From: Vicinamibacterales bacterium
Lineage (GTDB): Bacteria > Acidobacteriota > Vicinamibacteria > Vicinamibacterales > CAZQMT01
Assembly: GCA_965197935.1 (NCBI GenBank)
Contig: CBDAOD010000002.1
Location: 1,218,849-1,282,848 of the forward strand
Reading direction: 5' to 3'
Length of the DNA stretch: 64,000 nt
Shown: in pieces, positions 1 to 64,000 of the stretch
How positions within the stretch are numbered: the first letter of the stretch is position 1
How the letters are laid out: every line of letters begins with the position of its first letter
Position numbers and translations under genes: made by a program
The notes under the pieces: model-generated
The model's database searches: none
What the model was told of the DNA's origin: nothing
What the model saw: only the letters and a program-made list of their open reading frames with translations

Positions 1-144
1 CTCGGCCAGAACCACGAAGCGGTCCCCGGTCTCGTAGACATCCATGGGAGGCGTCCAGCCCGTCGAGAGGGTCTCCGCCATGCGGCTGACGGGCCGCTGG
101 GTGGACACGAGAGTGCTCAGCTCGGTCCAGCGGATGAAGGCCAT
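1..144 (-). CDS. Hsp20/alpha-crystallin small heat-shock protein, N-terminal part (continues beyond left edge)
   Basis: Minus-strand ATG at 144-142 opens MAFIRWTELSTLVSTQRPVSRMAETLSTGWTPPMDVYETGDRFVVLAE. The W-PP-DVYET-D-FVV-AE stretch is the usual entry into an alpha-crystallin domain. Truncated by the window edge, so absent from the ORF track. Confidence 0.5.
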   Translation of the reverse strand, partial: MAFIRWTELSTLVSTQRPVSRMAETLSTGWTPPMDVYETGDRFVVLAE

Positions 145-340
145 CGCAAAAATGCTAGCACGATCCGACGCTCGCGGCACCCGGCGCGGGCGATGCCGTG
201 GTCCGAGCACGCGGCCGATCGGAGGGCGCCACGAGCCGCCGGGCCGAAGGGCTGAACGGGACGCGACCGAGCGCCCGACACCGGCCCGGCTGGTCGGTCT
301 GGGTATGCTAGGATCACGATCGAAGCGGGACACGAGATCG

Positions 341-904
341 ATGGACACGATACAGGCAACGCGGCTGCGCAAGGGCATGCTGATCAGGCTCGGAGACGAG
401 CTGTGCCATGTGCTCGAGCTGAAGCACCTCACGCCCGGAAACAAGCGGGGCTTCGTCCAGTCGAAGCTGCGACGCCTCAAGACCGGCACGCTGACCGATC
501 ACAAGTTTCGATCGGAGGACAGCGTCGAGCGTGCCGTGCTGGACGAGCGCGAAATGCAGTACATGTATCGCGACGGCGACGCGTTCCACTTCATGGACAC
601 GGACACCTTCGAGCAGATCCATCTCTCCGACGGGGCGCTCGGCGACGCCGTCAACTACCTGATCGCGGAGGCGCTCATCAAGGTGGAGTTCTACGAAGGG
701 GAGGCCGTGGGTGTGGAGCTGCCGCAGATCGTGGACCTGAAGGTCGAGGATACGGCGCCCAGCATCAAGGGCGCCACGGCCAGCGCGCAGGTGAAGCCGG
801 CCCGCCTCGAGACCGGCTTGGTGGTGCAGGTGCCACCGTTCATCGGCAACGGTGATGTCATCCGCGTGAACACCGAGACCGGCGAGTATCAGTCCCGGGC
901 ATAG
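341..904 (+). CDS. efp: Elongation factor P
   Basis: Internal ATG at 341 of ORF 44..904. MDTIQATRLRKGMLIRLGDELCHVLELKHLTPGNKRGFVQSKLRRLKTG ... KPARLETGLVVQVPPFIGNGDVIRVNTETGEYQSRA is full-length EF-P. Confidence 0.93.
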   Translation: MDTIQATRLRKGMLIRLGDELCHVLELKHLTPGNKRGFVQSKLRRLKTGTLTDHKFRSEDSVERAVLDEREMQYMYRDGDAFHFMDTDTFEQIHLSDGALGDAVNYLIAEALIKVEFYEGEAVGVELPQIVDLKVEDTAPSIKGATASAQVKPARLETGLVVQVPPFIGNGDVIRVNTETGEYQSRA

Positions 905-948
905 CCGAGCGACCGTCGCGCTGGCCGGCCGAGCGGCCGGGCCGGTGC

Positions 949-1557
949 GTGCCGGTGGGTGAGGTCGACAGCCGCCGTATCCCAGGTAGCTCCGTGTCGG
1001 TCGAAGTCCTGCTCCCGCGTATCCTGTTCGTCCTTGGTGTTGGCTTCCTCGCCGCCAACCTGCGGCTCCTGTTCCAGTATCTCCGGTTCATGCAGCGCCG
1101 ATCGTCGGCCCTGCTGACGTGGCGCAGCCGGACGCCGCCGCTCTACGGTCTGCTGCTCTCGCTCGGCGTGATCCTCGGACTTCTGCTCTTCTACAAGCTG
1201 GCGTTGCAGCGGCGCCCCCCGAGTCAGGCGTTCGGCGAAAGCATGATGTTTCTCTACTACGCCTATGTCTTGCCGCTTAGCTTGCGGATCGGCCGCGGTT
1301 TCTATGAGGATGGTATCTGGTCGGACGCGGAGTTCATTCCATACCAGAAGATCGGCGGGATGACCTGGCGCGAGGACAAGGACATCGCCCTGGTGATCGG
1401 GTATCGCGAGCGTCCCATCGCCCGCCGGCTGGTCGTGCCGCTCCGGCACTACGGGGAGGCGCGGCGTGTGCTCCGCGACAAGATCGCGGCCCACGACATC
1501 CACTTCACGGGGAAGAGTCTGGATCTGGGGGCCCACGACGAGCGCAACGTCGTCTGA
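949..1557 (+). CDS. Hypothetical membrane protein (2-3 TM helices plus soluble C-terminal domain)
   Basis: ORF 949..1557 with hydrophobic N-terminal half (ILFVLGVGFLAANLRLLF, LYGLLLSLGVILGLLLFY). No family recognised and the start codon is uncertain. Confidence 0.5.
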   Translation: MPVGEVDSRRIPGSSVSVEVLLPRILFVLGVGFLAANLRLLFQYLRFMQRRSSALLTWRSRTPPLYGLLLSLGVILGLLLFYKLALQRRPPSQAFGESMMFLYYAYVLPLSLRIGRGFYEDGIWSDAEFIPYQKIGGMTWREDKDIALVIGYRERPIARRLVVPLRHYGEARRVLRDKIAAHDIHFTGKSLDLGAHDERNVV

Positions 1558-1597
1558 GAAGTCCGGCGAACCCGACGGTCCGCCGGCGACCGCCGGG

Positions 1598-1772
1598 CTA
1601 GCCCGTGACAAAAGTCCTGCGTCGCACCAAGACCGGTGCGGCGCCCGGCTGGCAAGGCGCGAGGAACGAGAATACCGGGAGTATTTGACCCGTCGTGAAC
1701 AATGCCCGACGCAGCCCGCGGCGGGATGCGGCGCCGGTCGACGGCAGCAGGACTTTTACCACGGGCCGCTAG
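1598..1772 (+). mobile_element. Core-bearing hairpin MITE, family A (copy A1, diverged arms)
   Basis: CTAG at 1598-1601 and 1769-1772. Arms are CTAGCCCGTGACAAAAGTCCTGCGTCGCACC and GCAGCAGGACTTTTACCACGGGCCGCTAG. Core contains GCGCCCGGCTGGCAAGGCGCGAGGAACGAG, with tip AATACCGGGAGTATT at 1671-1685. Confidence 0.8.
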
Positions 1773-1972
1773 CGGAGCTGCTCGAGGATCCAGCCGATGA
1801 GCCCGGGACCGGTGGCCACGGGGTCGCCGAGCCAGTCGGGCGGGGTGAGCCAGACGAACGCGAGGATCGCGATCACCATGAGGTCGTATTGCCAGGTGGC
1901 ACGTTCGTACGTCCAGAACAGGGCGTTCCAGATTACCAGCGCCGGCAGGATCACCAGGCGTCGGACGCTCAC
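1769..1972 (-). CDS. Small two-TM membrane protein, apparently translationally coupled to the upstream phosphatidyltransferase gene
   Basis: GTG at 1972-1970 overlaps the TGA (1971-1969) of the upstream gene in a GTGA arrangement. Encodes VSVRRLVILPALVIWNALFWTYERATWQYDLMVIAILAFVWLTPPDWLGDPVATGPGLIGWILEQLR. Its TAG stop is the terminal CTAG of element A1. Confidence 0.45.
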   Translation of the reverse strand: MSVRRLVILPALVIWNALFWTYERATWQYDLMVIAILAFVWLTPPDWLGDPVATGPGLIGWILEQLR

Positions 1973-2571
1973 GCAATCCCTTCGGTTCGCCCGCGATCGA
2001 GCTCGCGCCACGTGTAGTACACGCGGTCGGCCACGGTGACCAGCGACAGGACCCCGATGATCCACAGGACTGCGGCCATCCGATTCGTGAAGGCGCCGAT
2101 CATGAACAGGACGATCCGCTCTGGCCGCTCCATGAAGCCGACCTTGCACTTCGCGATCAGGGATTCGGCCCTGGCGCGGGTGTAGCTCGTCATGACGGCG
2201 AACATCATGGCGAGCGCCGCGATCATCACGTAGTCAGTGCGGCCCAGCTCCGCATACAGGAAGATGAGCCCGACGAAGAGCGAGATATCCGAGAAGCGAT
2301 CCATGACGGAGTCCCAGAACCCGCCGAAGGCTGTTTCCATGTCGAGCTCGCGCGCGACCTTGCCATCGACGAAGTCGAAGATGTTGGCGATGATCATGAT
2401 GAAGCCGGCCGTCATGAACCGTCCCATAGCCAGGGCGTACGCCGCCGCAACGTTGATGAGAACCCCGACGAGGGTGAGCAGGTTCGGATGGACCCGGAGC
2501 CGGACACAGAGCCGAATGATGGCGTTCAGCGGGAACATGCACGCCGCGCCGATGGCGCCGGTGAAGGTCAT
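1969..2571 (-). CDS. CDP-alcohol phosphatidyltransferase family protein (PgsA-like)
   Basis: C-terminal 200 aa of ORF 1969..3321, from the ATG at 2571. Contains the family motif region DFVDGKVARELDMETAFGGFWDSVMDRFSD and multiple TM segments. The start could lie slightly upstream. Confidence 0.8.
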   Translation of the reverse strand: MTFTGAIGAACMFPLNAIIRLCVRLRVHPNLLTLVGVLINVAAAYALAMGRFMTAGFIMIIANIFDFVDGKVARELDMETAFGGFWDSVMDRFSDISLFVGLIFLYAELGRTDYVMIAALAMMFAVMTSYTRARAESLIAKCKVGFMERPERIVLFMIGAFTNRMAAVLWIIGVLSLVTVADRVYYTWRELDRGRTEGIA

Positions 2572-2739
2572 GACGGTGGGTGCAGCGTTCGTGGACTCGG
2601 ATCCGTGCGAGTACCCGGCTTCGGCCGCGCGCGCGTGCGACCGCAGACTCCGAGGCTGGGTGGGGCGGCGAACGACCACGGGATGTCGCGATCCGCGAGC
2701 GCCGACGCGTCGCGACTCGTGACGGGCGCATAGTAGCCC

Positions 2740-4638
2740 ATGGCCATCGGCGATCTCAAGGCCCAGATTGCGCGGCTGCCCGAGCAGCCGGGCGTCTACC
2801 TGTATCTCAACGAGCGGGGAGAAACGATTTACGTCGGCAAGGCGCGAGTGCTGCGGGACCGCGTCCGGAGCTACCTCGGGTCGCCGGGGACGAGCCCGAA
2901 GACCAACGCCCTGGTGGGGGAAACGCACGGGCTCGAGGTGATCGTCACGGACTCGGTCGTCGAGGCTCTCGCGCTCGAGAACCACCTGATCAAGCAGCGC
3001 ACCCCCAAGTACAACATCCTGCTCCGCGACGACAAGAACTACCCGTATCTCGAGCTGACCACGACCGAGGCGTTCCCGCGGGTGCTCGTCGCCCGGCGTG
3101 TGGAGCCCGGCGGCAGCTTCTACGCTGGACCGTTCCTCCCGGCGTCGTTCGCACGCAAGACGATGTCGTTGACGCACCGGCTGTTCGGTATGCGATCGTG
3201 CAACGAGACCATAACGGGCCGGCGCGACCGGCCGTGCCTCGAGTACGACATCAAGCGCTGCATCGCGCCGTGTGTCGAGGAGATCTGCTCGCCGGAGCGA
3301 TACCGGCTGGCCGCCGAGCACACCCGGCTCTTCCTCGACGGCCGCAATGACGAGCTGGTGGCTGACCTCCGGTCACGCATGCTCGCGGCGGCGGCCGCCG
3401 AGCGCTTCGAGGAGGCCGCACAGCTACGTGACGCCATTCGCACGATCGAGACGCTGCGTCACCGTCAGCAGAAGATTGCAACCGCCGGCCTCGGGGACCG
3501 GGATGCATTCGGGGTGAAGATAGGCCCCGGCGGCGCCGTCATCCAGGTGTTCCAGATGCGAGGGGGACGCGTGATCGAGCGCGTCGAGCTCGTCACAGAG
3601 GCAGACCGGGGCGTGGTGGAGGGGACCGAGGCCGATGTCGTCGAGGCCGCGCTGCAGCAATTCTACGAGACTCGCGTCGCCCCGCCCGAAGTGCACGTGC
3701 CGGTCGAGCTCCCGGAGCCCGAGCCGCTCGAGCAGTGGCTGTCGGGTCGGAGCGGTCGTCGGGTCCGGCTGGTTGTGCCACAGCGGGGCGAGAAGCGAGG
3801 CCTGTTACATCTGGCGTCGCGCAACGCGGCGGTAGCCTACACCGCGCGCTTCGAGGAGAGCGCGGTGGCGGACGCGCATGCGCTGGAGGCGCTCGGCGCC
3901 GCCTTGGCGCTGCCCTCGCCGCCACAGCGTATCGAGTGCTTCGACGTGTCGACCATCCAGGGGAGCGAGACCGTCGGCTCGATGGTCGTCTGCGAGCGTG
4001 GCCGCCTGCGACGGGACGAGTACCGCAAGTTTCGGATCCGCCAGCTCTCGGGGCGCACGCGTCCCGGTGGCGCCGGCGCACCCGAGGGGGCGCCGATCCC
4101 CGACGACTTCGCGGCGATGCGCGAGATCGTCCTGCGGCGATTCCGTCGGCTCCTCGAGGAAGGTGGGCCGTTTCCGGACCTGGTCGTGATCGACGGTGGC
4201 AAGGGGCAGCTCTCGGCGGCGTACGGGGCCTTCGCCGACCTGGGTCTCGCCAACCTCGTGGCGGTGGGCCTCGCCAAGAAAGAGGAGCTGGTCTTCACGC
4301 GCGACCGCCCCGACCCGATTGCGTTACCCCGGACCAGCGCGGCCCTGCTGCTGCTGCAGCGTGTCCGGGACGAGGCACACCGGTTTGCCGTGACGTTCCA
4401 CCGGCGTGCGCGCCGGATGCGGGACCTTCGCTCGGAGCTGGATCAGATTCCCGGGGTCGGGCCTCGGCGGCGCCGCACCCTGCTCACGACCTTCGGCAGC
4501 GTGGCGGGCGTGCGCCGGGCCACGCGGGAGGAGCTGGTCCGCGCTGTGGGTGCACGCACGGCCGACGCCGTCCTCGGCTACTTCGCCGGCTCCACCCCTC
4601 ACATTTTGTTTTTTGCGGCTTTTCTGGTCTACTCTTAA
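2740..4638 (+). CDS. uvrC: Excinuclease ABC subunit C
   Basis: GIY-YIG N-terminus (PGVYLYLNERGETIYVGKARVLRDRVRSY), UvrBC-interaction region, RNase H-like endonuclease part and C-terminal HhH (LDQIPGVGPRRRRTLLTTFGS). Confidence 0.93.
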   Translation: MAIGDLKAQIARLPEQPGVYLYLNERGETIYVGKARVLRDRVRSYLGSPGTSPKTNALVGETHGLEVIVTDSVVEALALENHLIKQRTPKYNILLRDDKNYPYLELTTTEAFPRVLVARRVEPGGSFYAGPFLPASFARKTMSLTHRLFGMRSCNETITGRRDRPCLEYDIKRCIAPCVEEICSPERYRLAAEHTRLFLDGRNDELVADLRSRMLAAAAAERFEEAAQLRDAIRTIETLRHRQQKIATAGLGDRDAFGVKIGPGGAVIQVFQMRGGRVIERVELVTEADRGVVEGTEADVVEAALQQFYETRVAPPEVHVPVELPEPEPLEQWLSGRSGRRVRLVVPQRGEKRGLLHLASRNAAVAYTARFEESAVADAHALEALGAALALPSPPQRIECFDVSTIQGSETVGSMVVCERGRLRRDEYRKFRIRQLSGRTRPGGAGAPEGAPIPDDFAAMREIVLRRFRRLLEEGGPFPDLVVIDGGKGQLSAAYGAFADLGLANLVAVGLAKKEELVFTRDRPDPIALPRTSAALLLLQRVRDEAHRFAVTFHRRARRMRDLRSELDQIPGVGPRRRRTLLTTFGSVAGVRRATREELVRAVGARTADAVLGYFAGSTPHILFFAAFLVYS

Positions 4639-4642
4639 CGTC

Positions 4643-5287
4643 TTGCTAGAGTTCGACTACGCTACGCTCCTCATCGTCTACCTCGTTCTTCTCTTTTCCT
4701 TGAGTGTCCACGAATCGGCCCATGCCTGGGCGGCGGACCGGCTGGGGGACTCGACGTCGCGCCGTCTTGGACGAATCTCGTTGAACCCCATGGTGCACAT
4801 CGATCCCGTGGGCACCGTGCTCCTACCCCTGATCGCGTTCGCCTCCGGCGCGCCGATCATCGGCTGGGCGAAGCCCGTCCTGGTCAACGTCGCCCGACTC
4901 CGGCGTCATCGCCGTGACTACGTCTTGGTCGCCGCGGCCGGTCCGGCGAGCAACATTCTGCTGGCCGTCGCCGCGTCGGTCGTGCTCCGACTCGTCCCGA
5001 CCGGGGGGACGGGGGTGGGCGTGATGGGGGCCGGGTCGCCCTTGGCGGAGCTGCTGGGCTGGGCGATCACGCTGAATGTCCTGCTCGCCGTGTTCAACAT
5101 GATCCCGATCCCGCCGCTCGACGGGGGCAACGTGTTGGGCGGGCTCCTTCCGGATGGGCTGGCCGGGTGGTTCGATCGTCTCCGACCCTACGGATTCATT
5201 CTGCTCTACCTCCTGTTGCTGACCGGCACCCTCGGCACCCTCCTCGGTCCACCCTATCGGTTCCTGGCGGGGGTGCTGGCACGGTGA
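4643..5287 (+). CDS. Site-2 protease family (peptidase M50) membrane metalloprotease
   Basis: HExxH in TM1 (LSVHESAHAW), followed by GRISLNPMVHIDPVGT and NMIPIPPLDGG. The proposed TTG start at 4643 is the first in-frame start after the uvrC stop, and is uncertain. Confidence 0.7.
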   Translation: MLEFDYATLLIVYLVLLFSLSVHESAHAWAADRLGDSTSRRLGRISLNPMVHIDPVGTVLLPLIAFASGAPIIGWAKPVLVNVARLRRHRRDYVLVAAAGPASNILLAVAASVVLRLVPTGGTGVGVMGAGSPLAELLGWAITLNVLLAVFNMIPIPPLDGGNVLGGLLPDGLAGWFDRLRPYGFILLYLLLLTGTLGTLLGPPYRFLAGVLAR

Positions 5288-6273
5288 AGCGCATCGTCTC
5301 CGGCATGCGACCCACGGGGAAGCTGCATCTGGGGCATCTGGTGGGGGCGCTCCGCAACTGGGTCGAGCTGCAATCGAGCTACGAGTGCTTCTACTTCATT
5401 GCCGACTGGCATGCGCTCACGAGCGACTACGCGGAGACGGCGGAGCTCACGAGCCACGCCCGTGACAACCTGGCGGACTGGGTCGCGGCCGGCCTCGATC
5501 CCGAGCGCTCCACGCTGTTCGTGCAGTCGCTCGTCCCCGAGCACGCCGAGCTGTATCTGCTGCTCTCGATGGTCGTCCCGACGCCCTGGCTGGAACGGGT
5601 TCCCACGTACAAGGAGCAGATCGAGCAGTTGAGCGATCGGGATCTGTCGACACTCGGGTTCCTGGGCTACCCGCTGCTGCAGGGCGCCGACATCATCATG
5701 TATCAGGCCAACGCCGTGCCCGTGGGCGAGGACCAGGTGCCCCATCTCGAGCTCACCCGCGAGGTCGTCAGGCGGTTCAACGGATTCTACGGTCGGCTGT
5801 TCGTCGAGCCGCAGGCGCTGCTCACGCATTTCCCCCGGCTTCCCGGTCTGGACAACCGGAAGATGAGCAAGAGCTACAACAACGCCATCGACCTGTCGGA
5901 TCCTCCGGATGTCGTCCGCAAGAAGGTCATGCGGATGTATACGGATCCGAAGCGAATCCGGGCGGACATCCCCGGCAACGTCGAGGGCAATCCAGTGTTC
6001 ACCTATCACGACGCGTTCAATTCGGACACGGCCGAGGTGGAGGATCTGAAGACGCGGTATCGGGCGGGAACGGTCGGCGACGTCGAGGTGAAGGAGAAGC
6101 TGGTGCGCGCGCTCAATGGCGTGCTCGATCCGCTGCGGGCACGTCGGGCCGAGGTCGTCGCGCAACCGCGTCGGGTCACGGAGATCCTGATGGACGGCTC
6201 GGCACGGGCGCGCGCGATCGCGATCGAGACCATGAAGCGGGTACGAGACGCCGTCCGGATCGCGTATGACTGA
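5284..6273 (+). CDS. trpS: Tryptophan--tRNA ligase
   Basis: GTG at 5284 overlaps the upstream TGA (GTGA). Class I signatures PTGKLHLGHLVG and KMSKS (RKMSKSYNN). Confidence 0.92.
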   Translation: MKRIVSGMRPTGKLHLGHLVGALRNWVELQSSYECFYFIADWHALTSDYAETAELTSHARDNLADWVAAGLDPERSTLFVQSLVPEHAELYLLLSMVVPTPWLERVPTYKEQIEQLSDRDLSTLGFLGYPLLQGADIIMYQANAVPVGEDQVPHLELTREVVRRFNGFYGRLFVEPQALLTHFPRLPGLDNRKMSKSYNNAIDLSDPPDVVRKKVMRMYTDPKRIRADIPGNVEGNPVFTYHDAFNSDTAEVEDLKTRYRAGTVGDVEVKEKLVRALNGVLDPLRARRAEVVAQPRRVTEILMDGSARARAIAIETMKRVRDAVRIAYD

Positions 6274-7075
6274 CGAGAGCATGCGGCCGGATTTCGAGTC
6301 GCCGCTCGAGGCCTACCCGGTCCGGCTGGAGAATTTCGAGGGCCCCCTCGACCTGCTGCTGCATCTCATCAAGAAGAACGAGGTCGACATCTACGATATT
6401 CCCATGGCCCTGATCACCGAGCAGTATCTCGAGTACCTCCAGCTGATGGAGGAGCTCGATGTGGACCTGATGGCCGAGTTCCTCGTCATGGCCGCCACCT
6501 TGATCCACCTCAAGTCACGGATGCTGCTGCCGCGGCCCGACCCGAGCCAGGACGCCCTGGAGGAGGAAGACCCGCGCGACGCGCTGGTGCGGCGCCTCCT
6601 GGAGCACCAGCGATACAAGGCCGCGGCCGAGCTGCTGCACGAGCGGGAAACGTTGCGGAGCGCCCAACGAATGCGCCCCGACGAGCGGATTGCGCATCTG
6701 GCGGGCCAGGACTTCGAGCGTGAGCTCGAGGTGGACCTCGTCAGCCTCCTGACCGCTTTCCGCGCCGTTCTCGAACGCGCCAGGGAGCGGCCGGCGGTCG
6801 ACCTGCCGCCGGAGCGACTCTCGCTCGATCAGCGGGTCGAGGTCCTGCTGGCCCGGCTGTCCGACACGGAAGCCTGCGGCTTCGACGAGCTGTTCCGGGA
6901 CGTCGAAACCCGGGCAGGGATGGTCGTGACGTTCCTGGCGCTCCTCGAGATGATGCGGCTCAAGCTCGTGCGTGTGCATCAGGCTGGGCCGTTCGGCGAG
7001 ATCCGCGTGTATCGGCGGGAGCGGCCCGAGGGCGCGCCTCGACCGATCGGAGATCCAGAGGTGCAGGCCACGTGA
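6266..7075 (+). CDS. scpA: Segregation and condensation protein A
   Basis: FEGPLDLLLHLIKKNEVDIYDIPMALITEQYLEYL is the typical ScpA N-terminus. The gene is followed by scpB. Confidence 0.9.
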   Translation: MTDESMRPDFESPLEAYPVRLENFEGPLDLLLHLIKKNEVDIYDIPMALITEQYLEYLQLMEELDVDLMAEFLVMAATLIHLKSRMLLPRPDPSQDALEEEDPRDALVRRLLEHQRYKAAAELLHERETLRSAQRMRPDERIAHLAGQDFERELEVDLVSLLTAFRAVLERARERPAVDLPPERLSLDQRVEVLLARLSDTEACGFDELFRDVETRAGMVVTFLALLEMMRLKLVRVHQAGPFGEIRVYRRERPEGAPRPIGDPEVQAT

Positions 7076-7116
7076 CCATCGCGTGGAGCGAGTGAGACCC
7101 CGGTCTGCCTGGAGAG

Positions 7117-7752
7117 ATGCCCGTGTCCGATGAGCTCAAAGCGATCGTCGAGGCTCTGATCTTCGCGTCGCCCGATCCCCTCTCGCCGAAGGCGCTGTTT
7201 CGGCTGCTGTCCGGCGAGCCGCGAGAGGACGTCGAGGCGGCGCTGGCGGCGCTGCGGCAGGAGTACCAGCGGCCCGGCGGCCTCCAGCTCGTGGAGGTGG
7301 CGGGGGGCTATCAGATCGTCACGCGCACCGAGCTGAACGAGTGGGTAGGCCGGCTGTTCAGGGAGAGGAGCGCCCAGCGACTCTCGGTGCAGGCGCTCGA
7401 GACGCTCGCGGTCATCGCCTATAAGCAGCCCGTCACGGCGCCGGAGATCTCCGAGATTCGGGGCGTCAACACCGCCGGAGTGCTGAGCACGTTGATCGAG
7501 CGGCGGCTGATCAAGATCGCGGGCCGCAAGCAGGTCGTGGGACGACCGTTCCTGTATGCGACGACGCGCGACTTCCTGGTGTGGTTCGGGCTCAACGATC
7601 TGTCCGATCTACCCAAGGTGGAGGACATGGCGGAAGTGCTGGGCCTGGAGGTCCTGGAGGGCGTGACCGGGACCGAGGGTGCAGCGACCTTGCCCTTCGA
7701 GGAGGTGCGTGAGCCCGCGCCGGACGATGAAGACGCGGCTCCACCGGAGTAG
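7117..7752 (+). CDS. scpB: Segregation and condensation protein B
   Basis: VEALIFASPDPLSPKAL ... GGYQIVTR ... LETLAVIAYKQPVTAPEISEIRGV are the winged-helix repeats of ScpB. Confidence 0.9.
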   Translation: MPVSDELKAIVEALIFASPDPLSPKALFRLLSGEPREDVEAALAALRQEYQRPGGLQLVEVAGGYQIVTRTELNEWVGRLFRERSAQRLSVQALETLAVIAYKQPVTAPEISEIRGVNTAGVLSTLIERRLIKIAGRKQVVGRPFLYATTRDFLVWFGLNDLSDLPKVEDMAEVLGLEVLEGVTGTEGAATLPFEEVREPAPDDEDAAPPE

Positions 7753-7800
7753 GTGCATTAGCGGGACTGACGAGGTCACCCAGACGTAGAGGAGCCGGGC

Positions 7801-8661
7801 TTGAGGTCTGCCTTGCAGGTGCGACTCCAGAAGCTGTTGTCGAGTGCGGGGATTTCGTCCAGACGCGCCGCGGAGACGCTGATTCGCGAGGGGCGCGTCT
7901 CCGTCAACGGGATCACGGTCTCCACGCTCGGGGCGCGTGCCGACCCCGAGTGCGACGCCCTCCGCGTCGACGGTCGGCGCGTGAAGCTCGGACGACCGCG
8001 CCACTACCTGTTGCTCAACAAGCCTCGGGGCTACGTCACCACGCGCCGTGACCCCCAGGGGCGCCCCACCGTTCTGGACCTGGTCAAGAGCCGTTACGGT
8101 TATCTGTATCCGGTTGGGCGCCTCGACTACGACTCGGAGGGCCTACTTCTGCTGACCAACGACGGTGAGCTGGCTGCCAGGTTGACCCATCCACGGCACG
8201 GGATCGAGCGGCGCTACGAGGCGGAGGTGCGCGGCGTGCCGAGTCCCGAGGCGCTCGGGCGGCTGGCTCGCGGGGTATCGCTCGACGGGCGTCGAACCCG
8301 GCCCGGTTCGGTCCGACGGCTGCGGGTCATCCGGGCGTCAAGCGGGAATCGTGCGGTGATCGCCTTCACGATCCAGGAGGGCCGCAACCGACAGGTGCGG
8401 CGGATGTGCGATGCCGTCGGGCACCCGGTCGTCCGGTTGCGGCGGGTCAGATTCGGCCCGATCCGGGATACGGTGCTGCCCCCTGGTCGGGTCCGGGAGC
8501 TGACCGCCCGTGAGGTCGCCGCGCTCGAAGCGGCGGCCGCGATGCCCCGTGGGACTGGAGGCCGGGAGCCGGGCCGTGGGGCACGACGCCGGCCAACTGC
8601 CGCCGCACCGTCACGCCGCGCCGCGGGGCGGCCGCGCGCAACAGGCGACGCCGATCGATGA
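7801..8661 (+). CDS. rRNA pseudouridine synthase (RsuA/RluB family) with S4 domain
   Basis: S4 domain (RLQKLLSSAGISSRRAAETLIREGRVSVNG) and catalytic motif GRLDYDSEGLLLLTNDGEL. Arg-rich C-terminal tail. Confidence 0.85.
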   Translation: MRSALQVRLQKLLSSAGISSRRAAETLIREGRVSVNGITVSTLGARADPECDALRVDGRRVKLGRPRHYLLLNKPRGYVTTRRDPQGRPTVLDLVKSRYGYLYPVGRLDYDSEGLLLLTNDGELAARLTHPRHGIERRYEAEVRGVPSPEALGRLARGVSLDGRRTRPGSVRRLRVIRASSGNRAVIAFTIQEGRNRQVRRMCDAVGHPVVRLRRVRFGPIRDTVLPPGRVRELTAREVAALEAAAAMPRGTGGREPGRGARRRPTAAAPSRRAAGRPRATGDADR

Positions 8662-9359
8662 AGCCCCTGATCGTCGCCATCGATGGTCCGTCCGGCGCCG
8701 GCAAGGGCACGGTCGCCCGGGCCGTGGCACGCCGGCTCGGCTACCGTCACGTCGACACCGGCGCGATGTACCGGGCGGTGGCCTGGCGGGCGGTGCAGGC
8801 CGGGCTGTCGCTCGGGGATGAGGTCGCCGTGGCCGCGCTGGCGGACCGAGCGGTCCTCGAGATCGGATCGATCGTCGAGATCGACGGACACGATGTTACG
8901 CACGCGATCCGCACGCCGGAGATCGACGCCGCGGCGGCGACGGTCGCTGGGATGCCTGCCGTTCGAGAGATCCTGGTCGCCCGACAGCGTGCCTTCGGCG
9001 CGGGCGGGGGGGTGGTCATGGAGGGGCGAGACATCGGGTCCATCGTCTTCCCCCACGCGGACGCAAAGATCTACCTGGACGCGGCGCCCGACGAGCGGGC
9101 GCGCCGCCGGGCGGTGGACCGGGCCGACCAGGGCGGCGGTCACCATGACAGCGCCGGGGTCGCGACGGCGCTGGCGGCGCGCGACCGCCTCGACCGGGGC
9201 CGCGCCGTGTCGCCCCTCACGGTGCCCCCCGGCGCCGTGGTCATCGACACGACCGCCGTGCCGGTGGGCGAGGTCGTGGAGCGGGTGATGGCCCACATCA
9301 TGGGCGACGCCACGGCTCCCGTCGAGGGCGAGGCCGGTCCGTCCCGCTCGCCGCGGTAG
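8658..9359 (+). CDS. cmk: Cytidylate kinase
   Basis: IVAIDGPSGAGKGTVARAVARRLGYRHVDTGAMYRAV. The ATGA overlap with the upstream gene is present. Confidence 0.92.
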   Translation: MKPLIVAIDGPSGAGKGTVARAVARRLGYRHVDTGAMYRAVAWRAVQAGLSLGDEVAVAALADRAVLEIGSIVEIDGHDVTHAIRTPEIDAAAATVAGMPAVREILVARQRAFGAGGGVVMEGRDIGSIVFPHADAKIYLDAAPDERARRRAVDRADQGGGHHDSAGVATALAARDRLDRGRAVSPLTVPPGAVVIDTTAVPVGEVVERVMAHIMGDATAPVEGEAGPSRSPR

Positions 9360-9360
9360 G

Positions 9361-9389
9361 TTGACCGGGTGACCTAAGTATCGTATAAT
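9361..9389 (+). promoter_or_regulatory. Near-consensus sigma-70-type promoter upstream of rpsA
   Basis: TTGACC (9361-9366), a 17-nt spacer, then TATAAT (9384-9389) in a locally AT-rich patch. A GGGAGGAGG Shine-Dalgarno sequence precedes the ATG at 9480. Confidence 0.5.
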
Positions 9390-9479
9390 CTGTCGCTTAT
9401 CGGAATAGGTGTCGGAGAGGTCTGGACCGCGCCGGGGCACGCGCCCTGGCCATCATGGTGGGAGGAGGACCGGGAACGC

Positions 9480-11243
9480 ATGGCCAATGTAGACGACGTG
9501 AACCAGCCTGAGCCCACGCAAGGCGGAGGCGGGGCGACGACGGGCTTGACGCAGGATTCCTCGGTCGAGACGGACGAAGATCAGATTTCGACGGAGGAGT
9601 ACGCGCAGCTCCTGAGCCTCTACGACAGCAGCTTCCGCAACATCGCCGAGGGTGAGGTCGTGAAGGGCACCGTGCTGAAGGTGACGGCGTCCGAGGTGAT
9701 CGTCGACGTCGGCTACAAGTCCGAAGGGATGATCGCGCTCGAGGAGTTCCTGGACGAGAACGGGCAGGTGACCGTCCAGGCCGGCGACATCGTGGATGTG
9801 CTGCTGGAGCGGACCGAGGACCGGGAAGGCCACGTCGTCCTCTCGCGCGAGAAGGCCGAGAAGATGAAGGTCTGGGACGAGGTCGAGCGGGCCTATGCGG
9901 AGCGCAAGGTCGTCATCGGCCGCGTGATCGAACGGATCAAGGGAGGGCTGGCGGTCGACATCGGCGTGCGTGCCTTCCTGCCCGGCTCCCAGATCGACGT
10001 TCGACCGGTGCGCAACCTCGACGCACTCCGCGGTCAAGAGCTGCGGATGCGGGTCATCAAGGTCAACAAGAAGCGCGGCAACATCGTGCTGTCGCGCAAG
10101 GCGCTCCTGGAAGAAGAGAACGCCGAGAAGAAGAAGCAGACGCTCGCCACCCTGGCCGAGGGGAACGAGATGAAGGGCGTGGTCAAGAACATCACCGACT
10201 ATGGCGCCTTCGTGGATCTCGGGGGCATCGACGGGCTGCTGCACATCACCGACATGTCCTGGGGACGCGTGTCGCATCCCTCCGAATTGTTCAAGGTCAA
10301 CGACGAGATCGACATCGTCGTGCTGAAGTACGACCCCACCACCGAACGCGTCTCGCTTGGTCACAAGCAGCTGAAGGCCGATCCGTGGACCAACGTGGAC
10401 GAGCGATACCCGGTTGGCACTCGGGTGGGTGGCAAGGTGGTGAGCGTGACCGACTACGGCGCGTTCATCGAGCTCGAGGCCGGTATCGAGGGTCTGATCC
10501 ACGTCTCGGAGATGTCCTGGAGCAAGCGCGTCAAGCATCCGTCCAAGATCCTCAGCGTCGGGGACGCCGTCGAGGCGATGGTGCTCGGCGTCGATCCCAG
10601 CGCGCGACGCATCTCGTTGGGGCTCAAGCAGGTGGAAGCGAACCCGTGGCACGAGCTCGCCGCTCGCTACCCGCTGGGCTCGCGCATCGTGGGAAAGGTG
10701 CGGAACCTTACCGAGTTCGGCGCCTTCGTCGAGGTGGAGGAGGGGATCGACGGCCTGATCCACATCTCCGACATGTCCTGGAGCAAGCGGCTGAAGCACC
10801 CCTCGGAGGTGCTGAAGAAGGGCGACAAGGTCGAGGCGATGGTGCTCAACATCGACGCCGAGAACCAGCGGCTCTCGCTCGGGCTCAAGCAGCTCGCGAC
10901 GGACATGTGGGACGAGTACTTCAGCACCCAGAAAGTCGGCGACGTCGTCGAGGGAAAGATCGTTCGGCTGACGAACTTCGGGGCATTCGTGGAGCTGGCC
11001 GAGGGCATCGAGGGATTGATTCACATCTCCGAGTTCGACGAGGCGCAGGGCGTGGAGAAGATCGAGCTCCAGGTCGATCAGGCCTATCAGATGAAGATCA
11101 TCAAGCTGAGCCCGACGGATCGCAAGATCGGCCTCAGCATCCGGGCCCTCAAGCAGGAGGACCATCGATCCGACTGGGAAGCCTACACGTCCTCGGGCAG
11201 CCCGGACGTGACGCTCGGGGACCACTTCAAGCACAACCAGTAG
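9480..11243 (+). CDS. rpsA: 30S ribosomal protein S1
   Basis: Six tandem S1 domains (repeated G.V..I...GAFV.L..GI.GL.H.S. pattern), 587 aa. Confidence 0.95.
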   Translation: MANVDDVNQPEPTQGGGGATTGLTQDSSVETDEDQISTEEYAQLLSLYDSSFRNIAEGEVVKGTVLKVTASEVIVDVGYKSEGMIALEEFLDENGQVTVQAGDIVDVLLERTEDREGHVVLSREKAEKMKVWDEVERAYAERKVVIGRVIERIKGGLAVDIGVRAFLPGSQIDVRPVRNLDALRGQELRMRVIKVNKKRGNIVLSRKALLEEENAEKKKQTLATLAEGNEMKGVVKNITDYGAFVDLGGIDGLLHITDMSWGRVSHPSELFKVNDEIDIVVLKYDPTTERVSLGHKQLKADPWTNVDERYPVGTRVGGKVVSVTDYGAFIELEAGIEGLIHVSEMSWSKRVKHPSKILSVGDAVEAMVLGVDPSARRISLGLKQVEANPWHELAARYPLGSRIVGKVRNLTEFGAFVEVEEGIDGLIHISDMSWSKRLKHPSEVLKKGDKVEAMVLNIDAENQRLSLGLKQLATDMWDEYFSTQKVGDVVEGKIVRLTNFGAFVELAEGIEGLIHISEFDEAQGVEKIELQVDQAYQMKIIKLSPTDRKIGLSIRALKQEDHRSDWEAYTSSGSPDVTLGDHFKHNQ

Positions 11244-11326
11244 CCAGAGGCCTCGGGCCCCGTGCCGGTCGGCGTCGTTCGGCAACTCGGGGCGGGGCTG
11301 GAGTCACCGCGGGGTGCAGGGGGGGC

Positions 11327-11659
11327 ATGACCAAGGCGGAGCTAGTCGAGGAGGTGTCGCGGGTCTCGGAGTTGACCAAGAAGCACTCCGAGGCGATCGT
11401 GGACACGGTCTTCAAGAGCATCATTGCCGCGCTGCACCGCGGCGAGAAGATCGAGCTCCGCGGGTTCGGCAGCTTCCGGCTCCGCCAGCGGGAGCCACGC
11501 AAGGGTCGCAACCCCAAGACCGGCGACAAGGTGAACGTGCCGCCGAAGAAGGTCCCCTACTTCAAACCGGGCAAGGAGCTGAAGGAGCTGATCAACCGCG
11601 ACTCCGAGACGCAGGTCGCGGTGCCGGTGTCGGTCCCGGACACGTCGGCACAGTACTGA
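11327..11659 (+). CDS. HU/IHF family DNA-binding protein (IHF-beta-like)
   Basis: ATG at 11327 within ORF 10385..11659. MTKAELVEEVS...GFGSFRLRQREPRKGRNPKTGDKVNVPPKKVPYFKPGKELKE. Confidence 0.85.
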   Translation: MTKAELVEEVSRVSELTKKHSEAIVDTVFKSIIAALHRGEKIELRGFGSFRLRQREPRKGRNPKTGDKVNVPPKKVPYFKPGKELKELINRDSETQVAVPVSVPDTSAQY

Positions 11660-11724
11660 CGCCGGGGCACGCCCTGCGTTGTCGCCGCGATCGGCCTCCA
11701 GCGCGCATTCCAACCGCAATCACG

Positions 11725-12222
11725 ATGGAACGTCTGTGGTCCCCCTGGAGATCGGCCTACGTGACCGGCGCCGGCCAGGCAACCGAGGGGTGCGTCTTCT
11801 GCGAGGCCGTCGAACGCCCGGCGTCCGAATCGCCGCTGGTGGTGTGCCGGGGACGGCATGCCTTCGTGATCCTGAATCTCTACCCCTACAACAACGGCCA
11901 TCTGATGGTGGTGCCGAATCGGCACGTGGGGTCGCTGGCGGACGCGGCGCCGGCCGAGCTGCAGGAGCTCATGGAGCTCACCCGCCAGGCGGAGATGGCG
12001 CTGGACGAGGTCTACCACCCGCAGGGTCTCAACCTGGGGATGAACCTCGGTCGACCGGCGGGGGGCGGCGTGGCTGACCACCTCCACATGCACGTCGTGC
12101 CGCGCTGGAACGGCGATACGAACTTCATGACGGTGGTCGGCACCGTGCGCGTCCTCCCGGAGACCCTGGAGCAGGCCGCCGAGCGGTTGCGCCCGGTCTT
12201 CGAGTGTCTCCGGGCCTCCTAG
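11725..12222 (+). CDS. HIT family hydrolase
   Basis: ATG at 11725. Histidine triad HLHMHVVPR, CVFC zinc-type motif and NLYPYNNGHLMVVP. Confidence 0.85.
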   Translation: MERLWSPWRSAYVTGAGQATEGCVFCEAVERPASESPLVVCRGRHAFVILNLYPYNNGHLMVVPNRHVGSLADAAPAELQELMELTRQAEMALDEVYHPQGLNLGMNLGRPAGGGVADHLHMHVVPRWNGDTNFMTVVGTVRVLPETLEQAAERLRPVFECLRAS

Positions 12223-12279
12223 CAGCCCCTCTCGCGCACGGTGTGCCCCTTCTGGGGGTCGTTCGCGGCCTCTGGCTAG
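12219..12279. repeat. Short unclassified CTAG-to-CTAG module between the HIT stop codon and element C
   Basis: CTAG at 12219-12222 (contains the HIT stop TAG) and at 12276-12279. Its ends CAGCCCC...GGCCTCTGG resemble the sequence after the rpsA stop (TAGCCAGAGGCC at 11241). Too short to classify. Confidence 0.3.
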
Positions 12280-12441
12280 TGGACTGTATCAGTCATTTCC
12301 GTAGCACTCCCCGGGCGGAGCATCCCGGCGGACGGCGTTGCTCCTCCCTCGAATACTCCCGGTATGCTCGGTCGTCGCGCCTTGTCCGCCGGGCGCTGCG
12401 CTCCGGCGACCGCTACAGAAATGACTGGTACAGTCCACTAG
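12276..12441 (-). mobile_element. Core-bearing hairpin MITE, family C
   Basis: Arms are CTAGTGGACTGTATCAGTCATTTCCGTAGC and GCTACAGAAATGACTGGTACAGTCCACTAG. Core is in reverse orientation with tip AATACTCCCGGTAT at 12352-12365. Confidence 0.8.
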
Positions 12442-12606
12442 CTAGCAGCCCGTGGTAAAAGTCCTGCGTCGCACCAAGGGGGCGCTGCGCCCGGCTGGCA
12501 AGGCGCGAGAAGCGAAAATACCGGGAGTATTTGACCGACGAGCAACACAGCCGGGCGGGATGCAGCGCCGGCCGACTGCAGCAGGACTTTTGCCACGGGC
12601 TGCTAG
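12442..12606 (+). mobile_element. Core-bearing hairpin MITE, family A (copy A2)
   Basis: CTAGCAGCCCGTGGTAAAAGTCCTGC ... GCAGGACTTTTGCCACGGGCTGCTAG, with tip AATACCGGGAGTATT at 12517-12531. The left CTAG directly follows the CTAG of element C (CTAGCTAG). The right CTAG contains the stop of the minus-strand ACAD gene. Confidence 0.85.
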
Positions 12607-13757
12607 CTGCGCTCGGTGGCGGCCAGGATATGCGCGGCGATCACCATCCGATGGACTTCCGAGGTGCCCTGGTAGATTTCGGTTGCTCGGATGTCGCGGA
12701 ACAACCGCTCCACGCGAGAGCCGCGGCTGTAGCCGGCGGAGGCGAGGATCTGCATCGCCTTGTCGGCGGCCCGGTGCGCGGCCTCCGACGCGTATAGCTT
12801 GGCCATGGCGGCCTCGAGCGACGCGCGCTGCTGCGTGTCCTTGGCGGCGGCGGCCTTGAGCATGAGCATGCGTGCGGCATCGAGCTCGGTCGCCATGTCC
12901 GCGAGCATCCACTGGACCGCCTGGTAGCTGGCGATCGGCTTTCCGAACGTGTGGCGGTGCTGCGCGTGCGCGAGGGCCTCCTCCAGCGCGGCGCGGCCCA
13001 CGCCCAACGCCTGCGCGGCGATCGCCACGCGCCCCCCGTCCAGCGCCCACATCGCAATCCGGAAGCCCTGTCCCGGCTCGCCGAGCATCTGGTCCTCCCC
13101 GACCTCGACGCCCTCGAGCGCCAGGTCCAGGCAGCCAAGCCCCCGCACGCCCAGCGAATCGGCACGTGGGCGGCGCGTGAGCCCAGGGGCGTCGAGCGGG
13201 ACTAGAAACGCGCTGACTCCGCGCCCGCCGATGCCGGGCTGGGTCGCCGCGAACACCACGGCGACCTTGGCTGCCTCGGCGTTGGCCACCCAGATCTTGA
13301 GACCGTCGAGCCGATACCCGCCCCCGCTCGGGACCGCGGTCGTCTGCTGGTTGGCAGCGTCGGTGCCGGCGTTCTCCTCGGAGAGCGCGAAGGCGCCCAC
13401 GCTCCGCCCCGAGGCCAGCGCCCGCAGCCAGTGCTGCTTCTGGGCCTCGGTACCGAACTGGGCGAGGACCTCCGCCACCAGAGAGTTGTTGACGGCGACG
13501 ATCACGGCGATCGTTGCACTGGCTTGCGCGATGGCCTCCACCGCGAGGGCGTAGCTCAGGTAGTCGCGGCCCCCGCCGCCCCACTCGGGCGCGACCGTGA
13601 CCCCCAGCAACCCCAGCTCGCCCAGACGGGCGACGATGTCGCGTGGAAAGGTCCCGCTCGCGTCGATCGCCGCGGCGAGCGGCGCCACCTCGTGGTCGGC
13701 GAAGCGGCGGGCGGCCTCCTGGAAGTCGATTTGCTCGCGTGTCAGCTCGAGCCGCAT
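12603..13757 (-). CDS. Acyl-CoA dehydrogenase
   Basis: 384 aa with typical ACAD layout (FALSEENAGTDA, catalytic-base region YQGTSEVHRMVIA at the C-terminus). Confidence 0.9.
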   Translation of the reverse strand: MRLELTREQIDFQEAARRFADHEVAPLAAAIDASGTFPRDIVARLGELGLLGVTVAPEWGGGGRDYLSYALAVEAIAQASATIAVIVAVNNSLVAEVLAQFGTEAQKQHWLRALASGRSVGAFALSEENAGTDAANQQTTAVPSGGGYRLDGLKIWVANAEAAKVAVVFAATQPGIGGRGVSAFLVPLDAPGLTRRPRADSLGVRGLGCLDLALEGVEVGEDQMLGEPGQGFRIAMWALDGGRVAIAAQALGVGRAALEEALAHAQHRHTFGKPIASYQAVQWMLADMATELDAARMLMLKAAAAKDTQQRASLEAAMAKLYASEAAHRAADKAMQILASAGYSRGSRVERLFRDIRATEIYQGTSEVHRMVIAAHILAATERS

Positions 13758-13798
13758 GGCGCGTGTCTCCGGTCAGTTGTTGCAGCCGAGACGGAACA

Positions 13799-14959
13799 CT
13801 AGCTCCCCAGGATCTGCTTGGCGATCGTCTGTAGCTGGAGGTTCGAGGTGCCTTCGTAGATCTGTCCGATCTTCGCGTCGCGGTAGAGCTTCTCGACCGG
13901 ATAGTCCTTGACGTAGCCGTAGCCCCCGAACAACTGGACGGCCAGCGACGTGACCCGCTCGGCCATCTCGGACGACAGCAGCTTGCACATCGCGGCCTCG
14001 GTCACGAATCGTCGCCCCGCGTCTCTGAGGCGCGCCGCATTGTAGACGGCGAGTCGCGCCGCCTCGAGATCCGTCGCGGCCCGTGCGAGCTGGAACTGCA
14101 CTCCCTGGAAGTCGGCGATGGCCTGACCGAACTGCCGTCGCTCTCGCGTGTAGGCGATAGCGTGGTCGAGGGCGCCCCGCGCCAGCCCCACCATCTGCGC
14201 GCCGATGCCGATCCGGCCTTCGTTGAGCGTCTCGATGGCGACGCGGTAGCCCTTGCCGACGTCCCCCAGCACGTTGCGTCGTGGGATCCGGCACGCGTCG
14301 AGCACGACCTCACAGGTGCTGCTGGCCCGGATGCCGAGCTTGTCCTCCTTCTTTCCGATGGTCAGCCCGTGCGTCGCCCTGTCGACGACGAAGGCCGTGA
14401 TCCCGCGATGCCCGGCCTCGGGCCGCGCGTTGGCGAAGACCAGAAACACCTCCGCCTCGTGCGCGTTCGTCGTCCAGAGCTTGCGGCCGGTCACGACGAA
14501 GTCGTCGCCGGATTCGACCGCTCGCGTCGCCAGCGCGAAGGCGTCGCTCCCCGAGCCCGACTCGGACAGCGCGTAGGCGCCCACCGCGGTGCGCGCCAGC
14601 ACCGGCAGGTATCGTGCCTTGAGCTCGTCGTCACCCCAACGCAGCAGGGCGTTGATCACGAGGGTGTTCTGCACGTCGACGAGGACGCCGATCGCAGGGT
14701 CGACGCGCGAGAGCTCCTCGACCGCGACGATGGAGTGGAAGAACGTCCCGCCTCCGCCACCCCAGGTATCGGGAATCTCGACCCCCATGAGCCCGAGCTC
14801 GAACAGCTGCGCGATCAGCTGCGGCGGGATCGTGGCCGTGGCATCCATCTCACGGACCAGGGGGCGAATCTGCGCCTCGGCAAAGTCGCGGACGCTATCG
14901 CGGAGGAGCGCTTCGTCTTCGCGGAGGCGAGTCAGGGGTGGGACGTGAGCGCTCTGCAT
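13799..14959 (-). CDS. Acyl-CoA dehydrogenase
   Basis: 386 aa (YALSESGSGSDAFA ... IYEGTSNLQLQTIAKQIL). The stop lies in an unoccupied CTAG at 13799-13802. Confidence 0.9.
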   Translation of the reverse strand: MQSAHVPPLTRLREDEALLRDSVRDFAEAQIRPLVREMDATATIPPQLIAQLFELGLMGVEIPDTWGGGGGTFFHSIVAVEELSRVDPAIGVLVDVQNTLVINALLRWGDDELKARYLPVLARTAVGAYALSESGSGSDAFALATRAVESGDDFVVTGRKLWTTNAHEAEVFLVFANARPEAGHRGITAFVVDRATHGLTIGKKEDKLGIRASSTCEVVLDACRIPRRNVLGDVGKGYRVAIETLNEGRIGIGAQMVGLARGALDHAIAYTRERRQFGQAIADFQGVQFQLARAATDLEAARLAVYNAARLRDAGRRFVTEAAMCKLLSSEMAERVTSLAVQLFGGYGYVKDYPVEKLYRDAKIGQIYEGTSNLQLQTIAKQILGS

Positions 14960-15135
14960 GTCGCCGGCCTTCCACGCGGCATCGACCGGGAGCCCTTCCG
15001 TGGCGTCCGGCGCCTAAAGAGGGGAAGATGTTATCATTGAAAAAGGTCGCGTCACGAAGTCTCGCGTTGCCCGGGCGCGTCGTGCTGCTCGGGTGCTGTT
15101 GGCCCGTGAGACGGCGCCGGGGATAACCAAGGATC

Positions 15136-17238
15136 GTGTTCGGCAGTCTTCGACCGATGACGGTGGGCACGCTGGCGCTGCTGTTGGCAGCGGCCGTGCG
15201 GGCTGACCATCAGCCACCGCAACAGTCCCAGCCGACCGAGCAGACCGAGCAGGCCGAGCCCACGGAGACCCAGGCTCCCCAGCCGGTCTTTCGGACGGGC
15301 ATCGACTTCGTCCGCGTCGATGTGATCGTCACTGATGGCGATGGGAATCCGGTCCTGGACCTCGGGCCGGACGACTTCGAGATCTTCGAGGACGGCAACC
15401 CTCAAACCATCGAGTCCTTCAAGCTGGTGCGGATTTCGGGCGTTCCCGAGCCCGACGCGGAGCCGGCTCGGCCGATCCGCAGCGTGTACGACGAAGAGCG
15501 TGAAGCCGCGCGCGAGGATACCCGGCTCTTCGTGATCTTCCTCGACGATTATCACGTGCGGCGGGGGGCAAGCCTCGCCGTCCGTGGCCCGCTGATGAGC
15601 TTCCTCCAGGACCTCGGGCCCCTGGACATGGTCGCGGTGATGTATCCGCTGACGCCGGTCGGGGACGTGCGGTTCACTCGGGATCATGGGGCGCTGACCC
15701 GGATGATCCAGCAGTTCGACGGCCGCAAGTTCGACTACACGCCACGGAACCAATACGAGGATCGCTACGCCATGTACCCGTCCACGGTCGTGGAGCGGAT
15801 CCGCAACGAGGTGTCGTTCTCCGGGTTACGGGCCCTGGTCACGCACCTCGGCGCGCTGCGCGAGGGACGAAAGTCGGTGATCGTGGTCAGCGAGGGGTAC
15901 ACGAACATGCTGCCGCCGCAGCTGCGCGAGGAGGTGGCCGGATTCCGGGGGACTGGGCCGGGCGCCGGGGCGGCCGGCGGCTTCGAGGACAGCGCGGCCG
16001 AGGACACGGCGCGCTTCTTCGCCGATGCGGATCTCCAGTTCGAGCTTCGCCGGGTATACGACGCGGCGAATCGCTCCAACACGTCGCTCTACACGCTGGA
16101 CCCGCGCGGGCTGGGGGTCTTCGAGTTCGGTATCGACGAACGTGTCGGGTTTCGCACGGACCAGACGTTCATGCGTAGTACGGCGGACACGCTCCGGGTC
16201 CTCGCCGATCAGACGGACGGCCGGGCCATCGTCAACCAGGCCGACCTGGAGGGCGGGCTGAGGCAGGTCGTCAGGGACACGAGCTTCTATTACCTGGTTG
16301 GCTATAACTCCAGCGAGGCGCCGACGGATGGCAAGTTCCATCCGATTCAGGTCGAGGTCAAGCGCCGCGGCGTACAGGTGCGCGCCCGGACGGGGTATTG
16401 GGCCTTGACCGCCGAGGAGACGGCCCGGGCGCTGGCGCCCCCCGCCCCCGGGCCGGACCCCGCCGTCGCGGAGGCCCTCGGCGCGATCGCTCAGCCAACG
16501 CGCGGTCGCGCGGCGCGGACCTGGCTCGCCACGGGCCGGGGTCCGAACGGCAAGACCCGGATCACCTTCGTCTGGGAGCCGTTGCCGGCGGGTCCGGGCG
16601 CGCGCGGCGACGCGCCGGTCCGCGTGTCGTTGATGGCGTCCGGGCAGGACGGTCAATCCTACTTCCGCGGCCACGTGCCCGACGTGACGCTCGCCTCGGC
16701 CGAGCCCGGTGGGGCGGGCGGTGCGGCGCCGGCGGCGCGCACCGGACCGTCGCGGGTGGTCTTCGATGCGGACCCGGGGCGAGTGCAGCTGCGGATCTCG
16801 GTGGAGGGCGCGGCGGGACAGGTGCTCGACAACGCCGTCCAGGAAATACTGGCCCCAGACTTCACGACGCCCACGGTGGCCCTGAGCACGCCTATCGTCA
16901 TCCGCGCCCGCAACGTCGTCGAGTTGCGCTCGCTGTCGACCGATCCGGACGCGGTGCCATCCCCGGGGCGGGAGTTCCATCGAAGCGAGCGCGTGCTCAT
17001 CCGCTTCGAGGTGTACGGCCCCGGCACCACGCCGCCGACGCCCACATCGGCGCTCCTCAACCGTGCGGGTGAGTCGATGATGGAGCTGTCGCTCGGTGCC
17101 TCGGCCGGCATCGAGGGTGTGCACCAGCTCGAGGTGCCGCTCGCCGGCCTCGCGCCAGGCGGCTATCTGGTGGAGATCAAGGCCACCGCCGAGGGTGGCG
17201 ATGCGAAGGAGTTGGTGGCCTTCCGGGTCGTCGGCTAG
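15136..17238 (+). CDS. Secreted VWFA-related protein (acidobacterial VWFA-type N-terminal domain)
   Basis: Signal peptide. FRTGIDFVRVDVIVTDGDGNPVLDLGPDDFEIFEDGNPQTIESFKLV followed by a VWA-like region (VIFLDDYH..., SLYTLDPRGL) matches the family I know as the VWFA-related acidobacterial domain. 700 aa. Confidence 0.75.
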   Translation: MFGSLRPMTVGTLALLLAAAVRADHQPPQQSQPTEQTEQAEPTETQAPQPVFRTGIDFVRVDVIVTDGDGNPVLDLGPDDFEIFEDGNPQTIESFKLVRISGVPEPDAEPARPIRSVYDEEREAAREDTRLFVIFLDDYHVRRGASLAVRGPLMSFLQDLGPLDMVAVMYPLTPVGDVRFTRDHGALTRMIQQFDGRKFDYTPRNQYEDRYAMYPSTVVERIRNEVSFSGLRALVTHLGALREGRKSVIVVSEGYTNMLPPQLREEVAGFRGTGPGAGAAGGFEDSAAEDTARFFADADLQFELRRVYDAANRSNTSLYTLDPRGLGVFEFGIDERVGFRTDQTFMRSTADTLRVLADQTDGRAIVNQADLEGGLRQVVRDTSFYYLVGYNSSEAPTDGKFHPIQVEVKRRGVQVRARTGYWALTAEETARALAPPAPGPDPAVAEALGAIAQPTRGRAARTWLATGRGPNGKTRITFVWEPLPAGPGARGDAPVRVSLMASGQDGQSYFRGHVPDVTLASAEPGGAGGAAPAARTGPSRVVFDADPGRVQLRISVEGAAGQVLDNAVQEILAPDFTTPTVALSTPIVIRARNVVELRSLSTDPDAVPSPGREFHRSERVLIRFEVYGPGTTPPTPTSALLNRAGESMMELSLGASAGIEGVHQLEVPLAGLAPGGYLVEIKATAEGGDAKELVAFRVVG

Positions 17239-17398
17239 TGCACCGCCGTCGAGATGCGGTCACGGATCGGGTTCGCAGCGCGCCCAGGCGCAAGGCGCCG
17301 CGACGAGGAATACCGGGAGTATTTCGAGGAGCGGCAACGCCGCGGGTGGGTGTGCTGCGGGCTCGAGGCGTGACCGCGTCTCGACGGCGGTGCACTAG
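17235..17398 (+). mobile_element. Core-bearing hairpin MITE, family B (copy B1)
   Basis: CTAGTGCACCGCCGTCGAGATGCGGTCACG ... CGTGACCGCGTCTCGACGGCGGTGCACTAG, with tip AATACCGGGAGTATT at 17309-17323. The left CTAG contains the TAG stop of the VWFA gene. Confidence 0.85.
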
Positions 17399-17432
17399 TC
17401 GTTCAGCGACCGGTGGGGAGACAGAGACGCAG

Positions 17433-17488
17433 ATGCAGGCCGAGGGGCGCGACGCGAGTACTCGCGCTCCGCGTCCTGCATTTGTTTT
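17433..17488 (+). terminator. Candidate intrinsic terminator
   Basis: ATGCAGG ... CGCGAGTACTCGCG ... CCTGCAT stem-loop followed by TTTGTTTT (17481-17488), 35 nt after element B1 and upstream of gdhA. Confidence 0.4.
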
Positions 17489-17528
17489 GGCGCGCCGGCG
17501 TGTGTCGTGAGGAGGCGAGGGGAGCCGA

Positions 17529-18890
17529 ATGTCAGATTTCATCAAGGACTTCATGGCCGAGGTGACAGCCAAGAACCCGGCGGAGACGGAATTTCACCAG
17601 GCCGTCCAGGAGGTCGTGGAGTCGCTGGCGCCGATCTTGGATCGTCGACCCGAGTACCGCACGGCCAAGATCCTCGAGCGGATCGTCGAGCCCGAGCGAG
17701 TGATCATGTTCCGCGTGCCCTGGCAGGACGACCAGGGCGGCGTCCAGGTCAATCGCGGGTTTCGGATCGAGATGAACAGCGCGCTGGGACCCTATAAGGG
17801 GGGGCTCCGGTTTCACGCGTCGGTCAATCTGGGCATCCTCAAGTTTCTGGCGTTCGAGCAGGTGTTCAAGAACTCGCTCACCACCCTGCCCATGGGTGGC
17901 GGAAAGGGAGGCTCGGACTTCGACCCGAAGGGGCGCAGCGACGACGAGGTAATGCGCTTCTGTCAGAGCTTCATGCTCGAGTTGGCCAGGCACATCGGCC
18001 CGGACACCGACGTCCCGGCCGGTGATATAGGCGTGGGGGGACGGGAGATCGGCTACCTCTTCGGGCAGTACAAACGTATCGCCAACGAGTTCACGGGCGT
18101 GATGACCGGCAAGGGCCTCAACTGGGGCGGCTCGCTGATCCGGCCGGAGGCCACGGGATACGGCTCGGTCTACTTCGCCGCAGAAATGCTGGCGACACGA
18201 AACGAGACGCACGCGGGCAAGGTCTGCCTGGTGTCCGGCAGTGGGAACGTGGCGCAATACACGGTCGAGAAGTTGATTGAGCTCGGCGCGAAACCCGTCA
18301 CGCTATCGGACTCCAGCGGCTACATCTACGACGAGGCCGGAATCGATCGAGAGAAGCTGGACTTCGTGCTCGAGTTGAAGAACCAGCGCAGAGGCCGAAT
18401 CAAGGAGTACGCGGAACGGTTCACCACCGCCGCGTACACCGATGCCGACGAGACTCTGGACCATCACCCGCTGTGGGGGCATCCGGCGTCGTGTGCCTTT
18501 CCGAGCGCCACGCAGAACGAGCTCAACGCGAAGGACGCTGATGCGATGCTCGACAACGGGGTCTACCTCGTCTCCGAGGGCGCCAACATGCCAACGACCC
18601 TCGACGCGGTGCAACGGTTCATCGATGCCAACATCCTGTATGCGCCCGGCAAGGCGGCCAACGCCGGCGGCGTCGCCACCTCGGGGCTCGAGATGGCACA
18701 GAACAGCGCGCGCATGGCCTGGACCCGCGAGGAGGTGGACCGACGGCTGCAGCACATCATGAAGGCCATTCACCGCGCGTGCTGGGACACGGCGAAGCAA
18801 CACGGAACGCCGGGCAACTACGTCAACGGCGCGAACATTGCCGGCTTCCTCAAGGTGGCCGACTCGATGATGGATCAGGGACTGGTCTAG
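17529..18890 (+). CDS. gdhA: NADP-specific glutamate dehydrogenase (large hexameric type)
   Basis: KGGLRFHASVNLGILKFLAFEQVFKNSLTTLPMGGGKGGSDFDPKG, 453 aa. Confidence 0.93.
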   Translation: MSDFIKDFMAEVTAKNPAETEFHQAVQEVVESLAPILDRRPEYRTAKILERIVEPERVIMFRVPWQDDQGGVQVNRGFRIEMNSALGPYKGGLRFHASVNLGILKFLAFEQVFKNSLTTLPMGGGKGGSDFDPKGRSDDEVMRFCQSFMLELARHIGPDTDVPAGDIGVGGREIGYLFGQYKRIANEFTGVMTGKGLNWGGSLIRPEATGYGSVYFAAEMLATRNETHAGKVCLVSGSGNVAQYTVEKLIELGAKPVTLSDSSGYIYDEAGIDREKLDFVLELKNQRRGRIKEYAERFTTAAYTDADETLDHHPLWGHPASCAFPSATQNELNAKDADAMLDNGVYLVSEGANMPTTLDAVQRFIDANILYAPGKAANAGGVATSGLEMAQNSARMAWTREEVDRRLQHIMKAIHRACWDTAKQHGTPGNYVNGANIAGFLKVADSMMDQGLV

Positions 18891-19030
18891 TGCACCGCCG
18901 TCGAGATGCGGTCACGGATCGGGTTCGCAGCACACCCATCCGCGGCGTTGCCGCTCCTCGCTCCTCGCGCCTTGCCAGCCGGGCGCCGCGCGCGGGACTG
19001 ACGCCGGGAATCACTGTTGCAGGACACTGA
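18887..19030. mobile_element. Chimeric, tip-deleted core-bearing element (family B left arm, family E-like right arm)
   Basis: Left 45 nt equals the B arm (CTAGTGCACCGCCGTCGAGATGCGGTCACGGATCGGGTTCGCAGC). The right end GGGACTGACGCCGGGAATCACTGTTGCAGGACACTGA resembles the E arm (GGGACTTACTCTACGAATTACTGTGACAGGACACTAC). The two core halves are joined directly (GCGTTGCCGCTCCTCG|CTCCTCGCGCCTTGCCAGCCGGGCGCC) without the AATAC-loop-GTATT tip. The left CTAG holds the gdhA stop. Confidence 0.65.
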
Positions 19031-19039
19031 ACCGGTGCC

Positions 19040-22012
19040 ATGCCTGACATCAGATACGTCAAGGAGCAGGTGGCGTCGGGAAATCGCCTGCGCGGGTTCC
19101 AGGATCTGGTGCGGCACCGCGTCCAGGACGTCCTGCTCGTCTCGAGCCTCTACGACGCCTTCATCCTCACCGCGGACGGCCAGCTCAATGATCTGATCCT
19201 GAGCGAGTTTCTCGAGCTCAACCTCCCGCACGCGCCCAGCCTGACGCAGGTCTCGACCGGCGCGGAGGCCCTGGCGCTCGCGCGCGGCCAGGGCCAGTAC
19301 CGCGGTCAGTACGACCTGATCATCGCGTCGCTACACGTGGGCGACATGGACGCGCTGGCGCTCGCCCGGGCGATTCGCGAGGCGGGGCTCCACACGCCGG
19401 TGGTCGTGCTGGCGTACGACAGCCGCGAGCTCGGGGAGTTCGTGCGCCGGCGCGACGTCTCGGAGATCGATCGCTTCTTCCTCTGGCAGGGCGACGTGCG
19501 CATGCTGCTCGCGATCGTCAACTACGCGGAGGACCGGCTCAACGTCGAGCACGACACCGGCGAGATGGGCGTGCAGGCGATCATCCTGATCGAGGACAAC
19601 GTTCGGTTCTACTCCTCGTTCCTCCCGGCGATCTACACCGAGCTGGCGCACCATTCGCAGCGCCTGGCGCCCGAGGGCGTGAACCTGTTGCAGAAGCTCC
19701 TGCGGGTGCAGGCCCGACCCAAGATCCTGCTGTGCAGCACGTTCGAGGAGGCGTGGGAGTACTTCTCCACCTACGAGCCGAACGTGCTGGGGGTGATCTC
19801 GGATATCGAGTTCCCATGGGAGGGGCGGCTGCGGCGGGATGCCGGCGTGGAGTTCGCCCGCAAGGTGCGCGAGCGGCAGCCTGACGTCCCGATCATCCTG
19901 CAGTCGGGCAATCCTGCCAACGAGACGCTCGCCCGATCCGTCGAGGGGTTCTTTCTCCTGAAGGGCTCGCCGCTGCTGTTGCAGCAGTTGCGCACGTTCA
20001 TGATTGAGCACTTCGGCTTCGGTGATTTCGTCTTCCACATGCCCGACGGCCGTGCCGTCGGACGCGCCTCGGACCTCAAGGGTCTCGAGCGGATGTTGCG
20101 CACCGTACCCGCGGACAGTGTGGGCTACCACTCGGATCGGAATCATTTCTCCAAGTGGCTCAAGGCCCGCACCGAGTTCGTGCTCGCGCACCACCTCCGA
20201 CCTCGGCTGGCCTCCGACTTCGCCTCGCCCGACGAGCTTCGGTGGAGCCTCGTGCGGTCGATCCAGGAGTATCGGGACGAGCGCAATCAGCGGATGGTCA
20301 CCGACTTCGAGCGCGACTCGTTCGACGCCCGCGCCAGCTTCTACCGGATCGGTGGCGGCTCCCTCGGCGGGAAGGCGCGCGGACTGGCGTTCGTGAACAT
20401 GTTGCTCAGCGAGCGCGGCGTGCGCGATCGCTTCACGGGCGTCCGCGTGGCCGTTCCCCCGTCGGTCGTGCTGGGGACGGATGTGTTCGACCAGTTCCTC
20501 GAGCACAACGACCTGCGCGACTTCGCGATCGAGTCGACCGACGAGACGGCGCTGACGGAGCGCTTCCTGAGCGCCGAGTTCCCCGCCACGACCCGGCTCG
20601 ATCTCCTCGCGTTTCTCCGTCTCGTCACGTACCCGCTGGCGGTGCGGTCCTCGAGTCTGCTGGAGGACTCGCAGTACCAGCCCTTCGCCGGCGTGTACGA
20701 AACCTACATGCTGCCGAACACCCATGCGGACGTGGAGGTCCGGCTGGAGCAGTTGGAGACGGCGGTCAAGCGCGTGTTTGCGTCCACGTTCCAGTCGCGC
20801 GCGAAGGCGTATCTGGCGGCCACCCCGTACCGGCTCGAGGAGGAGAAGATGGCGGTCATTCTCCAGCGGCTGGTCGGCGCGACCCACGGGGATCGCTTCT
20901 ATCCCGACTTCGCCGGGGTGGCCCGATCGCACAATTTCTATCCGGCGCCGCCCAGCAAGGCCGAGGACGGGGTGGCCGCCGTGGCGCTCGGGCTGGGCGC
21001 CTCGGTCGTCGATGGAGAGTCCTGCGTGCGCTTCTCGCCCAGGTTCCCTCGGCACGGCACCCAGCTCGGTGGCGTCAAGGAGATGGTCCAGGACTCACAG
21101 CGCACGTTTCATGCCCTGCCCGTCGACGGGGTGGAGGCGGCGTCCGAGGCGGCCCTGCGGGAGTACGATCTCGAGACCGCGGAGCGCGACGGTACCCTCG
21201 GGACAGTCGGGTCGACCTACTCGGGCGAGAACGACGCCATCTACGACGGCATCTCCCGGCCCGGCACGCGGCTGGTGACCTTCGCGTCCATTCTCAAACA
21301 TGGGCTGTTCCCGTTGGCTGAGATTCTTCAGACGCTCCTCCAGATTGGAGAGGAGGGCACGAGCGCGGCGGTCGAGCTCGAGTTCGCCGTCAACCTGTCG
21401 ACGCCGACCGGCGCGCCCAAGGAGTTCGGGTTCCTGCAGCTGCGACCGCTGTCCCTCTCGCGGGACGTGGCGGAGCTGGACTTCGAAGAGGTGGACCCGT
21501 CGCGGGTGATCTGCGCGAGTGGCAGCGTCCTCGGGAACGGCACGATCGAGGACGTGCGCGATCTCGTGGTCGTCGACGCCCACCGGTTCGATCGTGGCAA
21601 GAGCCAGGATGTCGCGCGCGAGGTGAGCCGATTCAATGCCGATCTGACGGGTCAGGGCACCGCCTACGTGCTCATCGGTGTCGGCCGCTGGGGCTCGCGC
21701 GATCCGTCCCTCGGGATTCCGGTCACCTGGGCCCAGATCGCCGGCGCGCGCGCCATCGTCGAGGCGGGGTTCCAGAACTTCAAGGTGACGCCCTCCCAGG
21801 GCAGCCACTTCTTCCAGAACCTCACATCGGGACAGGTCGGCTACTTCACCGTGAACCCGGAGGCCGGCGAGGGTAGCATCGACTGGGACTGGCTCGCCGC
21901 GCAGCCCGCCGTCAACGAGGGCCGCTATGCTCGCCATCTACGCTTTGCACAGCCGATCGTGGTACAGATGGACGGAAAGCGCAGCCGCGGAGTGATCTTG
22001 AAGCCTAGCTGA
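19040..22012 (+). CDS. Receiver-domain protein fused to a PEP/pyruvate-binding (PPDK N-terminal type) ATP-grasp domain
   Basis: 990 aa in four parts. (1) Degenerate receiver lacking the acceptor Asp (DLIIASLHVGDMD). (2) A second receiver with acidic pocket and Asp (IILIEDN..., VLGVISDIEFP). (3) GGGSLGGKARGLAFVN ATP-grasp region. (4) A conserved-looking C-terminal domain (VLIGVGRWGSRDPSLGIPV...SQGSHFFQN). Confidence 0.75.
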   Translation: MPDIRYVKEQVASGNRLRGFQDLVRHRVQDVLLVSSLYDAFILTADGQLNDLILSEFLELNLPHAPSLTQVSTGAEALALARGQGQYRGQYDLIIASLHVGDMDALALARAIREAGLHTPVVVLAYDSRELGEFVRRRDVSEIDRFFLWQGDVRMLLAIVNYAEDRLNVEHDTGEMGVQAIILIEDNVRFYSSFLPAIYTELAHHSQRLAPEGVNLLQKLLRVQARPKILLCSTFEEAWEYFSTYEPNVLGVISDIEFPWEGRLRRDAGVEFARKVRERQPDVPIILQSGNPANETLARSVEGFFLLKGSPLLLQQLRTFMIEHFGFGDFVFHMPDGRAVGRASDLKGLERMLRTVPADSVGYHSDRNHFSKWLKARTEFVLAHHLRPRLASDFASPDELRWSLVRSIQEYRDERNQRMVTDFERDSFDARASFYRIGGGSLGGKARGLAFVNMLLSERGVRDRFTGVRVAVPPSVVLGTDVFDQFLEHNDLRDFAIESTDETALTERFLSAEFPATTRLDLLAFLRLVTYPLAVRSSSLLEDSQYQPFAGVYETYMLPNTHADVEVRLEQLETAVKRVFASTFQSRAKAYLAATPYRLEEEKMAVILQRLVGATHGDRFYPDFAGVARSHNFYPAPPSKAEDGVAAVALGLGASVVDGESCVRFSPRFPRHGTQLGGVKEMVQDSQRTFHALPVDGVEAASEAALREYDLETAERDGTLGTVGSTYSGENDAIYDGISRPGTRLVTFASILKHGLFPLAEILQTLLQIGEEGTSAAVELEFAVNLSTPTGAPKEFGFLQLRPLSLSRDVAELDFEEVDPSRVICASGSVLGNGTIEDVRDLVVVDAHRFDRGKSQDVAREVSRFNADLTGQGTAYVLIGVGRWGSRDPSLGIPVTWAQIAGARAIVEAGFQNFKVTPSQGSHFFQNLTSGQVGYFTVNPEAGEGSIDWDWLAAQPAVNEGRYARHLRFAQPIVVQMDGKRSRGVILKPS

Positions 22013-22090
22013 CGATCGTGGAGGGGTTTCAACCCCGGCGCGGGTGCTGCGATGTGCGATCGCGCGCCACCACCTGCGTGCGATCTGTCC

Positions 22091-23341
22091 TTACGCGTAC
22101 ATCCCGCGAAATCGTGTGACCGCCGACACCCGCTGGATCGCCACGATGTAGGCGGCCGTGCGCATGTCGACGCCGTGCCGCGTCGCTGTGTCGAGGACGC
22201 CGCTGAAGGCCTGGCACATCATCGTCTCCAGGCGCTCGTCGACCTCGTGAGCCTGCCAGTAGTAGCCGTAGCGGTTCTGGACCCATTCGAAGTAGGAGAC
22301 CGTGACGCCCCCGGCGTTGGCCAGGATGTCCGGGATCACGAAGACGCCCCGGGCGTGCAGGTGTCGATGGGCATCCGGGGTCGTGGGTCCATTGGCGGCT
22401 TCGGTCACGATCTTGGCATCGATCGCCGCCGCGTTCTCCATGGTGATCTGATTCTCCAGCGCGGCGGGAATCAGGACGTCGACCTTCAGCCGGAACAGCT
22501 CGTCGCCCGTGATCGGCTCGCCGCCGGAGAAGCCGTGAACCGAGCGGTGCGTCCCCACGTGGTCGAGGAGGCGCGCCACGTCGAGCCCCTTGGCGTTGTA
22601 GACACCGCCGCGCCAGTCGGTGATGGCGACGATCTTCGCGCCCAGCGCCGCGAGTAAGGTGGCCGAGACCGAGCCTACGTTGCCACACCCCTGGATGGCG
22701 ACGGAGGCACCCTCGATCTCGAGCCCGATGTGCTTCGCGGCCTCGCGGGTCACGATCATGACCCCACGACCGGTCGCCTCGCGACGACCCAACGAGCCGC
22801 CGAGCTCGAGGGGCTTGCCGGTCACGATGGCGTTGGTCGTGCGGCCCGCGCGCATGCTGTAGGTGTCCATCACCCACGCCATGATCTGCTCGTTGGTGTT
22901 CACGTCGGGCGCCGGGATGTCCTTCTCGGGTCCGATGGCGTCGCCGATCTCCGCGATGTAGCGACGCGTGAGGGCCTCGACCTCGTGCTCGGACATGTCG
23001 GAGGGATCGCACACCACGCCGCCCTTCGCGCCACCGAAGGGCACGTTGGCCACGGCGCACTTCCACGTCATCCAGGCGGCCAGGGCGGTCACCTCGTCGA
23101 GCGTCACCCCGGGATGGTATCGGATGCCGCCCTTGGCGGGACCCTGGTTGACGTTGTACTGCACACGGTATCCCGTGAAGACGTCGATCTGGCCGCTGTC
23201 CATCTTGACCGGGCACGACACGATGATCTGCCGTTTGGGATGTGTCAGGATCTTCCAGATGCCGGGGTCGAGCTCGAGGATCTTCGCCGCGCCCTCGAAT
23301 TCGCGGAGCATCGCGCTCACCATGCTGACGTGGGTGTCCAT
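22091..23341 (-). CDS. Glutamate dehydrogenase (Glu/Leu/Phe/Val dehydrogenase family, ~416 aa type)
   Basis: ATG at 23341 within ORF 22091..23857. GPAKGGIRYHPGVTLDEVTALAAWMTWKCAVANVPFGGAKGGV and Rossmann motif IQGCGNVGS. Confidence 0.9.
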   Translation of the reverse strand: MDTHVSMVSAMLREFEGAAKILELDPGIWKILTHPKRQIIVSCPVKMDSGQIDVFTGYRVQYNVNQGPAKGGIRYHPGVTLDEVTALAAWMTWKCAVANVPFGGAKGGVVCDPSDMSEHEVEALTRRYIAEIGDAIGPEKDIPAPDVNTNEQIMAWVMDTYSMRAGRTTNAIVTGKPLELGGSLGRREATGRGVMIVTREAAKHIGLEIEGASVAIQGCGNVGSVSATLLAALGAKIVAITDWRGGVYNAKGLDVARLLDHVGTHRSVHGFSGGEPITGDELFRLKVDVLIPAALENQITMENAAAIDAKIVTEAANGPTTPDAHRHLHARGVFVIPDILANAGGVTVSYFEWVQNRYGYYWQAHEVDERLETMMCQAFSGVLDTATRHGVDMRTAAYIVAIQRVSAVTRFRGMYA

Positions 23342-23448
23342 GATCCTCCTGAGTTGGAGCGAACGCGCACTCGCGCCCGGCGCGGCATCGGCTGAGGCCG
23401 CGTGGGCGCGGACGCGCGTCAGACGTGGACGAAAATGCCACAGGGTAG

Positions 23449-23664
23449 CCCGACGCCGAGGGCAAGTCAAGCAAGCGCCCGCATCGCCGATCGGCCGGCG
23501 CGCGCCGTCTGGAGGTATGCTGTGTGGCGTTCCGATCCCTCCTCGCCAATCGGCTCTGGGAGGGTCCCGGACACGATGACCCGGCCACGTTACTGAGGGC
23601 CAAGGCGCTCTACACCATCGTCGGGGGCCGGATCGTCCACGAAGGAGCCAGCGACGCGGAATGA
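23449..23664 (+). pseudogene. Possible relic of an amidohydrolase-type gene (C-terminal ~40 codons only)
   Basis: The open frame ending at TGA 23662-23664 reads ...[31 protein letters not shown], resembling the usual amidohydrolase C-terminus (..TIVGGR.V.E). There is no plausible start or upstream body (in-frame TAG at 23446). Its TGA overlaps the mutase ATG (ATGA). Confidence 0.3.
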
Positions 23665-25427
23665 CGAGCGACGCAGACCGATCGCGGCGCACGGCGGCGC
23701 CCGCCGGGGGAGGGCGGGGCAACGAGAAGGCGTCGGACGCCCCGCGCGACCGCGTGCCGCCGGAGGATGGACGCGGACAGACCGAACGCGGGCGGTGGGA
23801 GCGGGAGACGCTGGCGCCGGCGCTGACGACGGCGCCCGAGCGACGGACGGCCTTCACGACGGTATCGGGTCGTCCGGTGGAGCGGCTCTACGGCCCCGAA
23901 GACGTCGCGGATCTCGACTATCGGCGCGACCTGGGTGCGCCGGGCGAGTTTCCCTACACTCGTGGGATTCACGCCACGGGGTATCGGGGGAAGCTGTGGA
24001 CGATGCGGCAGTTCGCCGGGTTTGGCACGCCGGAGGAGACGAACGCGCGCTACACGGCGCTCCTGGCGGCCGGCGGCACGGGGTTGAGCGTCGCCTTCGA
24101 TCTCCCGACCCTGATGGGGCGGGATCCCGACGATCCGCTCTCGAGTGGTGAGGTCGGCAAGTGCGGCGTCAGTGTGGCCTCGCTGGCCGACATGGAACGC
24201 CTCTTCGAGGGGATCCGGCTGGCTGACGTCTCCACGTCGATGACGATCAACTCGCCCGCCGCGGTGCTCTACGCCATGTATCTCGTCGTGGCCGAACGTC
24301 AGGGAGCGGACTGGCGCGGGCTGTCCGGCACCCTCCAGAACGATATTCTCAAGGAGTACATCGCCCAGAAGGAGTACATCTTTCCCCCGCGTCCCGCGAT
24401 GCGGCTCGTCGTGGACACGCTCGCCTTCGGTGCGACGGAGACCCCGCGATGGAACAGCATCTCGGTGAGCGGCTACCACATCAGGGAGGCGGGCGCCACG
24501 GCGCTCCAGGAGCTGGCCTTCACCCTGGCGGACGGTATCGAGTACGTGCAGCACGGCGTGGACGCCGGCCTGGACGTCGATGACTTCGCGCCGCGCATCT
24601 CCTTCTTCTTCAACGCTCAAAGCGATTTCTTCGAGGAGATCGCGAAGTGCCGCGCCGCCCGCCGGCTCTGGGCCGAGGTGATGCATGACCGGTTCGGTGC
24701 CAGCACCGAGCGCGCGCGGAAGCTGCGCTTCCACGCGCAGACGGCGGGCGTGTCGTTGACGGCGACCCAGCCCTACAACAACGTCGTGCGCACGGCGCTC
24801 CAGGCGCTGTCGGCGGTGCTCGGCGGTGCCAACTCGCTGCACACGAACTCGCTCGACGAGGCGCTGGCGCTGCCGACGGAAACGGCGGCGACCCTCGCGC
24901 TTCGGACCCAACAGATCATCGCCACCGAGAGCGGGCTGTCGGAGGTCGTGGATCCCTTCGGGGGGTCGTACTTCGTCGAGCGTCTGACGCTCGACCTGGC
25001 GCGCGAGGCGAGGGCATGCTTCGAGACGATCGACGGTATGGGCGGCATGGTGGCCGCCATCGAGCGAGGATATCCGCAGCGCGAGATCGCCGAGAGCGCC
25101 TATCGTTTTCAACAGGAGGTGGAGCGCGGGGAGCGGATCACCGTGGGTGTCAACGCCCATCGTACCGAGGACGAACAACCGATCCCCACGCTGCAGGTCG
25201 ACGAGCGGGCGGCCGAGCGGCAGTGCCGCCGGCTCGAGGAGCTGCGGCGGACGCGCGACCATGACCGTGTCCTGAGGTCGCTCGACGCGGTGCGGAGGGT
25301 GGCGGCGGGCTCGACCAACCTGATGTACCCGCTGCTCGATGCGGTCAGGGCGTATTGCACGGTCGGGGAGATCTGCGGCGCGCTCCGCGACGTGTGGGGC
25401 GACTACGAGGAGTCACCCATCATCTAG
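23661..25427 (+). CDS. Methylmalonyl-CoA mutase family, catalytic (large) subunit
   Basis: [35 protein letters not shown] and the rest of the mutase TIM barrel. The Arg/Gly-rich N-terminal ~50 aa may not be translated. Confidence 0.88.
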
Positions 25428-25443
25428 TACGGGATTCGCCGAC

Positions 25444-25860
25444 ATGCAGAAGACCAGGGTCGTCATCGCCAAGCCCGGGCTGGACGGGCACGACCGGGGA
25501 GCGAAGGTCATTGCGCGCGCGCTCCGGGACGCGGGGATGGAGGTGATCTACACGGGCCTCAGACAGACGCCCGAGCAGATCGTGACCGCGGCGCTGCAGG
25601 AGGATGCCGACGTCATCGGACTCTCCGTCCTCTCTGGCGCCCACGACCACGTCTGCACCCGGCTGACCGAACTGATGAAGCAGCACGGCCTCGACGACGT
25701 GCTGGTCATCGTCGGGGGCATCATCCCCGATGCTGACATCCCCCGGCTGAAGGCGCTCGGGGTGTCCGAGGTCTTCCAGCCGGGCACCCCCCTGCAGCGC
25801 ATCGTCGAATACATCACGGCCCACGTCCGCACCCGGAGCTCGCAGCCAAGCTCCCCTTAA
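25444..25860 (+). CDS. Methylmalonyl-CoA mutase B12-binding subunit
   Basis: ATG at 25444. [29 protein letters not shown] (DxHxxG cobalamin-binding motif). Confidence 0.88.
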
Positions 25861-25890
25861 GTGCCTGTCATCATTTGCCTTCCTCCGTCG

Positions 25891-27087
25891 ATGTCCAGTA
25901 CACTCCGCGCAGACATGGCGCCGAAAAAGCTGCTCCTGGCCGACGACAGCGTCACGATCCAGCGGGTCATGGAGCTGACGTTCGCCGACGAAGACATCCG
26001 CGTGATCTGCGTGAGCGACGGGGACCAGGCCATCGAGCGCATCGACGTGGAACGACCGGACATCGTGCTGGCGGACGTCGCGATGCCGGGCCGCGACGGC
26101 TACCAGGTGACCGAGCACGTCAAGCAGACGTCGCATCTGGCGCATGTGCCGGTTCTGCTGCTCACCGGGGCGTTCGAGCCGGTGGACGAGGAGCGCGCCC
26201 GGGTCGCGGGGTGCGACGGCGTCCTGATGAAGCCGTTCGAGCCTCGAACCGTGATCAAGCGGGTGCTCGGTTTGTTGGCAAGACCGGTCACCCCGGCCGT
26301 TCCGGCCGCGCAGGCGGCCGGCCCGTCGGATGCCGCGCCCGCCCCGACCGCGGTGCCGCCAGCGCCGGCCCTCGCCGCGCCAGCGCCGTTGTCGTCAGGT
26401 GACGCCTCGGTCATGCCGATGCCAGAGTCCGAGTCGGTGGCGGGGATCGATCGACCGTGGACGCCCGCCGAGCTGGCTCTGGGCGAGACGGTGCCGGCCG
26501 AGCCGACCCGGCCGACGTCGAACGAATCACTCGACGACTACTTCGATCGACTCGATGCGGCGTTCGCCGGTCTCGAGTCTCCGCCGGACTCCGGCGGCGA
26601 TCCGTTGACCTTCCCCTCGCCGGTGCCCAGGGCGGAGCCCGCGGAGTTCGCTCGGCCGGGCGGGGAGGTCCAGAGGGCTGCCCCACCTGCCGAGGAGCTC
26701 CCGGCAGCCGCTCCGCCGGTCCCCGAGTCCGAGCCGGCTGCCCGGATGCCGGAGACACGTGCGGCGGTGGACGTCGCGGCGGCACCCCCGGCCGAACCGG
26801 GTGGAGTGCCGCCCGGGCCGTCGTCCCCGGTTACCGCGCCTCGCCCGGCCGCCGCGCCAATCATGCCGGAGCCGACGGTCCCTCCCGTCCTGTCGCCGAC
26901 ACCGGTGGCGCCGCCCGCGGCGTCGGCGGTCACCGTGGACGACGAGTTGGTCCAGCGCGTGTCGCAGATCGTGCTCGAGCAAATGAGCGACCGGGTGGTT
27001 CGCGAGGTGGTCAGCGAGGTCGTCCTCAAGGTCGCGGATCGCCTGGTTCGCGAGGAGATCGATCGGATCGAGAGCGGCGGTCAGTAG
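25891..27087 (+). CDS. Response regulator receiver protein with long Pro/Ala-rich linker and short conserved C-terminal segment
   Basis: Receiver motifs LLADDSVT, DIVLADVAMPGRDG and LMKPF, then ~200 aa of P/A-rich low complexity. It ends VDDELVQRVSQIVLEQMSDRVVREVVSEVVLKVADRLVREEIDRIE. Start is 25891 or 25915. Confidence 0.75.
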   Translation: MSSTLRADMAPKKLLLADDSVTIQRVMELTFADEDIRVICVSDGDQAIERIDVERPDIVLADVAMPGRDGYQVTEHVKQTSHLAHVPVLLLTGAFEPVDEERARVAGCDGVLMKPFEPRTVIKRVLGLLARPVTPAVPAAQAAGPSDAAPAPTAVPPAPALAAPAPLSSGDASVMPMPESESVAGIDRPWTPAELALGETVPAEPTRPTSNESLDDYFDRLDAAFAGLESPPDSGGDPLTFPSPVPRAEPAEFARPGGEVQRAAPPAEELPAAAPPVPESEPAARMPETRAAVDVAAAPPAEPGGVPPGPSSPVTAPRPAAAPIMPEPTVPPVLSPTPVAPPAASAVTVDDELVQRVSQIVLEQMSDRVVREVVSEVVLKVADRLVREEIDRIESGGQ

Positions 27088-27220
27088 CCGTCCCGGCCCC
27101 GAGGCCTCGCCGCCGGATCGGTGGCGCACCCCATCCGCTTCGAGTCGACCCGTCGGTGACCAACACGGCGCACAGGCGTCGGCCGGGGAATGAGGGCAGC
27201 CGCGTCTGCCACACCCGACG

Positions 27221-29868
<2,648 letters not shown>

Positions 29869-29872
<4 letters not shown>

Positions 29873-30726
29873 CCGCGGCGCCGGCCGCGCCTCTCGATCC
29901 CGCCCTCTACCGCGAGATCGTTCGGCGCGCCCTGGCCGAGGACCTGGGATGGGGGGACGTGACGACCGACGCCACGGTTCCGGCCCACCTCCGCGCGAAG
30001 GGGCGCCTCGTGGTCAAGTCGCCGTGCGTGCTGGCGGGACTTGCGGTCGCCGCCGAGGCGTTTCGGCAGCTGGACCCCGGCGTGGCGTTCGTGTCCCGAC
30101 GCGCCGACGGCGATCGCTGCCAACCCGGAGACCGTGTGGCCGAGGTGGCCGGGTTTGCGGGCGCGCTGCTGACGGCCGAGCGTTGTGCCCTCAATTTCCT
30201 CCAGCGCATGTCCGGGATCGCGACGTTGACGCGTGAGTTCGTGGAGGCGGCCGGGGGCGACATCGTCGTGCTCGACACGCGCAAGACGACACCGACGCTG
30301 CGGGTGCTGGAAAAATACGCCGTCCGGGCGGGGGGGGGGGCGAACCACCGCGCCACCCTCGACGAGATCGTCCTGCTCAAGGACAATCACATCCAGCTTG
30401 CGGGGGGCGTCGCCGAAGCACTGCGACGGTTGGGCGCCGCCCAGCCCGGGGTGCCGATCGAGATCGAGGTGCGGACGCTGAAGGAGCTGGATCTCGCGCT
30501 CGAGGGCGGCGCGCCGAGGATCATGGTCGACAACATGTCGCTGGAGGAGATCCGTGAAGCGGTTCGGCGTAGCCGGGGTCGCGCCACGATCGAGATTTCC
30601 GGCGGCGTGACGCTGGACCGAATACCGGAGCTGGCGGCCAGCGGCGCTGACTACGTCTCGGTCGGCGCCCTGACGCATTCTGCCCCCGCCTCGGATATCA
30701 GCTTCGAGATCGAGGGAGCCGAGTAA
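29869..30726 (+). CDS. nadC: Nicotinate-nucleotide diphosphorylase (quinolinate phosphoribosyltransferase)
   Basis: [28 protein letters not shown] ... VLLKDNH ... IEVRTLKEL ... MVDNM. Confidence 0.9.
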
Positions 30727-30730
30727 CCGC

Positions 30731-31606
30731 ATGCCGGAGCCGCTGGTCACGCCGGCGTCGTTACCGCCGGAGCTCGGCCGCGCACTCTCCGAGGCCGCCG
30801 GGCGGCTCGATCCCTTTGGCGGCCGGGTCCACTATTTCACCGAGCTCGGGTCGACCAACGATGTCGCTGCGCAGCTGGCGCGGCGCGGTGCCGAGCACGG
30901 CACGACCGTCATCGCGGAGACCCAGACCGCCGGCCGCGGCCGCCACGGTCGGTCGTGGTTTTCGCCACCCGGCGCCGGCCTCTACGTGTCGATCGTCTTC
31001 AAGACCCCGGCGCCTCGCGACGGGACCCTCGATGGCGGGGTGTCGACCGCCTTCGCGCCCAACTTGACGCTGATGGTCGGCGTTGCGCTCACCGAAGCCG
31101 TTCGGCTGGTCTCGGGCCTCCCCGTGGAGATCAAGTGGCCAAACGACCTGGTCATCCAGGATCGCGCCGCCCGCGCGCCGCCCGGCAGCAGCCGCAAGCT
31201 GGCAGGTATCCTCACCGAGGCGTCGGCCGGAGGGCCGACGCCCGATCATGTCATCGTGGGGTTCGGCCTCAACCTCCACACGGCGGCGTTCCCGCCCGAG
31301 CTGGCCGATGTGGCCAGCTCGGTCGAGACGGAGCTGGGGCGGTCCGTCGACGGCGTGACCCTGCTGGTCGAGGCCATGGCGTCCCTGGCAAGCTGGCACG
31401 CGCGCTTTACGGCCGGCGAGCTCGCCCCGATCCTGGATCGGTGGCGTGCGCTGGCTCCCTCGGTGCGGGGCGCGGTGGTGCGGTGGCAGGACGCCGAGGG
31501 CGTCCGCGAGGGCATCACCGACGGACTCGATGGCGATGGCGCCCTGCTGGTCCGTGTCGGAGGCGGAATCGAGCGGATCGTCGGTGGCGAGCTCGTGTGG
31601 ACTTGA
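30731..31606 (+). CDS. birA: Biotin--[acetyl-CoA-carboxylase] ligase (no obvious N-terminal HTH)
   Basis: TQTAGRGRHGRSWFSPPGAGLYVSIV and KWPNDLV motifs. Confidence 0.85.
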   Translation: MPEPLVTPASLPPELGRALSEAAGRLDPFGGRVHYFTELGSTNDVAAQLARRGAEHGTTVIAETQTAGRGRHGRSWFSPPGAGLYVSIVFKTPAPRDGTLDGGVSTAFAPNLTLMVGVALTEAVRLVSGLPVEIKWPNDLVIQDRAARAPPGSSRKLAGILTEASAGGPTPDHVIVGFGLNLHTAAFPPELADVASSVETELGRSVDGVTLLVEAMASLASWHARFTAGELAPILDRWRALAPSVRGAVVRWQDAEGVREGITDGLDGDGALLVRVGGGIERIVGGELVWT

Positions 31607-31666
31607 CGGGCGGCGAGTGACTCGGTGTCGTCGGTTCGGACGCGTCGAGACGAGAGGCGGATAGCC

Positions 31667-32485
31667 ATGTTGCTTGCGGTTGACATCGGCAATACCAACA
31701 TCGTGCTCGGGGTCTTCGCCGGAGAGACGCTGACCGAGAGCTGGCGGCTGGCGACCCACCAAGAGCGAACGGCCGACGAGCTCGGCGTGTTGGTGCTTCA
31801 AATGTTCGAGAACCGTGGCGTCGACACCGGTCAAGTCGACGGCATCATCGTGTGTTCGGTCGTTCCCCCGCTGACGGGCACGGTCATCGAGATGGCGCGA
31901 CGCTACGTTCGGCGGGACGCGCTGTTGATCGAGTCAGGGGACCAGATCGGAATGCCGATCCTCTACGAGAACCCCGCGGAGGTGGGAACCGACCGGTTGA
32001 TCAACGGCGTGGCGGCGTTCGAGCGGCACGGTCGGCCGCGCAACGCTGCCGTCATCGTGGTGGATTTCGGGACCGCCACCACGTTCGACGCGATCTCGCG
32101 GAAAGGTGACTATCTAGGAGGCGTGATCTGCCCCGGAATTCAGATCTCGGCGGACGCGCTGTTCCAGCGGGCTGCCCGTCTCTCGCGAGTCGATATTCGG
32201 CGTCCCCCGGAGGTCGTCGGTCGAACGACGGTCAGCTCGATGCAGTCCGGGCTCTACTTCGGTCAGGTCGCGATGGTCGAGGGCCTCGTGCAGCGCATGC
32301 GACGGGAGCTGGCGCGCGATGATGGAACCTCCCCGCCGGCGCCCCCGGCGGCGTGTATCGCGACGGGAGGCATGGCCACGCTGATTGCCGCCGAGGCGAA
32401 GGTGCTCGAGGAGGTCGATGTCGACCTCACGCTGCACGGCCTGCGAATCGTCTGGGAACGCAATCTGCCCGGGGCCTCGCGGTGA
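31667..32485 (+). CDS. coaX: Type III pantothenate kinase
   Basis: MLLAVDIGNTNIVLGVF ... VVDFGTATTFDAIS ... GGVICPG. The ATG at 31667 is preferred over the GTG at 31625. Confidence 0.88.
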   Translation: MLLAVDIGNTNIVLGVFAGETLTESWRLATHQERTADELGVLVLQMFENRGVDTGQVDGIIVCSVVPPLTGTVIEMARRYVRRDALLIESGDQIGMPILYENPAEVGTDRLINGVAAFERHGRPRNAAVIVVDFGTATTFDAISRKGDYLGGVICPGIQISADALFQRAARLSRVDIRRPPEVVGRTTVSSMQSGLYFGQVAMVEGLVQRMRRELARDDGTSPPAPPAACIATGGMATLIAAEAKVLEEVDVDLTLHGLRIVWERNLPGASR

Positions 32486-32486
32486 C

Positions 32487-33203
32487 ATGGATCCGGCTCA
32501 TTATTGCAGAGAGCTCGAAACGCACCTGTGCCGGAAGAACGACGGCCACCTGATACGGATTGCGGGTCCGGCGTTCGAGCAGGTGTGCGGCTGGGCGGCG
32601 CGCGGGGTGCCGCTCAAGATTGCGTTCCGGGGCATCGACCGGTACTTCGAGCGCTACTACGCCCGCGGCCCGCGGCGGCGTCCCGTCCGGATCGAGTTCT
32701 GTGAGGCGGACGTGCTGGAGGCCTTCGACGCCTGGCGTCGGGCGGTGGGCGTCTCGGCGAGCGACGCCGAGTCCGCGGGGGGCGGCACCGCGGCTCCGCC
32801 CGTCTCGCCTCGCCGGCCGGCCGGCCTGCCTGGTCATCTCGATCGGCTGATTGCCCGTCTGACGATGCGGCGCCCGGGTCCTCTCGCCCATCCCGACCTC
32901 GACGCGCGGATCGGTCGAGTGGTTCAGGAGCTGGACGGGCTGCGGGCGGTCGCGCGACGGGCGCGTGGCGAGAAGCGACGGCAGCTCGTCGAGCATCTGT
33001 CGGCTCTCGATGACGAGCTGCTGCATGCCATTAGAGACGCGGCCGGAGAGGAGACGCGTGCAGCCGTCCGTGCGGAGGCGGCGCTCGAGCTCGAGCCGTT
33101 CCGCATGCGGATGCCGGAGGAGGCGTTTCGGCGCTCGCTCGACGCCTGCTGCGCCCGGCTGCTCCGGGACCGGTTCGCGCTGCCGCTGGTGTCGCCGGAG
33201 TGA
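32487..33203 (+). CDS. Hypothetical protein
   Basis: ATG at 32487, one nt after the coaX stop. MDPAHYCRELETHLCRKNDGHLIRIAGPAFEQVCGWAARGVPLKIAFRGIDRYFERYY... No family recognised. Confidence 0.55.
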   Translation: MDPAHYCRELETHLCRKNDGHLIRIAGPAFEQVCGWAARGVPLKIAFRGIDRYFERYYARGPRRRPVRIEFCEADVLEAFDAWRRAVGVSASDAESAGGGTAAPPVSPRRPAGLPGHLDRLIARLTMRRPGPLAHPDLDARIGRVVQELDGLRAVARRARGEKRRQLVEHLSALDDELLHAIRDAAGEETRAAVRAEAALELEPFRMRMPEEAFRRSLDACCARLLRDRFALPLVSPE

Positions 33204-33290
33204 CACGGGCACCGGCACCGCGTCGAGGCACGCGCACGGGGTGGCAGCGGCGCCGAAAACCCACGCGGACGACTGGAGCGAAGCACGAGA

Positions 33291-34631
33291 GTGACCGGCA
33301 CGGTGCTGGCGCCCGGCGTTCGGGTCACCCTTCGGGTCGAGAAACCCGCCGTCGGCGGACGGATGATTGCGCGTCCGGACGACGCCGGTGGCCCGGTGAT
33401 TCTGGTTCGGGGGGCGATTCCGGGCGAGCGCGTGGTCGCCCTGATCGACCGCATCGCCAGGGGAGCGGTCTACGGCCGTGTGCTCGAGGTGCTGGACGCG
33501 GACCCCGCGCGCCGCGCGGTGGCGGGCGACCCGGCCTGCGGCGGCGCCGTCTACGCCCACATCGACTACCCGAGGCAGCTCGAGCTGAAGGGCCGGATCG
33601 TCGCCGACGCGCTGTATCGGATCGGCAAGCTGCGGCTCGATGCACCCGTGCCGGTGATGGCGTCCCGGGAGGTCGGCTACCGCATGCGGGCGCGGCTACA
33701 CGTCCGCGCCGGCCGGATCGGATTCCTGAGGGAGGGTACCCACGAGCTGTGCGGCTTCACGACGACGGGGCAGCTCTTGCCCGAAACCCTGGAGGTACTC
33801 GAGCGGCTCGCCGCCGAACTGCGTTCGCGCCGGCTCCCGGACGTGATCGCCGTCGAGCTTGCGGAGAACCTGCTGCCCGACGAGCGGGTGCTGCACCTGG
33901 AGCACCGGTCTCCGCCGCGCGCCCGTGCGCTGGCGGGCTTGCGCGAGGCGGTGGGGGTTTCCGGGCTGACGTGGGGAAGTCGGGGCCGCGGCCGGTCCGG
34001 GGACGGCGTTCCCCACGTGACGGATCCCCTCGAGGTCCTGGCCGTCGATGCCGATCCCGTCTGGCGGGGGTTGGGCGTGCGCCGGCACGTACGCTCGTTC
34101 TTCCAGGGCAACCGCCATCTCGCGGGGCGGCTCGTGGCGGGCGTCGTCGGTCGCGCCGCGGGTGACGAGGTGATCGATCTCTACGCCGGCGTCGGGTTGT
34201 TCGCGGCGGCGGTGGCGGCGACCGCGGGTGCGCGCGTGATTGCCGTCGAACGGCACGCCTGGTGTGGCGCCGATCTGGAGGCCAATCTCGCTCCCTTCGG
34301 AGGCGCGGCCGAGGTGGAGCACCGCAGCGTCGAGCAGTTTCTCCGCTCGCGACCCGGCGTCGTGGGCAGCTGCATGATTCTGGATCCGCCGCGTGTCGGC
34401 CTCTCTCGCGAGGTCCTGGATCGCCTCGGAGCGCAGGGCTCGGCCCGGCTCGTCTATGTGTCCTGCGACGTGGCGACGCTGGCCCGTGACCTCCGGGGAC
34501 TGCTCGACGCCGCCTACCGGTTGGATGATCTCGAAGCCTTCGATCTGTACCCGAATACGGCCCACGTCGAGGTGGTGGCCACGCTCACGCGTGTGACGTC
34601 ACGTTCACGTCGCGGGTCGGACTCCGGGTAG
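33291..34631 (+). CDS. Class I SAM-dependent RNA methyltransferase (RumA/TrmA family, TRAM-like N-terminus)
   Basis: N-terminal beta-barrel part (VRVTLRVEKPAVGGRMIAR...VRGAIPGERV), SAM-binding DLYAGVGLFA, ILDPPRVGL and YVSCDVATLARD. Confidence 0.8.
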   Translation: MTGTVLAPGVRVTLRVEKPAVGGRMIARPDDAGGPVILVRGAIPGERVVALIDRIARGAVYGRVLEVLDADPARRAVAGDPACGGAVYAHIDYPRQLELKGRIVADALYRIGKLRLDAPVPVMASREVGYRMRARLHVRAGRIGFLREGTHELCGFTTTGQLLPETLEVLERLAAELRSRRLPDVIAVELAENLLPDERVLHLEHRSPPRARALAGLREAVGVSGLTWGSRGRGRSGDGVPHVTDPLEVLAVDADPVWRGLGVRRHVRSFFQGNRHLAGRLVAGVVGRAAGDEVIDLYAGVGLFAAAVAATAGARVIAVERHAWCGADLEANLAPFGGAAEVEHRSVEQFLRSRPGVVGSCMILDPPRVGLSREVLDRLGAQGSARLVYVSCDVATLARDLRGLLDAAYRLDDLEAFDLYPNTAHVEVVATLTRVTSRSRRGSDSG

Positions 34632-34760
34632 CGGCGATCGTCGTCCCACCGCCACCTCCGCAGCCTGCATCGCCGCGCTCGCCCTGAGCAGGGCCCAGCA
34701 GAAGCCGATGAGCGCGAGTCCCGCGCTGCCGCAAGTGACGCCCAGCAATAGGTAGGTCAC
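34605..34760 (-). CDS. Candidate small membrane protein (51 aa)
   Basis: GGAGGAG Shine-Dalgarno 4 nt upstream of the GTG at 34760. Encodes VTYLLLGVTCGSAGLALIGFCWALLRASAAMQAAEVAVGRRSPLPGVRPAT. Lies downstream of argS on the same strand and overlaps the 3' end of the convergent methyltransferase gene by 27 nt. Below the ORF-track size cutoff. Confidence 0.25.
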   Translation of the reverse strand: MTYLLLGVTCGSAGLALIGFCWALLRASAAMQAAEVAVGRRSPLPGVRPAT

Positions 34761-34862
34761 GGCTCTCCTCCAGTTGATGGTCCGTTCGTGTTATCGGCAC
34801 GAGCGGCAGCAGCCTGCACGGTATTTCGTGCGCCTGCGGTTCGGGACCAGTGGGGAGGGACG

Positions 34863-36911
34863 TCACATTCTCGGGGGGACCTCGAAGCCCATCAGCGTGA
34901 CCGCCCGTGTCAGCTGGGCCTTGCAGTAGCTGACGGTCGCCGCGCGCCACAGCCTGATCTCCGGCCGCGGCTCGTTGAGGATCGGAAAACGGTGGTAGAA
35001 GCCATTGAAGCGTTGCGCCACGCCGAAGGCGTATTTGGCGAGCACGGAGAGCTCGAGCGTGCGGACGGCCTGGTCGACGACCTCATCGAGTCGGGCGGCT
35101 TCGAGCACCAGACTCCAGATCTCGTCGCCCTCGGCCCCGGCGGTCAGGGCCGAGGGTGGAAGCTCGGCCAGCGGGCCCACCATGTCGGCTTCCTCCTGCC
35201 CTTCGCGCTGGCGCAGCTTCTGGAAGATGTTGTTGGCCCGAACCACTGCGTACTGCAGGTAGGGACCGCTTTCGCCCTCGAAGGCGAGGGCCTCGTCGAT
35301 GTCGAAGGCGATGATCCGGCCCCGCGAAAACTTGATCATGAAATACCGCACGGCGGCCGTGGCGATCATCTCGGCGATCCGCCGGCACTCCTCGGAGGAC
35401 AGATCCGTGTTGCGGGTCTCGACTTCCAGCCGCGCTTTCTCGAGGAGCCGATCGAGCAGGTCGTCCGCCTTGACGCCAACGCCCTTTCGACCGGAGACCT
35501 CGACGAACGGTCGCGCCGGGTCCGCGGATGCGACACCCAACTCGCGCGCCGTGGCGTGCGACAGGGCGACCATCTCGTAGGAGAAGTGGATCGAGCGGCG
35601 CGCTTGCTCCACGTGCCCCATCGACACGAGGGCCTGCTGCAGGAGCTTCTGGAGGTAGGCCTGTCGGGTATCGATCACGTTGTAGGTTCGAGAGGCCATC
35701 CCGAAGCGGGGGGCGGCCGGCGCGTCGCCCGTCGGTGCGGCCGGCGGATCGGCCGACGTGGACCAGAGCCGCGGGCCGCCGGGCGGTGCGTCCAGCGGTC
35801 GATAATGGAAATCCTTGCCGAGCAACCCTAACTTCCAGAATTGGTAGGCGATGTCCTTGCCCACGTAGGTGACCGTCCCGTCAGACCGGACGATGACCTT
35901 CTCTCGCGCCTCGTCCGATGCATCACCACCCGCCTCGGCCGGCGGCGTCGCCTCGTCGCGCCCGTCGGCGGTCTCCCGGTCCCCGTCGGTTTCGTCGATA
36001 CGCATGACCCAGCAGCCCGCCAGCGGGCCGCGGGCTTGCTTGAAGATGGCCCCGGAACGCTTGAGGAGGTCGAAGGCCTGCGCCCAGAATTCGAGACGGA
36101 GGATGTCGCCTTCCCAGGCGACGAGGTCGTAGGTCACGTTGATGCGTGCCATCGTCTGGAGGTGGCATCTCACGACGCGATCGGCGATGAAGCGCGCCAT
36201 CGCGGCGACGGCGTTGTCGCCACGTTCGAGCTCGTGTAGCGTGCTGGCACGTTGCTGGAGCCGATCCGGCTGCTGCTCGTACCAGTCCGTGACGCGCGCA
36301 TAGAGATCCCAGCAGTAGTAGTCGAAGCGGGTCGTGTCGGCGACCCGCTGGACCCCCGCCAGGTCGCGCGTTTCGAGCTCGAGAAACCCGAGCACTACGT
36401 CGGCCACCTGCACGCCCGTGTCGTCGATGTAGTTCTGGACCTCGACCCGATTCCCCTGGTACCGCAGCAGACGGACGAGCGTGTCGCCGAGGGCCGCGTT
36501 ACGAAGGTGTCCGATATGGGCGGCCTTGTTGGGATTGATGGCCGTGTGCTCGACAATCGTCTTCGCCGGGGTCGGAGTCGTGGTTCCCGCCGCAGGGGCA
36601 GTCGCCAGTCCCAGGCGCAAGAACGATCCGCGGTCGAGGTAGAAGTTGACGTAGCCGTTCGCGGCCGCCTCGACCCGCTGGATTCCCTCGATCGGCTCCA
36701 GCGCACCCGCGATCTCCTGGGCGATGACACGCGGAGGCTTCCTGAGGCGGCGAGCGAGCTCGAACGCCAGCGGGACGGCGAGATCGCCGAGTGCGCGGTT
36801 CGGGGGACACTCGACCACGATGGCGGGAAGATCCGTGGCGTCGAGCCCGTGGGCGTGCACCACGGCGCGAACGATGGCCGTACGCAGGCGCGCGTGCAGG
36901 GGGAGGATCAT
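34863..36911 (-). CDS. argS: Arginine--tRNA ligase (long form with acidic insertion)
   Basis: HIGHLRNAALGD class I motif, N-terminal Arg-tRNA-binding domain and DALR anticodon-binding C-terminus (...RFNGFYHRFPILN). Start is 36911 (MILPLH) or 36959. Confidence 0.9.
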   Translation of the reverse strand: MILPLHARLRTAIVRAVVHAHGLDATDLPAIVVECPPNRALGDLAVPLAFELARRLRKPPRVIAQEIAGALEPIEGIQRVEAAANGYVNFYLDRGSFLRLGLATAPAAGTTTPTPAKTIVEHTAINPNKAAHIGHLRNAALGDTLVRLLRYQGNRVEVQNYIDDTGVQVADVVLGFLELETRDLAGVQRVADTTRFDYYCWDLYARVTDWYEQQPDRLQQRASTLHELERGDNAVAAMARFIADRVVRCHLQTMARINVTYDLVAWEGDILRLEFWAQAFDLLKRSGAIFKQARGPLAGCWVMRIDETDGDRETADGRDEATPPAEAGGDASDEAREKVIVRSDGTVTYVGKDIAYQFWKLGLLGKDFHYRPLDAPPGGPRLWSTSADPPAAPTGDAPAAPRFGMASRTYNVIDTRQAYLQKLLQQALVSMGHVEQARRSIHFSYEMVALSHATARELGVASADPARPFVEVSGRKGVGVKADDLLDRLLEKARLEVETRNTDLSSEECRRIAEMIATAAVRYFMIKFSRGRIIAFDIDEALAFEGESGPYLQYAVVRANNIFQKLRQREGQEEADMVGPLAELPPSALTAGAEGDEIWSLVLEAARLDEVVDQAVRTLELSVLAKYAFGVAQRFNGFYHRFPILNEPRPEIRLWRAATVSYCKAQLTRAVTLMGFEVPPRM

Positions 36912-36974
36912 GCTCTCATGGTCATCCCGCGCGGGCTTGCGATCGGCCGGGTCGCGCAACGGGATCGATTTGAC

Positions 36975-37595
36975 TCATCCATCGGGCTGTTCTACGCTGC
37001 TCTCATCGAGTAGCCGAGCGACCGATGTGGCGCGCTCGTAGTCGTGCGGCGTGTTCACGTTCATTAGGATCGCGCCCAGCGGATCGTATCTGGCAATCTC
37101 GTCAGGCCCGACCTCGCACACCTCGATTTCAGACAGCAGCGCCGTGGCCATGAGGGTGCCCGCGGCGATTCGCCGATGAATCGCGCGCGCGCACCTGCGC
37201 GAGTACACGGCGCAGAACGGATGATACCCCGCGCCGGTTCTGGGCACGACCGCGTCGGCATCGCGTCCCGAGGCCAGGAGATGCCGCAGGAATGCTACGC
37301 TGAGGAACGGCATGTCGCAGGCGACCACCAGGACCCGGTCGCGGGCCGCCTCGAGGATCGCCGTGTACAGCCCCCCGAGCGCTCCAGCGTCAGGGATGCG
37401 GTCGGCGAGCACCTCGAGACCGGTCCTCGTGTAGCGCCGGGGATCGTCTGCGACGATGAACGGCGGGCCGCTGACAGCGTGGAGAACGCGAATCGCCCGG
37501 TCGATGATGGGGAGGCCGCCGACGGGCAGCTCGGCCTTCTCCACGCCTCCGAGGCGCCGGGCGTGCCCCCCGGCCAGGATCGCGGCGGTGTGCAT
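36975..37595 (-). CDS. mobA: Molybdenum cofactor guanylyltransferase
   Basis: ATG at 37595. MHTAAILAGGHARRLGGVEKAELPVGGLPIIDR ... VVACDMPFL. Confidence 0.82.
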   Translation of the reverse strand: MHTAAILAGGHARRLGGVEKAELPVGGLPIIDRAIRVLHAVSGPPFIVADDPRRYTRTGLEVLADRIPDAGALGGLYTAILEAARDRVLVVACDMPFLSVAFLRHLLASGRDADAVVPRTGAGYHPFCAVYSRRCARAIHRRIAAGTLMATALLSEIEVCEVGPDEIARYDPLGAILMNVNTPHDYERATSVARLLDESSVEQPDG

Positions 37596-37640
37596 CGGCT
37601 CTCTCACGCGCCGCCAGAGCGTGCGTAACCTTATCAGAAA

Positions 37641-38242
37641 ATGGGAAGAGCGAAAATCGGGCGGCTGCTCGTGGCGAGTCTCCATCAGGCCATCGCCGAC
37701 CTGCTGCCCCTGCGTCTCGAGTTCTACGAGAACTGGCTGCATCCCGCGGGCTTGCGTGAGGGCACGATCGGGCGCAGGTGCTGGCCATCCTGAGCTTCCT
37801 TCGCGAGGAGGGGACGGCGTACGGGCTGGTCACGAGCCGGGCGGGCGAGCACGCGGCGGACAATCTGGTCGATGAGCTCTCCGGCGCCACCCGCTCCCTG
37901 ACCCGGGCGCTACCCCGGCCGTTGCGCGTCCGGGCCGCGCTGCGATTGGCGCGTCGTCTGGTTCGGCGGGCCGACAGCCAGAGCCGCGCCGTGACACGCA
38001 TGCGCCGCGGCGCCGAATCGCTGGAGGTGCGTCGTTCGCCCTTCTGTGCCGTGCGCGAGCCGGCGACCCAGCCCTTGTGCGTCTTCTATGCCGCTGCGCT
38101 CGGTCGTCTACTGGACTCGTTCGACGTCGGCGCCGACACCCGGGTGGGCGGCTGCCGCGCCAGGGGGGACGCGGCCTGTCTCGTGGTGGCCACAGTCATA
38201 CCGGCTGTCGCGCGTCCCGCGGATACCTTGGAGTCGGCGTAA
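37641..38242 (+). pseudogene. V4R-domain (hydrocarbon-binding-like) protein, apparently split by a frameshift near 37760-37790
   Basis: Frame 1 (ATG 37641) reads MGRAKIGRLLVASLHQAIADLLPLRLEFYENWLHPAGLREGTIG and stops at 37791. Another frame opens after 37759 and continues (AQV)LAILSFLREEGTAYGLV...SPFCAVREPATQPLCVFYAAALGRLLDSF...GGCRARGDAACLVV, the Cys pattern of a V4R domain. It could alternatively be two overlapping ORFs, or a sequencing error. Confidence 0.45.
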
Positions 38243-38287
38243 ATCGTGTTGCGTTGACACTGCGCTGGGGCTCGACTACCGTCAAGG

Positions 38288-39682
38288 ATGAGCATGGGGA
38301 TCAAGGTCACGCGGGCGTGGCGGCGGGCCGCCGGTCTGGCGGCGGTGTCGGGCGGCTGCCTGAGCATGGCGGTCTCGGCCTGGCAGGACGTGCCGGCGGT
38401 CCCCTCCACCGGGGCGCCGGTCGTGTTCTCGGCGGAGGTCGAGTCGATCATCCATCCGGTCTCGGCCGAGTTCATGGTGCAGACGCTGGAGCGGGCCGAC
38501 GCCTCGGATGCCGAGCTGGTGGTCTTCACGCTGCGGACGCCGGGCGGCCTGGTCGATTCCACCCGTTCGATCAATACGCGGATGATCGCAGCCCGGACCC
38601 CGGTCGCCGTCTACGTGGGACCGAGCGGCGCGCGGGCCGCCTCGGCCGGCTTCCTCGTGACGCTCGCCGCGGACGTCGCGGCGATGGCGCCGGGCACCCA
38701 CATCGGCGCGGCGCACCCGGTGTCCGGTGACGGCCAGAAGATGGACGAGACCATGGCGCAGAAGGCCGCCTCGGACGTGGCGGCCTACGCGCGGTCGCTG
38801 GCGAGCAAGCGGGGCCGGAACGTGACGCTAGCCGAGGAGGCGGTGACCGAGAGTCGGTCCTTCACCGAGGAGGAGGCGCTCGGCGCGGATCCGCCGCTGA
38901 TCGACGTGATTGCGACCGACCTCGACGACCTGCTGGACAAGCTCCATGCCCGGGAGGTCCGCCGCTTCGACGGCGAGACGGTGGTGCTCCGCACCCGTGG
39001 GGCCACCATCGAGACCGTGACGATGAACTGGCGCCAGCGGATCCTGAGCGCCATCGCGCATCCGCAGATCGCCTACCTGCTCTTCAGTCTCGGCACGCTG
39101 GGCCTGACGATCGAGTTGTGGAATCCTGGCGGGATCGTGCCAGGCGTGGTGGGCGGACTGTGCCTGCTCCTCGCCTTCTTCGCCTTTCAAATCCTGCCGG
39201 TGAACTACGTGGGGCTGCTGCTGATCGCGCTCGGCCTCGGGCTGTTCGTGATGGAGCTGCAGGTGCCGGGCTTCGGCCTGTTGGCCACCGGTGGGATCGT
39301 GAGCCTGGTCTTCGGCTCCCTGATGCTGTTCGACTCGCCGATCCCCGAGCTCCGGGTCGGGATGCAGCTGGTCTTGCCGGTGACGCTCGCCCTCGGGTCG
39401 ATCTTCTTCTTTCTCGCCCGGCTGGCGCTGCGTGCCCATCGGCGTCGCGCCGTGACCGGGTCGGCGGGCATGATCGGCCAGGGCGGCCGAGTGCTCGCCC
39501 GAATCGCGCCCGGCAGGATGGGGCGGGTCTCCACGCACGGCGAGATCTGGACGGCCGCGGCCGACGAGCCGATAGACGTGGGAGACTCGATCCTGGTGGT
39601 AGGAATGCAGGGCCTGACGCTCAAGGTGCGCCAGGCGAGCCTCGCATCGGATGCGGGGCCCGCCGGGCAGGGAGAATCATGA
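38288..39682 (+). CDS. NfeD family membrane-bound ClpP-class serine protease
   Basis: Signal/TM segment, ClpP-like domain ([18 protein letters not shown]...[14 protein letters not shown]), a multi-TM block and a C-terminal NfeD OB domain ([28 protein letters not shown]). Confidence 0.85.
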
Positions 39683-40455
39683 TGGAAGGCGCGCCGCTGA
39701 TGTTCGGTGTCATCATCCTGGTCTACCTGATTAGTTCGGTGAAGATTCTGGCCGAGTACGAGCGTGGCGTGATCTTCCGGCTCGGCAAGTTGCTCGATCA
39801 TTCCAAGGGACCGGGCGTGATTCTGGTGTTCGCCCCGATCGACCGGATCGTGCGGGTGAGCCTCCGGACCATCGTCATGGACGTCCCGCCCCAGGACGTC
39901 ATTACCCGCGACAACGTTTCGGTGAAGGTGAACGCCGTCATTTACTTCCGCGTGATGGATCCGCGGCGTGCCATCGTCGAGGTGGAGAACTTCCACTACG
40001 CGACGTCGCAGCTGGCCCAGACGACCCTCCGAAGCGTTCTCGGACAGGTCGAGCTCGATGGGCTGCTCTCCGAACGGGAGCGCCTCAACCAACAGCTCCA
40101 GCAGATCCTGGACCAACACACCGATCCCTGGGGCGTCAAGGTCTCGGCGGTCGAGGTCAAGCATGTCGATCTGCCTCCCGACATGCAGCGGGCGATGGCC
40201 CGGCAGGCAGAGGCGGAGCGCGAGAAGCGTGCTAAAATCATCCATGCGGAAGGTGAGCTCCTGGCTTCCGAGAAGCTCTCGAAGGCCGCGACGGTCATCG
40301 CGGAGGAGCCGGTCACCATCACGCTACGCTACCTACAGACCCTGACCGAGATTGCCTCGGAGAATAGCTCGACCATCGTCTTCCCGTTGCCGATGGAGCT
40401 GATGAATCTGCTCTCGAAGGGTCGGCCGGAAGGCGGCAGGCCAGCCGGGTCCTGA
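39679..40455 (+). CDS. SPFH/band-7 (stomatin-like) protein
   Basis: ATGA overlap with nfe[16 protein letters not shown]...[25 protein letters not shown]...[23 protein letters not shown]. Confidence 0.9.
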
Positions 40456-40604
40456 TGCAGCCGTGTCACGTTCCGACACCCCTGCGGCGGCTGACGAACG
40501 TGAGTCAGGCCAACAGGAGAAGCCGGTCGCCTTCGCGGTTTGCGTGGCGGACGTCATGCCGCGCCACAGGACACTGACACGGGAGTACGGAGGGGAGCAC
40601 CAAG

Positions 40605-41435
40605 ATGGCGCGACCGATGTCCGATGAGGGATTCCACGAGATTCAGCTCAGTGGGAAACAGCTCGTCTTCCTGTTCATGGCGACGACCGTCGTTTCGGTC
40701 GTGATCTTCCTCTGCGGCGTGTTGGTGGGGCGGGGGGCCGGGATGCAGTCCGCCCCCCGGTTCGCGGCGGCGGGCGATGTGAGTCCGGCGAGCGAACGCC
40801 CGGGCGGGTCTCGGATCGATACGACCAGCCTCGGCGGCGCGCCCGGTAGCGCCCTGGCCGGCATGGGAGCCGTGGAGGCTGCGGAGATCGAGACGGCCGA
40901 CGCCGAAGAGATCGAGGAGACGGCGGGGCAGGACGGGAAAGCGGAGCTCACCTATCACGATCGTCTCGAGGCCGACGAGGACCCGCCGGTCGAGACGCTC
41001 GAGACATCCCCGCCTGCGGCGGAACGTGTCGTGGAATCGCGACCCAGCTCCGTCGCCGACCGTCCCGCGGCGCGGCCGCCCGCGGCGGCGGCGTCGCCGA
41101 CCGGCACCCGGGCCGCTCCACCACCGGCTCCGGCGCGAAGTTCTGCGGCCTCCCCGCGGGCCACAGGACCGGCGGCGGCTTCAGGTTCGTCTCCGGCGCC
41201 GAGCGATGGCTACGCGGTTCAGGTGGCGGCCCTGCGCAACCGCACGCAGGCCGAAGCTATCGTCGCCCGGCTCTCGGGGCGCGGGTATCCGGCCTACGTG
41301 CTGGGGCCGGACCCGGGAGCGCCGGCGCGGATCTATCGCGTGCGCGTCGGCAGCTATCCTGATCGACGGGAGGCCCAGCAGATCGTCCGCCGCCTCGAGA
41401 CCGAGGAAAAGCTCAAACCCTGGATTACCCGATAG
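40605..41435 (+). CDS. SPOR domain-containing membrane protein
   Basis: N-terminal TM segment, Pro/Ala-rich linker and C-terminal SPOR domain (YAVQVAALRNRTQAEAIVARLSGRGYPAYVL...YRVRVGSYPDRREAQQIVRRLE). Confidence 0.8.
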   Translation: MARPMSDEGFHEIQLSGKQLVFLFMATTVVSVVIFLCGVLVGRGAGMQSAPRFAAAGDVSPASERPGGSRIDTTSLGGAPGSALAGMGAVEAAEIETADAEEIEETAGQDGKAELTYHDRLEADEDPPVETLETSPPAAERVVESRPSSVADRPAARPPAAAASPTGTRAAPPPAPARSSAASPRATGPAAASGSSPAPSDGYAVQVAALRNRTQAEAIVARLSGRGYPAYVLGPDPGAPARIYRVRVGSYPDRREAQQIVRRLETEEKLKPWITR

Positions 41436-41522
41436 CCGGTTCGACAGCCCACGCGGCAGCCCGCGACGCAACCCGTCCCGTGCCCCGTCCAGGCCGGTCG
41501 TGGCAGCTCTCGGGGCGGCCGA

Positions 41523-43085
41523 ATGCAGTTGGACTTTCACCAGGGCCTGCTGGCTCTCATCTCCGGCGTTCTACTCGCCCTCAGCTTTCCGAAGCTCGGT
41601 CACCCGATGGTGGGGTGGATCGCGCTGGTGCCGCTGCTGGTGGCCATCGCGCGGACCGCCGGGGCGTCCCGCTGGCGACATACCTCGGGGACTCCCGATC
41701 GGGCCTGGTGGCTCGGCCTGGCGACGGGCGCCGTGTATTTCGGGGGCACCCTCTACTGGCTGACCGACGTGATGGTCTCCTTCGGTGGAGTCAGTGGCCC
41801 GGTCGGCGTGATTCTCAATGCCCTGCTCGTGGCCTATCTGGCGCTGTTCCCGACAGCGTTCGCCATTCTCGTCGGTCGGCTTGTGCGCGCGGTCGGATTG
41901 TCCGGTCTGGCGCTGGTGCCGGCCGCCTGGGTCGCGACCGAGTTGGCGCGCACCCACCTTTTTGGTGGGTTCCCCTGGGTCCTCCTCGGGTACAGCCAGA
42001 CGACGGTGCTGCCGGTTGCGCAGCTTGCGAGCGTGCTCGGCGTCTACGGCCTCTCCGCGCTCGTGGCCCTCGTGAATGCCGCGATTGCCTACGCTATCTG
42101 CGGCACGGGCTGGCGCCGGGCCGCGACGCTGGCGCTGGCGGTGGCGAGTGTGGCCGGTGTCGCGGCGTGGGGAGCCCGTCGCGTGGCGGTGGGCGCGTTC
42201 GTCACCGGCGGCGATCCGATCCGGGTTGCGCTGATCCAGGGCAACATCGCGCAGGACGACAAGTGGGACCCGGCGATGCGACAGTCGATCCTGGATACCT
42301 ACCTGACCATGACCCGCGCGGCGGCGGAGAGTGATCCACAGCTGGTCATCTGGCCCGAATCCTCGACGCCCTTCACTTTCGCGGAGGATCGCGCGGGCGG
42401 CGATGCCGTCCGCGGCGTCGTCCGCGAGATGGGCATTCCGCTCCTGCTCGGCAGCGACCACCTCGAGCGATCCGCGGAGGTGAAGTACTATAACGCGGCG
42501 TTCCTGCTGGGCCCGGATGGCGAGACGGAGGCCGTCTATCACAAGATCCATCTGGTGCCGTTCGGCGAGTTCGTGCCGATGCGGCGGCTGCTCTTCTTCG
42601 CGGAGCGGCTGGTCGAGGGTGTCGCGGACTTCTCGCCGGGCAGTGTGCCCGTGACCCTGCCGATCGGCGGGCATCTGGCCAGCACGGCGATCTGCTATGA
42701 GGTCGTCTATCCGGGCCTGATGCGGCAGTTCGTCCTCGCTGGTAGCGAGCTGCTGACGACCATCACGAACGACGCCTGGTACGGCGCCTCATCGGCGCCG
42801 CATCAGCACTTCGAACAGGCGTCGATGCGCGCCATCGAGCAGGGGCGCTATCTGGTTCGGGCGGCCAACACGGGGATCAGCGGCATCGTCGATCCGTACG
42901 GCCAGGTGGAGGCGCGCACGGGGATCTTCGAACCCGCCACGGTGGTCGGCGACGTCAGGTTTCTTGACGAGCTCACCGTGTACGGGATCATCGGCGACCT
43001 GTTCGCGTATCTGTGCCTGGCGGTGACGCTCGCGGCCGTGCTGACCACGCTCGTGCGTCGGGGTCGCCCGTTCGAGGCCGGCTAG
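41523..43085 (+). CDS. lnt: Apolipoprotein N-acyltransferase
   Basis: Multi-TM N-terminal half and CN-hydrolase domain (VIWPESS, YYNAAFLLGPDG, AICYEVVYP, ITNDAWYG). Confidence 0.9.
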   Translation: MQLDFHQGLLALISGVLLALSFPKLGHPMVGWIALVPLLVAIARTAGASRWRHTSGTPDRAWWLGLATGAVYFGGTLYWLTDVMVSFGGVSGPVGVILNALLVAYLALFPTAFAILVGRLVRAVGLSGLALVPAAWVATELARTHLFGGFPWVLLGYSQTTVLPVAQLASVLGVYGLSALVALVNAAIAYAICGTGWRRAATLALAVASVAGVAAWGARRVAVGAFVTGGDPIRVALIQGNIAQDDKWDPAMRQSILDTYLTMTRAAAESDPQLVIWPESSTPFTFAEDRAGGDAVRGVVREMGIPLLLGSDHLERSAEVKYYNAAFLLGPDGETEAVYHKIHLVPFGEFVPMRRLLFFAERLVEGVADFSPGSVPVTLPIGGHLASTAICYEVVYPGLMRQFVLAGSELLTTITNDAWYGASSAPHQHFEQASMRAIEQGRYLVRAANTGISGIVDPYGQVEARTGIFEPATVVGDVRFLDELTVYGIIGDLFAYLCLAVTLAAVLTTLVRRGRPFEAG

Positions 43086-43207
43086 CACTACGTTGTCAGC
43101 GGCCCACGCGATGGGATCGCGACTCGACACGTGAGCCGCCGCAATCTTTTCGGTTTGCTGGGTGGCCGCCGTTTCGGCCCACAGCGGCCGATCTGACAAC
43201 GTAGTAC
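43082..43207. mobile_element. Family D palindromic element (copy D1, no conserved core)
   Basis: CTAGCACTACGTTGTCAG ... CTGACAACGTAGTAC terminal inverted repeats. Internal GCCGCCGCAATCTTTTCGGTTTGCTGGG is shared with D2. The left CTAG holds the lnt stop. Confidence 0.65.
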
Positions 43208-43211
43208 CGGC

Positions 43212-43273
43212 GGTGTGTCTCACACGTGGCTTGACGGACGTGCCGGGCGCGGCGCCCGGCTCGCAAGGCGCGA
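43212..43273 (+). repeat. Element remnant carrying only the left half of the conserved core
   Basis: GGTGTGTCTCACACGTGGC (also at 54989) followed by GCGCGGCGCCCGGCTCGCAAGGCGCGA (43247-43273). This matches core half 1 of families A/B/C/E but has no tip or second half. Confidence 0.4.
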
Positions 43274-43334
43274 TGCGCCGCTGACGTTCGGTCGGAGAAC
43301 ACGACGTTCAGAGACGGGGAGGATCCACGTGGCG

Positions 43335-44451
43335 ATGGCACTCGACGAACAGGTGCGTAGGTATCAGGATCTCGTCAAGCGGGCAGCCGATCTCCGGGGT
43401 TATCTTTGAGGCGGCGCGCCCCGCACACGAGATCGAGGCGATCGAGCGCCAGGCAAGCGATCCGGCATTCTGGAAGGACCAGGCCGAGGCGCAGCGCGTG
43501 CTGCAGCGGCGGCGCCGGCTCGAACAGGATCTGCAGCTGATCGGATCGCTCCGGCGACGTAGCGAGGACCTCGGCGTCCTGATCGACTGGGCGACCCAGG
43601 GCGAGGAGGTGGGTGACGAGCTCACGCCCGCGCTCGACGCGCTGGCCGAAGAGGTCGACACCGCCGAGATCAAGAAGATGCTCGGCGGCGAGCACGATCG
43701 CAAGAACGCGATCGTCGCGATCCACCCGGGGGCGGGGGGCACCGAGTCACAGGACTGGGCGGAGATGCTCCTTCGGATGTATCTCCGGTGGGCCGAGCGC
43801 CGCGGCTTCACGGCCGAGGTGATCGATCAGCAGCCGGGTGACGAGGCGGGTATCAAGAGCGCGACCCTGACCGTGTCCGGCGATTATGCCTACGGCCTGC
43901 TCCTGGCCGAGGCCGGCGTCCATCGCCTCGTGCGGATCTCTCCCTACGACCAGGCGGCGCGTCGGCATACCTCCTTTGCATCGGTCTTCGTGTGGCCGGA
44001 GCTGCCGGACGACGTCGACGTCGAGATCGAGGACCAGGATCTGCGCATCGATACCTACCGGTCGAGTGGAGCTGGCGGCCAGCATGTCAACGTGACCGAT
44101 TCGGCCGTCCGCCTCACCCACCTGCCGACGGGCATCGTCGTCTCCTGTCAGAACGAGCGCTCGCAGCATCGGAACCGGGACGCCGCCATGAAGGTGCTGC
44201 GGAGCCGGCTCTACGATCTGCGGCTCAAGGAGCAGCAGTCGAAGCTGGAGCAGCTTGGCGGCGAGAAGAAGGAGATCGCCTTTGGCAGCCAGATTCGCAG
44301 CTACGTCCTTCATCCCTACCAGATTGTGAAGGACCACCGCACGAAGGAAGAGGTGGGGGACGTCAGCCGTATTCTCGACGGCGACCTCGACGGCTTCATC
44401 AAGCTGTATCTGATGCAGAAGGCGATCGGCGGATCCAAGCCGGCCAGTTAG
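43335..44451 (+). CDS. prfB: Peptide chain release factor 2 (programmed +1 frameshift; join 43335..43406, 43408..44451)
   Basis: Frame 0 reads MALDEQVRRYQDLVKRAADLRGYL and stops at TGA 43407-43409. The +1 frame continues EAARPAHEIEAIERQASDPAFWKDQ... through SGAGGQHVN (GGQ) to 44451. Confidence 0.9.
43396..43410 (+). promoter_or_regulatory. prfB +1 frameshift site
   Basis: GGGGT TAT CTT TGA G has an internal SD-like GGGG three nt upstream of the slippery CTT-TGA. The E. coli paradigm is AGGGGG TAT CTT TGA C. Confidence 0.85.
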
Positions 44452-44611
44452 CAATACGTTGTCAGTTCTCGTGGGACCGGCCTGGCGGGGACCGCCCAGC
44501 AAACCGAAGACATTGCGGCGGCTGACGCCACGTGTTTCAGCCGGGCCACGGAAGCTGGCCGCCTTCACGGTTTGCTGGGCGACCCCCGCCAGACCGGTCC
44601 CACGAGAACTG
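44448..44611. mobile_element. Family D palindromic element (copy D2, right terminus missing)
   Basis: TTAGCAATACGTTGTCAG at the left, with the TAG serving as the prfB stop. Long internal palindrome CAGTTCTCGTGGGACCGG...CCGGTCCCACGAGAACTG (44463-44611). CCCAGCAAACCGAAGACATTGCGGCGGC is related to D1. Confidence 0.6.
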
Positions 44612-44637
44612 AAGTCCTGAGGCGGGCTGCACCGATC

Positions 44638-44667
44638 CTGGTGCGACGCGGGACGGCCGGTTGCTAG
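44638..44667 (-). repeat. Degenerate family A arm remnant
   Basis: The reverse complement CTAGCAACCGGCCGTCCCGCGTCGCACCAG aligns with the A arm CTAGCAGCCCGTGGTAAAAGTCCTGCGTCGCACCAAG if an internal deletion is allowed. Confidence 0.35.
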
Positions 44668-44828
44668 TGCACCGCCGTCGAGATCCGGTCACGCCTCGAG
44701 CCCGGCAGCACACCCATCCGCGGCGTTGCCGCTCCTCGAAATACTCCCGGTATTCCTCGTCGCGGCGCCTTGCGCCTGGGCGCGCTGCGAACCCGATCCA
44801 TGACCGCATCTCGACGGCGGTGCACTAG
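44664..44828 (-). mobile_element. Core-bearing hairpin MITE, family B (copy B2)
   Basis: CTAGTGCACCGCCGTCGAGATCCGGTCACG ... GACCGCATCTCGACGGCGGTGCACTAG, with tip AATACTCCCGGTATT at 44740-44754. Confidence 0.85.
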
Positions 44829-44990
44829 CAGCCCGTGGTGAAAGTCCTGCGTCGCACAAAGGGCGGCGCTGCGCCCGGCTGGCGGGGCGCGAGGAGGAAA
44901 AATACCGGGAGTATTTGACCGACGAGCAACGCAGTCAGGCGGGATGCAGCGCTGGCCGACTGCAGCAGGGCTTTTACCACGGGCTGCTAG
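44825..44990 (+). mobile_element. Core-bearing hairpin MITE, family A (copy A3)
   Basis: Shares its left CTAG (44825-44828) with B2. CTAGCAGCCCGTGGTGAAAGTCCTGC ... GCAGGGCTTTTACCACGGGCTGCTAG, with tip at 44901-44915. The right CTAG holds the stop of the minus-strand PBP gene. Confidence 0.85.
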
Positions 44991-47260
44991 CGAGGGAAGA
45001 GCACGCCCGGCTCGGTGCCCGCGATGAACGCCTCGGTGATGGCGGAGGCGGAGGCGGTATCGGTCACGCTGCCGGTGTAGCGATCGACCGTGAGGAAGAC
45101 GATGTTACCCGGTGGGGAGAATTCGGGACGCTCCTCGCGGGTGGCGAGATACGCCTCCATGAACTCGATCCAGATGGGGAGTGCCGCGCGTGCCCCTTCT
45201 TCGCTTGGCCCGAGAGGCTTCTTCTCGTCGTGGCCGACCCAGACCCCCACCGTGATGTCCGGGTCGAAGCCGATGAACGACGCGTCGGTGAAGTCGTCCA
45301 CGGTGCCGGTCTTGCCGGCCAGCGGCCAGTCGATCTGGGCCGCCCGGACAGCCGTCCCGCGCAGCACGACGCCCCGGAGCAGGTTGGTGAGGACGAACGC
45401 CGTGTCCGGACGAATCGCGTCGCTCGGTTCGGGATGGTTCTCTTCCAGCACCCGCCCTTCACGATCCGTGACCTTCAGCATCTGATACGGCCGCATCCGA
45501 ACGCCCTGGTTCGGGAACACCGAGTATGCGCTGGTGATCTCCTCCAGCGTCGCCTCGCCGGCGCCAAGCGCGAGCGAGAGGACCGGAGGCAAGGGGGTGG
45601 AGAAGCCGAACCGCTGCGCGTAGGTCGCCACCGACTCCGGGTCGAGCTCGGCCATAACGGCCACCGCCGGAACGTTGCGCGACTTCTCGAGCGCGCGCCG
45701 CAGCGTGATCGGACCTTCGTATTTCTGGTCGTAGTTCGTGGGTTGGTAGAGCGGCTGCTCCGGCCCGACCTCGTAGGTGGCGGGGTCGTCCATCAAGATC
45801 GTGGCGGCGGTATAGCCGCGATCGATGGCGGCCGAGTAGAGAATCGCCTTGAACGTGGACCCGAGCTGACGCAGCGCCTGCGTGGCGCGGTTGAACTTGC
45901 TGCGTTGGAAGCTGTACCCGCCCACCATGGCCAGGATCTGCCCCGTGCGATGCTCGATCGCAATGAGCGCGCCCTCGACCAGCGGCGTCTGCTCCAGGGT
46001 GACCTCGGCGGTTTCGGCCTGGTCGTCCACGGCCTCGATCCGCGTCTCGATCAGGTCTCCGACCTCGAACAGCTCCGCCGCCGAGGCGCGGCGCGTCCAG
46101 GCGAAGCCCTCGGGGTCGAGCTCGGCCCGATACGGTCCGATTCTCAGCCGCGCCCGGTCTCGGTCGACATCGAGCACGACGGCCGGCACGATGTTCCCGG
46201 GTTCGAGCCGCTGCGCCCAACGCGGGTCGGCGAACGTGTCGGGCTCCTGGCCCTCGGCGATGACGTTGCGCTCGGGGTCGCGGAAGCCCCGGCGCTTGTC
46301 AATGCGGCGGAGGCCGTGGTCGACGGCGCCGTTGGCCGCGCGCTGAAGCCCCACGTCGAGGGAGCTGGAGACCGACAGCCCGCTCTCGTACAGGGCCTTG
46401 GCGCCGTACCGGGCCTCGAGGCTCTTGCGAATCTCCTCGACGAAATAGGGTGCGATCGAGGTCCCATCGGGCGTGCGTCCGTGGAGGACGATCGGGCGTC
46501 GCTGCGCCTCGTCGGCCTCGTCGCGGGTGACGAGATTCTCGACGGCCATACGGTCGAGCACGTAGTCGCGCCGGCGCTGGGCTCGGGCCATGTCGACGAA
46601 TGGGCTCAGCCGCGATGGCGCCTGAATCAGGGCGGCGATCACGGCGGCCTCCTCGAGGGTCACCTCCGAGGCGGACTTGTCGAAGTACAGACGTGCGGCG
46701 GCCTCCACACCGTGCGCGCCGTGACCGAGGTAGATCTGGTTGCAGTAGAACGTGAAGATCTCTCGCTTGGTGTAGCGCTTCTCGATCTGAAGGGCGAGGA
46801 CGGCCTCCCGGATCTTTCGTTCGAACGTCTTCTCACGCGGGTTCAGGCCGAGCTGGGCGAGGTTGCGCGCGAGCTGCTGAGTGAGGGTGCTGGCCCCCTG
46901 TGCGCGCCGCCCTTCCGCGATGTCCTTGACCGCCGCGATGACGATGCGCGACATGCTGAGACCGAAATGGGTGTTGAACTGCGCGTCCTCGACCGCGAGG
47001 ACGGCGTTGCGGAGGTGGGGCGCGATGTCGTCGAAGCCGATCACCGACCGTCGCTCGGTCGCGAACTCGCCGATCACCTCTCCGCCGCGCGCGTGGACCC
47101 GGGTGATGATGCTGGGCGCGTAATCGTCAAGGGCGGTGATCTGTGGGAGGTCCCCCGCGTACGCGAACACGACACCGCTCAGGATCCCGGCCAGCGACGC
47201 ACCAATGAACAGGGCCGCAATCCCGGCCTGTCGGACGACCCGAATCACCTCTTGAGCCAC
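44987..47260 (-). CDS. mrcA: Penicillin-binding protein 1A (bifunctional transglycosylase/transpeptidase)
   Basis: GT51 motifs (AVEDAQFNTHFG, RKIREA), transpeptidase SxxK (GSTFK) and KTGT (AGKTGTVDD). 757 aa. Confidence 0.92.
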   Translation of the reverse strand: MAQEVIRVVRQAGIAALFIGASLAGILSGVVFAYAGDLPQITALDDYAPSIITRVHARGGEVIGEFATERRSVIGFDDIAPHLRNAVLAVEDAQFNTHFGLSMSRIVIAAVKDIAEGRRAQGASTLTQQLARNLAQLGLNPREKTFERKIREAVLALQIEKRYTKREIFTFYCNQIYLGHGAHGVEAAARLYFDKSASEVTLEEAAVIAALIQAPSRLSPFVDMARAQRRRDYVLDRMAVENLVTRDEADEAQRRPIVLHGRTPDGTSIAPYFVEEIRKSLEARYGAKALYESGLSVSSSLDVGLQRAANGAVDHGLRRIDKRRGFRDPERNVIAEGQEPDTFADPRWAQRLEPGNIVPAVVLDVDRDRARLRIGPYRAELDPEGFAWTRRASAAELFEVGDLIETRIEAVDDQAETAEVTLEQTPLVEGALIAIEHRTGQILAMVGGYSFQRSKFNRATQALRQLGSTFKAILYSAAIDRGYTAATILMDDPATYEVGPEQPLYQPTNYDQKYEGPITLRRALEKSRNVPAVAVMAELDPESVATYAQRFGFSTPLPPVLSLALGAGEATLEEITSAYSVFPNQGVRMRPYQMLKVTDREGRVLEENHPEPSDAIRPDTAFVLTNLLRGVVLRGTAVRAAQIDWPLAGKTGTVDDFTDASFIGFDPDITVGVWVGHDEKKPLGPSEEGARAALPIWIEFMEAYLATREERPEFSPPGNIVFLTVDRYTGSVTDTASASAITEAFIAGTEPGVLFPR

Positions 47261-47405
47261 CTCGGCTGCCCTTTCTCCCGTGCCCCGCCCGGGCGGGTGC
47301 TCCGGGCTGCGACGACGCGGGACAACCCCATGGTAGACGGTTTGGCGACGGAGGGGAACCTCCGTTGCGACGTCTTGCCCGCCGGGCGCCGCGCCCGCTC
47401 GGGTG

Positions 47406-47814
47406 CTAGCAGCCCGTGGTGAAAGTCCTGCGCTGCACCAAGGGCGGTGCTGCGCCCGCCTGGCTAGTACTACTTTGTTAGATCCGCAATTGCACCGACT
47501 CTAGAGTCTCCCTCTGGGATGGGTGAAACCCCTCGCCTTTAGGCGAAGCCTTCAGGAGGCCGCAGGGCCGGACCTCTTCGGGCTCTGGGACGTGCGCCGT
47601 GATAGTCGGCTTCAGCCGACGCGGCGCACTGATTCCCTCGCCTTCAGGCGAGGGAGACTCAAATCACTTGTCGGATCTCGCCCAAATTGTGCGATCTAAT
47701 AAAGTAGTACTAGGCGCGAGGAGCGAAAATACCGGGAGTATTTGACCGACGAACAACGCGGTCAGGCGGGATGCAGCGCCGGCCGACTGCAGCAAGATTT
47801 CTACCACGGGCTGC
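47406..47814 (+). mobile_element. Core-bearing hairpin MITE, family A (copy A4) interrupted by a nested family F element
   Basis: Left part is CTAGCAGCCCGTGGTGAAAGTCCTGCGCTGCACCAAGGGCGGTGCTGCGCCCGCCTGG. A 250-bp insert follows, then GCGCGAGGAGCGAAAATACCGGGAGTATTTGACC...GCAGCAAGATTTCTACCACGGGCTGC. The right terminal CTAG is lost (CTGCGGG). Confidence 0.8.
47464..47713. mobile_element. Family F element (related to family D termini), nested inside A4
   Basis: CTAGTACTACTTTGTTAGATC ... GATCTAATAAAGTAGTACTAG inverted repeats bounded by CTAG on both sides. The interior is rich in stem-loops. Its termini resemble the D1 end GTACTACGTTGTCAGATC. Confidence 0.75.
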
Positions 47815-47924
47815 GGGCACACCGAGATGCTCACAACGGCTGCGGGGAAGCCCGCAGAATCCGATAGGCGCGCCGAAACCCAGCGGGGGAATGGACCAAG
47901 AAACTGAGGAGATTTGCATTCATC

Positions 47925-47953
47925 TTGACAAGATTATACTAAGATTTTATAAT
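47925..47953 (+). promoter_or_regulatory. Consensus sigma-70-type promoter upstream of dnaK
   Basis: TTGACA (47925-47930), a 17-nt spacer, then TATAAT (47948-47953) in the most AT-rich patch of the window. The -35 box sits inside the 13-bp palindrome ATCTTGACAAGAT. Confidence 0.55.
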
Positions 47954-48040
47954 GTTGTTGTTGTTAAGAACTGGATGGCCCAACCGCCAGACCATGTCGG
48001 AATCTCTTGAGTGGGTACGTCGACCTGCGAGGATACAGCT

Positions 48041-49948
48041 ATGAGCAAAATCATCGGAATCGATCTTGGCACCACCAACTCGGTCGTCGCGGTCATGGAA
48101 GGCGGCGAGCCGGTGGTCATCACGAATCCCGAGGGTAGTCGGCTGACGCCGTCGGTCGTGGCTTTTACCAAGAGCGGCGAGCGGCTCGTCGGTCAGGTGG
48201 CGAAGCGCCAGGCCGTGACGAATCCGGAGAACACGGTCTATTCGATCAAGCGGTTCATGGGGCGCAAGCACGACGAGGTCGCCGAAGAGATGGGCATGGT
48301 GCCCTTCAAGGTCGTGGGCAATGCCAACGCCGACGCACGGGTCAGGGCTGGTGGCAAGGACTACTCCCCACCGGAGATCTCCGCCATGATCCTGCAAAAG
48401 CTCCGGCAGGCGGCGGAGGACTACCTGGGTCAGTCCGTCGCCAAGGCCGTCATCACGGTCCCGGCCTACTTCAACGACGCGCAGCGCCAGGCGACCAAGG
48501 ACGCCGGCCAGATTGCGGGCCTGGAGGTGATGCGCATCGTCAACGAGCCGACGGCCGCGGCGTTGGCCTACGGTCTCGACAAGAAGAAGGACGAGACGAT
48601 TGCCGTGTACGACTTCGGCGGGGGCACGTTCGACATCTCGATCCTCGAGGTGGGCGAGGGCGTCGTCGAGGTGAAGTCGACCAACGGCGACACGCACCTC
48701 GGTGGTGACAATCTGGACCAGCGGATCATCGACTGGATCGTCGATGATTTCAAGAAGAGCGACGGGATCGATCTGAGCAAGGATCGGATGGCGCTGCAAC
48801 GCCTGAAGGAGGCGGCGGAGAAAGCCAAGATGGAGCTGTCGACGGTCATCGAGACGGACATCAGCCTTCCCTTCATCACCGCGGATCAGACCGGACCGAA
48901 GCACCTGACGATGAAGCTGGCCCGCGCCAAGTTCGAGTCGCTCGTCGAGGACCTGCTCCAGAAGACGGTGGAGCCGGCGCGCCAGGCGATCGTCGACGCG
49001 GGCATCGAGGCGCAGAAGATCGATGAGGTCGTGTTGGTGGGCGGATCGACCCGAATTCCCCGGGTGCAGGCGATCGTCAAGGAGCTGTTCGGGAAGGAGC
49101 CGCACCGGGGTGTGAACCCCGACGAGGTCGTTGCCGTCGGCGCCGCCGTGCAGGCGGGGGTGCTGGGTGGAGAAGTCAAGGATCTCCTCCTCCTGGACGT
49201 GACGCCGTTGTCGTTGGGGATCGAGACGCTGGGTGGTGTTCACACCACGTTGATCCCGCGCAACACCACGATCCCGACGCGCAAGAGCGAGACGTTTTCC
49301 ACGGCCGCGGACAGCCAGACGAGCGTCGAGGTCCACGTGCTCCAGGGTGAGCGCCCGATGGCGCGGGACAACCGCACGCTGGGTCGGTTCCACCTGGTCG
49401 GGATTCCGCCCGCGCCCCGCGGGATGCCGCAAATCGAGGTCACGTTCGACATCGACGCCAACGGTATCGTCAACGTGTCGGCCAAGGATATGGGCACTGG
49501 CAGGGAGCAGAAGATCACCATCACGGCGTCGAGCGGCCTCTCGAAGGACGAGGTCGACCGGATGATGCAGGAAGCCGAGTCGCACGCCGACGAGGACAAG
49601 CAACGGAAGGAAGACACCGAGACGCGTAACAACGCCGACCAGGTCGTCTACGCCGCCGAACGGATGCTCAAGGAGACCGGTGAGAAGCTCGAGCCGAGCC
49701 ATCGTGAGCCCGTCGAGGCTGCGATCGAAACGCTGAAGAAGGCGATCGAGGCCAACGACACCGCGGCCATGAAGAGCGGTGTCGAGGAGCTCAATACCGC
49801 TCAGCACAAGGCGGCCGAGGTCCTCTACAAGCAGACGCAGGACGGTGCCGCGGGCGCCGAACCGGGCGCGACGGCGGGCGGTGATACCGAGGGCGCCCCG
49901 TCCGGCGACGTCATCGACGCCGAGGTCGTCGACGAGGACAAGCGATAG
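48041..49948 (+). CDS. dnaK: Molecular chaperone DnaK (Hsp70)
   Basis: [22 protein letters not shown]... full-length Hsp70. The ATG at 48041 is preceded by GAGGA. Confidence 0.96.
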
Positions 49949-50011
49949 CCGCGGCGAGTGGCCGGGGGGCGGGAGCCCGAGGCCGTGACCCGTCCCCCTG
50001 ATTCGAGAGAG

Positions 50012-51103
50012 ATGGACTATTACCGCATCCTGGGAGTGACGCCCGAGGCGACGCTGGCCGAGATTCGTCGCGCCTACCGCCGCCTGGCGCGGAAGTTTCA
50101 CCCGAAGATCAACCCGGGCGATCGGACGGCCGCCGCAATCTTCGATCGGGTGGCGGAAGCGCACGAGACGCTGAACGATCCGGACCGCCGACGCCGATAC
50201 GATGCCCGAGGTGGGGCGCCGAGACCGGCGCCCGCCCAGTCGTACGAGTTCCTGGGGTTCGATTTCTCGGCTGCGGTCGAGGGACCGCGCGCCACGACGT
50301 TCGGTGATCTCTTTGCGGAGGTGTTCGCCGGCGGGCGGGTCGCCGGGGGGCCGCCGCCGGTGGAGCACGGCGCGGATCTCCACCACGACGTGACGGTTAG
50401 CTTCGAGGATGCCATGCGCGGCGTCCGCTTCCGGGTGCCGGTGATGCGGCGGGTCAGCTGCGCGCCGTGTCTGGGACTGGGCATGACTCGCATCGTCGGG
50501 GCGCGGTGTCCGCAGTGCCAGGGGACCGGGGCGGTCGGTGGGGCGCGCGGACACATGGTGTTCAAGAAGCCGTGTGCGCCCTGCCACGGGAGCGGTCGGC
50601 TCAGGCACCGGCGGTGTGACGTGTGCGGCGGGGAGGGTGTCACCGCGCGGAGCGACGAGCTGGACGTGCAGGTGCCGGCGGGCATCGGCGACGGGGCGCG
50701 GTTGCGGCTCGCCGGGCAGGGGCACGCCGGTCGCGGCGGCGGCGAGCCGGGAGATCTCTACGTGACGGTGCACGTCACGGCGGACTCTCTGTTTCGACGC
50801 GAGGGTGACGATCTGCTGGTCGAGGTGCCGGTGGCGATCCACGAGGCCGGGCTCGGCGCGCGAATCGAGGTGCCGACGCTGGATGGTCCGGTGAGGCTTC
50901 GCATTCCTGCCGGGACCCAGTCCGGCCAGTCCTTCCGGTTGCGCGAGCGAGGGGCGCCCTCGAGGCAGGGCGGAGGCCGGGGAGATCTGGTCGTCGAGGT
51001 GCGGCTGGTGCTGCCGGTGCTCCTCGACGAGCGGTCGAAGGATCTCCTACGCGAGTTCGGAGACATCAACACCGAGAACGTCAGGGCGCCTCTCTCGACG
51101 TGA
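50012..51103 (+). CDS. dnaJ: DnaJ-type co-chaperone (J domain with HPK instead of HPD, four CxxCxGxG zinc-finger repeats)
   Basis: MDYYRILGVTPEATLAEIRRAYRRLARKFHPKINPGD. Zinc-finger repeats CAPCLGLG, CPQCQGTG, CAPCHGSG and CDVCGGEG, plus the C-terminal substrate-binding domains. Confidence 0.85.
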   Translation: MDYYRILGVTPEATLAEIRRAYRRLARKFHPKINPGDRTAAAIFDRVAEAHETLNDPDRRRRYDARGGAPRPAPAQSYEFLGFDFSAAVEGPRATTFGDLFAEVFAGGRVAGGPPPVEHGADLHHDVTVSFEDAMRGVRFRVPVMRRVSCAPCLGLGMTRIVGARCPQCQGTGAVGGARGHMVFKKPCAPCHGSGRLRHRRCDVCGGEGVTARSDELDVQVPAGIGDGARLRLAGQGHAGRGGGEPGDLYVTVHVTADSLFRREGDDLLVEVPVAIHEAGLGARIEVPTLDGPVRLRIPAGTQSGQSFRLRERGAPSRQGGGRGDLVVEVRLVLPVLLDERSKDLLREFGDINTENVRAPLST

Positions 51104-51141
51104 TGCGGAGGTCCGTGACGCGAGGAATCGGGTAGGGTCCG

Positions 51142-51600
<459 letters not shown>

Positions 51601-51703
51601 ACCGTTCGGTCGTGTGCCAGGCATGGCGCGCGACGATGCAACGGAGTATCATTCGGGCGGGTGGCCGCACCCGGACGTTGGCGCGCTCGATTGATCTCGT
51701 CTG

Positions 51704-52555
51704 ATGATCGTAGAACCTTCCTGCCCACTGTGTGACGGAACCGGATGGACGCCGATCGACGCCGACGGTGAGCGTCGAGTGACGCGCTGCGACTGCTGGC
51801 GTCGCAGCTTGAGCGAGAGGCTCCTGCGCGAGGCCAACATCCGTCGCCGCTACGAGCACTGCGATTTCGAGAACTTCACCACCTATCCGAATGAGCGGCT
51901 GCTCACCGCCGTGGGTCGCGCGCGCCGGTTTGCCGAGGCGTTCCCCGTCGTCGAGCGTGGGCTGTTTTTCGTCGGTCCGCCCGGAATCGGTAAGAGTCAC
52001 CTGGCGGTCGCGGTGCTCAAGCAGGTGATACGCACACGCGGCGCCACAGGCGTCTTCTACGACGTGCGCGAGCTACTGCGGCTCATCCGTGGCACCTACG
52101 ATCCGGTCGCCAGAACGGCCGAGATGGACATCCTCCAGCCGGTGATCGGAGCGGACCTGCTGGTGCTGGACGATCTCGGGGCAGAGAAGACCTCGGAGTG
52201 GGTCGAAGAGACGCTGAACCTGATCGTGAACAGCCGCTACAGTGAAAAGCGTCCCACGATCTTCACGTCCAACTACGAGGAGAAGGAGGATTCGACGGAT
52301 CCCGACTCCCTCTTCGTCCGCGTCGGTTATCGCATGCACTCGCGGCTGTACGAGATGTGCGAGTTCCTGGAGTTCGACGGCGCGGACTATCGGCACCGGG
52401 AGCCCAACGCCGGTGCGGAGGATCTCCTCGCGCTGTGGAAGAACCAGCGTCGTCCGAAGAAGCTGCCGGCTCGGTCCACCCGCCAGGCCCGCGCCAGCCT
52501 GCGGGAGCAGGCACCCGAGCTGCGCTGGCCAGGCGGTCGAGCCGGTCGAGATTGA
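51704..52555 (+). CDS. DnaC/IstB-like AAA+ ATPase with N-terminal Cys cluster
   Basis: CPLCDGTGW...CDC zinc-type motif, Walker A GPPGIGKSHL, Walker B LLVLDDLG and sensor region TIFTSNY. Confidence 0.75.
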   Translation: MIVEPSCPLCDGTGWTPIDADGERRVTRCDCWRRSLSERLLREANIRRRYEHCDFENFTTYPNERLLTAVGRARRFAEAFPVVERGLFFVGPPGIGKSHLAVAVLKQVIRTRGATGVFYDVRELLRLIRGTYDPVARTAEMDILQPVIGADLLVLDDLGAEKTSEWVEETLNLIVNSRYSEKRPTIFTSNYEEKEDSTDPDSLFVRVGYRMHSRLYEMCEFLEFDGADYRHREPNAGAEDLLALWKNQRRPKKLPARSTRQARASLREQAPELRWPGGRAGRD

Positions 52556-53691
52556 TGCCCCCACCCGCCGCGCCGCTCGGCTTGTATCTCCACATTCCCT
52601 TCTGCGCCTCGATCTGCGGTTACTGCAATTTCAACCGCGGGCTGTACGACGAGCCGCTGAAGACGCGCTATGTGACGGCGCTGGTGGAGGAGATCGATCG
52701 CTGCGGGGCAGACGAGCCCGCCGATACGATCTACTTCGGTGGCGGCACTCCCTCGCTGTTGGAGCCGGCCGAGGTCGGAGGGTTGATCGACGCGTGCCGC
52801 CGATCCTTCCAGGTGAGTGACGCGGCGGAAGTGACCCTCGAGATCAATCCCGAGAACGCGGTGCCGGCGTTGCTGGAGGGCTACCGTCGGGTGGGGGTCA
52901 ATCGCCTCAGCTTCGGCGTGCAGTCTTTCCTGGACGCCGAGCTCGCGCGACTGGACCGCGCGCATTCGGCCGGCCGGGCGCGCGAGGCCGTGGCGCTGGC
53001 GCGCGAGGCCGACTTCGACAACGTGAGCCTCGACCTGATGTTGTGGCTCCCCCAGCAGACGGTGGCCCAGGCACACGAGTCGGTCTCGGCGTTGCTCTCG
53101 CTGCGACCCGAGCATGCGTCACTGTATTTGCTGGAGCTGTACCCCAACGCGCCGCTGCGGGACGCCATGACGCGCGGCGCGTGGTCCCTCGCGCCCGAAG
53201 ACGACGCGGTGGACATGTATCTGGGTGCGCTCGACCGGCTGGACGCCGCCGGCTACGAGCACTATGAGCTCTCGAACGTGGCGCACCCCGGGCGCCGGTC
53301 GCGCCACAACCTCAAGTATTGGACCGACGGCGTCTGGCTCGGTTTCGGCTGCGGGGCCCACTCCACCAGGGACGGGATCCGCTGGCACAACATTGCGGGT
53401 GTCACCGAGTATGTGAGCCTGGTAGAATCTGGAGACGACCCGGGCATCGACCACCGGGTCCTGAGTCCGGACCAGCGGGTCGAGGAGGCACTGTTCACGG
53501 GCCTGAGGCTCACGGAGGGCGTGGATCTGTCGTCGGTCGGTCGGGAGTATGGCGTGGATGCCTGGGTGCGCTACGGGGAGGCCCTGTCGCGCCACGCGGA
53601 CGCCGGGCTCGTCATTCGGGAAGCAAACCGGCTGAGGCTGACGCGGCGCGGGATGTTGCTGGCCAACGAGGTCATGGGTGTTTTCGTCTAG
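52555..53691 (+). CDS. hemW: Radical SAM heme chaperone HemW / coproporphyrinogen-III-oxidase-like protein
   Basis: ATG at 52555 overlaps the upstream TGA. LYLHIPFCASICGYCNF (CxxxCxxC), GGGTPS and the HemN C-terminal domain. Confidence 0.85.
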   Translation: MPPPAAPLGLYLHIPFCASICGYCNFNRGLYDEPLKTRYVTALVEEIDRCGADEPADTIYFGGGTPSLLEPAEVGGLIDACRRSFQVSDAAEVTLEINPENAVPALLEGYRRVGVNRLSFGVQSFLDAELARLDRAHSAGRAREAVALAREADFDNVSLDLMLWLPQQTVAQAHESVSALLSLRPEHASLYLLELYPNAPLRDAMTRGAWSLAPEDDAVDMYLGALDRLDAAGYEHYELSNVAHPGRRSRHNLKYWTDGVWLGFGCGAHSTRDGIRWHNIAGVTEYVSLVESGDDPGIDHRVLSPDQRVEEALFTGLRLTEGVDLSSVGREYGVDAWVRYGEALSRHADAGLVIREANRLRLTRRGMLLANEVMGVFV

Positions 53692-53750
53692 CGCCTCAGT
53701 ACGGTAAAGTACGCGAACCTCGGCCAGACCTTGACAAGGAGGGAAGTAGG

Positions 53751-54233
53751 ATGAGTTCGATTCTGATTTTGCCGGTGCATGCTCGCCGGCGCATGGTGCT
53801 TGGCCTTGCGATCGTTGGGGTGTGCCTTGCGGTGACCGCCGGCAGTGTTCAGGCGCAGGATGCCCCGGTTCGGACCTTTGCATCGGAGGTGGGAGTTCTT
53901 TTCAATCCGATCAAGCCCGAGGCGACCGCCGATTTCGAGGAGGTCATGGGCAAGGTCAAGGAGGCCCTCGCCAACAGCGAGGACCCGATGCGGCAAGAGC
54001 AGGCGGCCGGCTGGAGGATCTTCAAGTCCAAGGAGCCCGGCCCCGGCGGGAGCGTCTTCTACGTCATGGTGATGGATCCCGCGGTCGAGGGCGGTGAGTA
54101 CGCCGTCGGGCAGCTCCTCGCCGAGTCCTTCCCTGACGAGGCGCAGAGTCTCTACGAGAAGTTCAGCGCCGCCTTCGCGGGCGGCCAGAGCTTGATGAAC
54201 CTCGACCTCGTCAGCAGCTTCAGCACCCCGTAA
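53751..54233 (+). CDS. Secreted hypothetical protein (paralogue 1)
   Basis: GGAGGGAAG Shine-Dalgarno before the ATG at 53751, and a signal peptide (LGLAIVGVCLAVTAGSVQA). The mature part is very similar to the next gene. Confidence 0.6.
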   Translation: MSSILILPVHARRRMVLGLAIVGVCLAVTAGSVQAQDAPVRTFASEVGVLFNPIKPEATADFEEVMGKVKEALANSEDPMRQEQAAGWRIFKSKEPGPGGSVFYVMVMDPAVEGGEYAVGQLLAESFPDEAQSLYEKFSAAFAGGQSLMNLDLVSSFSTP

Positions 54234-54465
54234 CTGCCGGTCATGGGTCGGCGTGGCCCCACGGAGTCGTGATGCCGCGCCGATGCCGTCCCTCCCGCAC
54301 CCGAGCCGGCCGTCGCGCCGGGACGGGGCCAGGTTGTCCGGTCCGACGGCTGCCGTGCGGCGCCCATCCGGACGTCCAAGCGCGTCTGTGAATCAGACCG
54401 GCGCGTGGCGTCATCATGGCCACGTGGCCACCATCCAAGCATTTCAATCCGCGAACGGGGGATTC

Positions 54466-54987
54466 ATGACAGCACGCAATGCGTGGCGAAGTCGTCGAGC
54501 CGGAGCGGCGAGGGCGAGCCTGCCGGTCGCGATGGTGACCGTGATGCTGCTCGGCTTGACGGTGGAGGGGCTCCAGCAACCCGCCCCGTCGACCGGCGAG
54601 GGTTCGGGAGAGGTTGTCCCGGTCAGGACCTTCGCATCGGACGCGGGGATCATTCTGAATCCGATCAAGTTCGAGGCGACCGCCGATTTCGAGCTGGTCA
54701 TGGGCAAGCTCAAGGAGGCCCTGGCCAGCAGCGAGGACCCGAAGCGGCAGGAGCAGGCGGCTGGCTGGAAGGTCTTCAGGTCCCAGGAGCCTGGCCCCAG
54801 CGGCAGCGTCCTCTACGTCATGGTGATGGATCCTGCGGTGCAGGGCGGCGAGTACGCCGTGTCGAAGATCCTCTCAGAGGCCTTCCCCACGGAGGTGCAG
54901 GAGCTCTACCAGAAGTTCAGCGACGCCTACGCGAGCGGGCAGAGTCTGCTGAACCTCGATCTCGTCAGCAACTTCAGCGCCCCCTGA
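54466..54987 (+). CDS. Secreted hypothetical protein (paralogue 2)
   Basis: ATG at 54466 and a signal/TM segment. VRTFASDAGIILNPIKFEATADFELVMGKLKEALASSEDPKRQEQAAGWKVFRSQEPGPSGSVLYVMVMDPAV... aligns without gaps to paralogue 1. Confidence 0.6.
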   Translation: MTARNAWRSRRAGAARASLPVAMVTVMLLGLTVEGLQQPAPSTGEGSGEVVPVRTFASDAGIILNPIKFEATADFELVMGKLKEALASSEDPKRQEQAAGWKVFRSQEPGPSGSVLYVMVMDPAVQGGEYAVSKILSEAFPTEVQELYQKFSDAYASGQSLLNLDLVSNFSAP

Positions 54988-55053
54988 TGGTGTGTCTCAC
55001 ACATGACGCGACGGCTCGAGGTGTGGGCGCCGGATCTGACAACATCGTGCTAG
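54988..55053. repeat. Family D half-element
   Basis: GGTGTGTCTCACACATGACGCGACGG...GGGCGCCGGATCTGACAACATCGTGCTAG. Its reverse complement aligns with the D1 left arm (CTAGCACTACGTTGTCAG...). It starts right after the stop of paralogue 2 and shares its CTAG with B3. Confidence 0.45.
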
Positions 55054-55213
55054 TGCACCGCCGTCGAGATGCGGTCGCGCCTCGAGCCCGCTGCACACCC
55101 ACCAGCGGCGTTGCCGCTCCTCGAAATACTCCCGGTATTCCTCGTCGCGGCGCCTTGCGCCTGGGCGCGCTGCGAACCCGATCCGTGACCGCATCTCGAC
55201 GGCGGTGCACTAG
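55050..55213 (-). mobile_element. Core-bearing hairpin MITE, family B (copy B3)
   Basis: CTAGTGCACCGCCGTCGAGATGCGGTCGCG ... GTGACCGCATCTCGACGGCGGTGCACTAG, with tip AATACTCCCGGTATT at 55125-55139. The right CTAG holds the stop of the minus-strand OMP gene. Confidence 0.85.
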
Positions 55214-55692
55214 AACGCCACGTTCAGCCCAGCGTAGAAGCGCTGCGGGCGTGAGTGCATCGGGCTACCCCTGAGATTGAAGACGCGGTAGTCCAGGCGA
55301 AGTCTGAGCGGACCGGCCAGCGACACCTTGACGCCGCCACCCAGGTTGCCGCCCACGTGGGTCTCCTGGATCGACCCGAGCCGCTCGCGGTAGAGCCCGC
55401 CTCCAACGGTTCCGTAGAACTGTAGTCCCGATATAGGGAACGGCGTCTGGACGTAGACGTTCCCCATTCCCGTCCGTAGAGACGGCGCGCCGGCCACCTC
55501 GTCCTCGCTCGTGCCGGCGTACTCGAACTCGAACCCCACGATGACCAGGCCCACGCCCAGCGCCAGGCCGCGCGCGGTGCGCCGCGTCGGGGCGTCCTGG
55601 ACGCCGAGAAACGCGGTGAAATCGGCGTGGGCCGGCCGCGCGAGTCCGCCGAAGAGGACGAGGGCGGCGGCGATCAAGAGTGCACGTCTCAT
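55210..55692 (-). CDS. Small outer-membrane beta-barrel protein
   Basis: ATG at 55692, signal peptide [23 protein letters not shown], alternating beta-strand pattern and C-terminal ...FYAGLNVAF ending in Phe. Confidence 0.7.
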
Positions 55693-55837
55693 GTTCTCTA
55701 TTATCGATCCTAACCTAACCGCAGGGTGCACCGGATCCGGCGCCGCCTATCGAGGAGGTACGGCTGAAGCGAGGTCGGCGATCGGTTTTCTGCGCGCGAG
55801 TGGGGACACCCGGTGTGATAGAGTCCGACCCTGCAAG

Positions 55838-56977
55838 ATGGACTTCAGATCGACCGCAGAGCAAACGCTCTTGCGGCGTACGGTCCACGAGTTTGCCGAG
55901 GCGGAGATCCGTCCGCACGTGATGGCGTGGGACGAGGCGCAGGCATTCCCACGCGACCTCGTGCGCCGGCTGGCCGGGATGGGTCTGATGGGGATTCAGT
56001 TCCCCGAGGAGTACGGCGGGTCGGGCATGTCCGCCGTCGACTACTGCATTTGCATCGAGGAGCTGGCACGCGTCGATCCCTCCATCGCGCTCTCGGTCGC
56101 GGCGCACAACGGCCTGTGCTCGGCGCACATCCACATGTTCGGCACCGACGCGCAGAAACGCCGCTACCTCGTGCCGCTGGCGCAGGGCGACAAGCTCGGC
56201 GCATGGGGCTTGACCGAGCCCACGGCAGGCAGCGACGCCGCCGCCACGCGGACCGTGGCCATCCGGCAGACGACCCGGTGGATCCTCGACGGGGCGAAGA
56301 CCTTTACCACCCACGGTCGAATTGGTGACGTCGTGGTCGTCATGGCCGTCACCGATCGCGCGAAGGGGCACCGCGGCATCTCGGCGTTCATCGTCGAGCG
56401 AGGCACCCCGGGTCTCTCGGCCGGCCGGAAGGAGAACAAGCTGGGGATGCGGGCGAGCGACACCAGCGAGGTCGTCCTCGACGGTTGCGAGGTGGGCGAC
56501 GATCAGCTCCTCGGCGCCGAGGGCGAGGGGTTCGTCAACGCCTTGCAGGTCCTCGACGCGGGGCGGATCGGGATCGCGGCGCTGGCCGTGGGGCTGGCGC
56601 AGGGAGCCTACGAGGCGGCCCGCGACTACGCGACCGAGCGGAAGCAGTTCGACCAGCCCATCGCCTCGTTCCAGGCCATCCAGTGGAAGCTGGCGGACAA
56701 CGCCACGCGGATCGAGGCCGCCCGGTTGCTGACCTACCGCGCCGCCTATCTGAAGGATCGCGGAGAGCGGACGACCCGCGAATCGGCGATCGCCAAGCTC
56801 TTCTCGAGCGAGATCGCCGTCCGCGCCGCGGAGGACTGTGTGCAGGTGCATGGCGGGTACGGCTTCGTGAAGGACTATCCCGCCGAGAAGTTCTACCGTG
56901 ACGTCAAGCTGACGACGATCGGCGAAGGCACGAGCGAGATCCAGCGGCTCGTGATCGCCCGGCAGCTCCTGGGGTGA
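55838..56977 (+). CDS. Acyl-CoA dehydrogenase
   Basis: ATG at 55838. [16 protein letters not shown] ... [19 protein letters not shown]. Confidence 0.9.
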
Positions 56978-57046
56978 GAGGCCGCTGCCGACTGCGCGCG
57001 GCATGAGGCGTGTCGCCATGTCTCGGCGCGCGGCCCGCGTGTCACC

Positions 57047-58450
57047 ATGAGCTCACACCACGGACCGCTCGTCGACCGCGTCCTGGCGGGGGACCGGCGC
57101 GCGCTGGCGCGCGCGATCTCGATCGTCGAGGACGAGGCCGGCGCCGAGATCGTGCGGGCGCTCTTCGCACGCACCGGCCGCGCCTACCGGATCGGGGTGA
57201 CAGGCCCACCGGGTGCAGGCAAGAGCACGTTGGTCGACCGGATGACGACCGAGCTGCGCGCGGGCGGCCAGACCGTGGGGATCATCGCCGTCGATCCATC
57301 GAGCCCGTTCACCGGCGGCGCCGTCCTGGGCGATCGCGTCCGCATGCAGCTCCACGCGGACGACCCCGGCGTCTTCATCCGCAGCATGGCCACCAGAGGG
57401 CATCTCGGCGGCCTGTCGCGAACCACCGACGAGGTGGCGCTCGTGATGGACGCGGCCGGCTTCGACGTTGTGCTCATCGAGACGGTCGGTGTCGGACAGG
57501 ACGAGGTCGATGTCGTGCGCACCGCGGACATCTCGATCGTGACGGTCGCGCCGCAGTCGGGCGACGACGTGCAGGCGCTGAAGGCCGGCATCATGGAGAT
57601 CGGGGACGTGTTCGTGGTGAACAAGGCCGATCTGGATGGCGCCGACCGCACCCGGACGTCGATCGAGGCCATGCTCTCCCTGCAGCCGATTGCCGAGGGC
57701 GCGTGGCGCGCTCCGGTGCTCCTGACCGTGGCGACGTCGGGGCAAGGCGTCCGCGAGGTGTTGGCGACCGTCACCGGGTTTCGCGACCGCGCCGCAGAGG
57801 CCGGAGCGTCGCGGCGCCGCCTCCACTACGAGGCGCGGCTGCGTGAGATACTGGGGCGCCGCTTCGTCGGGTTCGTCGAGCGCGACCTGCTCGAACCAGG
57901 AGAGCTGGAAGGGTTCCTCGATCGTATCGAGACGCGGGCGCTGGACCTCTATTCGGCCGCCGACGAGATCATGAGTCGGACGCGAGCGGCCGACCGGGAT
58001 AGCACGAGGATCATGAAGGCCACCCTGGACCACGTCGGCATCGCGGTCGCAGACCTGGATGCGGCGCTGGCCTTCTATCGCGATGCCCTGGGTCTCGAGG
58101 TCGGGCCGTCCGAGGAGGTCGCGTCCCAGGGCGTGCGGGTCCACTTCATCGGTGTGGGCCACTCGGCCATCGAGCTGCTCGAGGCCACGACCCCCGACTC
58201 CCCGATCGGGCGATTTCTCGAGCGGCGGGGACCGGGAATCCATCATCTGACGCTTCGGGTGGACGATCTCGCCGCGGCGCTCGCCGGTCTGAAGCGCCGC
58301 GGCGCCCGCCTGATCGACGAGACGCCGCGACGTGGCGCCGAGGGCGCGTTGGTGGCCTTCGTCCATCCCTCGAGCGCGCACGGCGTCCTGGTGGAGCTCA
58401 CACAGGTCCGCGCGCCGCGCTCGCGCGAGGAAGCTGAGGGTGGCACATGA
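57047..58450 (+). CDS. MeaB/ArgK-type G3E GTPase fused in frame to methylmalonyl-CoA epimerase (VOC fold)
   Basis: Residues 1-~320 are MeaB (GVTGPPGAGKSTL, IETVGVGQ, VNKADL). From the in-frame ATG at 58013 the sequence is MKATLDHVGIAVADLDAALAFYRDALGL...GPGIHHLTLRVDD...VHPSSAHGVLVELTQ. No stop codon lies between the two parts. Confidence 0.8.
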   Translation: MSSHHGPLVDRVLAGDRRALARAISIVEDEAGAEIVRALFARTGRAYRIGVTGPPGAGKSTLVDRMTTELRAGGQTVGIIAVDPSSPFTGGAVLGDRVRMQLHADDPGVFIRSMATRGHLGGLSRTTDEVALVMDAAGFDVVLIETVGVGQDEVDVVRTADISIVTVAPQSGDDVQALKAGIMEIGDVFVVNKADLDGADRTRTSIEAMLSLQPIAEGAWRAPVLLTVATSGQGVREVLATVTGFRDRAAEAGASRRRLHYEARLREILGRRFVGFVERDLLEPGELEGFLDRIETRALDLYSAADEIMSRTRAADRDSTRIMKATLDHVGIAVADLDAALAFYRDALGLEVGPSEEVASQGVRVHFIGVGHSAIELLEATTPDSPIGRFLERRGPGIHHLTLRVDDLAAALAGLKRRGARLIDETPRRGAEGALVAFVHPSSAHGVLVELTQVRAPRSREEAEGGT

Positions 58451-59307
58451 CGATTCGGATCGGTGTCATCGGGGGCAGTGGCCTCTACGACATGGCCGGG
58501 CTGACCGACCTCGAGGAGGTCAGCGTGGAGACGCCCTTCGGCGAGCCGTCTGCGCCCTATGTCACGGGAACCCTCCGCGGTCGTCGGGTGGCGTTTCTCG
58601 CCAGGCACGGACCCGGTCACCGGCTCCTGCCCTCGGAGCTGAATTTCCGGGCCAACATCTTCGGCTTCAAGACCCTGGGAGTCGAGTGGATTCTGTCGGC
58701 CAGCGCCGTCGGGAGCCTACAGGAGCGGTACCCGCCGCTCGACATCGTGATCCCCGATCAATTTTTCGACCGCACGAAGGATCGAATCAGCACGTTCTTC
58801 GGGCGCGGTCTGGCGGCCCACGTCGCCTTCGCGCATCCGATCTGCGCCACCTTGAGCGGGCTGATGCTCGCGTCGGCGCGAGCCGTGGGCGCCACCGTGC
58901 ACCCCGGCGGGACCTACGTGTGCATGGAAGGGCCACAGTTCTCCACGCTCGCCGAGTCCCGCTTGTATCGCGCCTGGGGCATGGACGTGATCGGCATGAC
59001 CAACCTGCAGGAGGCCAAGCTGGCCCGCGAGGCCGAGATCTGCTACGTCACCCTTGCGTTGGTCACCGACTTCGATTGCTGGCACGAGGAGCACGACAAG
59101 GTCACCGTCGAGATGGTGATCGCCAACCTGGTGCACAACGCCGAGACGGCCCAGCGGGTGATCGCCGATGCGGTCTCCCGGCTCCCCGTCGACCGCGCGT
59201 GCGAGTGCGCCTCGGCGCTCGCCTCGGCCATCATCACGCGCCCGGAGGCGATTCCGGAGCAGGTTCGACGGGAGCTGGCGCCGATCGTCGGCAAATACGT
59301 GACGTGA
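58447..59307 (+). CDS. mtnP: S-methyl-5'-thioadenosine phosphorylase
   Basis: IGVIGGSGLYDM...FLARHG.GH...PSELNFRANI...GMTNLQEAKLAREAEICY. Confidence 0.88.
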   Translation: MTIRIGVIGGSGLYDMAGLTDLEEVSVETPFGEPSAPYVTGTLRGRRVAFLARHGPGHRLLPSELNFRANIFGFKTLGVEWILSASAVGSLQERYPPLDIVIPDQFFDRTKDRISTFFGRGLAAHVAFAHPICATLSGLMLASARAVGATVHPGGTYVCMEGPQFSTLAESRLYRAWGMDVIGMTNLQEAKLAREAEICYVTLALVTDFDCWHEEHDKVTVEMVIANLVHNAETAQRVIADAVSRLPVDRACECASALASAIITRPEAIPEQVRRELAPIVGKYVT

Positions 59308-59359
59308 CGGGCGAGCGGTGGTGGCCGCCGTCGTGTCCGCGACTTCAGGGGACGAGCTG

Positions 59360-60274
59360 ATGCATCCGATCTTGGCGGTGGGGTCCGTGGCGTTCGACTC
59401 GATCAAGACGCCCTTCGGCGAGGCGTCTCGGGTGGTGGGTGGAGCGGCGACCTATTTCAGCGTGGCGGCCTCCTTCTTCACCGACGTCCGGATGGTGGCG
59501 GTCGTGGGTGAGGACTTCGGCGACGAGCAGCGACGCGTGTTCGGCGGCCGACGGATCGACCTGGCCGGGCTACAGACCGTGCCGGGGCATACGTTCCGGT
59601 GGAAAGGGGAGTACAGCTACGACCTCAACGCTCGCGAGACGATCTACACCCACCTCAACGTATTCGAGAAGTTCCGGCCGGCGATCCCGGCCGAGTACCG
59701 TGCCACGCCCTATGTCTTTTTGGGCAACATCCACCCCGTGCTCCAGGCCGAGGTCCTCGACCAGGTCTCCAGCCCGACGCTGGTGGCTGCGGACTCGATG
59801 AACTACTGGATCGAACGGACGCCCGACGAGCTGCGCGACGTGCTTGCGCGGGTGGACGTGCTGATCATCAACGACGCCGAGGCCAGGCAGCTCAGCGGGG
59901 AGCCGAACCTGGTCAAGGCCTCTCGAGTCATCCAGGACATGGGGCCCGGGCGGCTCGTCATCAAACGGGGAGAGTACGGCGTCCTGATGACACGCGAGAA
60001 CGGATTCTTCGCCGCGCCCGCCATGCCGCTCGAAGCGGTCTTCGACCCGACCGGGGCCGGCGACACGTTCGCCGGCGGCTTCATGGGCTACCTGGCCTCG
60101 CGCGGTGAGATCTCCGACGAGGTCCTGACGCAGGCGATCATTTACGGCAGCACGATGGCGTCGTTCGCGGTGGAGGACTTCAGCCTCGATCGCCTTCTCA
60201 GGTTGACTCCGCAGGAGGTCCGGTCCCGGTTTCGTGAGTTCAAGTGGCTGACCCACTTCGAAGACCATGCCTAG
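59360..60274 (+). CDS. PfkB family carbohydrate/nucleoside kinase
   Basis: MHPILAVGSVAFDSIKTPFG... and DPTGAGDTFAGGFMGYL (PfkB signature 2). An alternative GTG start is at 59318. Confidence 0.8.
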   Translation: MHPILAVGSVAFDSIKTPFGEASRVVGGAATYFSVAASFFTDVRMVAVVGEDFGDEQRRVFGGRRIDLAGLQTVPGHTFRWKGEYSYDLNARETIYTHLNVFEKFRPAIPAEYRATPYVFLGNIHPVLQAEVLDQVSSPTLVAADSMNYWIERTPDELRDVLARVDVLIINDAEARQLSGEPNLVKASRVIQDMGPGRLVIKRGEYGVLMTRENGFFAAPAMPLEAVFDPTGAGDTFAGGFMGYLASRGEISDEVLTQAIIYGSTMASFAVEDFSLDRLLRLTPQEVRSRFREFKWLTHFEDHA

Positions 60275-60875
60275 CGGCCGGGCACGGACGTTCTCCGTCA
60301 CCCCACGCCTTGCCGCGGGAGCCGCCGCGCATGGCAGGGTGCGAGGGGCGAGAACGGGCGCGTGGCTGGCGCTGCTGCTCGCGACCGTCCTGTGGACGGC
60401 GTCGCTCATCGCGGCCCCGTATCTGGCCGCCCATCCTGACGCCGCCGGCCTGGGCGTGAGGGCGGCGGCGATGGTCTATGTCCTCGCGGGCGCCGTCTGT
60501 CATCAGCGTCCCGACCGATCGTTTCACGCGTGGGGCGTGCAGCTGCCGGTTTGCGCCCGTTGCTTTGGGCTCTACCTAACGGTGCCCCTCGGCCTGCTGA
60601 TGGGGGGAGTGAGCGCCGGCTGGCCGTGGCGTCGCCTCCGTCGACGACCCCTAGCAGCCCGTGGTGACAATTCTGCATCGCACCAAGGGCGGCTCGGCGC
60701 CCGGCTGCCCGCCGCGCTCCTGCTCTTCTCGGCCGTCCCGACGGCCCTCACGGTGGCCGCGGAGTGGTCCGGGCTGGGCCAGCCGACCGACGTGACACGG
60801 GCCGCGGCGGCGGTGCCGCTGAGCGCGGCGGTGGGCTGGGTCGTTGCCGCCACGATCCGCGGACACCTGAGGTAG
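60267..60875 (+). CDS. DUF2085-like membrane protein containing an in-frame MITE arm fragment
   Basis: CHQRPDRSFHAWGVQLPVCARCFGLYL is the DUF2085 signature. The loop codons PLAARGDNSASHQGRLGARL are encoded by the family A arm fragment at 60651-60707. Confidence 0.7.
   Translation: MPSGRARTFSVTPRLAAGAAAHGRVRGARTGAWLALLLATVLWTASLIAAPYLAAHPDAAGLGVRAAAMVYVLAGAVCHQRPDRSFHAWGVQLPVCARCFGLYLTVPLGLLMGGVSAGWPWRRLRRRPLAARGDNSASHQGRLGARLPAALLLFSAVPTALTVAAEWSGLGQPTDVTRAAAAVPLSAAVGWVVAATIRGHLR
60651..60707 (+). mobile_element. Family A left-arm fragment (57 bp) embedded in a coding sequence
   Basis: CTAGCAGCCCGTGGTGACAATTCTGCATCGCACCAAGGGCGGCTCGGCGCCCGGCTG, compared with A3 CTAGCAGCCCGTGGTGAAAGTCCTGCGTCGCACAAAGGGCGGCGCTGCGCCCGGCTG. 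Confidence 0.6.
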
Positions 60876-60930
60876 ACTGAGCGAACCCTCGCGCGGCACA
60901 GGTGACACCGCCCAGCCGAAACCCGGGTCC

Positions 60931-61299
60931 ATGGAAAGAGGAACTCTGGTCCTAATGTGTGTGACGGCCTGGGCCGTGCCCGGCGCCGGACATCTCTGGC
61001 TGCGGCGTCGCCAGAAGGGCGTGATCTTCCTCGTGACGCTCCCCTTCATGTTCACGATTGGGCTCCTGCTCGACGGCCGGTTGTTCCCCTTCGTGCCATC
61101 GCAGCCACTCGTGGCGCTGGCCGCGGTCGCCAACCTCGGCATCGGCCTGACCTACTTCATCGCGCGGGCGGCCGGAGCGGGCGCCGGGGTCGTGACCGAG
61201 GTCGCCTACGAGTACGGCAACACCTTCCTCATCGTGGCCGGGCTGCTCAACCTGCTCGTGATCCTGGACGCCTTCGACGTCGCGCTGGGACGAAAGTAG
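60931..61299 (+). CDS. Hypothetical membrane protein
   Basis: 122-aa ORF with three hydrophobic segments (GVIFLVTLPFMFTIGLLL, LVALAAVANLGIGLTYFIA, FLIVAGLLNLLVIL). Confidence 0.5.
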   Translation: MERGTLVLMCVTAWAVPGAGHLWLRRRQKGVIFLVTLPFMFTIGLLLDGRLFPFVPSQPLVALAAVANLGIGLTYFIARAAGAGAGVVTEVAYEYGNTFLIVAGLLNLLVILDAFDVALGRK

Positions 61300-61307
61300 G
61301 CCGGGTC

Positions 61308-61481
61308 ATGGTGAGCCATTTCCTGCTGCTGGCGCTGTTCTCGTTCTTCGTCTCGCTCATCTTCGCCGTGCTCACCCGCGACGATCCGGGTGACCAGCTA
61401 CGATTCGGCGCGCTCATGTTCGCGGGGCTGACGGGCAGCGCGATCGTCCTCGGCTGGCTGATGTTTCCCCTTCCACTCTAG
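61308..61481 (+). CDS. Hypothetical small membrane protein (57 aa)
   Basis: ATG at 61308. MVSHFLLLALFSFFVSLIFAVLTRDDPGDQLRFGALMFAGLTGSAIVLGWLMFPLPL. The TAG stop lies in the terminal CTAG of element E. Confidence 0.4.
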   Translation: MVSHFLLLALFSFFVSLIFAVLTRDDPGDQLRFGALMFAGLTGSAIVLGWLMFPLPL

Positions 61482-61636
61482 TGTCCTGTCACAGTAATTC
61501 GTGGAGTAAGTCCCGCCATCCCGCCTGGCAGCGTTGCTCGTCGCTCGAATACTCCCGGTATGCTCACTCCTCGCGCCTGGCCAGCCGGGCGCCGCGCACG
61601 GGACTTACTCTACGAATTACTGTGACAGGACACTAC
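61478..61636 (-). mobile_element. Core-bearing hairpin MITE, family E
   Basis: CTAGTGTCCTGTCACAGTAATTCGTGGAGTAAGTCCCG ... CGGGACTTACTCTACGAATTACTGTGACAGGACACTAC (right CTAG mutated to CTAC). Tip AATACTCCCGGTAT at 61548-61561. Confidence 0.8.
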
Positions 61637-61641
61637 GACCC

Positions 61642-62094
61642 GTGGTGAGAGTCCCGCCGCCGCCGGCCGACCTCGCATCCCGGCATACGCCGACCGGGCC
61701 GACCCGCGACTGGCTGCGGTTGTGGGGCCCGGTCGCGGCCCTGATGGCGGCGATCTTCATCGTGTCGTCCATGTCTGAGCCGCCCGCGCCCGACAGCGTC
61801 GGCGACAAGAACCTCCATGCGATCGTCTACGGGCTCCTGTCCGGGCTCGCGTTGCGGGCGTTCGCCGGTGGCCGATGGCGCGGAGTGACGCGGGCCACGG
61901 TCGGACTCGCCGTGACGCTCGCGACGTTGTACGGCGTTTCCGACGAGCTACACCAGCGCCTGGTGCCGGCGCGGTCGGCCGAGGTATGGGACGTCGTCGC
62001 GGACGCGCTCGGCGCGACGGTGGCGGCTTTGGCCGCGTGGGGCTGGAGTATAATCAGGACACCTCGCGGCGGCGCGCGACAGCTGCAGGAGTGA
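61642..62094 (+). CDS. VanZ-like family membrane protein
   Basis: GTG GTG at 61642/61645. WLRLWGPVAALMAAIFIVSS...DKNLHAIVYGLLSGL...YGVSDELHQRLVPARSAEVWDVVADALGA is VanZ-like. The part of ORF 61534.. that lies inside element E is unlikely to be coding. Confidence 0.65.
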   Translation: MVRVPPPPADLASRHTPTGPTRDWLRLWGPVAALMAAIFIVSSMSEPPAPDSVGDKNLHAIVYGLLSGLALRAFAGGRWRGVTRATVGLAVTLATLYGVSDELHQRLVPARSAEVWDVVADALGATVAALAAWGWSIIRTPRGGARQLQE

Positions 62095-62223
62095 ACCCGG
62101 CTCGGAGAGGGCTCGGTGTACGGCCCCGCGGTCCCCGCTCGGCGGCCCTCGGCATGCCGCTGGTCCCGCCCGCCGTTTCCCGCTCGCTGCAGGTCGCCAT
62201 GAGACTGAGACAGGCCATCGGCC

Positions 62224-63012
62224 ATGCCCGAGACGACTGAGGAGCTGCTCGTCGAGCGCGAGGCGGCCCTCGCGGTCGTGACCATTAATCGTCCCAAGGT
62301 TCTCAACGCGCTCGACGTGCGGACTCTCGAGGCGCTGGGTCGCACGATCGGGGAGCTGGGGCGTGACGACGCGGTGCGCGCCGTCATCGTGACCGGTGCC
62401 GGAGACCGTGCGTTCGTCGCCGGCGCCGACATCACGGAGCTGGCCGAGCTCTCGCCCACCGCAGGGCGTATCTACGCCGCCCGCGGGCAGGCCGTGCTGC
62501 AGGGCATCGAGCAGATGGGCAAGCCGGTCGTCGCGGCCATCAACGGGTTTGCGTTGGGTGGGGGGTGCGAGCTCGCGATGGCGTGCACGCTGCGTCTGGC
62601 CGCCGACTCGGCGGTACTGGGTCTCCCCGAGGTGAAGCTCGGCGTCCTTCCGGGTTACGCCGGCACCCAGCGTCTGACTCGTCTCGTCGGGCAGGGCCGC
62701 GCGCTGGAGCTGATCCTGCGAGGCCGACACGTCGGCGCCGAGGAGGCCCGCGAGATCGGGCTGGTCAACCGAGTGGTGCCGCGCGCCGAGCTGATGTCCG
62801 AGGCTCGCGCGCTGGGCACCGAGCTCGCTGCCGGCGCGCCGCTGGCCCTGCGCTACGCGATCGAGGCCGTCACGCGCGGTCCCGCGCTGGCGTTCGCGGA
62901 GGCCTGCGCGCACGAGGCGGCGCTCTTCGGCCTCGCCATGGCGAGTGAGGACATGCGAGAGGGAACGCGGGCGTTCCTGGACAAGCGCTCGCCGTCGTTT
63001 CAGGGGAAGTAG
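62224..63012 (+). CDS. Enoyl-CoA hydratase/isomerase (crotonase) family protein
   Basis: VVTINRPKVLNAL ... VTGAGDRAFVAGADI ... INGFALGGGCELAMAC. Confidence 0.9.
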   Translation: MPETTEELLVEREAALAVVTINRPKVLNALDVRTLEALGRTIGELGRDDAVRAVIVTGAGDRAFVAGADITELAELSPTAGRIYAARGQAVLQGIEQMGKPVVAAINGFALGGGCELAMACTLRLAADSAVLGLPEVKLGVLPGYAGTQRLTRLVGQGRALELILRGRHVGAEEAREIGLVNRVVPRAELMSEARALGTELAAGAPLALRYAIEAVTRGPALAFAEACAHEAALFGLAMASEDMREGTRAFLDKRSPSFQGK

Positions 63013-63016
63013 CGGG

Positions 63017-63508
63017 ATGCGGACGATCCAGGGCGGACGAGATGCGCGGGGCCTGCGGTTCGCCCTGGTCGTCTCGCGGTTCAACGACTTCGTGACCGAC
63101 CGTCTTCAGGCCGGCGCCATCGAGGCGCTCACCACCGTCGGAGCCTTGCCCGATTCGGTCACCGTCGTGGCGGTGCCGGGGTCGTTCGAGATTCCGCTGG
63201 CCGCGAGACGCGCGGCCGAGACCAGTCGCTTCGATGCCGTCATCTGCCTCGGATGTTTGATTCGCGGGGCCACCGCGCACTTCGAGTACATCGCCTCCGC
63301 CGTCTCGCAGGGGATCAGCGAGGCGGCCGCCACGACGCGGGTGCCGATGACCTTCGGGGTGCTCACAACCAACTCGGTCGAGGAGGCGCTCGAGCGAGCA
63401 GGGTCGGGCCCGGCGAACAAGGGGTGGGAAGCGGCGATGGCCGCTGTGGAGATGGCGACGTTGCTGAGGGATCTCGCGCGGCCCGACACGAACGGGATCC
63501 GGGTGTGA
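63017..63508 (+). CDS. ribH: 6,7-dimethyl-8-ribityllumazine synthase
   Basis: ATG at 63017. RFALVVSRFNDFVTDRLQAGA...VPGSFEIPLAA...VICLGCLIRGATAHFEYI. Confidence 0.92.
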   Translation: MRTIQGGRDARGLRFALVVSRFNDFVTDRLQAGAIEALTTVGALPDSVTVVAVPGSFEIPLAARRAAETSRFDAVICLGCLIRGATAHFEYIASAVSQGISEAAATTRVPMTFGVLTTNSVEEALERAGSGPANKGWEAAMAAVEMATLLRDLARPDTNGIRV

Positions 63509-63963
63509 TGCCGGGCGCGGGGCTCACGGCGCCCAACGGTCGCAGCCGGGGCCGACAGCTGGCGTTGCAGATGCTCTATCAGTGGGAGGTCGGGCGCGAG
63601 CATCCCGAGCAGGTGGAGCGTACCTTCTGGGAACTCCCCGAGGCCGGCACATCGGAGCCGCGCCGACGCTTCGCGGTCGAGCTGCTGCGCGGGACCGTCG
63701 GCGCGCTGGATCGGGTCGACCCGCTGATTGCCGCGACCGCCGAGCACTGGCGTCTGTCGCGCATGGCGGTCGTCGATCGGCTCATCATGCGACTCGCCGT
63801 CCACGAGATGCTGGATCGGCCGGAGACGCCCCGGTCGGTCGTCATCAACGAGGCACTCGAGCTCGCCCGAACCTACAGCACCGAGGAGGCGGTGGCATTC
63901 ATCAACGGCGTTCTCGACGGTGTCAAGCGGCGAGTCGAGGAGGCCGCCGCCTCGACCGCCTGA
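63508..63963 (+). CDS. nusB: Transcription antitermination factor NusB
   Basis: ATG at 63508 overlaps the ribH TGA. RQLALQMLYQWEV...DRLIMRLAVHEML...INEALELARTYSTEEAVAFINGVLD. Confidence 0.9.
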   Translation: MPGAGLTAPNGRSRGRQLALQMLYQWEVGREHPEQVERTFWELPEAGTSEPRRRFAVELLRGTVGALDRVDPLIAATAEHWRLSRMAVVDRLIMRLAVHEMLDRPETPRSVVINEALELARTYSTEEAVAFINGVLDGVKRRVEEAAASTA

Positions 63964-64000
63964 CCCGGCACTTCCTTCGCTGACGCCATGGCCAACGCCT

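Follow-up and report, generated by a model that had tools for sequence, protein, structure and literature searches.

Within the window (the whole stretch of 64 kb that was analyzed) lie twelve copies of a repeated element, three of them degraded, and one unrelated insertion nested in a copy. Arm families are lettered, and core coordinates are matches to a covariance model of the shared interior.

1598-1772, plus strand: MITE copy with arm A and a long core variant, its 3′ half carrying about 10 additional nt that fold as a small side hairpin; core 1640-1731
12276-12441, minus strand: MITE copy with arm C; core 12318-12397; adjoins the following copy at the junction CTAGCTAG
12442-12606, plus strand: MITE copy with arm A; core 12486-12565; its terminal CTAG provides the stop codon of the minus-strand gene 12603-13772
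17235-17398, plus strand: arm-B MITE whose ends are of IS630 type; core 17277-17357; the TAG stop of gene 15127-17238 lies within its left CTAG
18887-19029, minus strand: degraded chimeric copy with a left arm B and a right arm of E type; a deletion between two CTCCTCG repeats has removed the tip hairpin; the core model matches weakly at 18928-18987 (22.5 bits)
41516-41553, plus strand: right-end remnant of an A-arm copy, CGGCCGAATGC...GGACTTTCACCAGGGCCTGCTGG
44664-44828, minus strand: MITE copy with arm B; core 44706-44786; has one terminal CTAG in common with the following copy
44825-44990, plus strand: arm-A MITE that has inserted into the end CTAG of the preceding B copy; core 44870-44949; the minus-strand gene 44987-47500 has its stop in the right CTAG
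47406-47814, plus strand: arm-A MITE that a nested insertion has cut into a left part (47406-47465) and a right part (47712-47814); partial core match at 47709-47762
47464-47713, no strand: core-less MITE of 250 bp, unrelated to the other copies and with ends GTACTACTTTGTTAGATCCGCAATTG..., lying inside the A copy
55050-55213, minus strand: MITE copy with arm B; core 55093-55169
60651-60709, plus strand: truncated A-arm copy, comprising the 5′ half (arm and first core bases)
61478-61636, minus strand: MITE copy with arm E; core 61514-61593; CTAC replaces CTAG at one end

The exact tip sequence ATACCGGGAGTAT occurs nine times in the window compared to 0.35 expected and a maximum of 2 in shuffled sequence. 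A window scan with the core covariance model recovered these nine tip-bearing copies and the tip-deleted copy at 18928-18987, with no other match. Each of the nine forms a hairpin of 159-175 nt, and the single-strand folds have z-scores of -8.5 to -14. An earlier note on this DNA had described nine CTAG-bounded hairpins of about 160-175 bp; the tip is present in all nine and the long-hairpin folds stand, with two exceptions to the description. The copy at 47406-47814 spans 409 bp owing to its nested 250-bp MITE and has no CTAG at its right end, and that at 61478-61636 ends in CTAC on one side. The degraded copies at 18887-19029, 41516-41553 and 60651-60709 are additional to those nine.

The elements are MITEs, small non-autonomous fold-back transposons, that duplicate TA at CTAG. 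Insertion occurs at TA, mostly within CTAG, which here is usually a C followed by a TAG stop codon, and the CTAG ends coincide with stop codons; as the TA is duplicated upon insertion, the stop codon is rebuilt. The nested MITE at 47464-47713 has TA on either side, direct evidence that TA is duplicated at CTAG. It lies where the core GGCAAGGCG reads GGCTAGGCG, and the intact GGCTAGGCG variant is found in loci L075 and L076. The same TA/TA flanks surround the A copy within the CTAG of the B copy and 15 complete A-type insertion sequences.

Full-length insertion sequences located elsewhere have the outermost 25-38 bp of either side as their terminal inverted repeats. Arm A is the end of a 1.45-1.56-kb IS5/IS1182-like element (DUF772 and DDE_Tnp_1), and in 24 of the 86 metagenome matches that could be evaluated a transposase follows the arm; the best NCBIfam model for this transposase is IS1182, at 182 bits, which is under the model cutoff of 270. 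Arm B matches the ends of an IS630 element (L055:40-1124; 182 bits on NF033545, cutoff 100; DDE_3 domain) at 25-26 of 30 positions. A further arm beginning AGTAC, known only outside the window, agrees at 26 of 34 positions with the 34-nt end of an IS630-like element in L003. The core is absent from all of the full-length insertion sequences found for these three arms; the earlier note had proposed this check, in which a core inside such elements would have made the MITEs plain deletion derivatives. No transposase of the IS5/IS1182-like or IS630 type is encoded in the window, bearing out the earlier report for these two transposase families, and the transposases for these ends must act in trans. 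We also found A-arm MITEs with unrelated interiors and an arm-only A palindrome (L133), so the A-arm transposase does not need the core for mobilization.

Between arm families in the window, the outer 34 nt are 44-65% identical by gapped global alignment, which we judge to be about the level of unrelated 34-mers. Arms C and E, at 62-65% identity and with the same outer-core class, are related; the four unrelated families proposed earlier therefore reduce to three clearly unrelated groups. The 78-nt core, by comparison, is 71-85% identical between arm families, confirming that the interior is shared while the arms look unrelated. The previously noted pattern of interchangeable ends around a constrained interior thus holds, and the contrast is stronger than supposed, as the ends derive from two unrelated transposase superfamilies.

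The core module, 80-110 nt in size, is a rod-like hairpin with strong covariation. In an alignment of 70 sequences (A1), 91% of cells are paired, compared to 27-46% in slid controls. Twelve pairs in this alignment (165 cells) and 17 pairs in an independent sample picked by arm, not core, changed on both sides, levels reached by 0 of 500 shuffles in each case, although these controls overstate significance because the copies are related by descent. Its Watson-Crick pairs are able to flip; fixed are three or four G·A pairs in tandem, two G·U(T) pairs and the unpaired positions, which form an AAG/N loop within the stem, an AAC bulge and a bulge of a single A. Conservation is 88-100% for the G·A and G·U pairs and the AAC and single-A bulges, with the arm-picked sample giving this range for the G·A columns and both bulges, and the middle G·A pair is replaced by A-U or C-G pairs in one subtype. 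The two halves had been described as pairing only in blocks; once the tandem G·A and the G·U oppositions are counted, pairing is nearly full-length. Likewise, the tip hairpin thought to be invariant is so in the window, whereas across the family its stem is kept by compensatory changes (CATAT-CGGGC-ATATG, CAGAG-TGGGC-CTCTG, CAAAT-TGGAA-ATTTG), and CGGCA is a frequent tip loop. A search of Rfam with the core matched no family.

The conserved features are strand-asymmetric. We counted 172 purine-purine oppositions (110 GA/AG and 62 GG; 182 with AA) and 30 pyrimidine-pyrimidine oppositions (11 CT/TC, 10 CC and 9 TT), and the plus-strand fold is the more stable one in 63 of 67 copies with RNA parameters and in 59 of 67 with DNA parameters. 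Covariation together with conserved non-canonical pairs shows selection on one specific folded strand. The earlier reading of a functional structured core within replaceable stems is upheld as to structure (covariation, non-canonical pairs, a single strand) and not as to function.

Among the first 100 matches, in a genome sample picked by a pattern that fixes 19 core positions, the core is present in at least 58 genome assemblies, mostly of Vicinamibacterales, and it occurs with at least eight arm types. One derived inner-core subtype is found in three different arm shells, inner-core subtypes are common to several arm families in the same or related MAGs, and the inner 60 nt alone have been swapped in L008, L031 and L097. 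The core module, and even its inner 60 nt alone, has thus been exchanged between arm shells, in agreement with the earlier suggestion that the families recombine, of which the chimeric copy at 18887 is an example in the window.

Copy orientation is random relative to neighboring genes (36:32 and 25:19 at gene ends) and to GC skew (52:43). The random orientation and the decay of three of the twelve window copies suggest that selection after insertion is absent. We hypothesize, at about even odds, that the core of these modular MITEs works in cis, in the form of a folded single strand. If copies insert in random orientation and then decay, conservation would come from selection on those that go on transposing, and hence the module would act on its own carrier copy; the argument for this role is purely evolutionary. 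The active form may be single-stranded DNA exposed in replication or transcription or, less likely, nascent RNA. The folded core could zip the two ends together and present a structure-specific site to a putative host factor, such that any pair of transposon ends with the core inside would make an efficient and tolerated MITE. New combinations of arm and core may arise by nested insertion, by recombination at conserved anchors (GGCGCCC / GGGATGC and GCACCGAG / CGAATGC) and by quasi-palindrome template switching. Transposition by Tc1/mariner/IS630 enzymes is described as double-strand cut-and-paste with no hairpin intermediate (PMC2170065), and a single-strand step would therefore be without precedent for them.

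A structured non-coding RNA acting in trans or for the host, with MITEs of several families as mere vehicles, would fit the conservation pattern, since covarying helices, conserved G·U and tandem G·A pairs and A-rich unpaired positions are typical of functional RNAs. It could bind proteins or serve as a sponge, or else affect the processing or stability of the 3′ UTRs at landing sites. Copies on stop codons would be co-transcribed with the upstream gene, RNA-level effects are documented for ERIC and Correia elements (PMC2229807), and with no Rfam family such an RNA would be undescribed. We nevertheless consider it unlikely. At gene 3′ ends, 36 copies are sense and 32 antisense, yet the conserved features are one-stranded. 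The two element-containing regions scanned hold no sigma-70-type promoter, and their sole terminator-like match has a 5-bp stem inside arm C. A product acting in trans is a shared good that would not preserve each transposing copy, and a quarter of the window copies have decayed. By our tally of the per-pair tables, G·U intermediates at variable pairs (about 20) are not commoner than A·C intermediates (17), a signal for neither RNA nor DNA.

Another explanation takes up the earlier note's suggestion of a core element that colonized other palindromic MITEs: the core would be a mobile unit in its own right (about 106-110 nt, GCACCGAG...CGAATGC) that enters the apex of existing palindromic MITEs or is captured time and again between the ends of transposons. 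The boundary of the outer core is a sharp one, seen in no fewer than eight unrelated arm types, the arm-only A palindromes and A-arm MITEs with other interiors offer "empty" hosts, and L074 has an onion-like layering with an additional palindromic shell between arm and core. We regard this explanation as improbable, given that no core-only copy was found in about 810 kb picked by the core pattern (genome loci and window) and that no insertion signature was found around the core: the arm/core junctions have no duplication or conserved target motif, only 0-3 variable bases on the 5′ side. Moreover, the exchange breakpoints differ, as in the inner-60-nt swaps, a pattern better explained by homologous exchange than by a single insertion mechanism, and an enzyme for such a step is neither known nor seen. 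It is very improbable, in our view, that the core has no function and that the interiors are similar through recent spread of one successful ancestor and gene conversion among copies, the arms differing because they are unable to recombine. The three B copies in the window, at 94-99% identity, are consistent with recent bursts, and concerted evolution would give the sharing of subtypes by arm families in the same or related MAGs. However, compensatory double changes at 12-17 pairs are left unexplained by neutral descent or conversion, and so is the finding that conservation is highest in the non-complementary G·A, G·U and bulge columns while intervening pairs flip. Homogenization by quasi-palindrome template switching would remove such mismatches, and the window cores differ by 15-29% between families, so homogenization is not under way here.

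For the preferred reading, a folded core acting in cis, REP/REPIN elements are the closest analogy for a possible mode of action. These are very abundant extragenic long hairpins, imperfect palindromes that RAYT transposases recognize strand-specifically in trans as folded single-stranded DNA. Their conserved recognition part lies at the ends, and they have neither TA duplication nor IS-type inverted repeats, whereas the elements described here have the ends of DDE transposons and a central conserved part. In integron attC sites, too, one folded strand is functional, and structure and extrahelical bases are recognized while the paired sequence varies; the present core likewise keeps unpaired features on one folded strand and leaves the paired sequence free. 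The R/L boxes (RYYYAAC...GTTRRRY) of attC sites and their same-orientation cassette arrays beside an integrase were not seen here, and attC sites have no TA duplications. Rice Stowaway elements, mobilized by Osmar mariner-like transposases, resemble the present elements as Tc1/mariner-mobilized, full-length fold-back MITEs with TA duplication, and internal MITE sequences reportedly raise their transposition frequency (work of Yang, Nagel, Feschotte and Wessler in Science, 2009). They are eukaryotic, the feature common to Stowaway families is the ends, and we know of no description there of a conserved internal structure common to different transposase superfamilies.

Among bacterial fold-back repeats, the ERIC/IRU elements of enterobacteria (about 127 bp) are imperfect palindromes that end in TA, are conserved across species and have orientation-dependent effects on mRNA (PMC2229807). 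They form a single family whose ends measure 7 bp and for which no IS partner is known, whereas the present ends are interchangeable and IS-derived. The Correia/NEMIS elements of Neisseria (fold-back, about 100-155 bp) have TA termini, an interior IHF site and long-hairpin transcripts (PMC2229807). They share with the present elements the fold-back form, the TA at the ends and an interior motif, but that motif is a double-strand protein site within one end family with no identified transposase, whereas the conserved features of the present core are non-complementary positions on one folded strand. RUP of Streptococcus pneumoniae, a short non-coding fold-back repeat with IS630-family-like ends, inserts at TA and is mobilized in trans (PMC2229807). 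This IS630-Spn1-dependent MITE parallels the match of arm B to an IS630 end, but RUP uses a single set of ends, and no functional motif has been reported from its interior. In the present elements, a single internal module is combined with at least eight sets of ends, drawn from two transposase superfamilies. What they have in common is the interior and not the ends, which points to a structured DNA or RNA module, as yet undescribed, carried by several families of transposons.

The conserved 13-nt tip ATACCGGGAGTAT has nine exact occurrences in the window, compared to a mean of 0.35 and a maximum of 2 in shuffled sequences, and it lies precisely where the earlier note had placed each of its nine elements. 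When these are read in tip orientation (hereafter the + strand), the central 75–85 nt can be aligned throughout, and the outer parts fall into discrete groups, the arm families A, B, C and E. Between arm groups, the 78-nt core is 71–85% identical; gapped global alignment of the outer 34 nt gives 44–65% identity, which we judged, without a random baseline, to be near that of unrelated 34-mers. Every element folds as a single strand into one long hairpin (−96 to −135 kcal/mol, z-scores of −8.5 to −14).

The elements are 159–175 bp long, and nine copies per 64 kb amount to about one per 7 kb. All nine had been described as full-length and bounded by CTAG, which holds except that the copy at 47406 reaches 409 bp through a 250-bp MITE nested inside it and that two copies have one degenerate end each. 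The description of four unrelated arm families has to be revised, as arm C is related to arm E. An unfiltered covariance model of the core, run over the window, returned the nine copies and a tip-deleted copy (18928–18987), with no further match. Besides the nine, there are three degraded copies (18887–19029, which holds the tip-deleted core, 60651–60709 and 41516–41553), so that truncation or internal deletion affects 3 of the 12 in the window. Identity among the three B copies is 94–99% when arms and core are compared, which would fit a recent burst. The window also holds a 300-nt direct repeat (53857–54156 and 54611–54910; 83% identity, 754-nt spacing), probably tandem paralogous genes, and a gene (9378–11243) with four internal repeats of about 261 nt each, consistent with the S1-domain repeats of a ribosomal protein S1-like gene.

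The core consensus, GGCGCCCGGCTGGCAAGGCGCGACGACCGAGAATACCGGGAGTATTTGAGCGAGGAGCAACGCnGCCAGnCGGGATGCAT, comprises 80 ungapped columns from 70 distinct copies. On this alignment, a 27-pair structure places standard pairs in 91% of cells, with both-side changes in 12 pairs (165 cells), and none of 500 shuffles matched any of its cell- or score-based measures. Sliding the partners by 1–3 columns lowered pairing to 27–46%, and RNAalifold independently recovered the same helices. As the 70 copies came from a selection on 19 core positions, the count was repeated on copies chosen by arm A only: in this alignment, whose fitting to the core model somewhat favours the structure, 17 pairs changed on both sides (0/500 shuffles) and the tip stem varied with compensation. 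The tip hairpin, earlier taken to be invariant, varies across the family while keeping a 5–6-bp stem: stem variants include AATAC/GTATT, CATAT/ATATG, CAGAG/CTCTG and CAAAT/ATTTG, and the five-base loop occurs as CGGGA, CGGCA, CGGGC, TGGAA or TGTGA.

The most conserved columns are those unable to form Watson-Crick pairs, which are kept in 88–100% of cases. The apical stem contains three tandem G·A/A·G oppositions, spaced by 1, 2 and 1 ordinary pairs, and a fourth tandem G·A lies in the outer core (CGAG opposite CGAA); further conserved columns comprise two G·U(T) pairs (64/70 and 50/70 copies), an AAG internal loop, an AAC bulge and a bulged A. The pairs between the fixed mismatch columns flip among C-G, G-C, A-U and U-A. 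One subtype has A-U and C-G pairs in place of the middle G·A/A·G, confirming that the G·A positions stack within the helix. Within the arms and outer stem, we counted 172 purine-purine oppositions (GA/AG and GG; 182 with AA) versus 30 pyrimidine-pyrimidine ones, and the G·A-bearing strand has the more stable fold in 63 of 67 copies under RNA parameters and in 59 of 67 under DNA parameters. Where the earlier note proposed a functional structured core, the structural part is upheld by the covariation and the fixed mismatches. These patterns show that the core is under selection as the fold of one particular strand. A double-strand site for a dimeric protein is ruled out, because its conserved bases would be symmetric and its variable ones free of covariation; in the core, the conserved positions are non-complementary and the variable ones covary.

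In the inner part of arm B (17265–17276 with 17357–17368), three G·T wobbles and a two-base mismatch allow pairing in the + orientation only, so that the strand asymmetry extends outside the core.

With the terminal 21 nt of arm A as query, a scan of metagenome contigs yielded more than 120 loci, and arm A was followed by a transposase gene in 24 of the 86 evaluable ones. The A-type insertion sequence (15 complete copies, 1448–1556 bp) has ends GCAGCCCGTGGTGAAAGTC...GGGCTGC and TA/TA flanks, and it encodes a 454-aa protein with Pfam DUF772 (66 bits) and DDE_Tnp_1 (38 bits) domains. The best NCBIfam model for this transposase is IS1182 at 181.9 bits, short of the cutoff of 270, with IS5 models lower, so that any named family for it is tentative; the ends of arm A match a full-length DUF772 and DDE_Tnp_1 element, as in MITEs of the IS5/IS1182 superfamily. 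Arm B is identical at 25–26 of 30 positions to both ends of an IS630-family element (L055:40–1124; L-numbers denote loci from the genome and metagenome scans outside the window), whose transposase has a DDE_3 domain and scores 181.7 bits on NF033545 (cutoff 100). A third arm type, found only outside the window (AGTACTGCGTTTCA..., the AGTAC arm), agrees at 26 of 34 positions with the terminal 34 nt of an IS630-like element at L003, which scores 91.3 bits on NF033545, slightly below the cutoff. The inverted repeats of both arm B and the AGTAC arm match those of full-length IS630-type elements. For arms C and E, the loci retrieved contained no autonomous partner; both resemble the IS630 ends in L073 only loosely, and we did not count this as a match.

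A tblastn search of the window with both transposases gave no match, in line with the earlier observation that it lacks a transposase gene. Since the arms match IS ends and the window holds no such gene, the ends come from at least two unrelated DDE superfamilies acting in trans; their sources are IS630-family and IS5/IS1182-like elements. The ISs of L055 and L003, like the A-type IS, lack the core, and the core model found no match inside them. The earlier note had allowed that full-length ISs holding the core would make these elements plain deletion derivatives; the ISs found for arm A, arm B and the AGTAC arm are all without it. Beyond the inverted repeats they share nothing with the core, which rules out simple internal deletion of these ISs as its origin. 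At L065:3236–4474, foreign DNA with an opposite-strand IS630-like transposase fragment interrupts the 3′ half of a copy that carries the core (after GCAACGCC), which looks like an IS inserted into a MITE.

Insertion sites could be read both from nested copies and from gene ends.

Nested element and example CTAG sites in the window
47464–47713: 250-bp MITE of another kind, with inverted ends of about 45 bp (GTACTACTTTGTTAGATCCGCAATTG...) and without the core, nested in the core of an A copy
13799, 25424, 43082, 53688 and 60271: example CTAG sites

The nested insertion turns GGCTAGGCG, a variant of the core sequence GGCAAGGCG that is present intact in L075 and L076, into GGC-TA-(element)-TA-GGCG, with TA on both flanks. 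Its target CTAG arose by a single A-to-T change in the core. Similarly, the A copy at 44825 is inserted into the terminal CTAG of a B copy, and nesting is common, with two abutting pairs and one nested copy in the window alone. At CTAG sites, a 2-bp and a 4-bp duplication are indistinguishable because the sequence is palindromic; the non-CTAG flanks of the A-type IS identify the duplication as TA. IS630-family elements duplicate TA, prefer CTAG and move by double-strand cut and paste without a hairpin intermediate (PMC2170065). The elements share the TA duplication and the CTAG preference, and they are short, non-coding, multicopy and without their own transposase. They are thus TA-duplicating MITEs.

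The window contains 34 CTAG sites versus about 190 expected from composition, an approximately five-fold depletion. Elements end at nineteen of the 34, and C+TAG stop codons account for at least five of the remainder. Given this depletion and the stop codons among the remaining sites, stop codons are the main landing sites. Because the elements start with G and end with C, the TA duplication restores CTAG on either side and thus the stop codon: TAG still terminates the genes with ends at 17238, 18890, 12603 (minus strand) and 44987 (minus strand), with part of each stop codon now belonging to an element.

To follow the core beyond the window, we scanned one genome per species with a pattern fixing 19 core positions and obtained at least 100 loci in at least 59 assemblies. 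One locus, L046 (Chitinophaga), is a chance match, leaving at least 58 genomes with the core. Among the matches listed, nearly all hosts are Vicinamibacterales or 'gp6' Acidobacteriota; a few loci are labelled Thermodesulfobacteriota, Syntrophobacteria, Deltaproteobacteria or Sandaracinaceae (G+C 59–67%), with labels that come from metagenome binning. The viral contigs and plasmids searched held no core copies. The core sits within at least eight unrelated types of arm, and most share a wider unit of about 106–110 nt with a sharp boundary (GCACCGAG...CGAATGC); C and E arms have a second version of the outer core. Four A-arm elements from metagenomes (L117, L147, L155 and L192) have interiors distantly related to the core, in which CAAGGCG, GCAAC/GCGAC and a tip hairpin rich in A and T are kept; the search pattern therefore covers only part of the core family. 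A arms also surround unrelated interiors (L104, L106 and L112), and the smallest element with A ends is a 56-bp arm-only palindrome of two A ends and a 13-nt centre (L133:929–984).

Some copies have additional layers. L002, L037, L050:5849–5930, L098, L100 and L193 carry an extra hairpin of about 40 nt (CCGGGGTCCCC...GGGGTGGAG) at one common position within the core's 3′ half, which may be a tiny nested element or an optional stem. At L074:4942–5020 and its flanks, an additional palindromic shell (CCAGTTCTCCCGGTGGGGGC...) lies between an A-like arm and the inner core in onion-like layers. At gathering thresholds, no part of the window matched an Rfam family; with E relaxed to 10 for 12200–12700, the only hits were plant miRNA-precursor models and RAGATH-16, all far under threshold.

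A derived inner-core subtype, marked by a GGATCGC/GCGAGGC stem and by Watson-Crick pairs in place of the middle G·A, occurs in three shells: A arms (L004, L029, L066 and L050:5849–5930), C arms (L008 and L031) and the third arm type (L097). In the two C-arm copies, the derived inner core sits within the other version of the outer core. The exchange breakpoints lie at the conserved anchors GGCGCCC and GGGATGC. This distribution shows that the families have recently swapped the inner 60 nt. Together with the chimeric copy at 18887, in which a left arm of type B is combined with an E-type right arm and the tip has been lost between two CTCCTCG repeats, it establishes exchange as real and supports the earlier suggestion that the families recombine. 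New symmetric combinations could plausibly arise by nesting followed by deletion, by recombination at the anchors or by template switching in the quasi-palindrome. The suggestion that the core colonises palindromic MITEs fared less evenly: arm-only A palindromes do exist, but we found neither a core-only copy nor an insertion signature around the core. The variable breakpoints would be better explained by homologous exchange than by a core colonising empty palindromes, and we consider it quite unlikely that the core is an independently inserting unit. Neutral descent combined with gene conversion runs counter to the conserved mismatch columns and seems very improbable.

The orientation of the elements is unbiased. 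Near gene 3′ ends, 36 copies are sense and 32 antisense; the corresponding counts are 25 and 19 near gene 5′ ends and 52 and 43 relative to local GC skew, and no bias was seen against genes, GC skew or the majority gene strand. Along with the decayed copies and the near-identical B copies, these counts are as expected if insertion is symmetric and blind to orientation and if decay sets in afterwards. No orthologous insertions between genomes were found among the loci compared. As orientation is unbiased and the conserved features lie on one strand only, inserted copies are likely to have no role in the expression of their neighbours. We infer that conservation is upheld by selection among copies that transpose onward. 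The core would then have to act in cis on its own copy, since a trans-acting product would be a shared good and individual copies would not stay intact. This cis action is an argument rather than an observation.

That the core acts in cis through a folded single strand is, in our view, about as likely as not. Most simply, the folded strand would be ssDNA laid bare at replication or transcription, and the core fold would draw the two element ends together at the base of the hairpin, with the sheared G·A pairs and bulged A residues as a shape offered to a putative structure-specific host factor. This cis model has to contend with IS630-type transposition being a double-strand reaction without a hairpin intermediate and with the existence of A-arm MITEs that lack the core. 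Its main rival is an RNA function of the core, and the conservation pattern does resemble that of a functional RNA; given the unbiased orientation and the lack of a detectable sigma-70-type promoter in the two element-containing regions scanned, we regard this as unlikely. In the same two regions, the only terminator-like match was one 5-bp stem inside arm C. A further possibility, less likely than not, is that the core is a hitherto undescribed structured motif, RNA or folded ssDNA, with its own dedicated trans-acting partner, for which unrelated transposon ends are interchangeable vehicles. If so, the unit of selection would be the hairpin module, hitch-hiking through Vicinamibacteria and other phyla.

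MITE families are usually defined by their ends, and their interiors are regarded as filler. Here this logic is inverted across transposase superfamilies: one interior is combined with at least eight end sets from two unrelated DDE superfamilies in at least 58 genomes. The covarying, mismatch-bearing core is absent from Rfam and from the literature searched, in which we found no description of these elements. Covariation together with conserved non-canonical pairs is what a fold under specific recognition should show. Should it act in cis, structure could turn arbitrary transposon ends into successful MITEs, with the hint that cut-and-paste transposition includes a single-strand step; should it act as RNA, the core would be an abundant new motif in a dominant, poorly studied group of soil bacteria. 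Sitting precisely on stop codons about once per 7 kb in the window, the elements further shape the 3′ ends of numerous transcripts.

Several known motifs were compared with the core and rejected. A kink-turn has a three-nucleotide bulge with tandem G·A/A·G pairs directly 3′ of it; here, G-C and C-G pairs follow the AAC bulge, and the tandem G·A is two pairs off, on the 5′ side. A CsrA-type GGA loop is excluded because GGA is missing from the loop variants CGGGC, TGGGC and TGTGA. A resemblance to SRP/4.5S RNA (GCAACGC and CCGGGAUG) fails, as both motifs are on the same arm here and Rfam gives no match. On inspection, a small ORF from the conserved ATG has no in-element stop, and its SD-like tract switches arms.

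REPIN/RAYT systems and integron attC sites each involve one folded strand recognised by shape, and the core may be read in a similar way, although the elements belong to neither class. REP/REPIN-RAYT systems carry conserved REP palindromes terminally, make no target duplication and come with a genomic RAYT gene; the ends here are IS-type inverted repeats with a TA duplication, and the conserved part is central. attC sites have R″/L″ and L′/R′ boxes and form cassette arrays in one orientation, whereas the core consensus lacks these boxes and the copies are dispersed in both orientations. IS200/IS605-type PATEs have subterminal hairpins at both ends without inverted repeats or duplication, and they are ruled out by the single full-length hairpin, the inverted-repeat ends and the TA duplication. 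Judged by their sequence features, the elements are MITEs, of IS630 type for arm B and of IS5/IS1182 type for arm A. In architecture, and with ERIC and Correia set against descriptions only rather than consensus sequences, they are like RUP, Correia and ERIC elements (PMC2229807).

Follow-up and report, generated by a model that had tools for sequence, protein, structure and literature searches.

Repeat elements and stop codons in the window

The analysed window, from an uncultured soil acidobacterium, is 64,000 nt long, and its gene content consists entirely of housekeeping genes. The repeat elements found in it are collected in Table 1. Members of the main family measure ~164 nt, form a hairpin over their whole length, are flanked by YTAR (mostly CTAG, which in the window stands on both sides), occur in near-identical copies, and consist of a conserved ~90-nt core between inverted arms of ~35 bp, four types of which (A-D) occur in the window. 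Type E belongs to another family, which does not have this core, and a truncated remnant of the 164-nt-family core follows its first copy at about 43209-43275. Nested, tandem, and chimeric copies are all present, which indicates that the elements behave as non-autonomous transposons. Specifically, a 250-nt type-F element (47464-47713) is nested in the type-A copy between PBP1A and dnaK, the sole primary non-stop site within the window, at an internal CTAG that arose by mutation where the type-A family core reads CAAG, and the copies at 44664-44828 and 44825-44990 represent, to judge from their sequence, a tandem insertion at a single site.

Table 1. Positions of repeat elements and of free C-TAG stop codons in the window
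Feature	Position	Strand	Remarks
Type-A element	1598-1772	+	Arm start TAGC(AG)CCCGTG...; the 67-aa membrane protein stops at right CTAG (1769-1772)
HIT C-TAG stop and unique 53-nt segment	12219-12279		Insecure element terminus
Type-C element	12276-12441	-	Arm TAGTGGACTGTATCAGTCATTTCC; flanked by CTAG left and right; minus-strand core
Type-A element	12442-12606	+	Right CTAG (12603-12606) is the acyl-CoA dehydrogenase (ACAD) stop (minus strand)
Type-B element	17235-17398	+	Arm TAGTGCACCGCCGTCGAGAT; VWFA-related protein stops at left CTAG; predicted hairpin, -135 kcal/mol
Chimeric element	18887-19029		Type-B left half and type-D right half, apical core deleted; left CTAG is the gdhA stop; right end decayed (CTG-A), 10 nt upstream of the following start codon
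Type-E element	43082-43208		TAGCACTACGTTGTCAG...; left CTAG is the lnt stop
Type-E element	44448-44612		Left TTAG is the prfB stop; last ~13 nt missing at right end
Type-B element	44664-44828	-	CTAG 44825-44828 common with next element
Type-A element	44825-44990	+	PBP1A (minus strand) stops at right CTAG (44987-44990)
Type-A element	47406-47822	+	PBP1A-dnaK intergenic region; right flank decayed to CGGG
Type-B element	55050-55213	-	Beta-barrel OMP gene (minus strand) stops at right CTAG; 98% identity with 17235-17398, inverse orientation
Type-A left-arm fragment, 57 nt	60651-60709	+	In frame within the DUF2085 gene; only genic copy
Type-D element	61478-61636	-	57-aa membrane protein stops at left CTAG; right flank CTAC, then decayed type-A-like terminus (about 61634-61660)
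Free C-TAG stop	13799-13802	-	Second acyl-CoA dehydrogenase
Free C-TAG stop	25424-25427	+	Methylmalonyl-CoA mutase
Free C-TAG stop	53688-53691	+	HemN-like radical SAM protein
Free C-TAG stop	60271-60274	+	PfkB-like kinase

The earlier note had placed element termini on the stop codons of ten genes. All ten coordinates are the stop of an ORF ending exactly there, and the ORFs are real genes; a clear terminus adjoins nine of them, while HIT (12219) is ambiguous. The stop is CTAG in eight cases (1769, 12603, 17235, 18887, 43082, 44987, 55210, and 61478), and TTAG, as already stated there, for prfB (44448). Pfam supports HIT, ACAD, gdhA, lnt, prfB, PBP1A and, weakly, the OMP; the VWFA protein has >4,500 homologues, several of which are named VWFA-related or VWA domain proteins in their sources, and both small membrane ORFs are real, with many homologues of almost invariably 57-58 aa for the 57-aa one (about 61308-61481) and mostly 65-68 aa for the 67-aa one (1769-1969, minus strand). 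Beyond the HIT stop, the 53 nt share with type A only CTAGCAGCCC and ...CTGGCTAG, with no other match, and could be either a relic element or a native spacer; the first unambiguous element starts at 12276.

Within the window, occupied stops amount to 8 of 13 for C-TAG versus 0 of 14 for G/A-TAG (Fisher p = 5.8e-4). Exact seating recurs in an independent sample of 80 soil-metagenome loci with the same core, 72 of which have scorable ends (101 ends). There, 18/101 ends lie exactly on a stop codon (12 left and 6 right, with 53 left and 38 right scorable), and among the 48 ends towards which a coding ORF reads, the distance from stop to terminus is exactly 0 in 18, an excess with a binomial p of ~4e-27 against uniform spacing over 0-150 nt.

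Protein ends, target site and the supply of CTAG

The proposal that insertion leaves the protein untouched is borne out by native C-termini for gdhA, whose end residue is identical in 80/80 orthologues, for the VWFA protein, which terminates at the family-conserved ...FRVVG, and for the 57-aa and 67-aa proteins. The syntenic relatives L226, L227, L228-L230, and L231-L232 are free of the insertions, with 8-104 nt of spacer at the corresponding positions, including a 45-nt spacer in L228-L230 at the site of element 1598-1772. Conversely, in L175 an element sits on the C-TAG stop of a SPOR-domain gene, the window orthologue of which has A-TAG as its stop there and no element. The orthologous empty sites found in the nearest relatives read GTAG, TTAG, CTGA, GTGA, or ATAG, never CTAG, so that C-TAG is only a presumed ancestral context. 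This point speaks against the model, although these relatives are divergent, at only 68-85% protein identity, and their stop contexts depart from those of the window even where no element was ever present. In principle, the elements could create the stops themselves, if an insertion in the 3' end of a gene (e.g., in a TAY codon) supplied the first G to complete TAG and truncated the protein; the CTAC, rather than CTAG, at the right flank of 61478-61636, the gene-side ATAG or GTAG of two metagenome copies, and the frequent TGA of relatives where the window has TAG could be read in this way. Such an origin is extremely improbable: it is already contradicted for five genes, as C-termini are native wherever testable (including the SPOR pair), the CTAC flank opens a decayed type-A terminus and is not coding, and the stop codons of window and relatives differ even at element-free sites. 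The analysis confirms that small non-coding elements stack exactly on stop codons and supports the reading that they are mobile, insert at CTAG, and leave the proteins unchanged.

The target is wider than the CTAG-specific one proposed earlier: CTAG is preferred, but the actual target is YTAR, found at 99/101 independently sampled ends (CTAG 64, TTAG 18, CTAA 10, and TTAA 7). Likewise, every element in the window starts with G after the TA, as noted before, but in relatives TTAA/CTAA-flanked copies start with A; the G after TA therefore probably belongs to a 4-bp duplication. A duplication of 4 bp would account for the flank pairs TTAG/TTAG (three copies) and CTAA/CTAA (one copy), and one of TA for TTAG/CTAA, ATAG/CTAG, and GTAG/CTAG; on the flanks, 4 bp appears favoured over 2 bp. 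In a near-identical subfamily, the left and right tetranucleotides vary from copy to copy and are equal in 4/6 complete copies.

CTAG is rare in the window, with 34 occurrences versus 189 expected from base composition and 61 expected from CTA x TAG / TA, and 22 of the 34 are at or within repeat elements. TAG is the commonest stop codon of the genome, which has 68% GC (TAG 26, TGA 25, and TAA 5 in the window), and stop codons account for 13/14 of the non-genic CTAG sites in the window, in agreement with the claim that the elements are funnelled to gene ends. The pile-up at stops is therefore due to target availability. The free CTAG stops previously given at 13799, 25424, and 53688 are correct, but 60271-60274 had been missed; the free genic CTAGs are at 155, 308, 4646, 11342, 13202, 22005, 32114, and 38828. 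Insertions are not in excess at stops relative to free tolerated CTAGs, as an element end lies on a stop in 16/72 metagenome loci with a scorable end, compared with 30/83 free non-genic CTAGs at stops in the metagenome loci; no retention bias at gene ends is detectable, and the pattern reflects availability.

These counts bear on whether the hairpins serve the host and are kept by selection as 3'-end stabilisers, terminators, or translational attenuators. Starting directly at the stop codon, each hairpin would precede any other structure in the 3' UTR, and the core of the main family is conserved across many soil lineages; REP elements and Correia/NEMIS are hairpin repeats with such transcript roles. 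Correia/NEMIS are processed by RNase III (mentioned in PMC2229807). Nonetheless, a host function is quite unlikely, given that occupied sites are not stop-enriched, the orientation of the asymmetric core towards the adjoining gene shows no clear preference, the hairpins are not followed by a T-run, and syntenic relatives lack these elements.

Anatomy of the hairpin

The unusual feature of the main family is a conserved, asymmetric core between arms that are hypervariable yet covary perfectly, with the total length constant at 164 nt over >10 arm types. The combination of conserved core and length with hypervariable arms speaks against a MITE, the arms being the normally conserved part of MITEs. 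The whole-length hairpins have predicted folding energies of -100 to -135 kcal/mol, compensatory double changes occur in 34/53 pairs, and 93.9% of cells are paired, compared with 72% in shuffles and 31-44% with the partner slid; inner pairs beside conserved unpaired bases also covary. Moreover, the core strand folds better than its complement by ~11 kcal/mol in 26/29 copies, and one copy has a group II intron in its apical loop. All these features favour a structure-dependent mobile hairpin, which would move either via RNA or as a folded single strand of DNA by means of an HUH/Y1 transposase (RAYT or IS200/IS605 TnpA) or a recombinase recognising the core and the CTAG at the stem foot, leaving the arms free to drift while paired. 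Even so, this mode of movement is unlikely. The ends are symmetric, with the same kind of tetranucleotide at both; flanks that vary and are equal in 4/6 copies fit a target duplication and not a fixed 3' cleavage site; a CCYGT motif (positions 8-12) is common to many arm types, as expected of a transposase binding site; and the insertions have no orientation bias. Furthermore, the strand asymmetry comes with the common core and so counts as a single observation, and inspection of ~0.5 Mb revealed no Y1 or RAYT gene.

Known repeats and probable origin

Among known systems, IS5 duplicates 5'-YTAR-3' (PMC5009759), and the IS5-like MITEPsy1 of Pseudomonas syringae duplicates 4 nt, CTAG or YTAA (PMC3189936). 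The present elements are likewise small, non-coding, inverted-repeat, and multi-copy, with a YTAR or CTAG/YTAA target and a probable 4-bp duplication, whereas their arms are unlike the IS5 ends (GGAAGGT...) given for MITEPsy1, each forms one long hairpin with conserved core and variable arms, and no IS5-type transposase was found nearby. IS630 prefers CTAG, and IS630 and Tc1-mariner elements duplicate TA, which several copies with ends G...C fit. RUP, a derived MITE of Streptococcus pneumoniae, also uses TA as its insertion site, with IS630-Spn1 as its presumed mobiliser (PMC2229807). In contrast, the direct-order non-palindromic flanks (TTAG/TTAG and CTAA/CTAA) fit 4 bp better than 2 bp, and no IS630-type gene was found.

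The Correia/NEMIS repeats of Neisseria and the ERIC repeats of enterobacteria are also imperfect palindromes of 100-170 nt that lie between genes and form long stem-loops once transcribed, and Correia elements share insertion at TA; however, the termini of these repeats are uniform, they have no sequence similarity to the elements described here, for which Rfam has no model, and exact seating on stop codons is not reported for them in the literature examined. REP/REPIN (RAYT) repeats are hairpins at gene ends as well, with a conserved foot tetranucleotide (GTAG/CTAC there, CTAG here) and compensatory changes that keep the stems. REP units are described in PMC3733652 as 20-40 nt long with GTAG or CGTC heads. 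The present elements differ from them in their 164 nt, their conserved apical core, and YTAR flanks resembling target duplications, and RAYT genes were not encountered. In integron attC sites, too, structure is conserved while sequence varies; these hairpins begin at the upstream gene's stop or overlap it and, like one copy here, are group II intron targets, but the present elements lack RYYYAAC/GTTRRRY boxes, adjoin housekeeping genes and not cassettes, and are conserved at the centre, which is variable in attC.

Taken together, the elements are probably MITEs of at least two families, inserted at YTAR by a transposase supplied in trans and collecting at stops by availability. The mobilising enzyme would be a DDE-type transposase (IS5-group or IS630-like); a partner transposase with matching ends was found neither in the window nor in ~400 kb of element-bearing metagenome loci. 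Such a trans-acting enzyme would insert the elements at YTAR with a strong preference for CTAG, duplicating TA or the whole tetranucleotide and rebuilding the target on both sides of the element, and selection would remove insertions into genic CTAGs. Because CTAG is scarce in this GC-rich genome and stop codons are most often TAG, nearly every harmless CTAG is a gene end. Each insertion would turn one CTAG into two, and this doubling would seed the tandem and nested arrays at 12.2-12.6, 43.1-43.3, 44.4-45.0, and 47.4-47.8 kb. Because the duplicated target is rebuilt on either side, the C-TAG stop and the protein would stay intact, and the effect of a 160-nt hairpin starting at the stop codon may be roughly neutral.

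Hairpin repeats at stop codons

All ten positions at which the earlier note had seen gene ends meeting element boundaries are the exact end of an ORF (10/10; see table); Pfam support is available for 7 of the ten ORFs and is weak for OMP, and homologues of the VWFA protein number in the thousands. Codon statistics make the two small membrane ORFs look doubtful if the first possible start is used; their last 67 and 57 residues correspond to conserved proteins, whose numerous homologues are mostly 65-68 aa and almost all 57-58 aa long, respectively. The further claim that an element terminus lies at every one of these stops stands for eight CTAG stops, which touch an unambiguous end, and for prfB (TTAG), where the far end of the element lacks its last ~13 nt; the HIT stop is doubtful, and the 53 nt that follow it have only CTAGCAGCCC in common with the type-A terminus and no other match.

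The elements, present in ~14 copies in the window, range from 127 to 250 nt, with arm complementarity of 82-98%, and are too short to house any ORF. Types A-D combine a common core (...GGCGCGA-N9-ATACCGGGAGTATT...) with arms that vary from type to type, and types E and F, which start with TAG(C/T)ACTAC(G/T)TTGT, constitute a separate family. A metagenome scan with the core sequence alone, the element ends not being part of the query, returned at least 80 loci, from soils; among the matches listed, 22 complete copies with more than ten arm types measure 164 nt from TA to TA. Ends in these loci were placed by distance from the core, and incoming ORFs with a coding GC3 signature were then sought. 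Among the matches listed, 48 of 101 ends face a coding ORF that ends within -400 to +150 nt, and the stop-to-end distance is exactly 0 in 18 of the 48, the rest being spread from -398 to +71. The coincidence with stop codons is confirmed and generalises to other samples; no report of MITE ends coinciding with stop codons was found in the literature consulted.

In the window, TAG stops preceded by C are occupied in 8 of 13 cases (9 counting HIT), and the single T-TAG stop is occupied also, against 0 of 14 G-TAG or A-TAG stops (p = 5.8e-4). Therefore, the base before TAG matters, as expected of a YTAR/CTAG target and not of a bare TA. An excess of C-TAG in the window over its own C-TGA rate had prompted the idea that the C was gained after insertion, which was dropped because no excess remains when the larger metagenome set supplies the base rate (C precedes 36% of TGA stops).

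Coordinates of the features discussed (window positions unless a metagenome locus is named)
Position	Feature	Remark
902	never-occupied stop	ATAG; CTGA in relatives
1769	stop of 67-aa small membrane ORF	
12219	stop of HIT	
12603	stop of ACAD	
13799	never-occupied stop	CTAG; CTGA in relatives
17235	stop of VWFA	
18887	stop of gdhA	
18887-19029	chimeric element	type-B left half, type-D right half
25424	never-occupied stop	CTAG; TTAG in relatives
41432-41435	stop of SPOR-domain gene	empty; ends ...CGA-TAG
43082	stop of lnt	
44448	stop of prfB	
44825	CTAG common to two adjoining copies	
44987	stop of PBP1A	
47406	intergenic CTAG	occupied
53319-54233	ORF with first 300-nt repeat	no Pfam match
53857-54156	300-nt direct repeat, first member	83% identity to second
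54253-54987	ORF with second 300-nt repeat	no Pfam match
54611-54910	300-nt direct repeat, second member	
55210	stop of OMP	
60271	never-occupied stop	CTAG; GTAG in relatives
60369-60875	DUF2085 membrane-protein gene	
60651-60709	57-nt type-A left-arm fragment	in frame within DUF2085 gene
61478	stop of 57-aa small membrane ORF	
L117 ~590-2550	group II intron	reverse transcriptase and maturase domains
L121 109-128, 3429-3448	20-nt repeat CTAAAGGCCTGCGCTACGAG	inverted orientation
L131 273-2124	1852-nt IS	CTAG at both ends
L175 1497-1660	element on C-TAG stop of SPOR-domain gene	

Target availability and the integrity of adjoining genes

The window belongs to the same genome as a 74.6-kb ENA contig (L081; 99.9% identity), and homologues of its proteins carry the source label Acidobacteria, in one case Vicinamibacterales. 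Its GC content is 68% and its genes are housekeeping only (uvrC, a trpS/tyrS-type synthetase, scpAB, cmk, rpsA, gdhA, valS, argS, lnt, prfB, a class A PBP, dnaK-dnaJ, acyl-CoA dehydrogenases, and others), with no transposase in the gene and domain survey of the 64 kb. The 300-nt direct repeat that precedes the OMP gene has the appearance of a gene or domain duplication. CTAG occurs 34 times in the window, against 189 expected from base composition and 61 expected from CTA x TAG / TA, and 22 of the 34 lie at or within repeat elements. TAG is the commonest stop among window ORFs with coding statistics (TAG 26, TGA 25, TAA 5), which is unusual for a genome this GC-rich, and makes up 34% of stops in the metagenome loci, among the matches listed; such TAG-heavy usage enlarges the pool of C-TAG gene ends.

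The window CTAGs that are neither genic nor element-made comprise 13 stops and one intergenic site, and a further 8 are genic, with a full element at none of the 8. C-TAG gene ends would thus be nearly the only harmless CTAGs in a GC-rich, TAG-heavy genome, and elements would collect there. In the metagenomes, among the matches listed, an element end lies on a stop in 16 of 72 loci with a scorable end, and 30 of 83 free non-genic CTAGs are at stops; this comparison, which is rough owing to heuristic gene calls and to unrecognised elements that inflate the intergenic class, indicates that occupied sites are not enriched at stops beyond availability, and the earlier note's explanation of the gene-end pile-up by target availability is supported, with corrections. 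Ends on a stop comprise 12 left and 6 right ends among the 53 left and 38 right scored in the metagenome matches listed, and 2 left and 2 right in the window by the same detection; the asymmetric core is not clearly biased towards either orientation with respect to the gene that it abuts. The pile-up on stop codons is accounted for by YTAR targeting in a genome poor in CTAG and rich in TAG, and each insertion at a C-TAG would regenerate the stop and make fresh targets for later insertions.

As had been proposed, insertion leaves the protein untouched in the genes compared. Specifically, the last residue of gdhA is identical in position in 80/80 orthologous loci, gathered by a genome-collection scan that reached relatives of at most 80% identity in many phyla and yielded no empty sites; the VWFA protein ends in its family's conserved ...FRVVG; the 57-aa protein and its orthologue have their last residue at the same position, and the alignment for the 67-aa protein agrees with this. 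Moreover, the SPOR-domain proteins of the window and of L175, a syntenic metagenome locus, have a common terminal motif, that of L175 being one residue longer. For the gdhA, VWFA, 57-aa, 67-aa and SPOR genes, the alternative in which an inserting element truncates the gene and itself makes the stop is rejected, given their native C-termini.

Mobility, orthologous sites and target duplication

Identity between same-type copies reaches 98%, one CTAG serves two adjoining copies, a type-F copy is nested in a type-A copy exactly where the host copy reads CTAG against the family's CAAG, and YTAR flanks 99 of 101 element ends in the metagenome loci, among the matches listed. The elements are small and non-coding with terminal inverted repeats, are dispersed in many copies with target-site duplication (YTAR flanks, nested and tandem insertions) and vary in presence at orthologous sites, though the relatives are distant; they apparently constitute an undescribed MITE family with atypical architecture. 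Other classes were rejected. REP/REPIN-RAYT units are palindromes of 20-40 nt headed by GTAG or CGTC, whereas these are 164 nt with YTAR feet; intrinsic terminators are short GC-rich hairpins followed by a T run, whereas these stems span 75-80 bp and a T-run follows no copy; integron attC sites have RYYYAAC...GTTRRRY boxes at the hairpin foot in a cassette array, in contrast to the CTAG feet and housekeeping neighbours found here, with no cassette array. Rfam gave no match at gathering score over the whole window, and only chance microRNA-precursor matches at relaxed thresholds; viral contigs searched with a 17-nt arm and a 16-nt core gave chance matches only, and the element consensus had no match in plasmids.

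The syntenic relatives L226-L232, with 68-85% protein identity to the window, are without its insertions: the VWFA-gdhA spacer measures 104 nt and the spacer after gdhA 10 nt in L226, 45 nt follow the 67-aa gene in L228-L230, and 8 nt follow the 57-aa gene in L231-L232. L226 (ENA ERZ23495573 scaffold_2398), with the same gene order (ACAD, VWFA, gdhA, PPDK-like, mutase) and the same range of identity, has a GC content of 46.5% as against that of the window, 2.1 CTAG per kb and no elements. L175, syntenic with window 39.7-44.4 kb, carries an element on the SPOR-domain stop that is empty in the window and is without the window's insertions after lnt and prfB, a reciprocal presence/absence; in the SPOR pair, TAG stands at the same codon and the sole difference is the synonymous third base before it.

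Empty orthologous sites had been expected to carry CTAG. They read GTAG or CTGA for VWFA, TTAG for gdhA, CTGA for the 67-aa gene, GTGA for the 57-aa gene, GTGA for lnt and GTAG for prfB, and the window SPOR site reads ATAG; CTAG is at none of the sites found, which carries little weight either way, since the relatives are this distant and stop contexts differ even at never-occupied sites (see table). The VWFA site with its element excised had no match in the metagenomes.

Regarding the duplication, an IS630/Tc1-mariner derivation would call for a duplicated TA with CTAG preferred; the central TA is always present and CTAG makes up 64 of 101 metagenome flanks, among the matches listed. CTAG is palindromic, so that 2-bp and 4-bp duplications are indistinguishable at most flanks. 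Among the matches listed, four non-palindromic direct-repeat pairs with YTAR flanks fit 4 bp (TTAG/TTAG, three; CTAA/CTAA, one), as does one CCAG/CCAG pair, and seven pairs fit TA better (TTAG/CTAA, CTAA/TTAG, ATAG/CTAG, GTAG/CTAG, CTAG/CTAC), with element ends G...C or A...T. Inner and outer tetranucleotide bases both vary between copies of one near-identical type-A subfamily, and this flank variation points tentatively to a duplication of all 4 bp of YTAR, the kind known from IS5, which duplicates 5'-YTAR-3' (PMC5009759), and MITEPsy1, which duplicates CTAG or YTAA (PMC3189936). The IS5/MITEPsy1 ends, GGAAGGT... (PMC3189936), differ from the arms described here, the distinction being drawn from these quoted ends only.

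CCAG or CCGG replaces CTAG at element flanks in four loci (L118, L130, L149 and L180; at both ends in L149); a T-to-C change at CTAG is of the kind made by very-short-patch repair.

A search for YTAR-flanked inverted repeats 250-3500 nt apart, covering the window and ~0.4 Mb of element-bearing loci, found no autonomous partner whose terminal repeats match; rejected were a group II intron lying within an element (L117), an IS that is CTAG-flanked but unrelated (L131) and two coincidences that involve no IS. The L131 IS encodes a 511-aa DDE_Tnp_1_4 transposase, has its right CTAG in common with an adjoining 164-nt element, and has terminal repeats unrelated to the element arms. The L117 intron lies directly after ...ATACCGGGAGTATTTG, in the apical loop of a type-A element, and the type-A hairpin may be a group II intron target.

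Architecture of the family and its meaning

The layout proceeds from the YTAR tetranucleotide through ~35 variable but complementary positions to ~90 conserved, asymmetric ones. The folding energy of individual copies is -100 to -135 kcal/mol (z-scores -9 to -14). Across 18 diverse copies, compensatory double changes occur at 34 of the 53 consensus pairs, and 93.9% of cells are paired; the corresponding figure is 72% for shuffles and 31-44% after sliding the partner. An ordinary MITE is conserved at its ends; in this family, variation is free in the arms, which stay paired all the same, the core and the total length are fixed, and covariation reaches inner pairs beside conserved unpaired bases. 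The fold of the core strand is more stable than that of its complement by ~11 kcal/mol in 26 of 29 copies, which counts as one observation because all copies inherit the same core; G-U pairs were rejected as the source, their counts being equal on both strands and the energy difference coming from the common core. From these features, it is conceivable, albeit improbable, that the 164-nt family is a structure-defined mobile hairpin and not a transposase-end-defined MITE, in which the enzyme would read the ~90-nt strand-asymmetric core and the CTAG foot while the ~35-bp arms evolve freely if paired.

Several copies bear traces of further events. The chimera at the gdhA stop has its apical core deleted between two CTCCTCG repeats, and its composition points to recombination between arm types via the common core. 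The elements of L133, L164 and L179 have a 36-nt hairpin unit, GGGGTCCCCAACGCGGCAGCCGCGTTGGGGTGGAGC, inserted into the core, singly or doubly and always at the same position, which extends them to 201-235 nt; this unit is a smaller repeat in its own right, with the 164-nt element as its target. The arm fragment in the DUF2085 gene contributes ~20 residues (PLAARGDNSASHQGRLGARLP) that are absent from the L231 orthologue, so that a repeat fragment has turned into coding sequence. In L121, CTAAAGGCCTGCGCTACGAG flanks acyl-CoA dehydrogenase and MFS-type transporter genes; it is not an insertion sequence and may be another small gene-end repeat.

The core and arm sequences were not found in the literature, and the family seems not to have been described before; the combination of a conserved core and freely covarying arms merits experimental attention. 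A structure-defined hairpin, if true, would bring a new recognition mode to bacterial repeats, in a family that is widespread among the Acidobacteriota of soil and inherently able to land harmlessly on stop codons. For annotation, the family accounts for long hairpins in these genomes whose start coincides exactly with a stop codon, and for assemblies that fragment at gene ends, and it offers a testable case for the effect of a 160-nt stop-touching hairpin on termination and mRNA stability. More generally, a transposon's target preference combined with genome composition turns stop codons into safe landing sites.

Follow-up and report, generated by a model that had tools for sequence, protein, structure and literature searches.

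The window, a stretch of 64,000 nucleotides from a Vicinamibacterales genome (6.54 Mb in 3 contigs, 67% G+C; the window is C2:1218849-1282848), contains a gene for a membrane protein of the DUF2085 family. The open reading frame scores 49.2 bits against Pfam DUF2085 (PF09858; cut-off 25), which places it above the Pfam gathering score, and it carries the C-H-Q...C-x-x-C motif with C78, H79, Q80, C96 and C99 invariant; the part aligned to the Pfam profile reaches no further than residue 115 and stops short of the insert that is the subject of this analysis. Its neighbours are a gene for a pfkB-family kinase upstream and a gene for a DUF6677 membrane protein downstream. The pfkB-family gene itself ends in a C-TAG at 60270-60273, inside the DUF2085 start (ATGCCTAG), and thus has a gene-end CTAG without an element.

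The DUF2085 gene contains, 3' of the Cys/His-motif helix and 5' of the C-terminal helices, a 57-nt segment, CTAGCAGCCCGTGGTGACAATTCTGCATCGCACCAAGGGCGGCTCGGCGCCCGGCTG, which is a fragment, not a complete member, of a hairpin repeat family that we call family A (Table 1). An HMM built from 138 full-length copies of the family aligns the segment with model positions 1-57 at 51 of 57 identities, i.e., 89% to the consensus (nhmmer E = 1.3e-12 in a local search, 1.4e-8 genome-wide). Its identity over the 57 nt is 87.7% to the reference copy A3 (44825) and 93% to its best genomic match (blastn E 4e-17), and the 17-nt terminus of the fragment, CTAGCAGCCCGTGGTGA, occurs 8 times in the window with up to 3 mismatches compared with 0.17 expected, a count that was reached in 0 of 100 shuffles. 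With the speed filters of nhmmer switched off, no other family A part was found within 600 nt of the fragment on either strand, and no remains of the right half were detected 3' of 60707; within 5 kb, the sole family match is a separate complete element at 61479-61635. As only 57 of the 166 nt are present, the fragment does not have the two arms that together make one long hairpin, its local RNA fold is no better than that of shuffled sequences (z = 0.16, compared with z = -11.2 for a full copy), and a promoter and terminator scan found neither a promoter-like nor a terminator-like site within it.

Table 1. Features of the DUF2085 gene and of family A copies discussed in the text. Coordinates without a contig prefix are positions in the window.
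Feature	Coordinates	Strand or orientation	Basis and remarks
DUF2085 membrane-protein gene, 202 aa	60267..60875	+	Pfam PF09858 E 7e-13; ATG overlaps stop of pfkB-family kinase gene
Motif CHQRPDRSF...PVCARC (C78, H79, Q80, R84, S85, C96, R98, C99)	60498..60563	+	Invariant columns in 35-sequence alignment; 5' of insert
Family A remnant, element positions 1-57 (left arm and core start)	60651..60707	+	nhmmer, blastn, ORF translation
CTAG element terminus, read CTA-G(CA)	60651..60654	+	Homology begins exactly here
C-terminal helices after insert, in frame	60708..60872	+	Keep P158, E166, R178, P184, L185
Reference full-length family A copy A3, 166 nt, one long hairpin	44825..44990	+	RNA fold -113 kcal/mol, z = -11.2
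Left-arm fragment, model positions 1-77, in frame in N-terminal domain of methylated-DNA-protein-cysteine methyltransferase gene ogt	C3:2270632-2270708	reverse	Coding-frame scan
Full 166-nt family A copy, in frame, 56 residues, in secreted protein of ~190 aa	C3:1769307-1769472		Coding-frame scan
Two arm fragments, in frame, in large membrane protein	C3:1324161-1324248, C3:1324802-1324864	opposite orientations	Scan
Weak family A match, model positions 10-71, in linker between B12-binding and radical-SAM domains of B12/radical-SAM enzyme	C3:2217185-2217246		22 bits

Because codon 129 begins at position 60651, the terminal CTAG is read as CTA-GCA after CCC, and the whole fragment is read in frame as codons 129-147, encoding the 19 residues LAARGDNSASHQGRLGARL. 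The initial annotation, made from the letters alone, had described this arrangement: a match to the left arm and core start of family A, an in-frame reading through CCC-CTA-GCA without a stop in the open reading frame, a position between the Cys motif and the last helices, and absence of the remaining element. Each of these points was borne out, with the peptide encoded as it had been given. The six differences of the fragment from the consensus are spread evenly over the three codon positions (2, 2 and 2) and five of them are non-synonymous, which fits neutral drift. Full copies differ from the consensus at a median of 4 of the same 57 positions and 38% of them at six or more, so that the six differences of the fragment are unremarkable by comparison.

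The window holds several elements of 160-175 nt bounded by CTAG, A3 among them. A blastn search of the whole genome with A3 gave 440 matches and, after overlapping palindromic double matches had been dropped, we counted 144 full-length copies and ~220 partial matches. The repeat is small, non-coding, multi-copy and equipped with terminal inverted repeats (inverted arms of ~26 nt), and nearly all full copies have CTAG at both ends, compatible with a duplication of either TA or CTAG. A full copy had no Rfam match at E up to 1. Of 41 genomes from the same order, 27 carry full-length 166-nt copies at 79-91% identity (e.g., loci L044-L048 and L050-L054), and the exact 27-nt arm was found in several Vicinamibacterales MAGs. 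Family A is a MITE-like non-autonomous element of Vicinamibacterales. It keeps its length and this level of identity across families of the order, where orthologous proteins share 40-63% (about 50%), a conservation that reflects either horizontal spread or strong constraint.

Insertion of a full copy at a CTAG/TA site lengthens the target by a net 162 nt, or 54 codons, and the net length is a multiple of three in 118 of 140 full copies (lengths 166, 178 and 190). The consensus is free of stops in the CTA-GCA frame in both orientations (+0 and -0) and has stops in the other four frames; both CTA-first frames are also open in four of five distinct copies checked from other genomes of the order. 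The DUF2085 gene uses an open frame of the family. By our estimate, open frames and a 3n length are not unlikely to arise by chance at 67% G+C (~0.28 per frame over 55 codons).

Homologues of the DUF2085 protein were found in 25 of the 41 same-order genomes, the closest being 53% identical. In a collection of 5.8 billion proteins the closest DUF2085 match was 49% identical by BLASTP and 56% identical in a multiple alignment, the named matches being Vicinamibacterales. Neither the 41 genomes nor the protein collection contained a close relative with an empty site or a full insertion; a search of a genome contig collection returned no relative, and a metagenome contig collection gave a single 37% match, unusable for the empty site. 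For a comparison of loop spacing we used 53 homologues, 19 of them genomic and 34 from the database. The query segment lies opposite a gap in nearly all of these sequences, and it is carried by none of the 53. The invariant residues Cys99 and Pro158 are separated by 58 residues in the query compared with a median of 38 (IQR 35-41) in the homologues, and removal of the 19 codons brings the query to 39. One of the 53 homologues has a spacing of 58 or more, and long loops also occur in 2 of 35 database and 1 of 19 genomic homologues, loop length being variable in the DUF2085 family; none of the longer loops resembles the element peptide. The alignment of homologues, which the initial annotation had named as a check, identifies the 19-residue loop as an insertion relative to every homologue examined.

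As family A is present in 27 of the 41 genomes and the DUF2085 genes there are without the segment, the element is the donor, in agreement with the earlier claim that the segment derives from the repeat family, and the sequence comparisons indicate that descent ran from element to gene. Similarity by chance, or derivation of the repeat arm from the DUF2085 gene, could draw only on the high G+C, which raises background similarity. Both are refuted by the E values of the genomic matches (1e-8 to 1e-17, with no shuffle reaching the observed count), by the homologue alignments and by the distribution of the family across the order, and we regard them as practically negligible.

The gene itself could be dead, or untranslated across the insert, with an open frame that reflects chance or recent inactivation; the Pfam match that stops at residue 115 and the replacement of a near-invariant Arg before the last helices by Ala149 would fit such a scenario. 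Against it, the 55 codons downstream of the insert retain the conserved residues (Table 1) with a GC3 of 0.95 (0.80 upstream of the insert), codon-position G+C is typical of coding sequence on both sides, the gene belongs to an operon-like row that is intact, its start overlapping the preceding gene, and a stop-free in-frame outcome has a prior of at most one third. An AlphaFold model calculated with the homologue alignment is also confident on both sides of the insert. Its mean pLDDT is 87, with values of 92 or more in most helices and 93-97 per 10-residue block over residues 151-200; pLDDT falls to 55-62 at residues 121-140, where residues 126-141 are modelled as coil, and the last element-derived residues open a helix at 142-155. 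A structure search of the PDB with this model gave no match below E 0.1. The insert is predicted to be a low-confidence, disordered loop in an otherwise confident fold, the gene looks intact, and a dead gene appears very improbable to us. The element supplies an Arg146 one helical turn before the Ala at 149; this may be coincidence, a more speculative possibility being that Arg146 substitutes for the conserved Arg absent at 149. Nothing suggests a function of the 19-residue insert. That the segment is element-derived and part of an intact gene we consider very probable.

Our preferred reading, with a probability of about 0.8, is that a full family A copy inserted into the gene, was trimmed in frame and persists as a tolerated, translated loop. 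A 166-nt copy bounded by CTAG would have entered the loop-coding part of the DUF2085 gene, the predicted empty site under CTAG insertion being ...CGACGACCC-CTAG-CC.... Stop-free in its orientation and adding 54 codons, this insertion would have left the gene open. Everything beyond element position 57 (tip, right half and right arm) would then have been lost in an in-frame deletion. The initial annotation had envisaged that a later deletion restored the frame; insertion of an element into the gene agrees with the sequence comparisons, whereas the restoring is not supported, since a full copy adds 162 nt with no stop in the frame used and would have left no frame to be restored, and since elsewhere in this genome a conserved gene is read straight through a full, in-frame copy. 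The gene thus probably stayed open throughout, and the deletion itself had to preserve the frame (105 nt if clean).

A possible route for this deletion is slippage between GGCTG repeats at element positions 53-57 and 158-162; the two copies are exactly 105 nt (35 codons) apart, and slippage between them would leave 57 nt. The junction reads GGCTG/CCCG, not the GGCTG/CTAG expected of a clean GGCTG-to-GGCTG deletion, and therefore two extra substitutions or a different end point would be needed. A GGCTG/CCCG junction at C2:859208 was considered as a parallel and discarded as coincidence. Long palindromes such as the full copy, with its predicted fold of -113 kcal/mol, are unstable in DNA. Elsewhere in the genome, at least seven left-arm matches end at positions 48-62 and continue into unrelated sequence, indicating that truncation is a usual fate of the element. 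Having lost its hairpin capacity, the remnant in DUF2085 would add 19 translated residues to the protein, in an unstructured, Arg-rich loop that joins two transmembrane helices, and would be tolerated rather than functional.

The same left-arm pieces would also suit a 57-nt piece that arrived already truncated, by abortive or one-ended transposition or by fragment capture in break repair, with no full copy ever present in the gene. A right junction without a trace of the right arm or a second CTAG is in keeping with this, and the remnant in ogt, where 10 nt of an opposite-oriented second arm follow, hints at complex rearrangements. Conversely, the homology on the left starts precisely at the terminus of the element, as expected of a joint made by a transposase, full copies can sit in frame in genes, and deletion can also account for the solo arms in intergenic sequence. 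The observations made here do not separate truncated arrival from full insertion followed by deletion; we judge arrival of a fragment with no full copy ever present to be rather improbable, and on the narrower question of full insertion and deletion as opposed to one-step arrival we lean towards the former.

A genome-wide search for further coding-region copies, also suggested in the initial annotation, was carried out by examining all 363 family matches for open frames that run across them and have coding-type G+C on either side, and about six of them lie in coding frames. This number is a lower bound because the census relied on codon-position G+C instead of a gene caller; in-gene copies are rare but recurrent, most copies being intergenic. 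In Ogt, the 24-residue block encoded by the arm is absent from 13 orthologues, the Methyltransf_1N domain has 91 residues versus 68 profile positions, and the fragment is followed by CTAG and then by 10 nt from the start of another arm, in forward orientation (CAGCCCGTGG), which creates a perfect palindrome of 24 nt. The full copy in the secreted protein is read through without a stop and separates a signal-peptide-like N-terminus (MMTKTVCASALALGLAVAP) from the mature part; in the orthologues of three genomes, signal peptide and mature part are adjacent and there is no copy. Neither this protein nor the large membrane protein, which carries a HPSHSESVAWISGR motif, has a Pfam match. In the large membrane protein, the second arm fragment is followed by CTAG, and the frame changes near C3:1324380, between the two fragments, owing to either a pseudogene or an assembly indel. 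The weak match in the B12/radical-SAM enzyme may be an older remnant or a chance similarity; the enzyme is intact-looking.

In PMC10969869, Rickettsia palindromic elements (RPEs; Ogata et al. 2000/2002) are described as inserting in frame into unrelated protein genes. Like family A, RPEs are non-autonomous palindromic repeats of small size that contain an open frame, add a peptide segment at fold-compatible sites and affect several genes per genome, and the DUF2085 insert shares with them a location in frame within a conserved ORF and absence from orthologues. In contrast to RPEs, the DUF2085 copy consists of one arm only (57 of 166 nt) and its palindrome is gone, a whole palindrome being retained within an ORF in the secreted-protein gene. 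The host here is a free-living member of the Acidobacteriota with a G+C content of 67%, and family A is CTAG-bounded, mostly intergenic and unrelated to RPEs in sequence. Intragenic ERIC, BOX, Anabaena MITEb/e and QMITE1 elements, which can be read through and form translational fusions with host ORFs according to the same source (PMC10969869), are likewise MITE-type repeats, but the reports concern whole elements, whereas the DUF2085 insert, found in another phylum, is a one-arm relic that reveals its origin only when compared with the repeat family. The DUF2085 case is real but has precedent, with RPEs, by analogy, as the closest known parallel, and because in-frame insertions of MITEs and RPEs are already established it opens no new question.

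On our reading, the locus documents the passage of a hairpin repeat into ordinary coding sequence in a free-living soil acidobacterium, by in-frame entry, loss of the palindrome and drift as a loop. Such relics are recognisable only by comparison with the repeat family, and without that comparison the 19 residues would be annotated as a loop specific to the lineage. The genome offers a series in which the full copy in the secreted protein would represent an earlier stage, with Ogt and the large membrane protein as arm-fragment cases. The length fixed at 3n+4, the open arm-first frames and the high identity across the order could even mean that family A and its sister hairpin repeats are coding-competent mobile elements in the RPE sense, repeatedly donating loop peptides, an idea that we put forward as doubtful. 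Under such coding competence, single-arm remnants such as that in DUF2085 might be the stable end state after palindrome resolution, which is equally speculative.

IS630/Tc1-type MITEs duplicate the TA inside CTAG, and family A resembles them in its terminal inverted repeats and in the CTAG at both ends of full copies. The genome contains 73 IS630-type DDE_3 matches (e.g., C3:2967293 and C1:70200), among them nine identical, internally deleted copies, and CTAG stands at both ends of all aligned copies of the main IS630 element (two sets, of 5 and 9 copies). The ends of this element, GTGTAGTGTCCC and GGGACACACCAC, are unlike the family A arms and resemble those of the element at 61479-61635; being unrelated in its ends, the IS630 element was rejected as the autonomous partner of family A. 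A paired-arm search of the genome found no autonomous element with family A arms and gave only nested copies and a unique two-gene locus. The 1.7-kb stretch between A-arm pieces at this locus was rejected as an autonomous element, as it holds a unique blaI/blaR1-like pair and no transposase. The pair (C2:1553606-1555331) is bracketed by a left-arm and a right-arm piece in matching orientation, which could be two scars or a composite.

The element at 61479-61635 is a complete hairpin with another arm family (TAGTGTCCTGTCACAG...) and has the core in common with family A. The spacer that follows the DUF6677 gene is taken up by this element, which also extends over the initial 34 codons of a mechanically called VanZ ORF (TTG at 61534); the true VanZ start probably lies further downstream. 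Genome-wide, CTAG is strongly depleted, with 3337 sites amounting to 0.17 of the mononucleotide-based and 0.45 of the trinucleotide-based expectation, and GATC and TCGA are about three-fold enriched.
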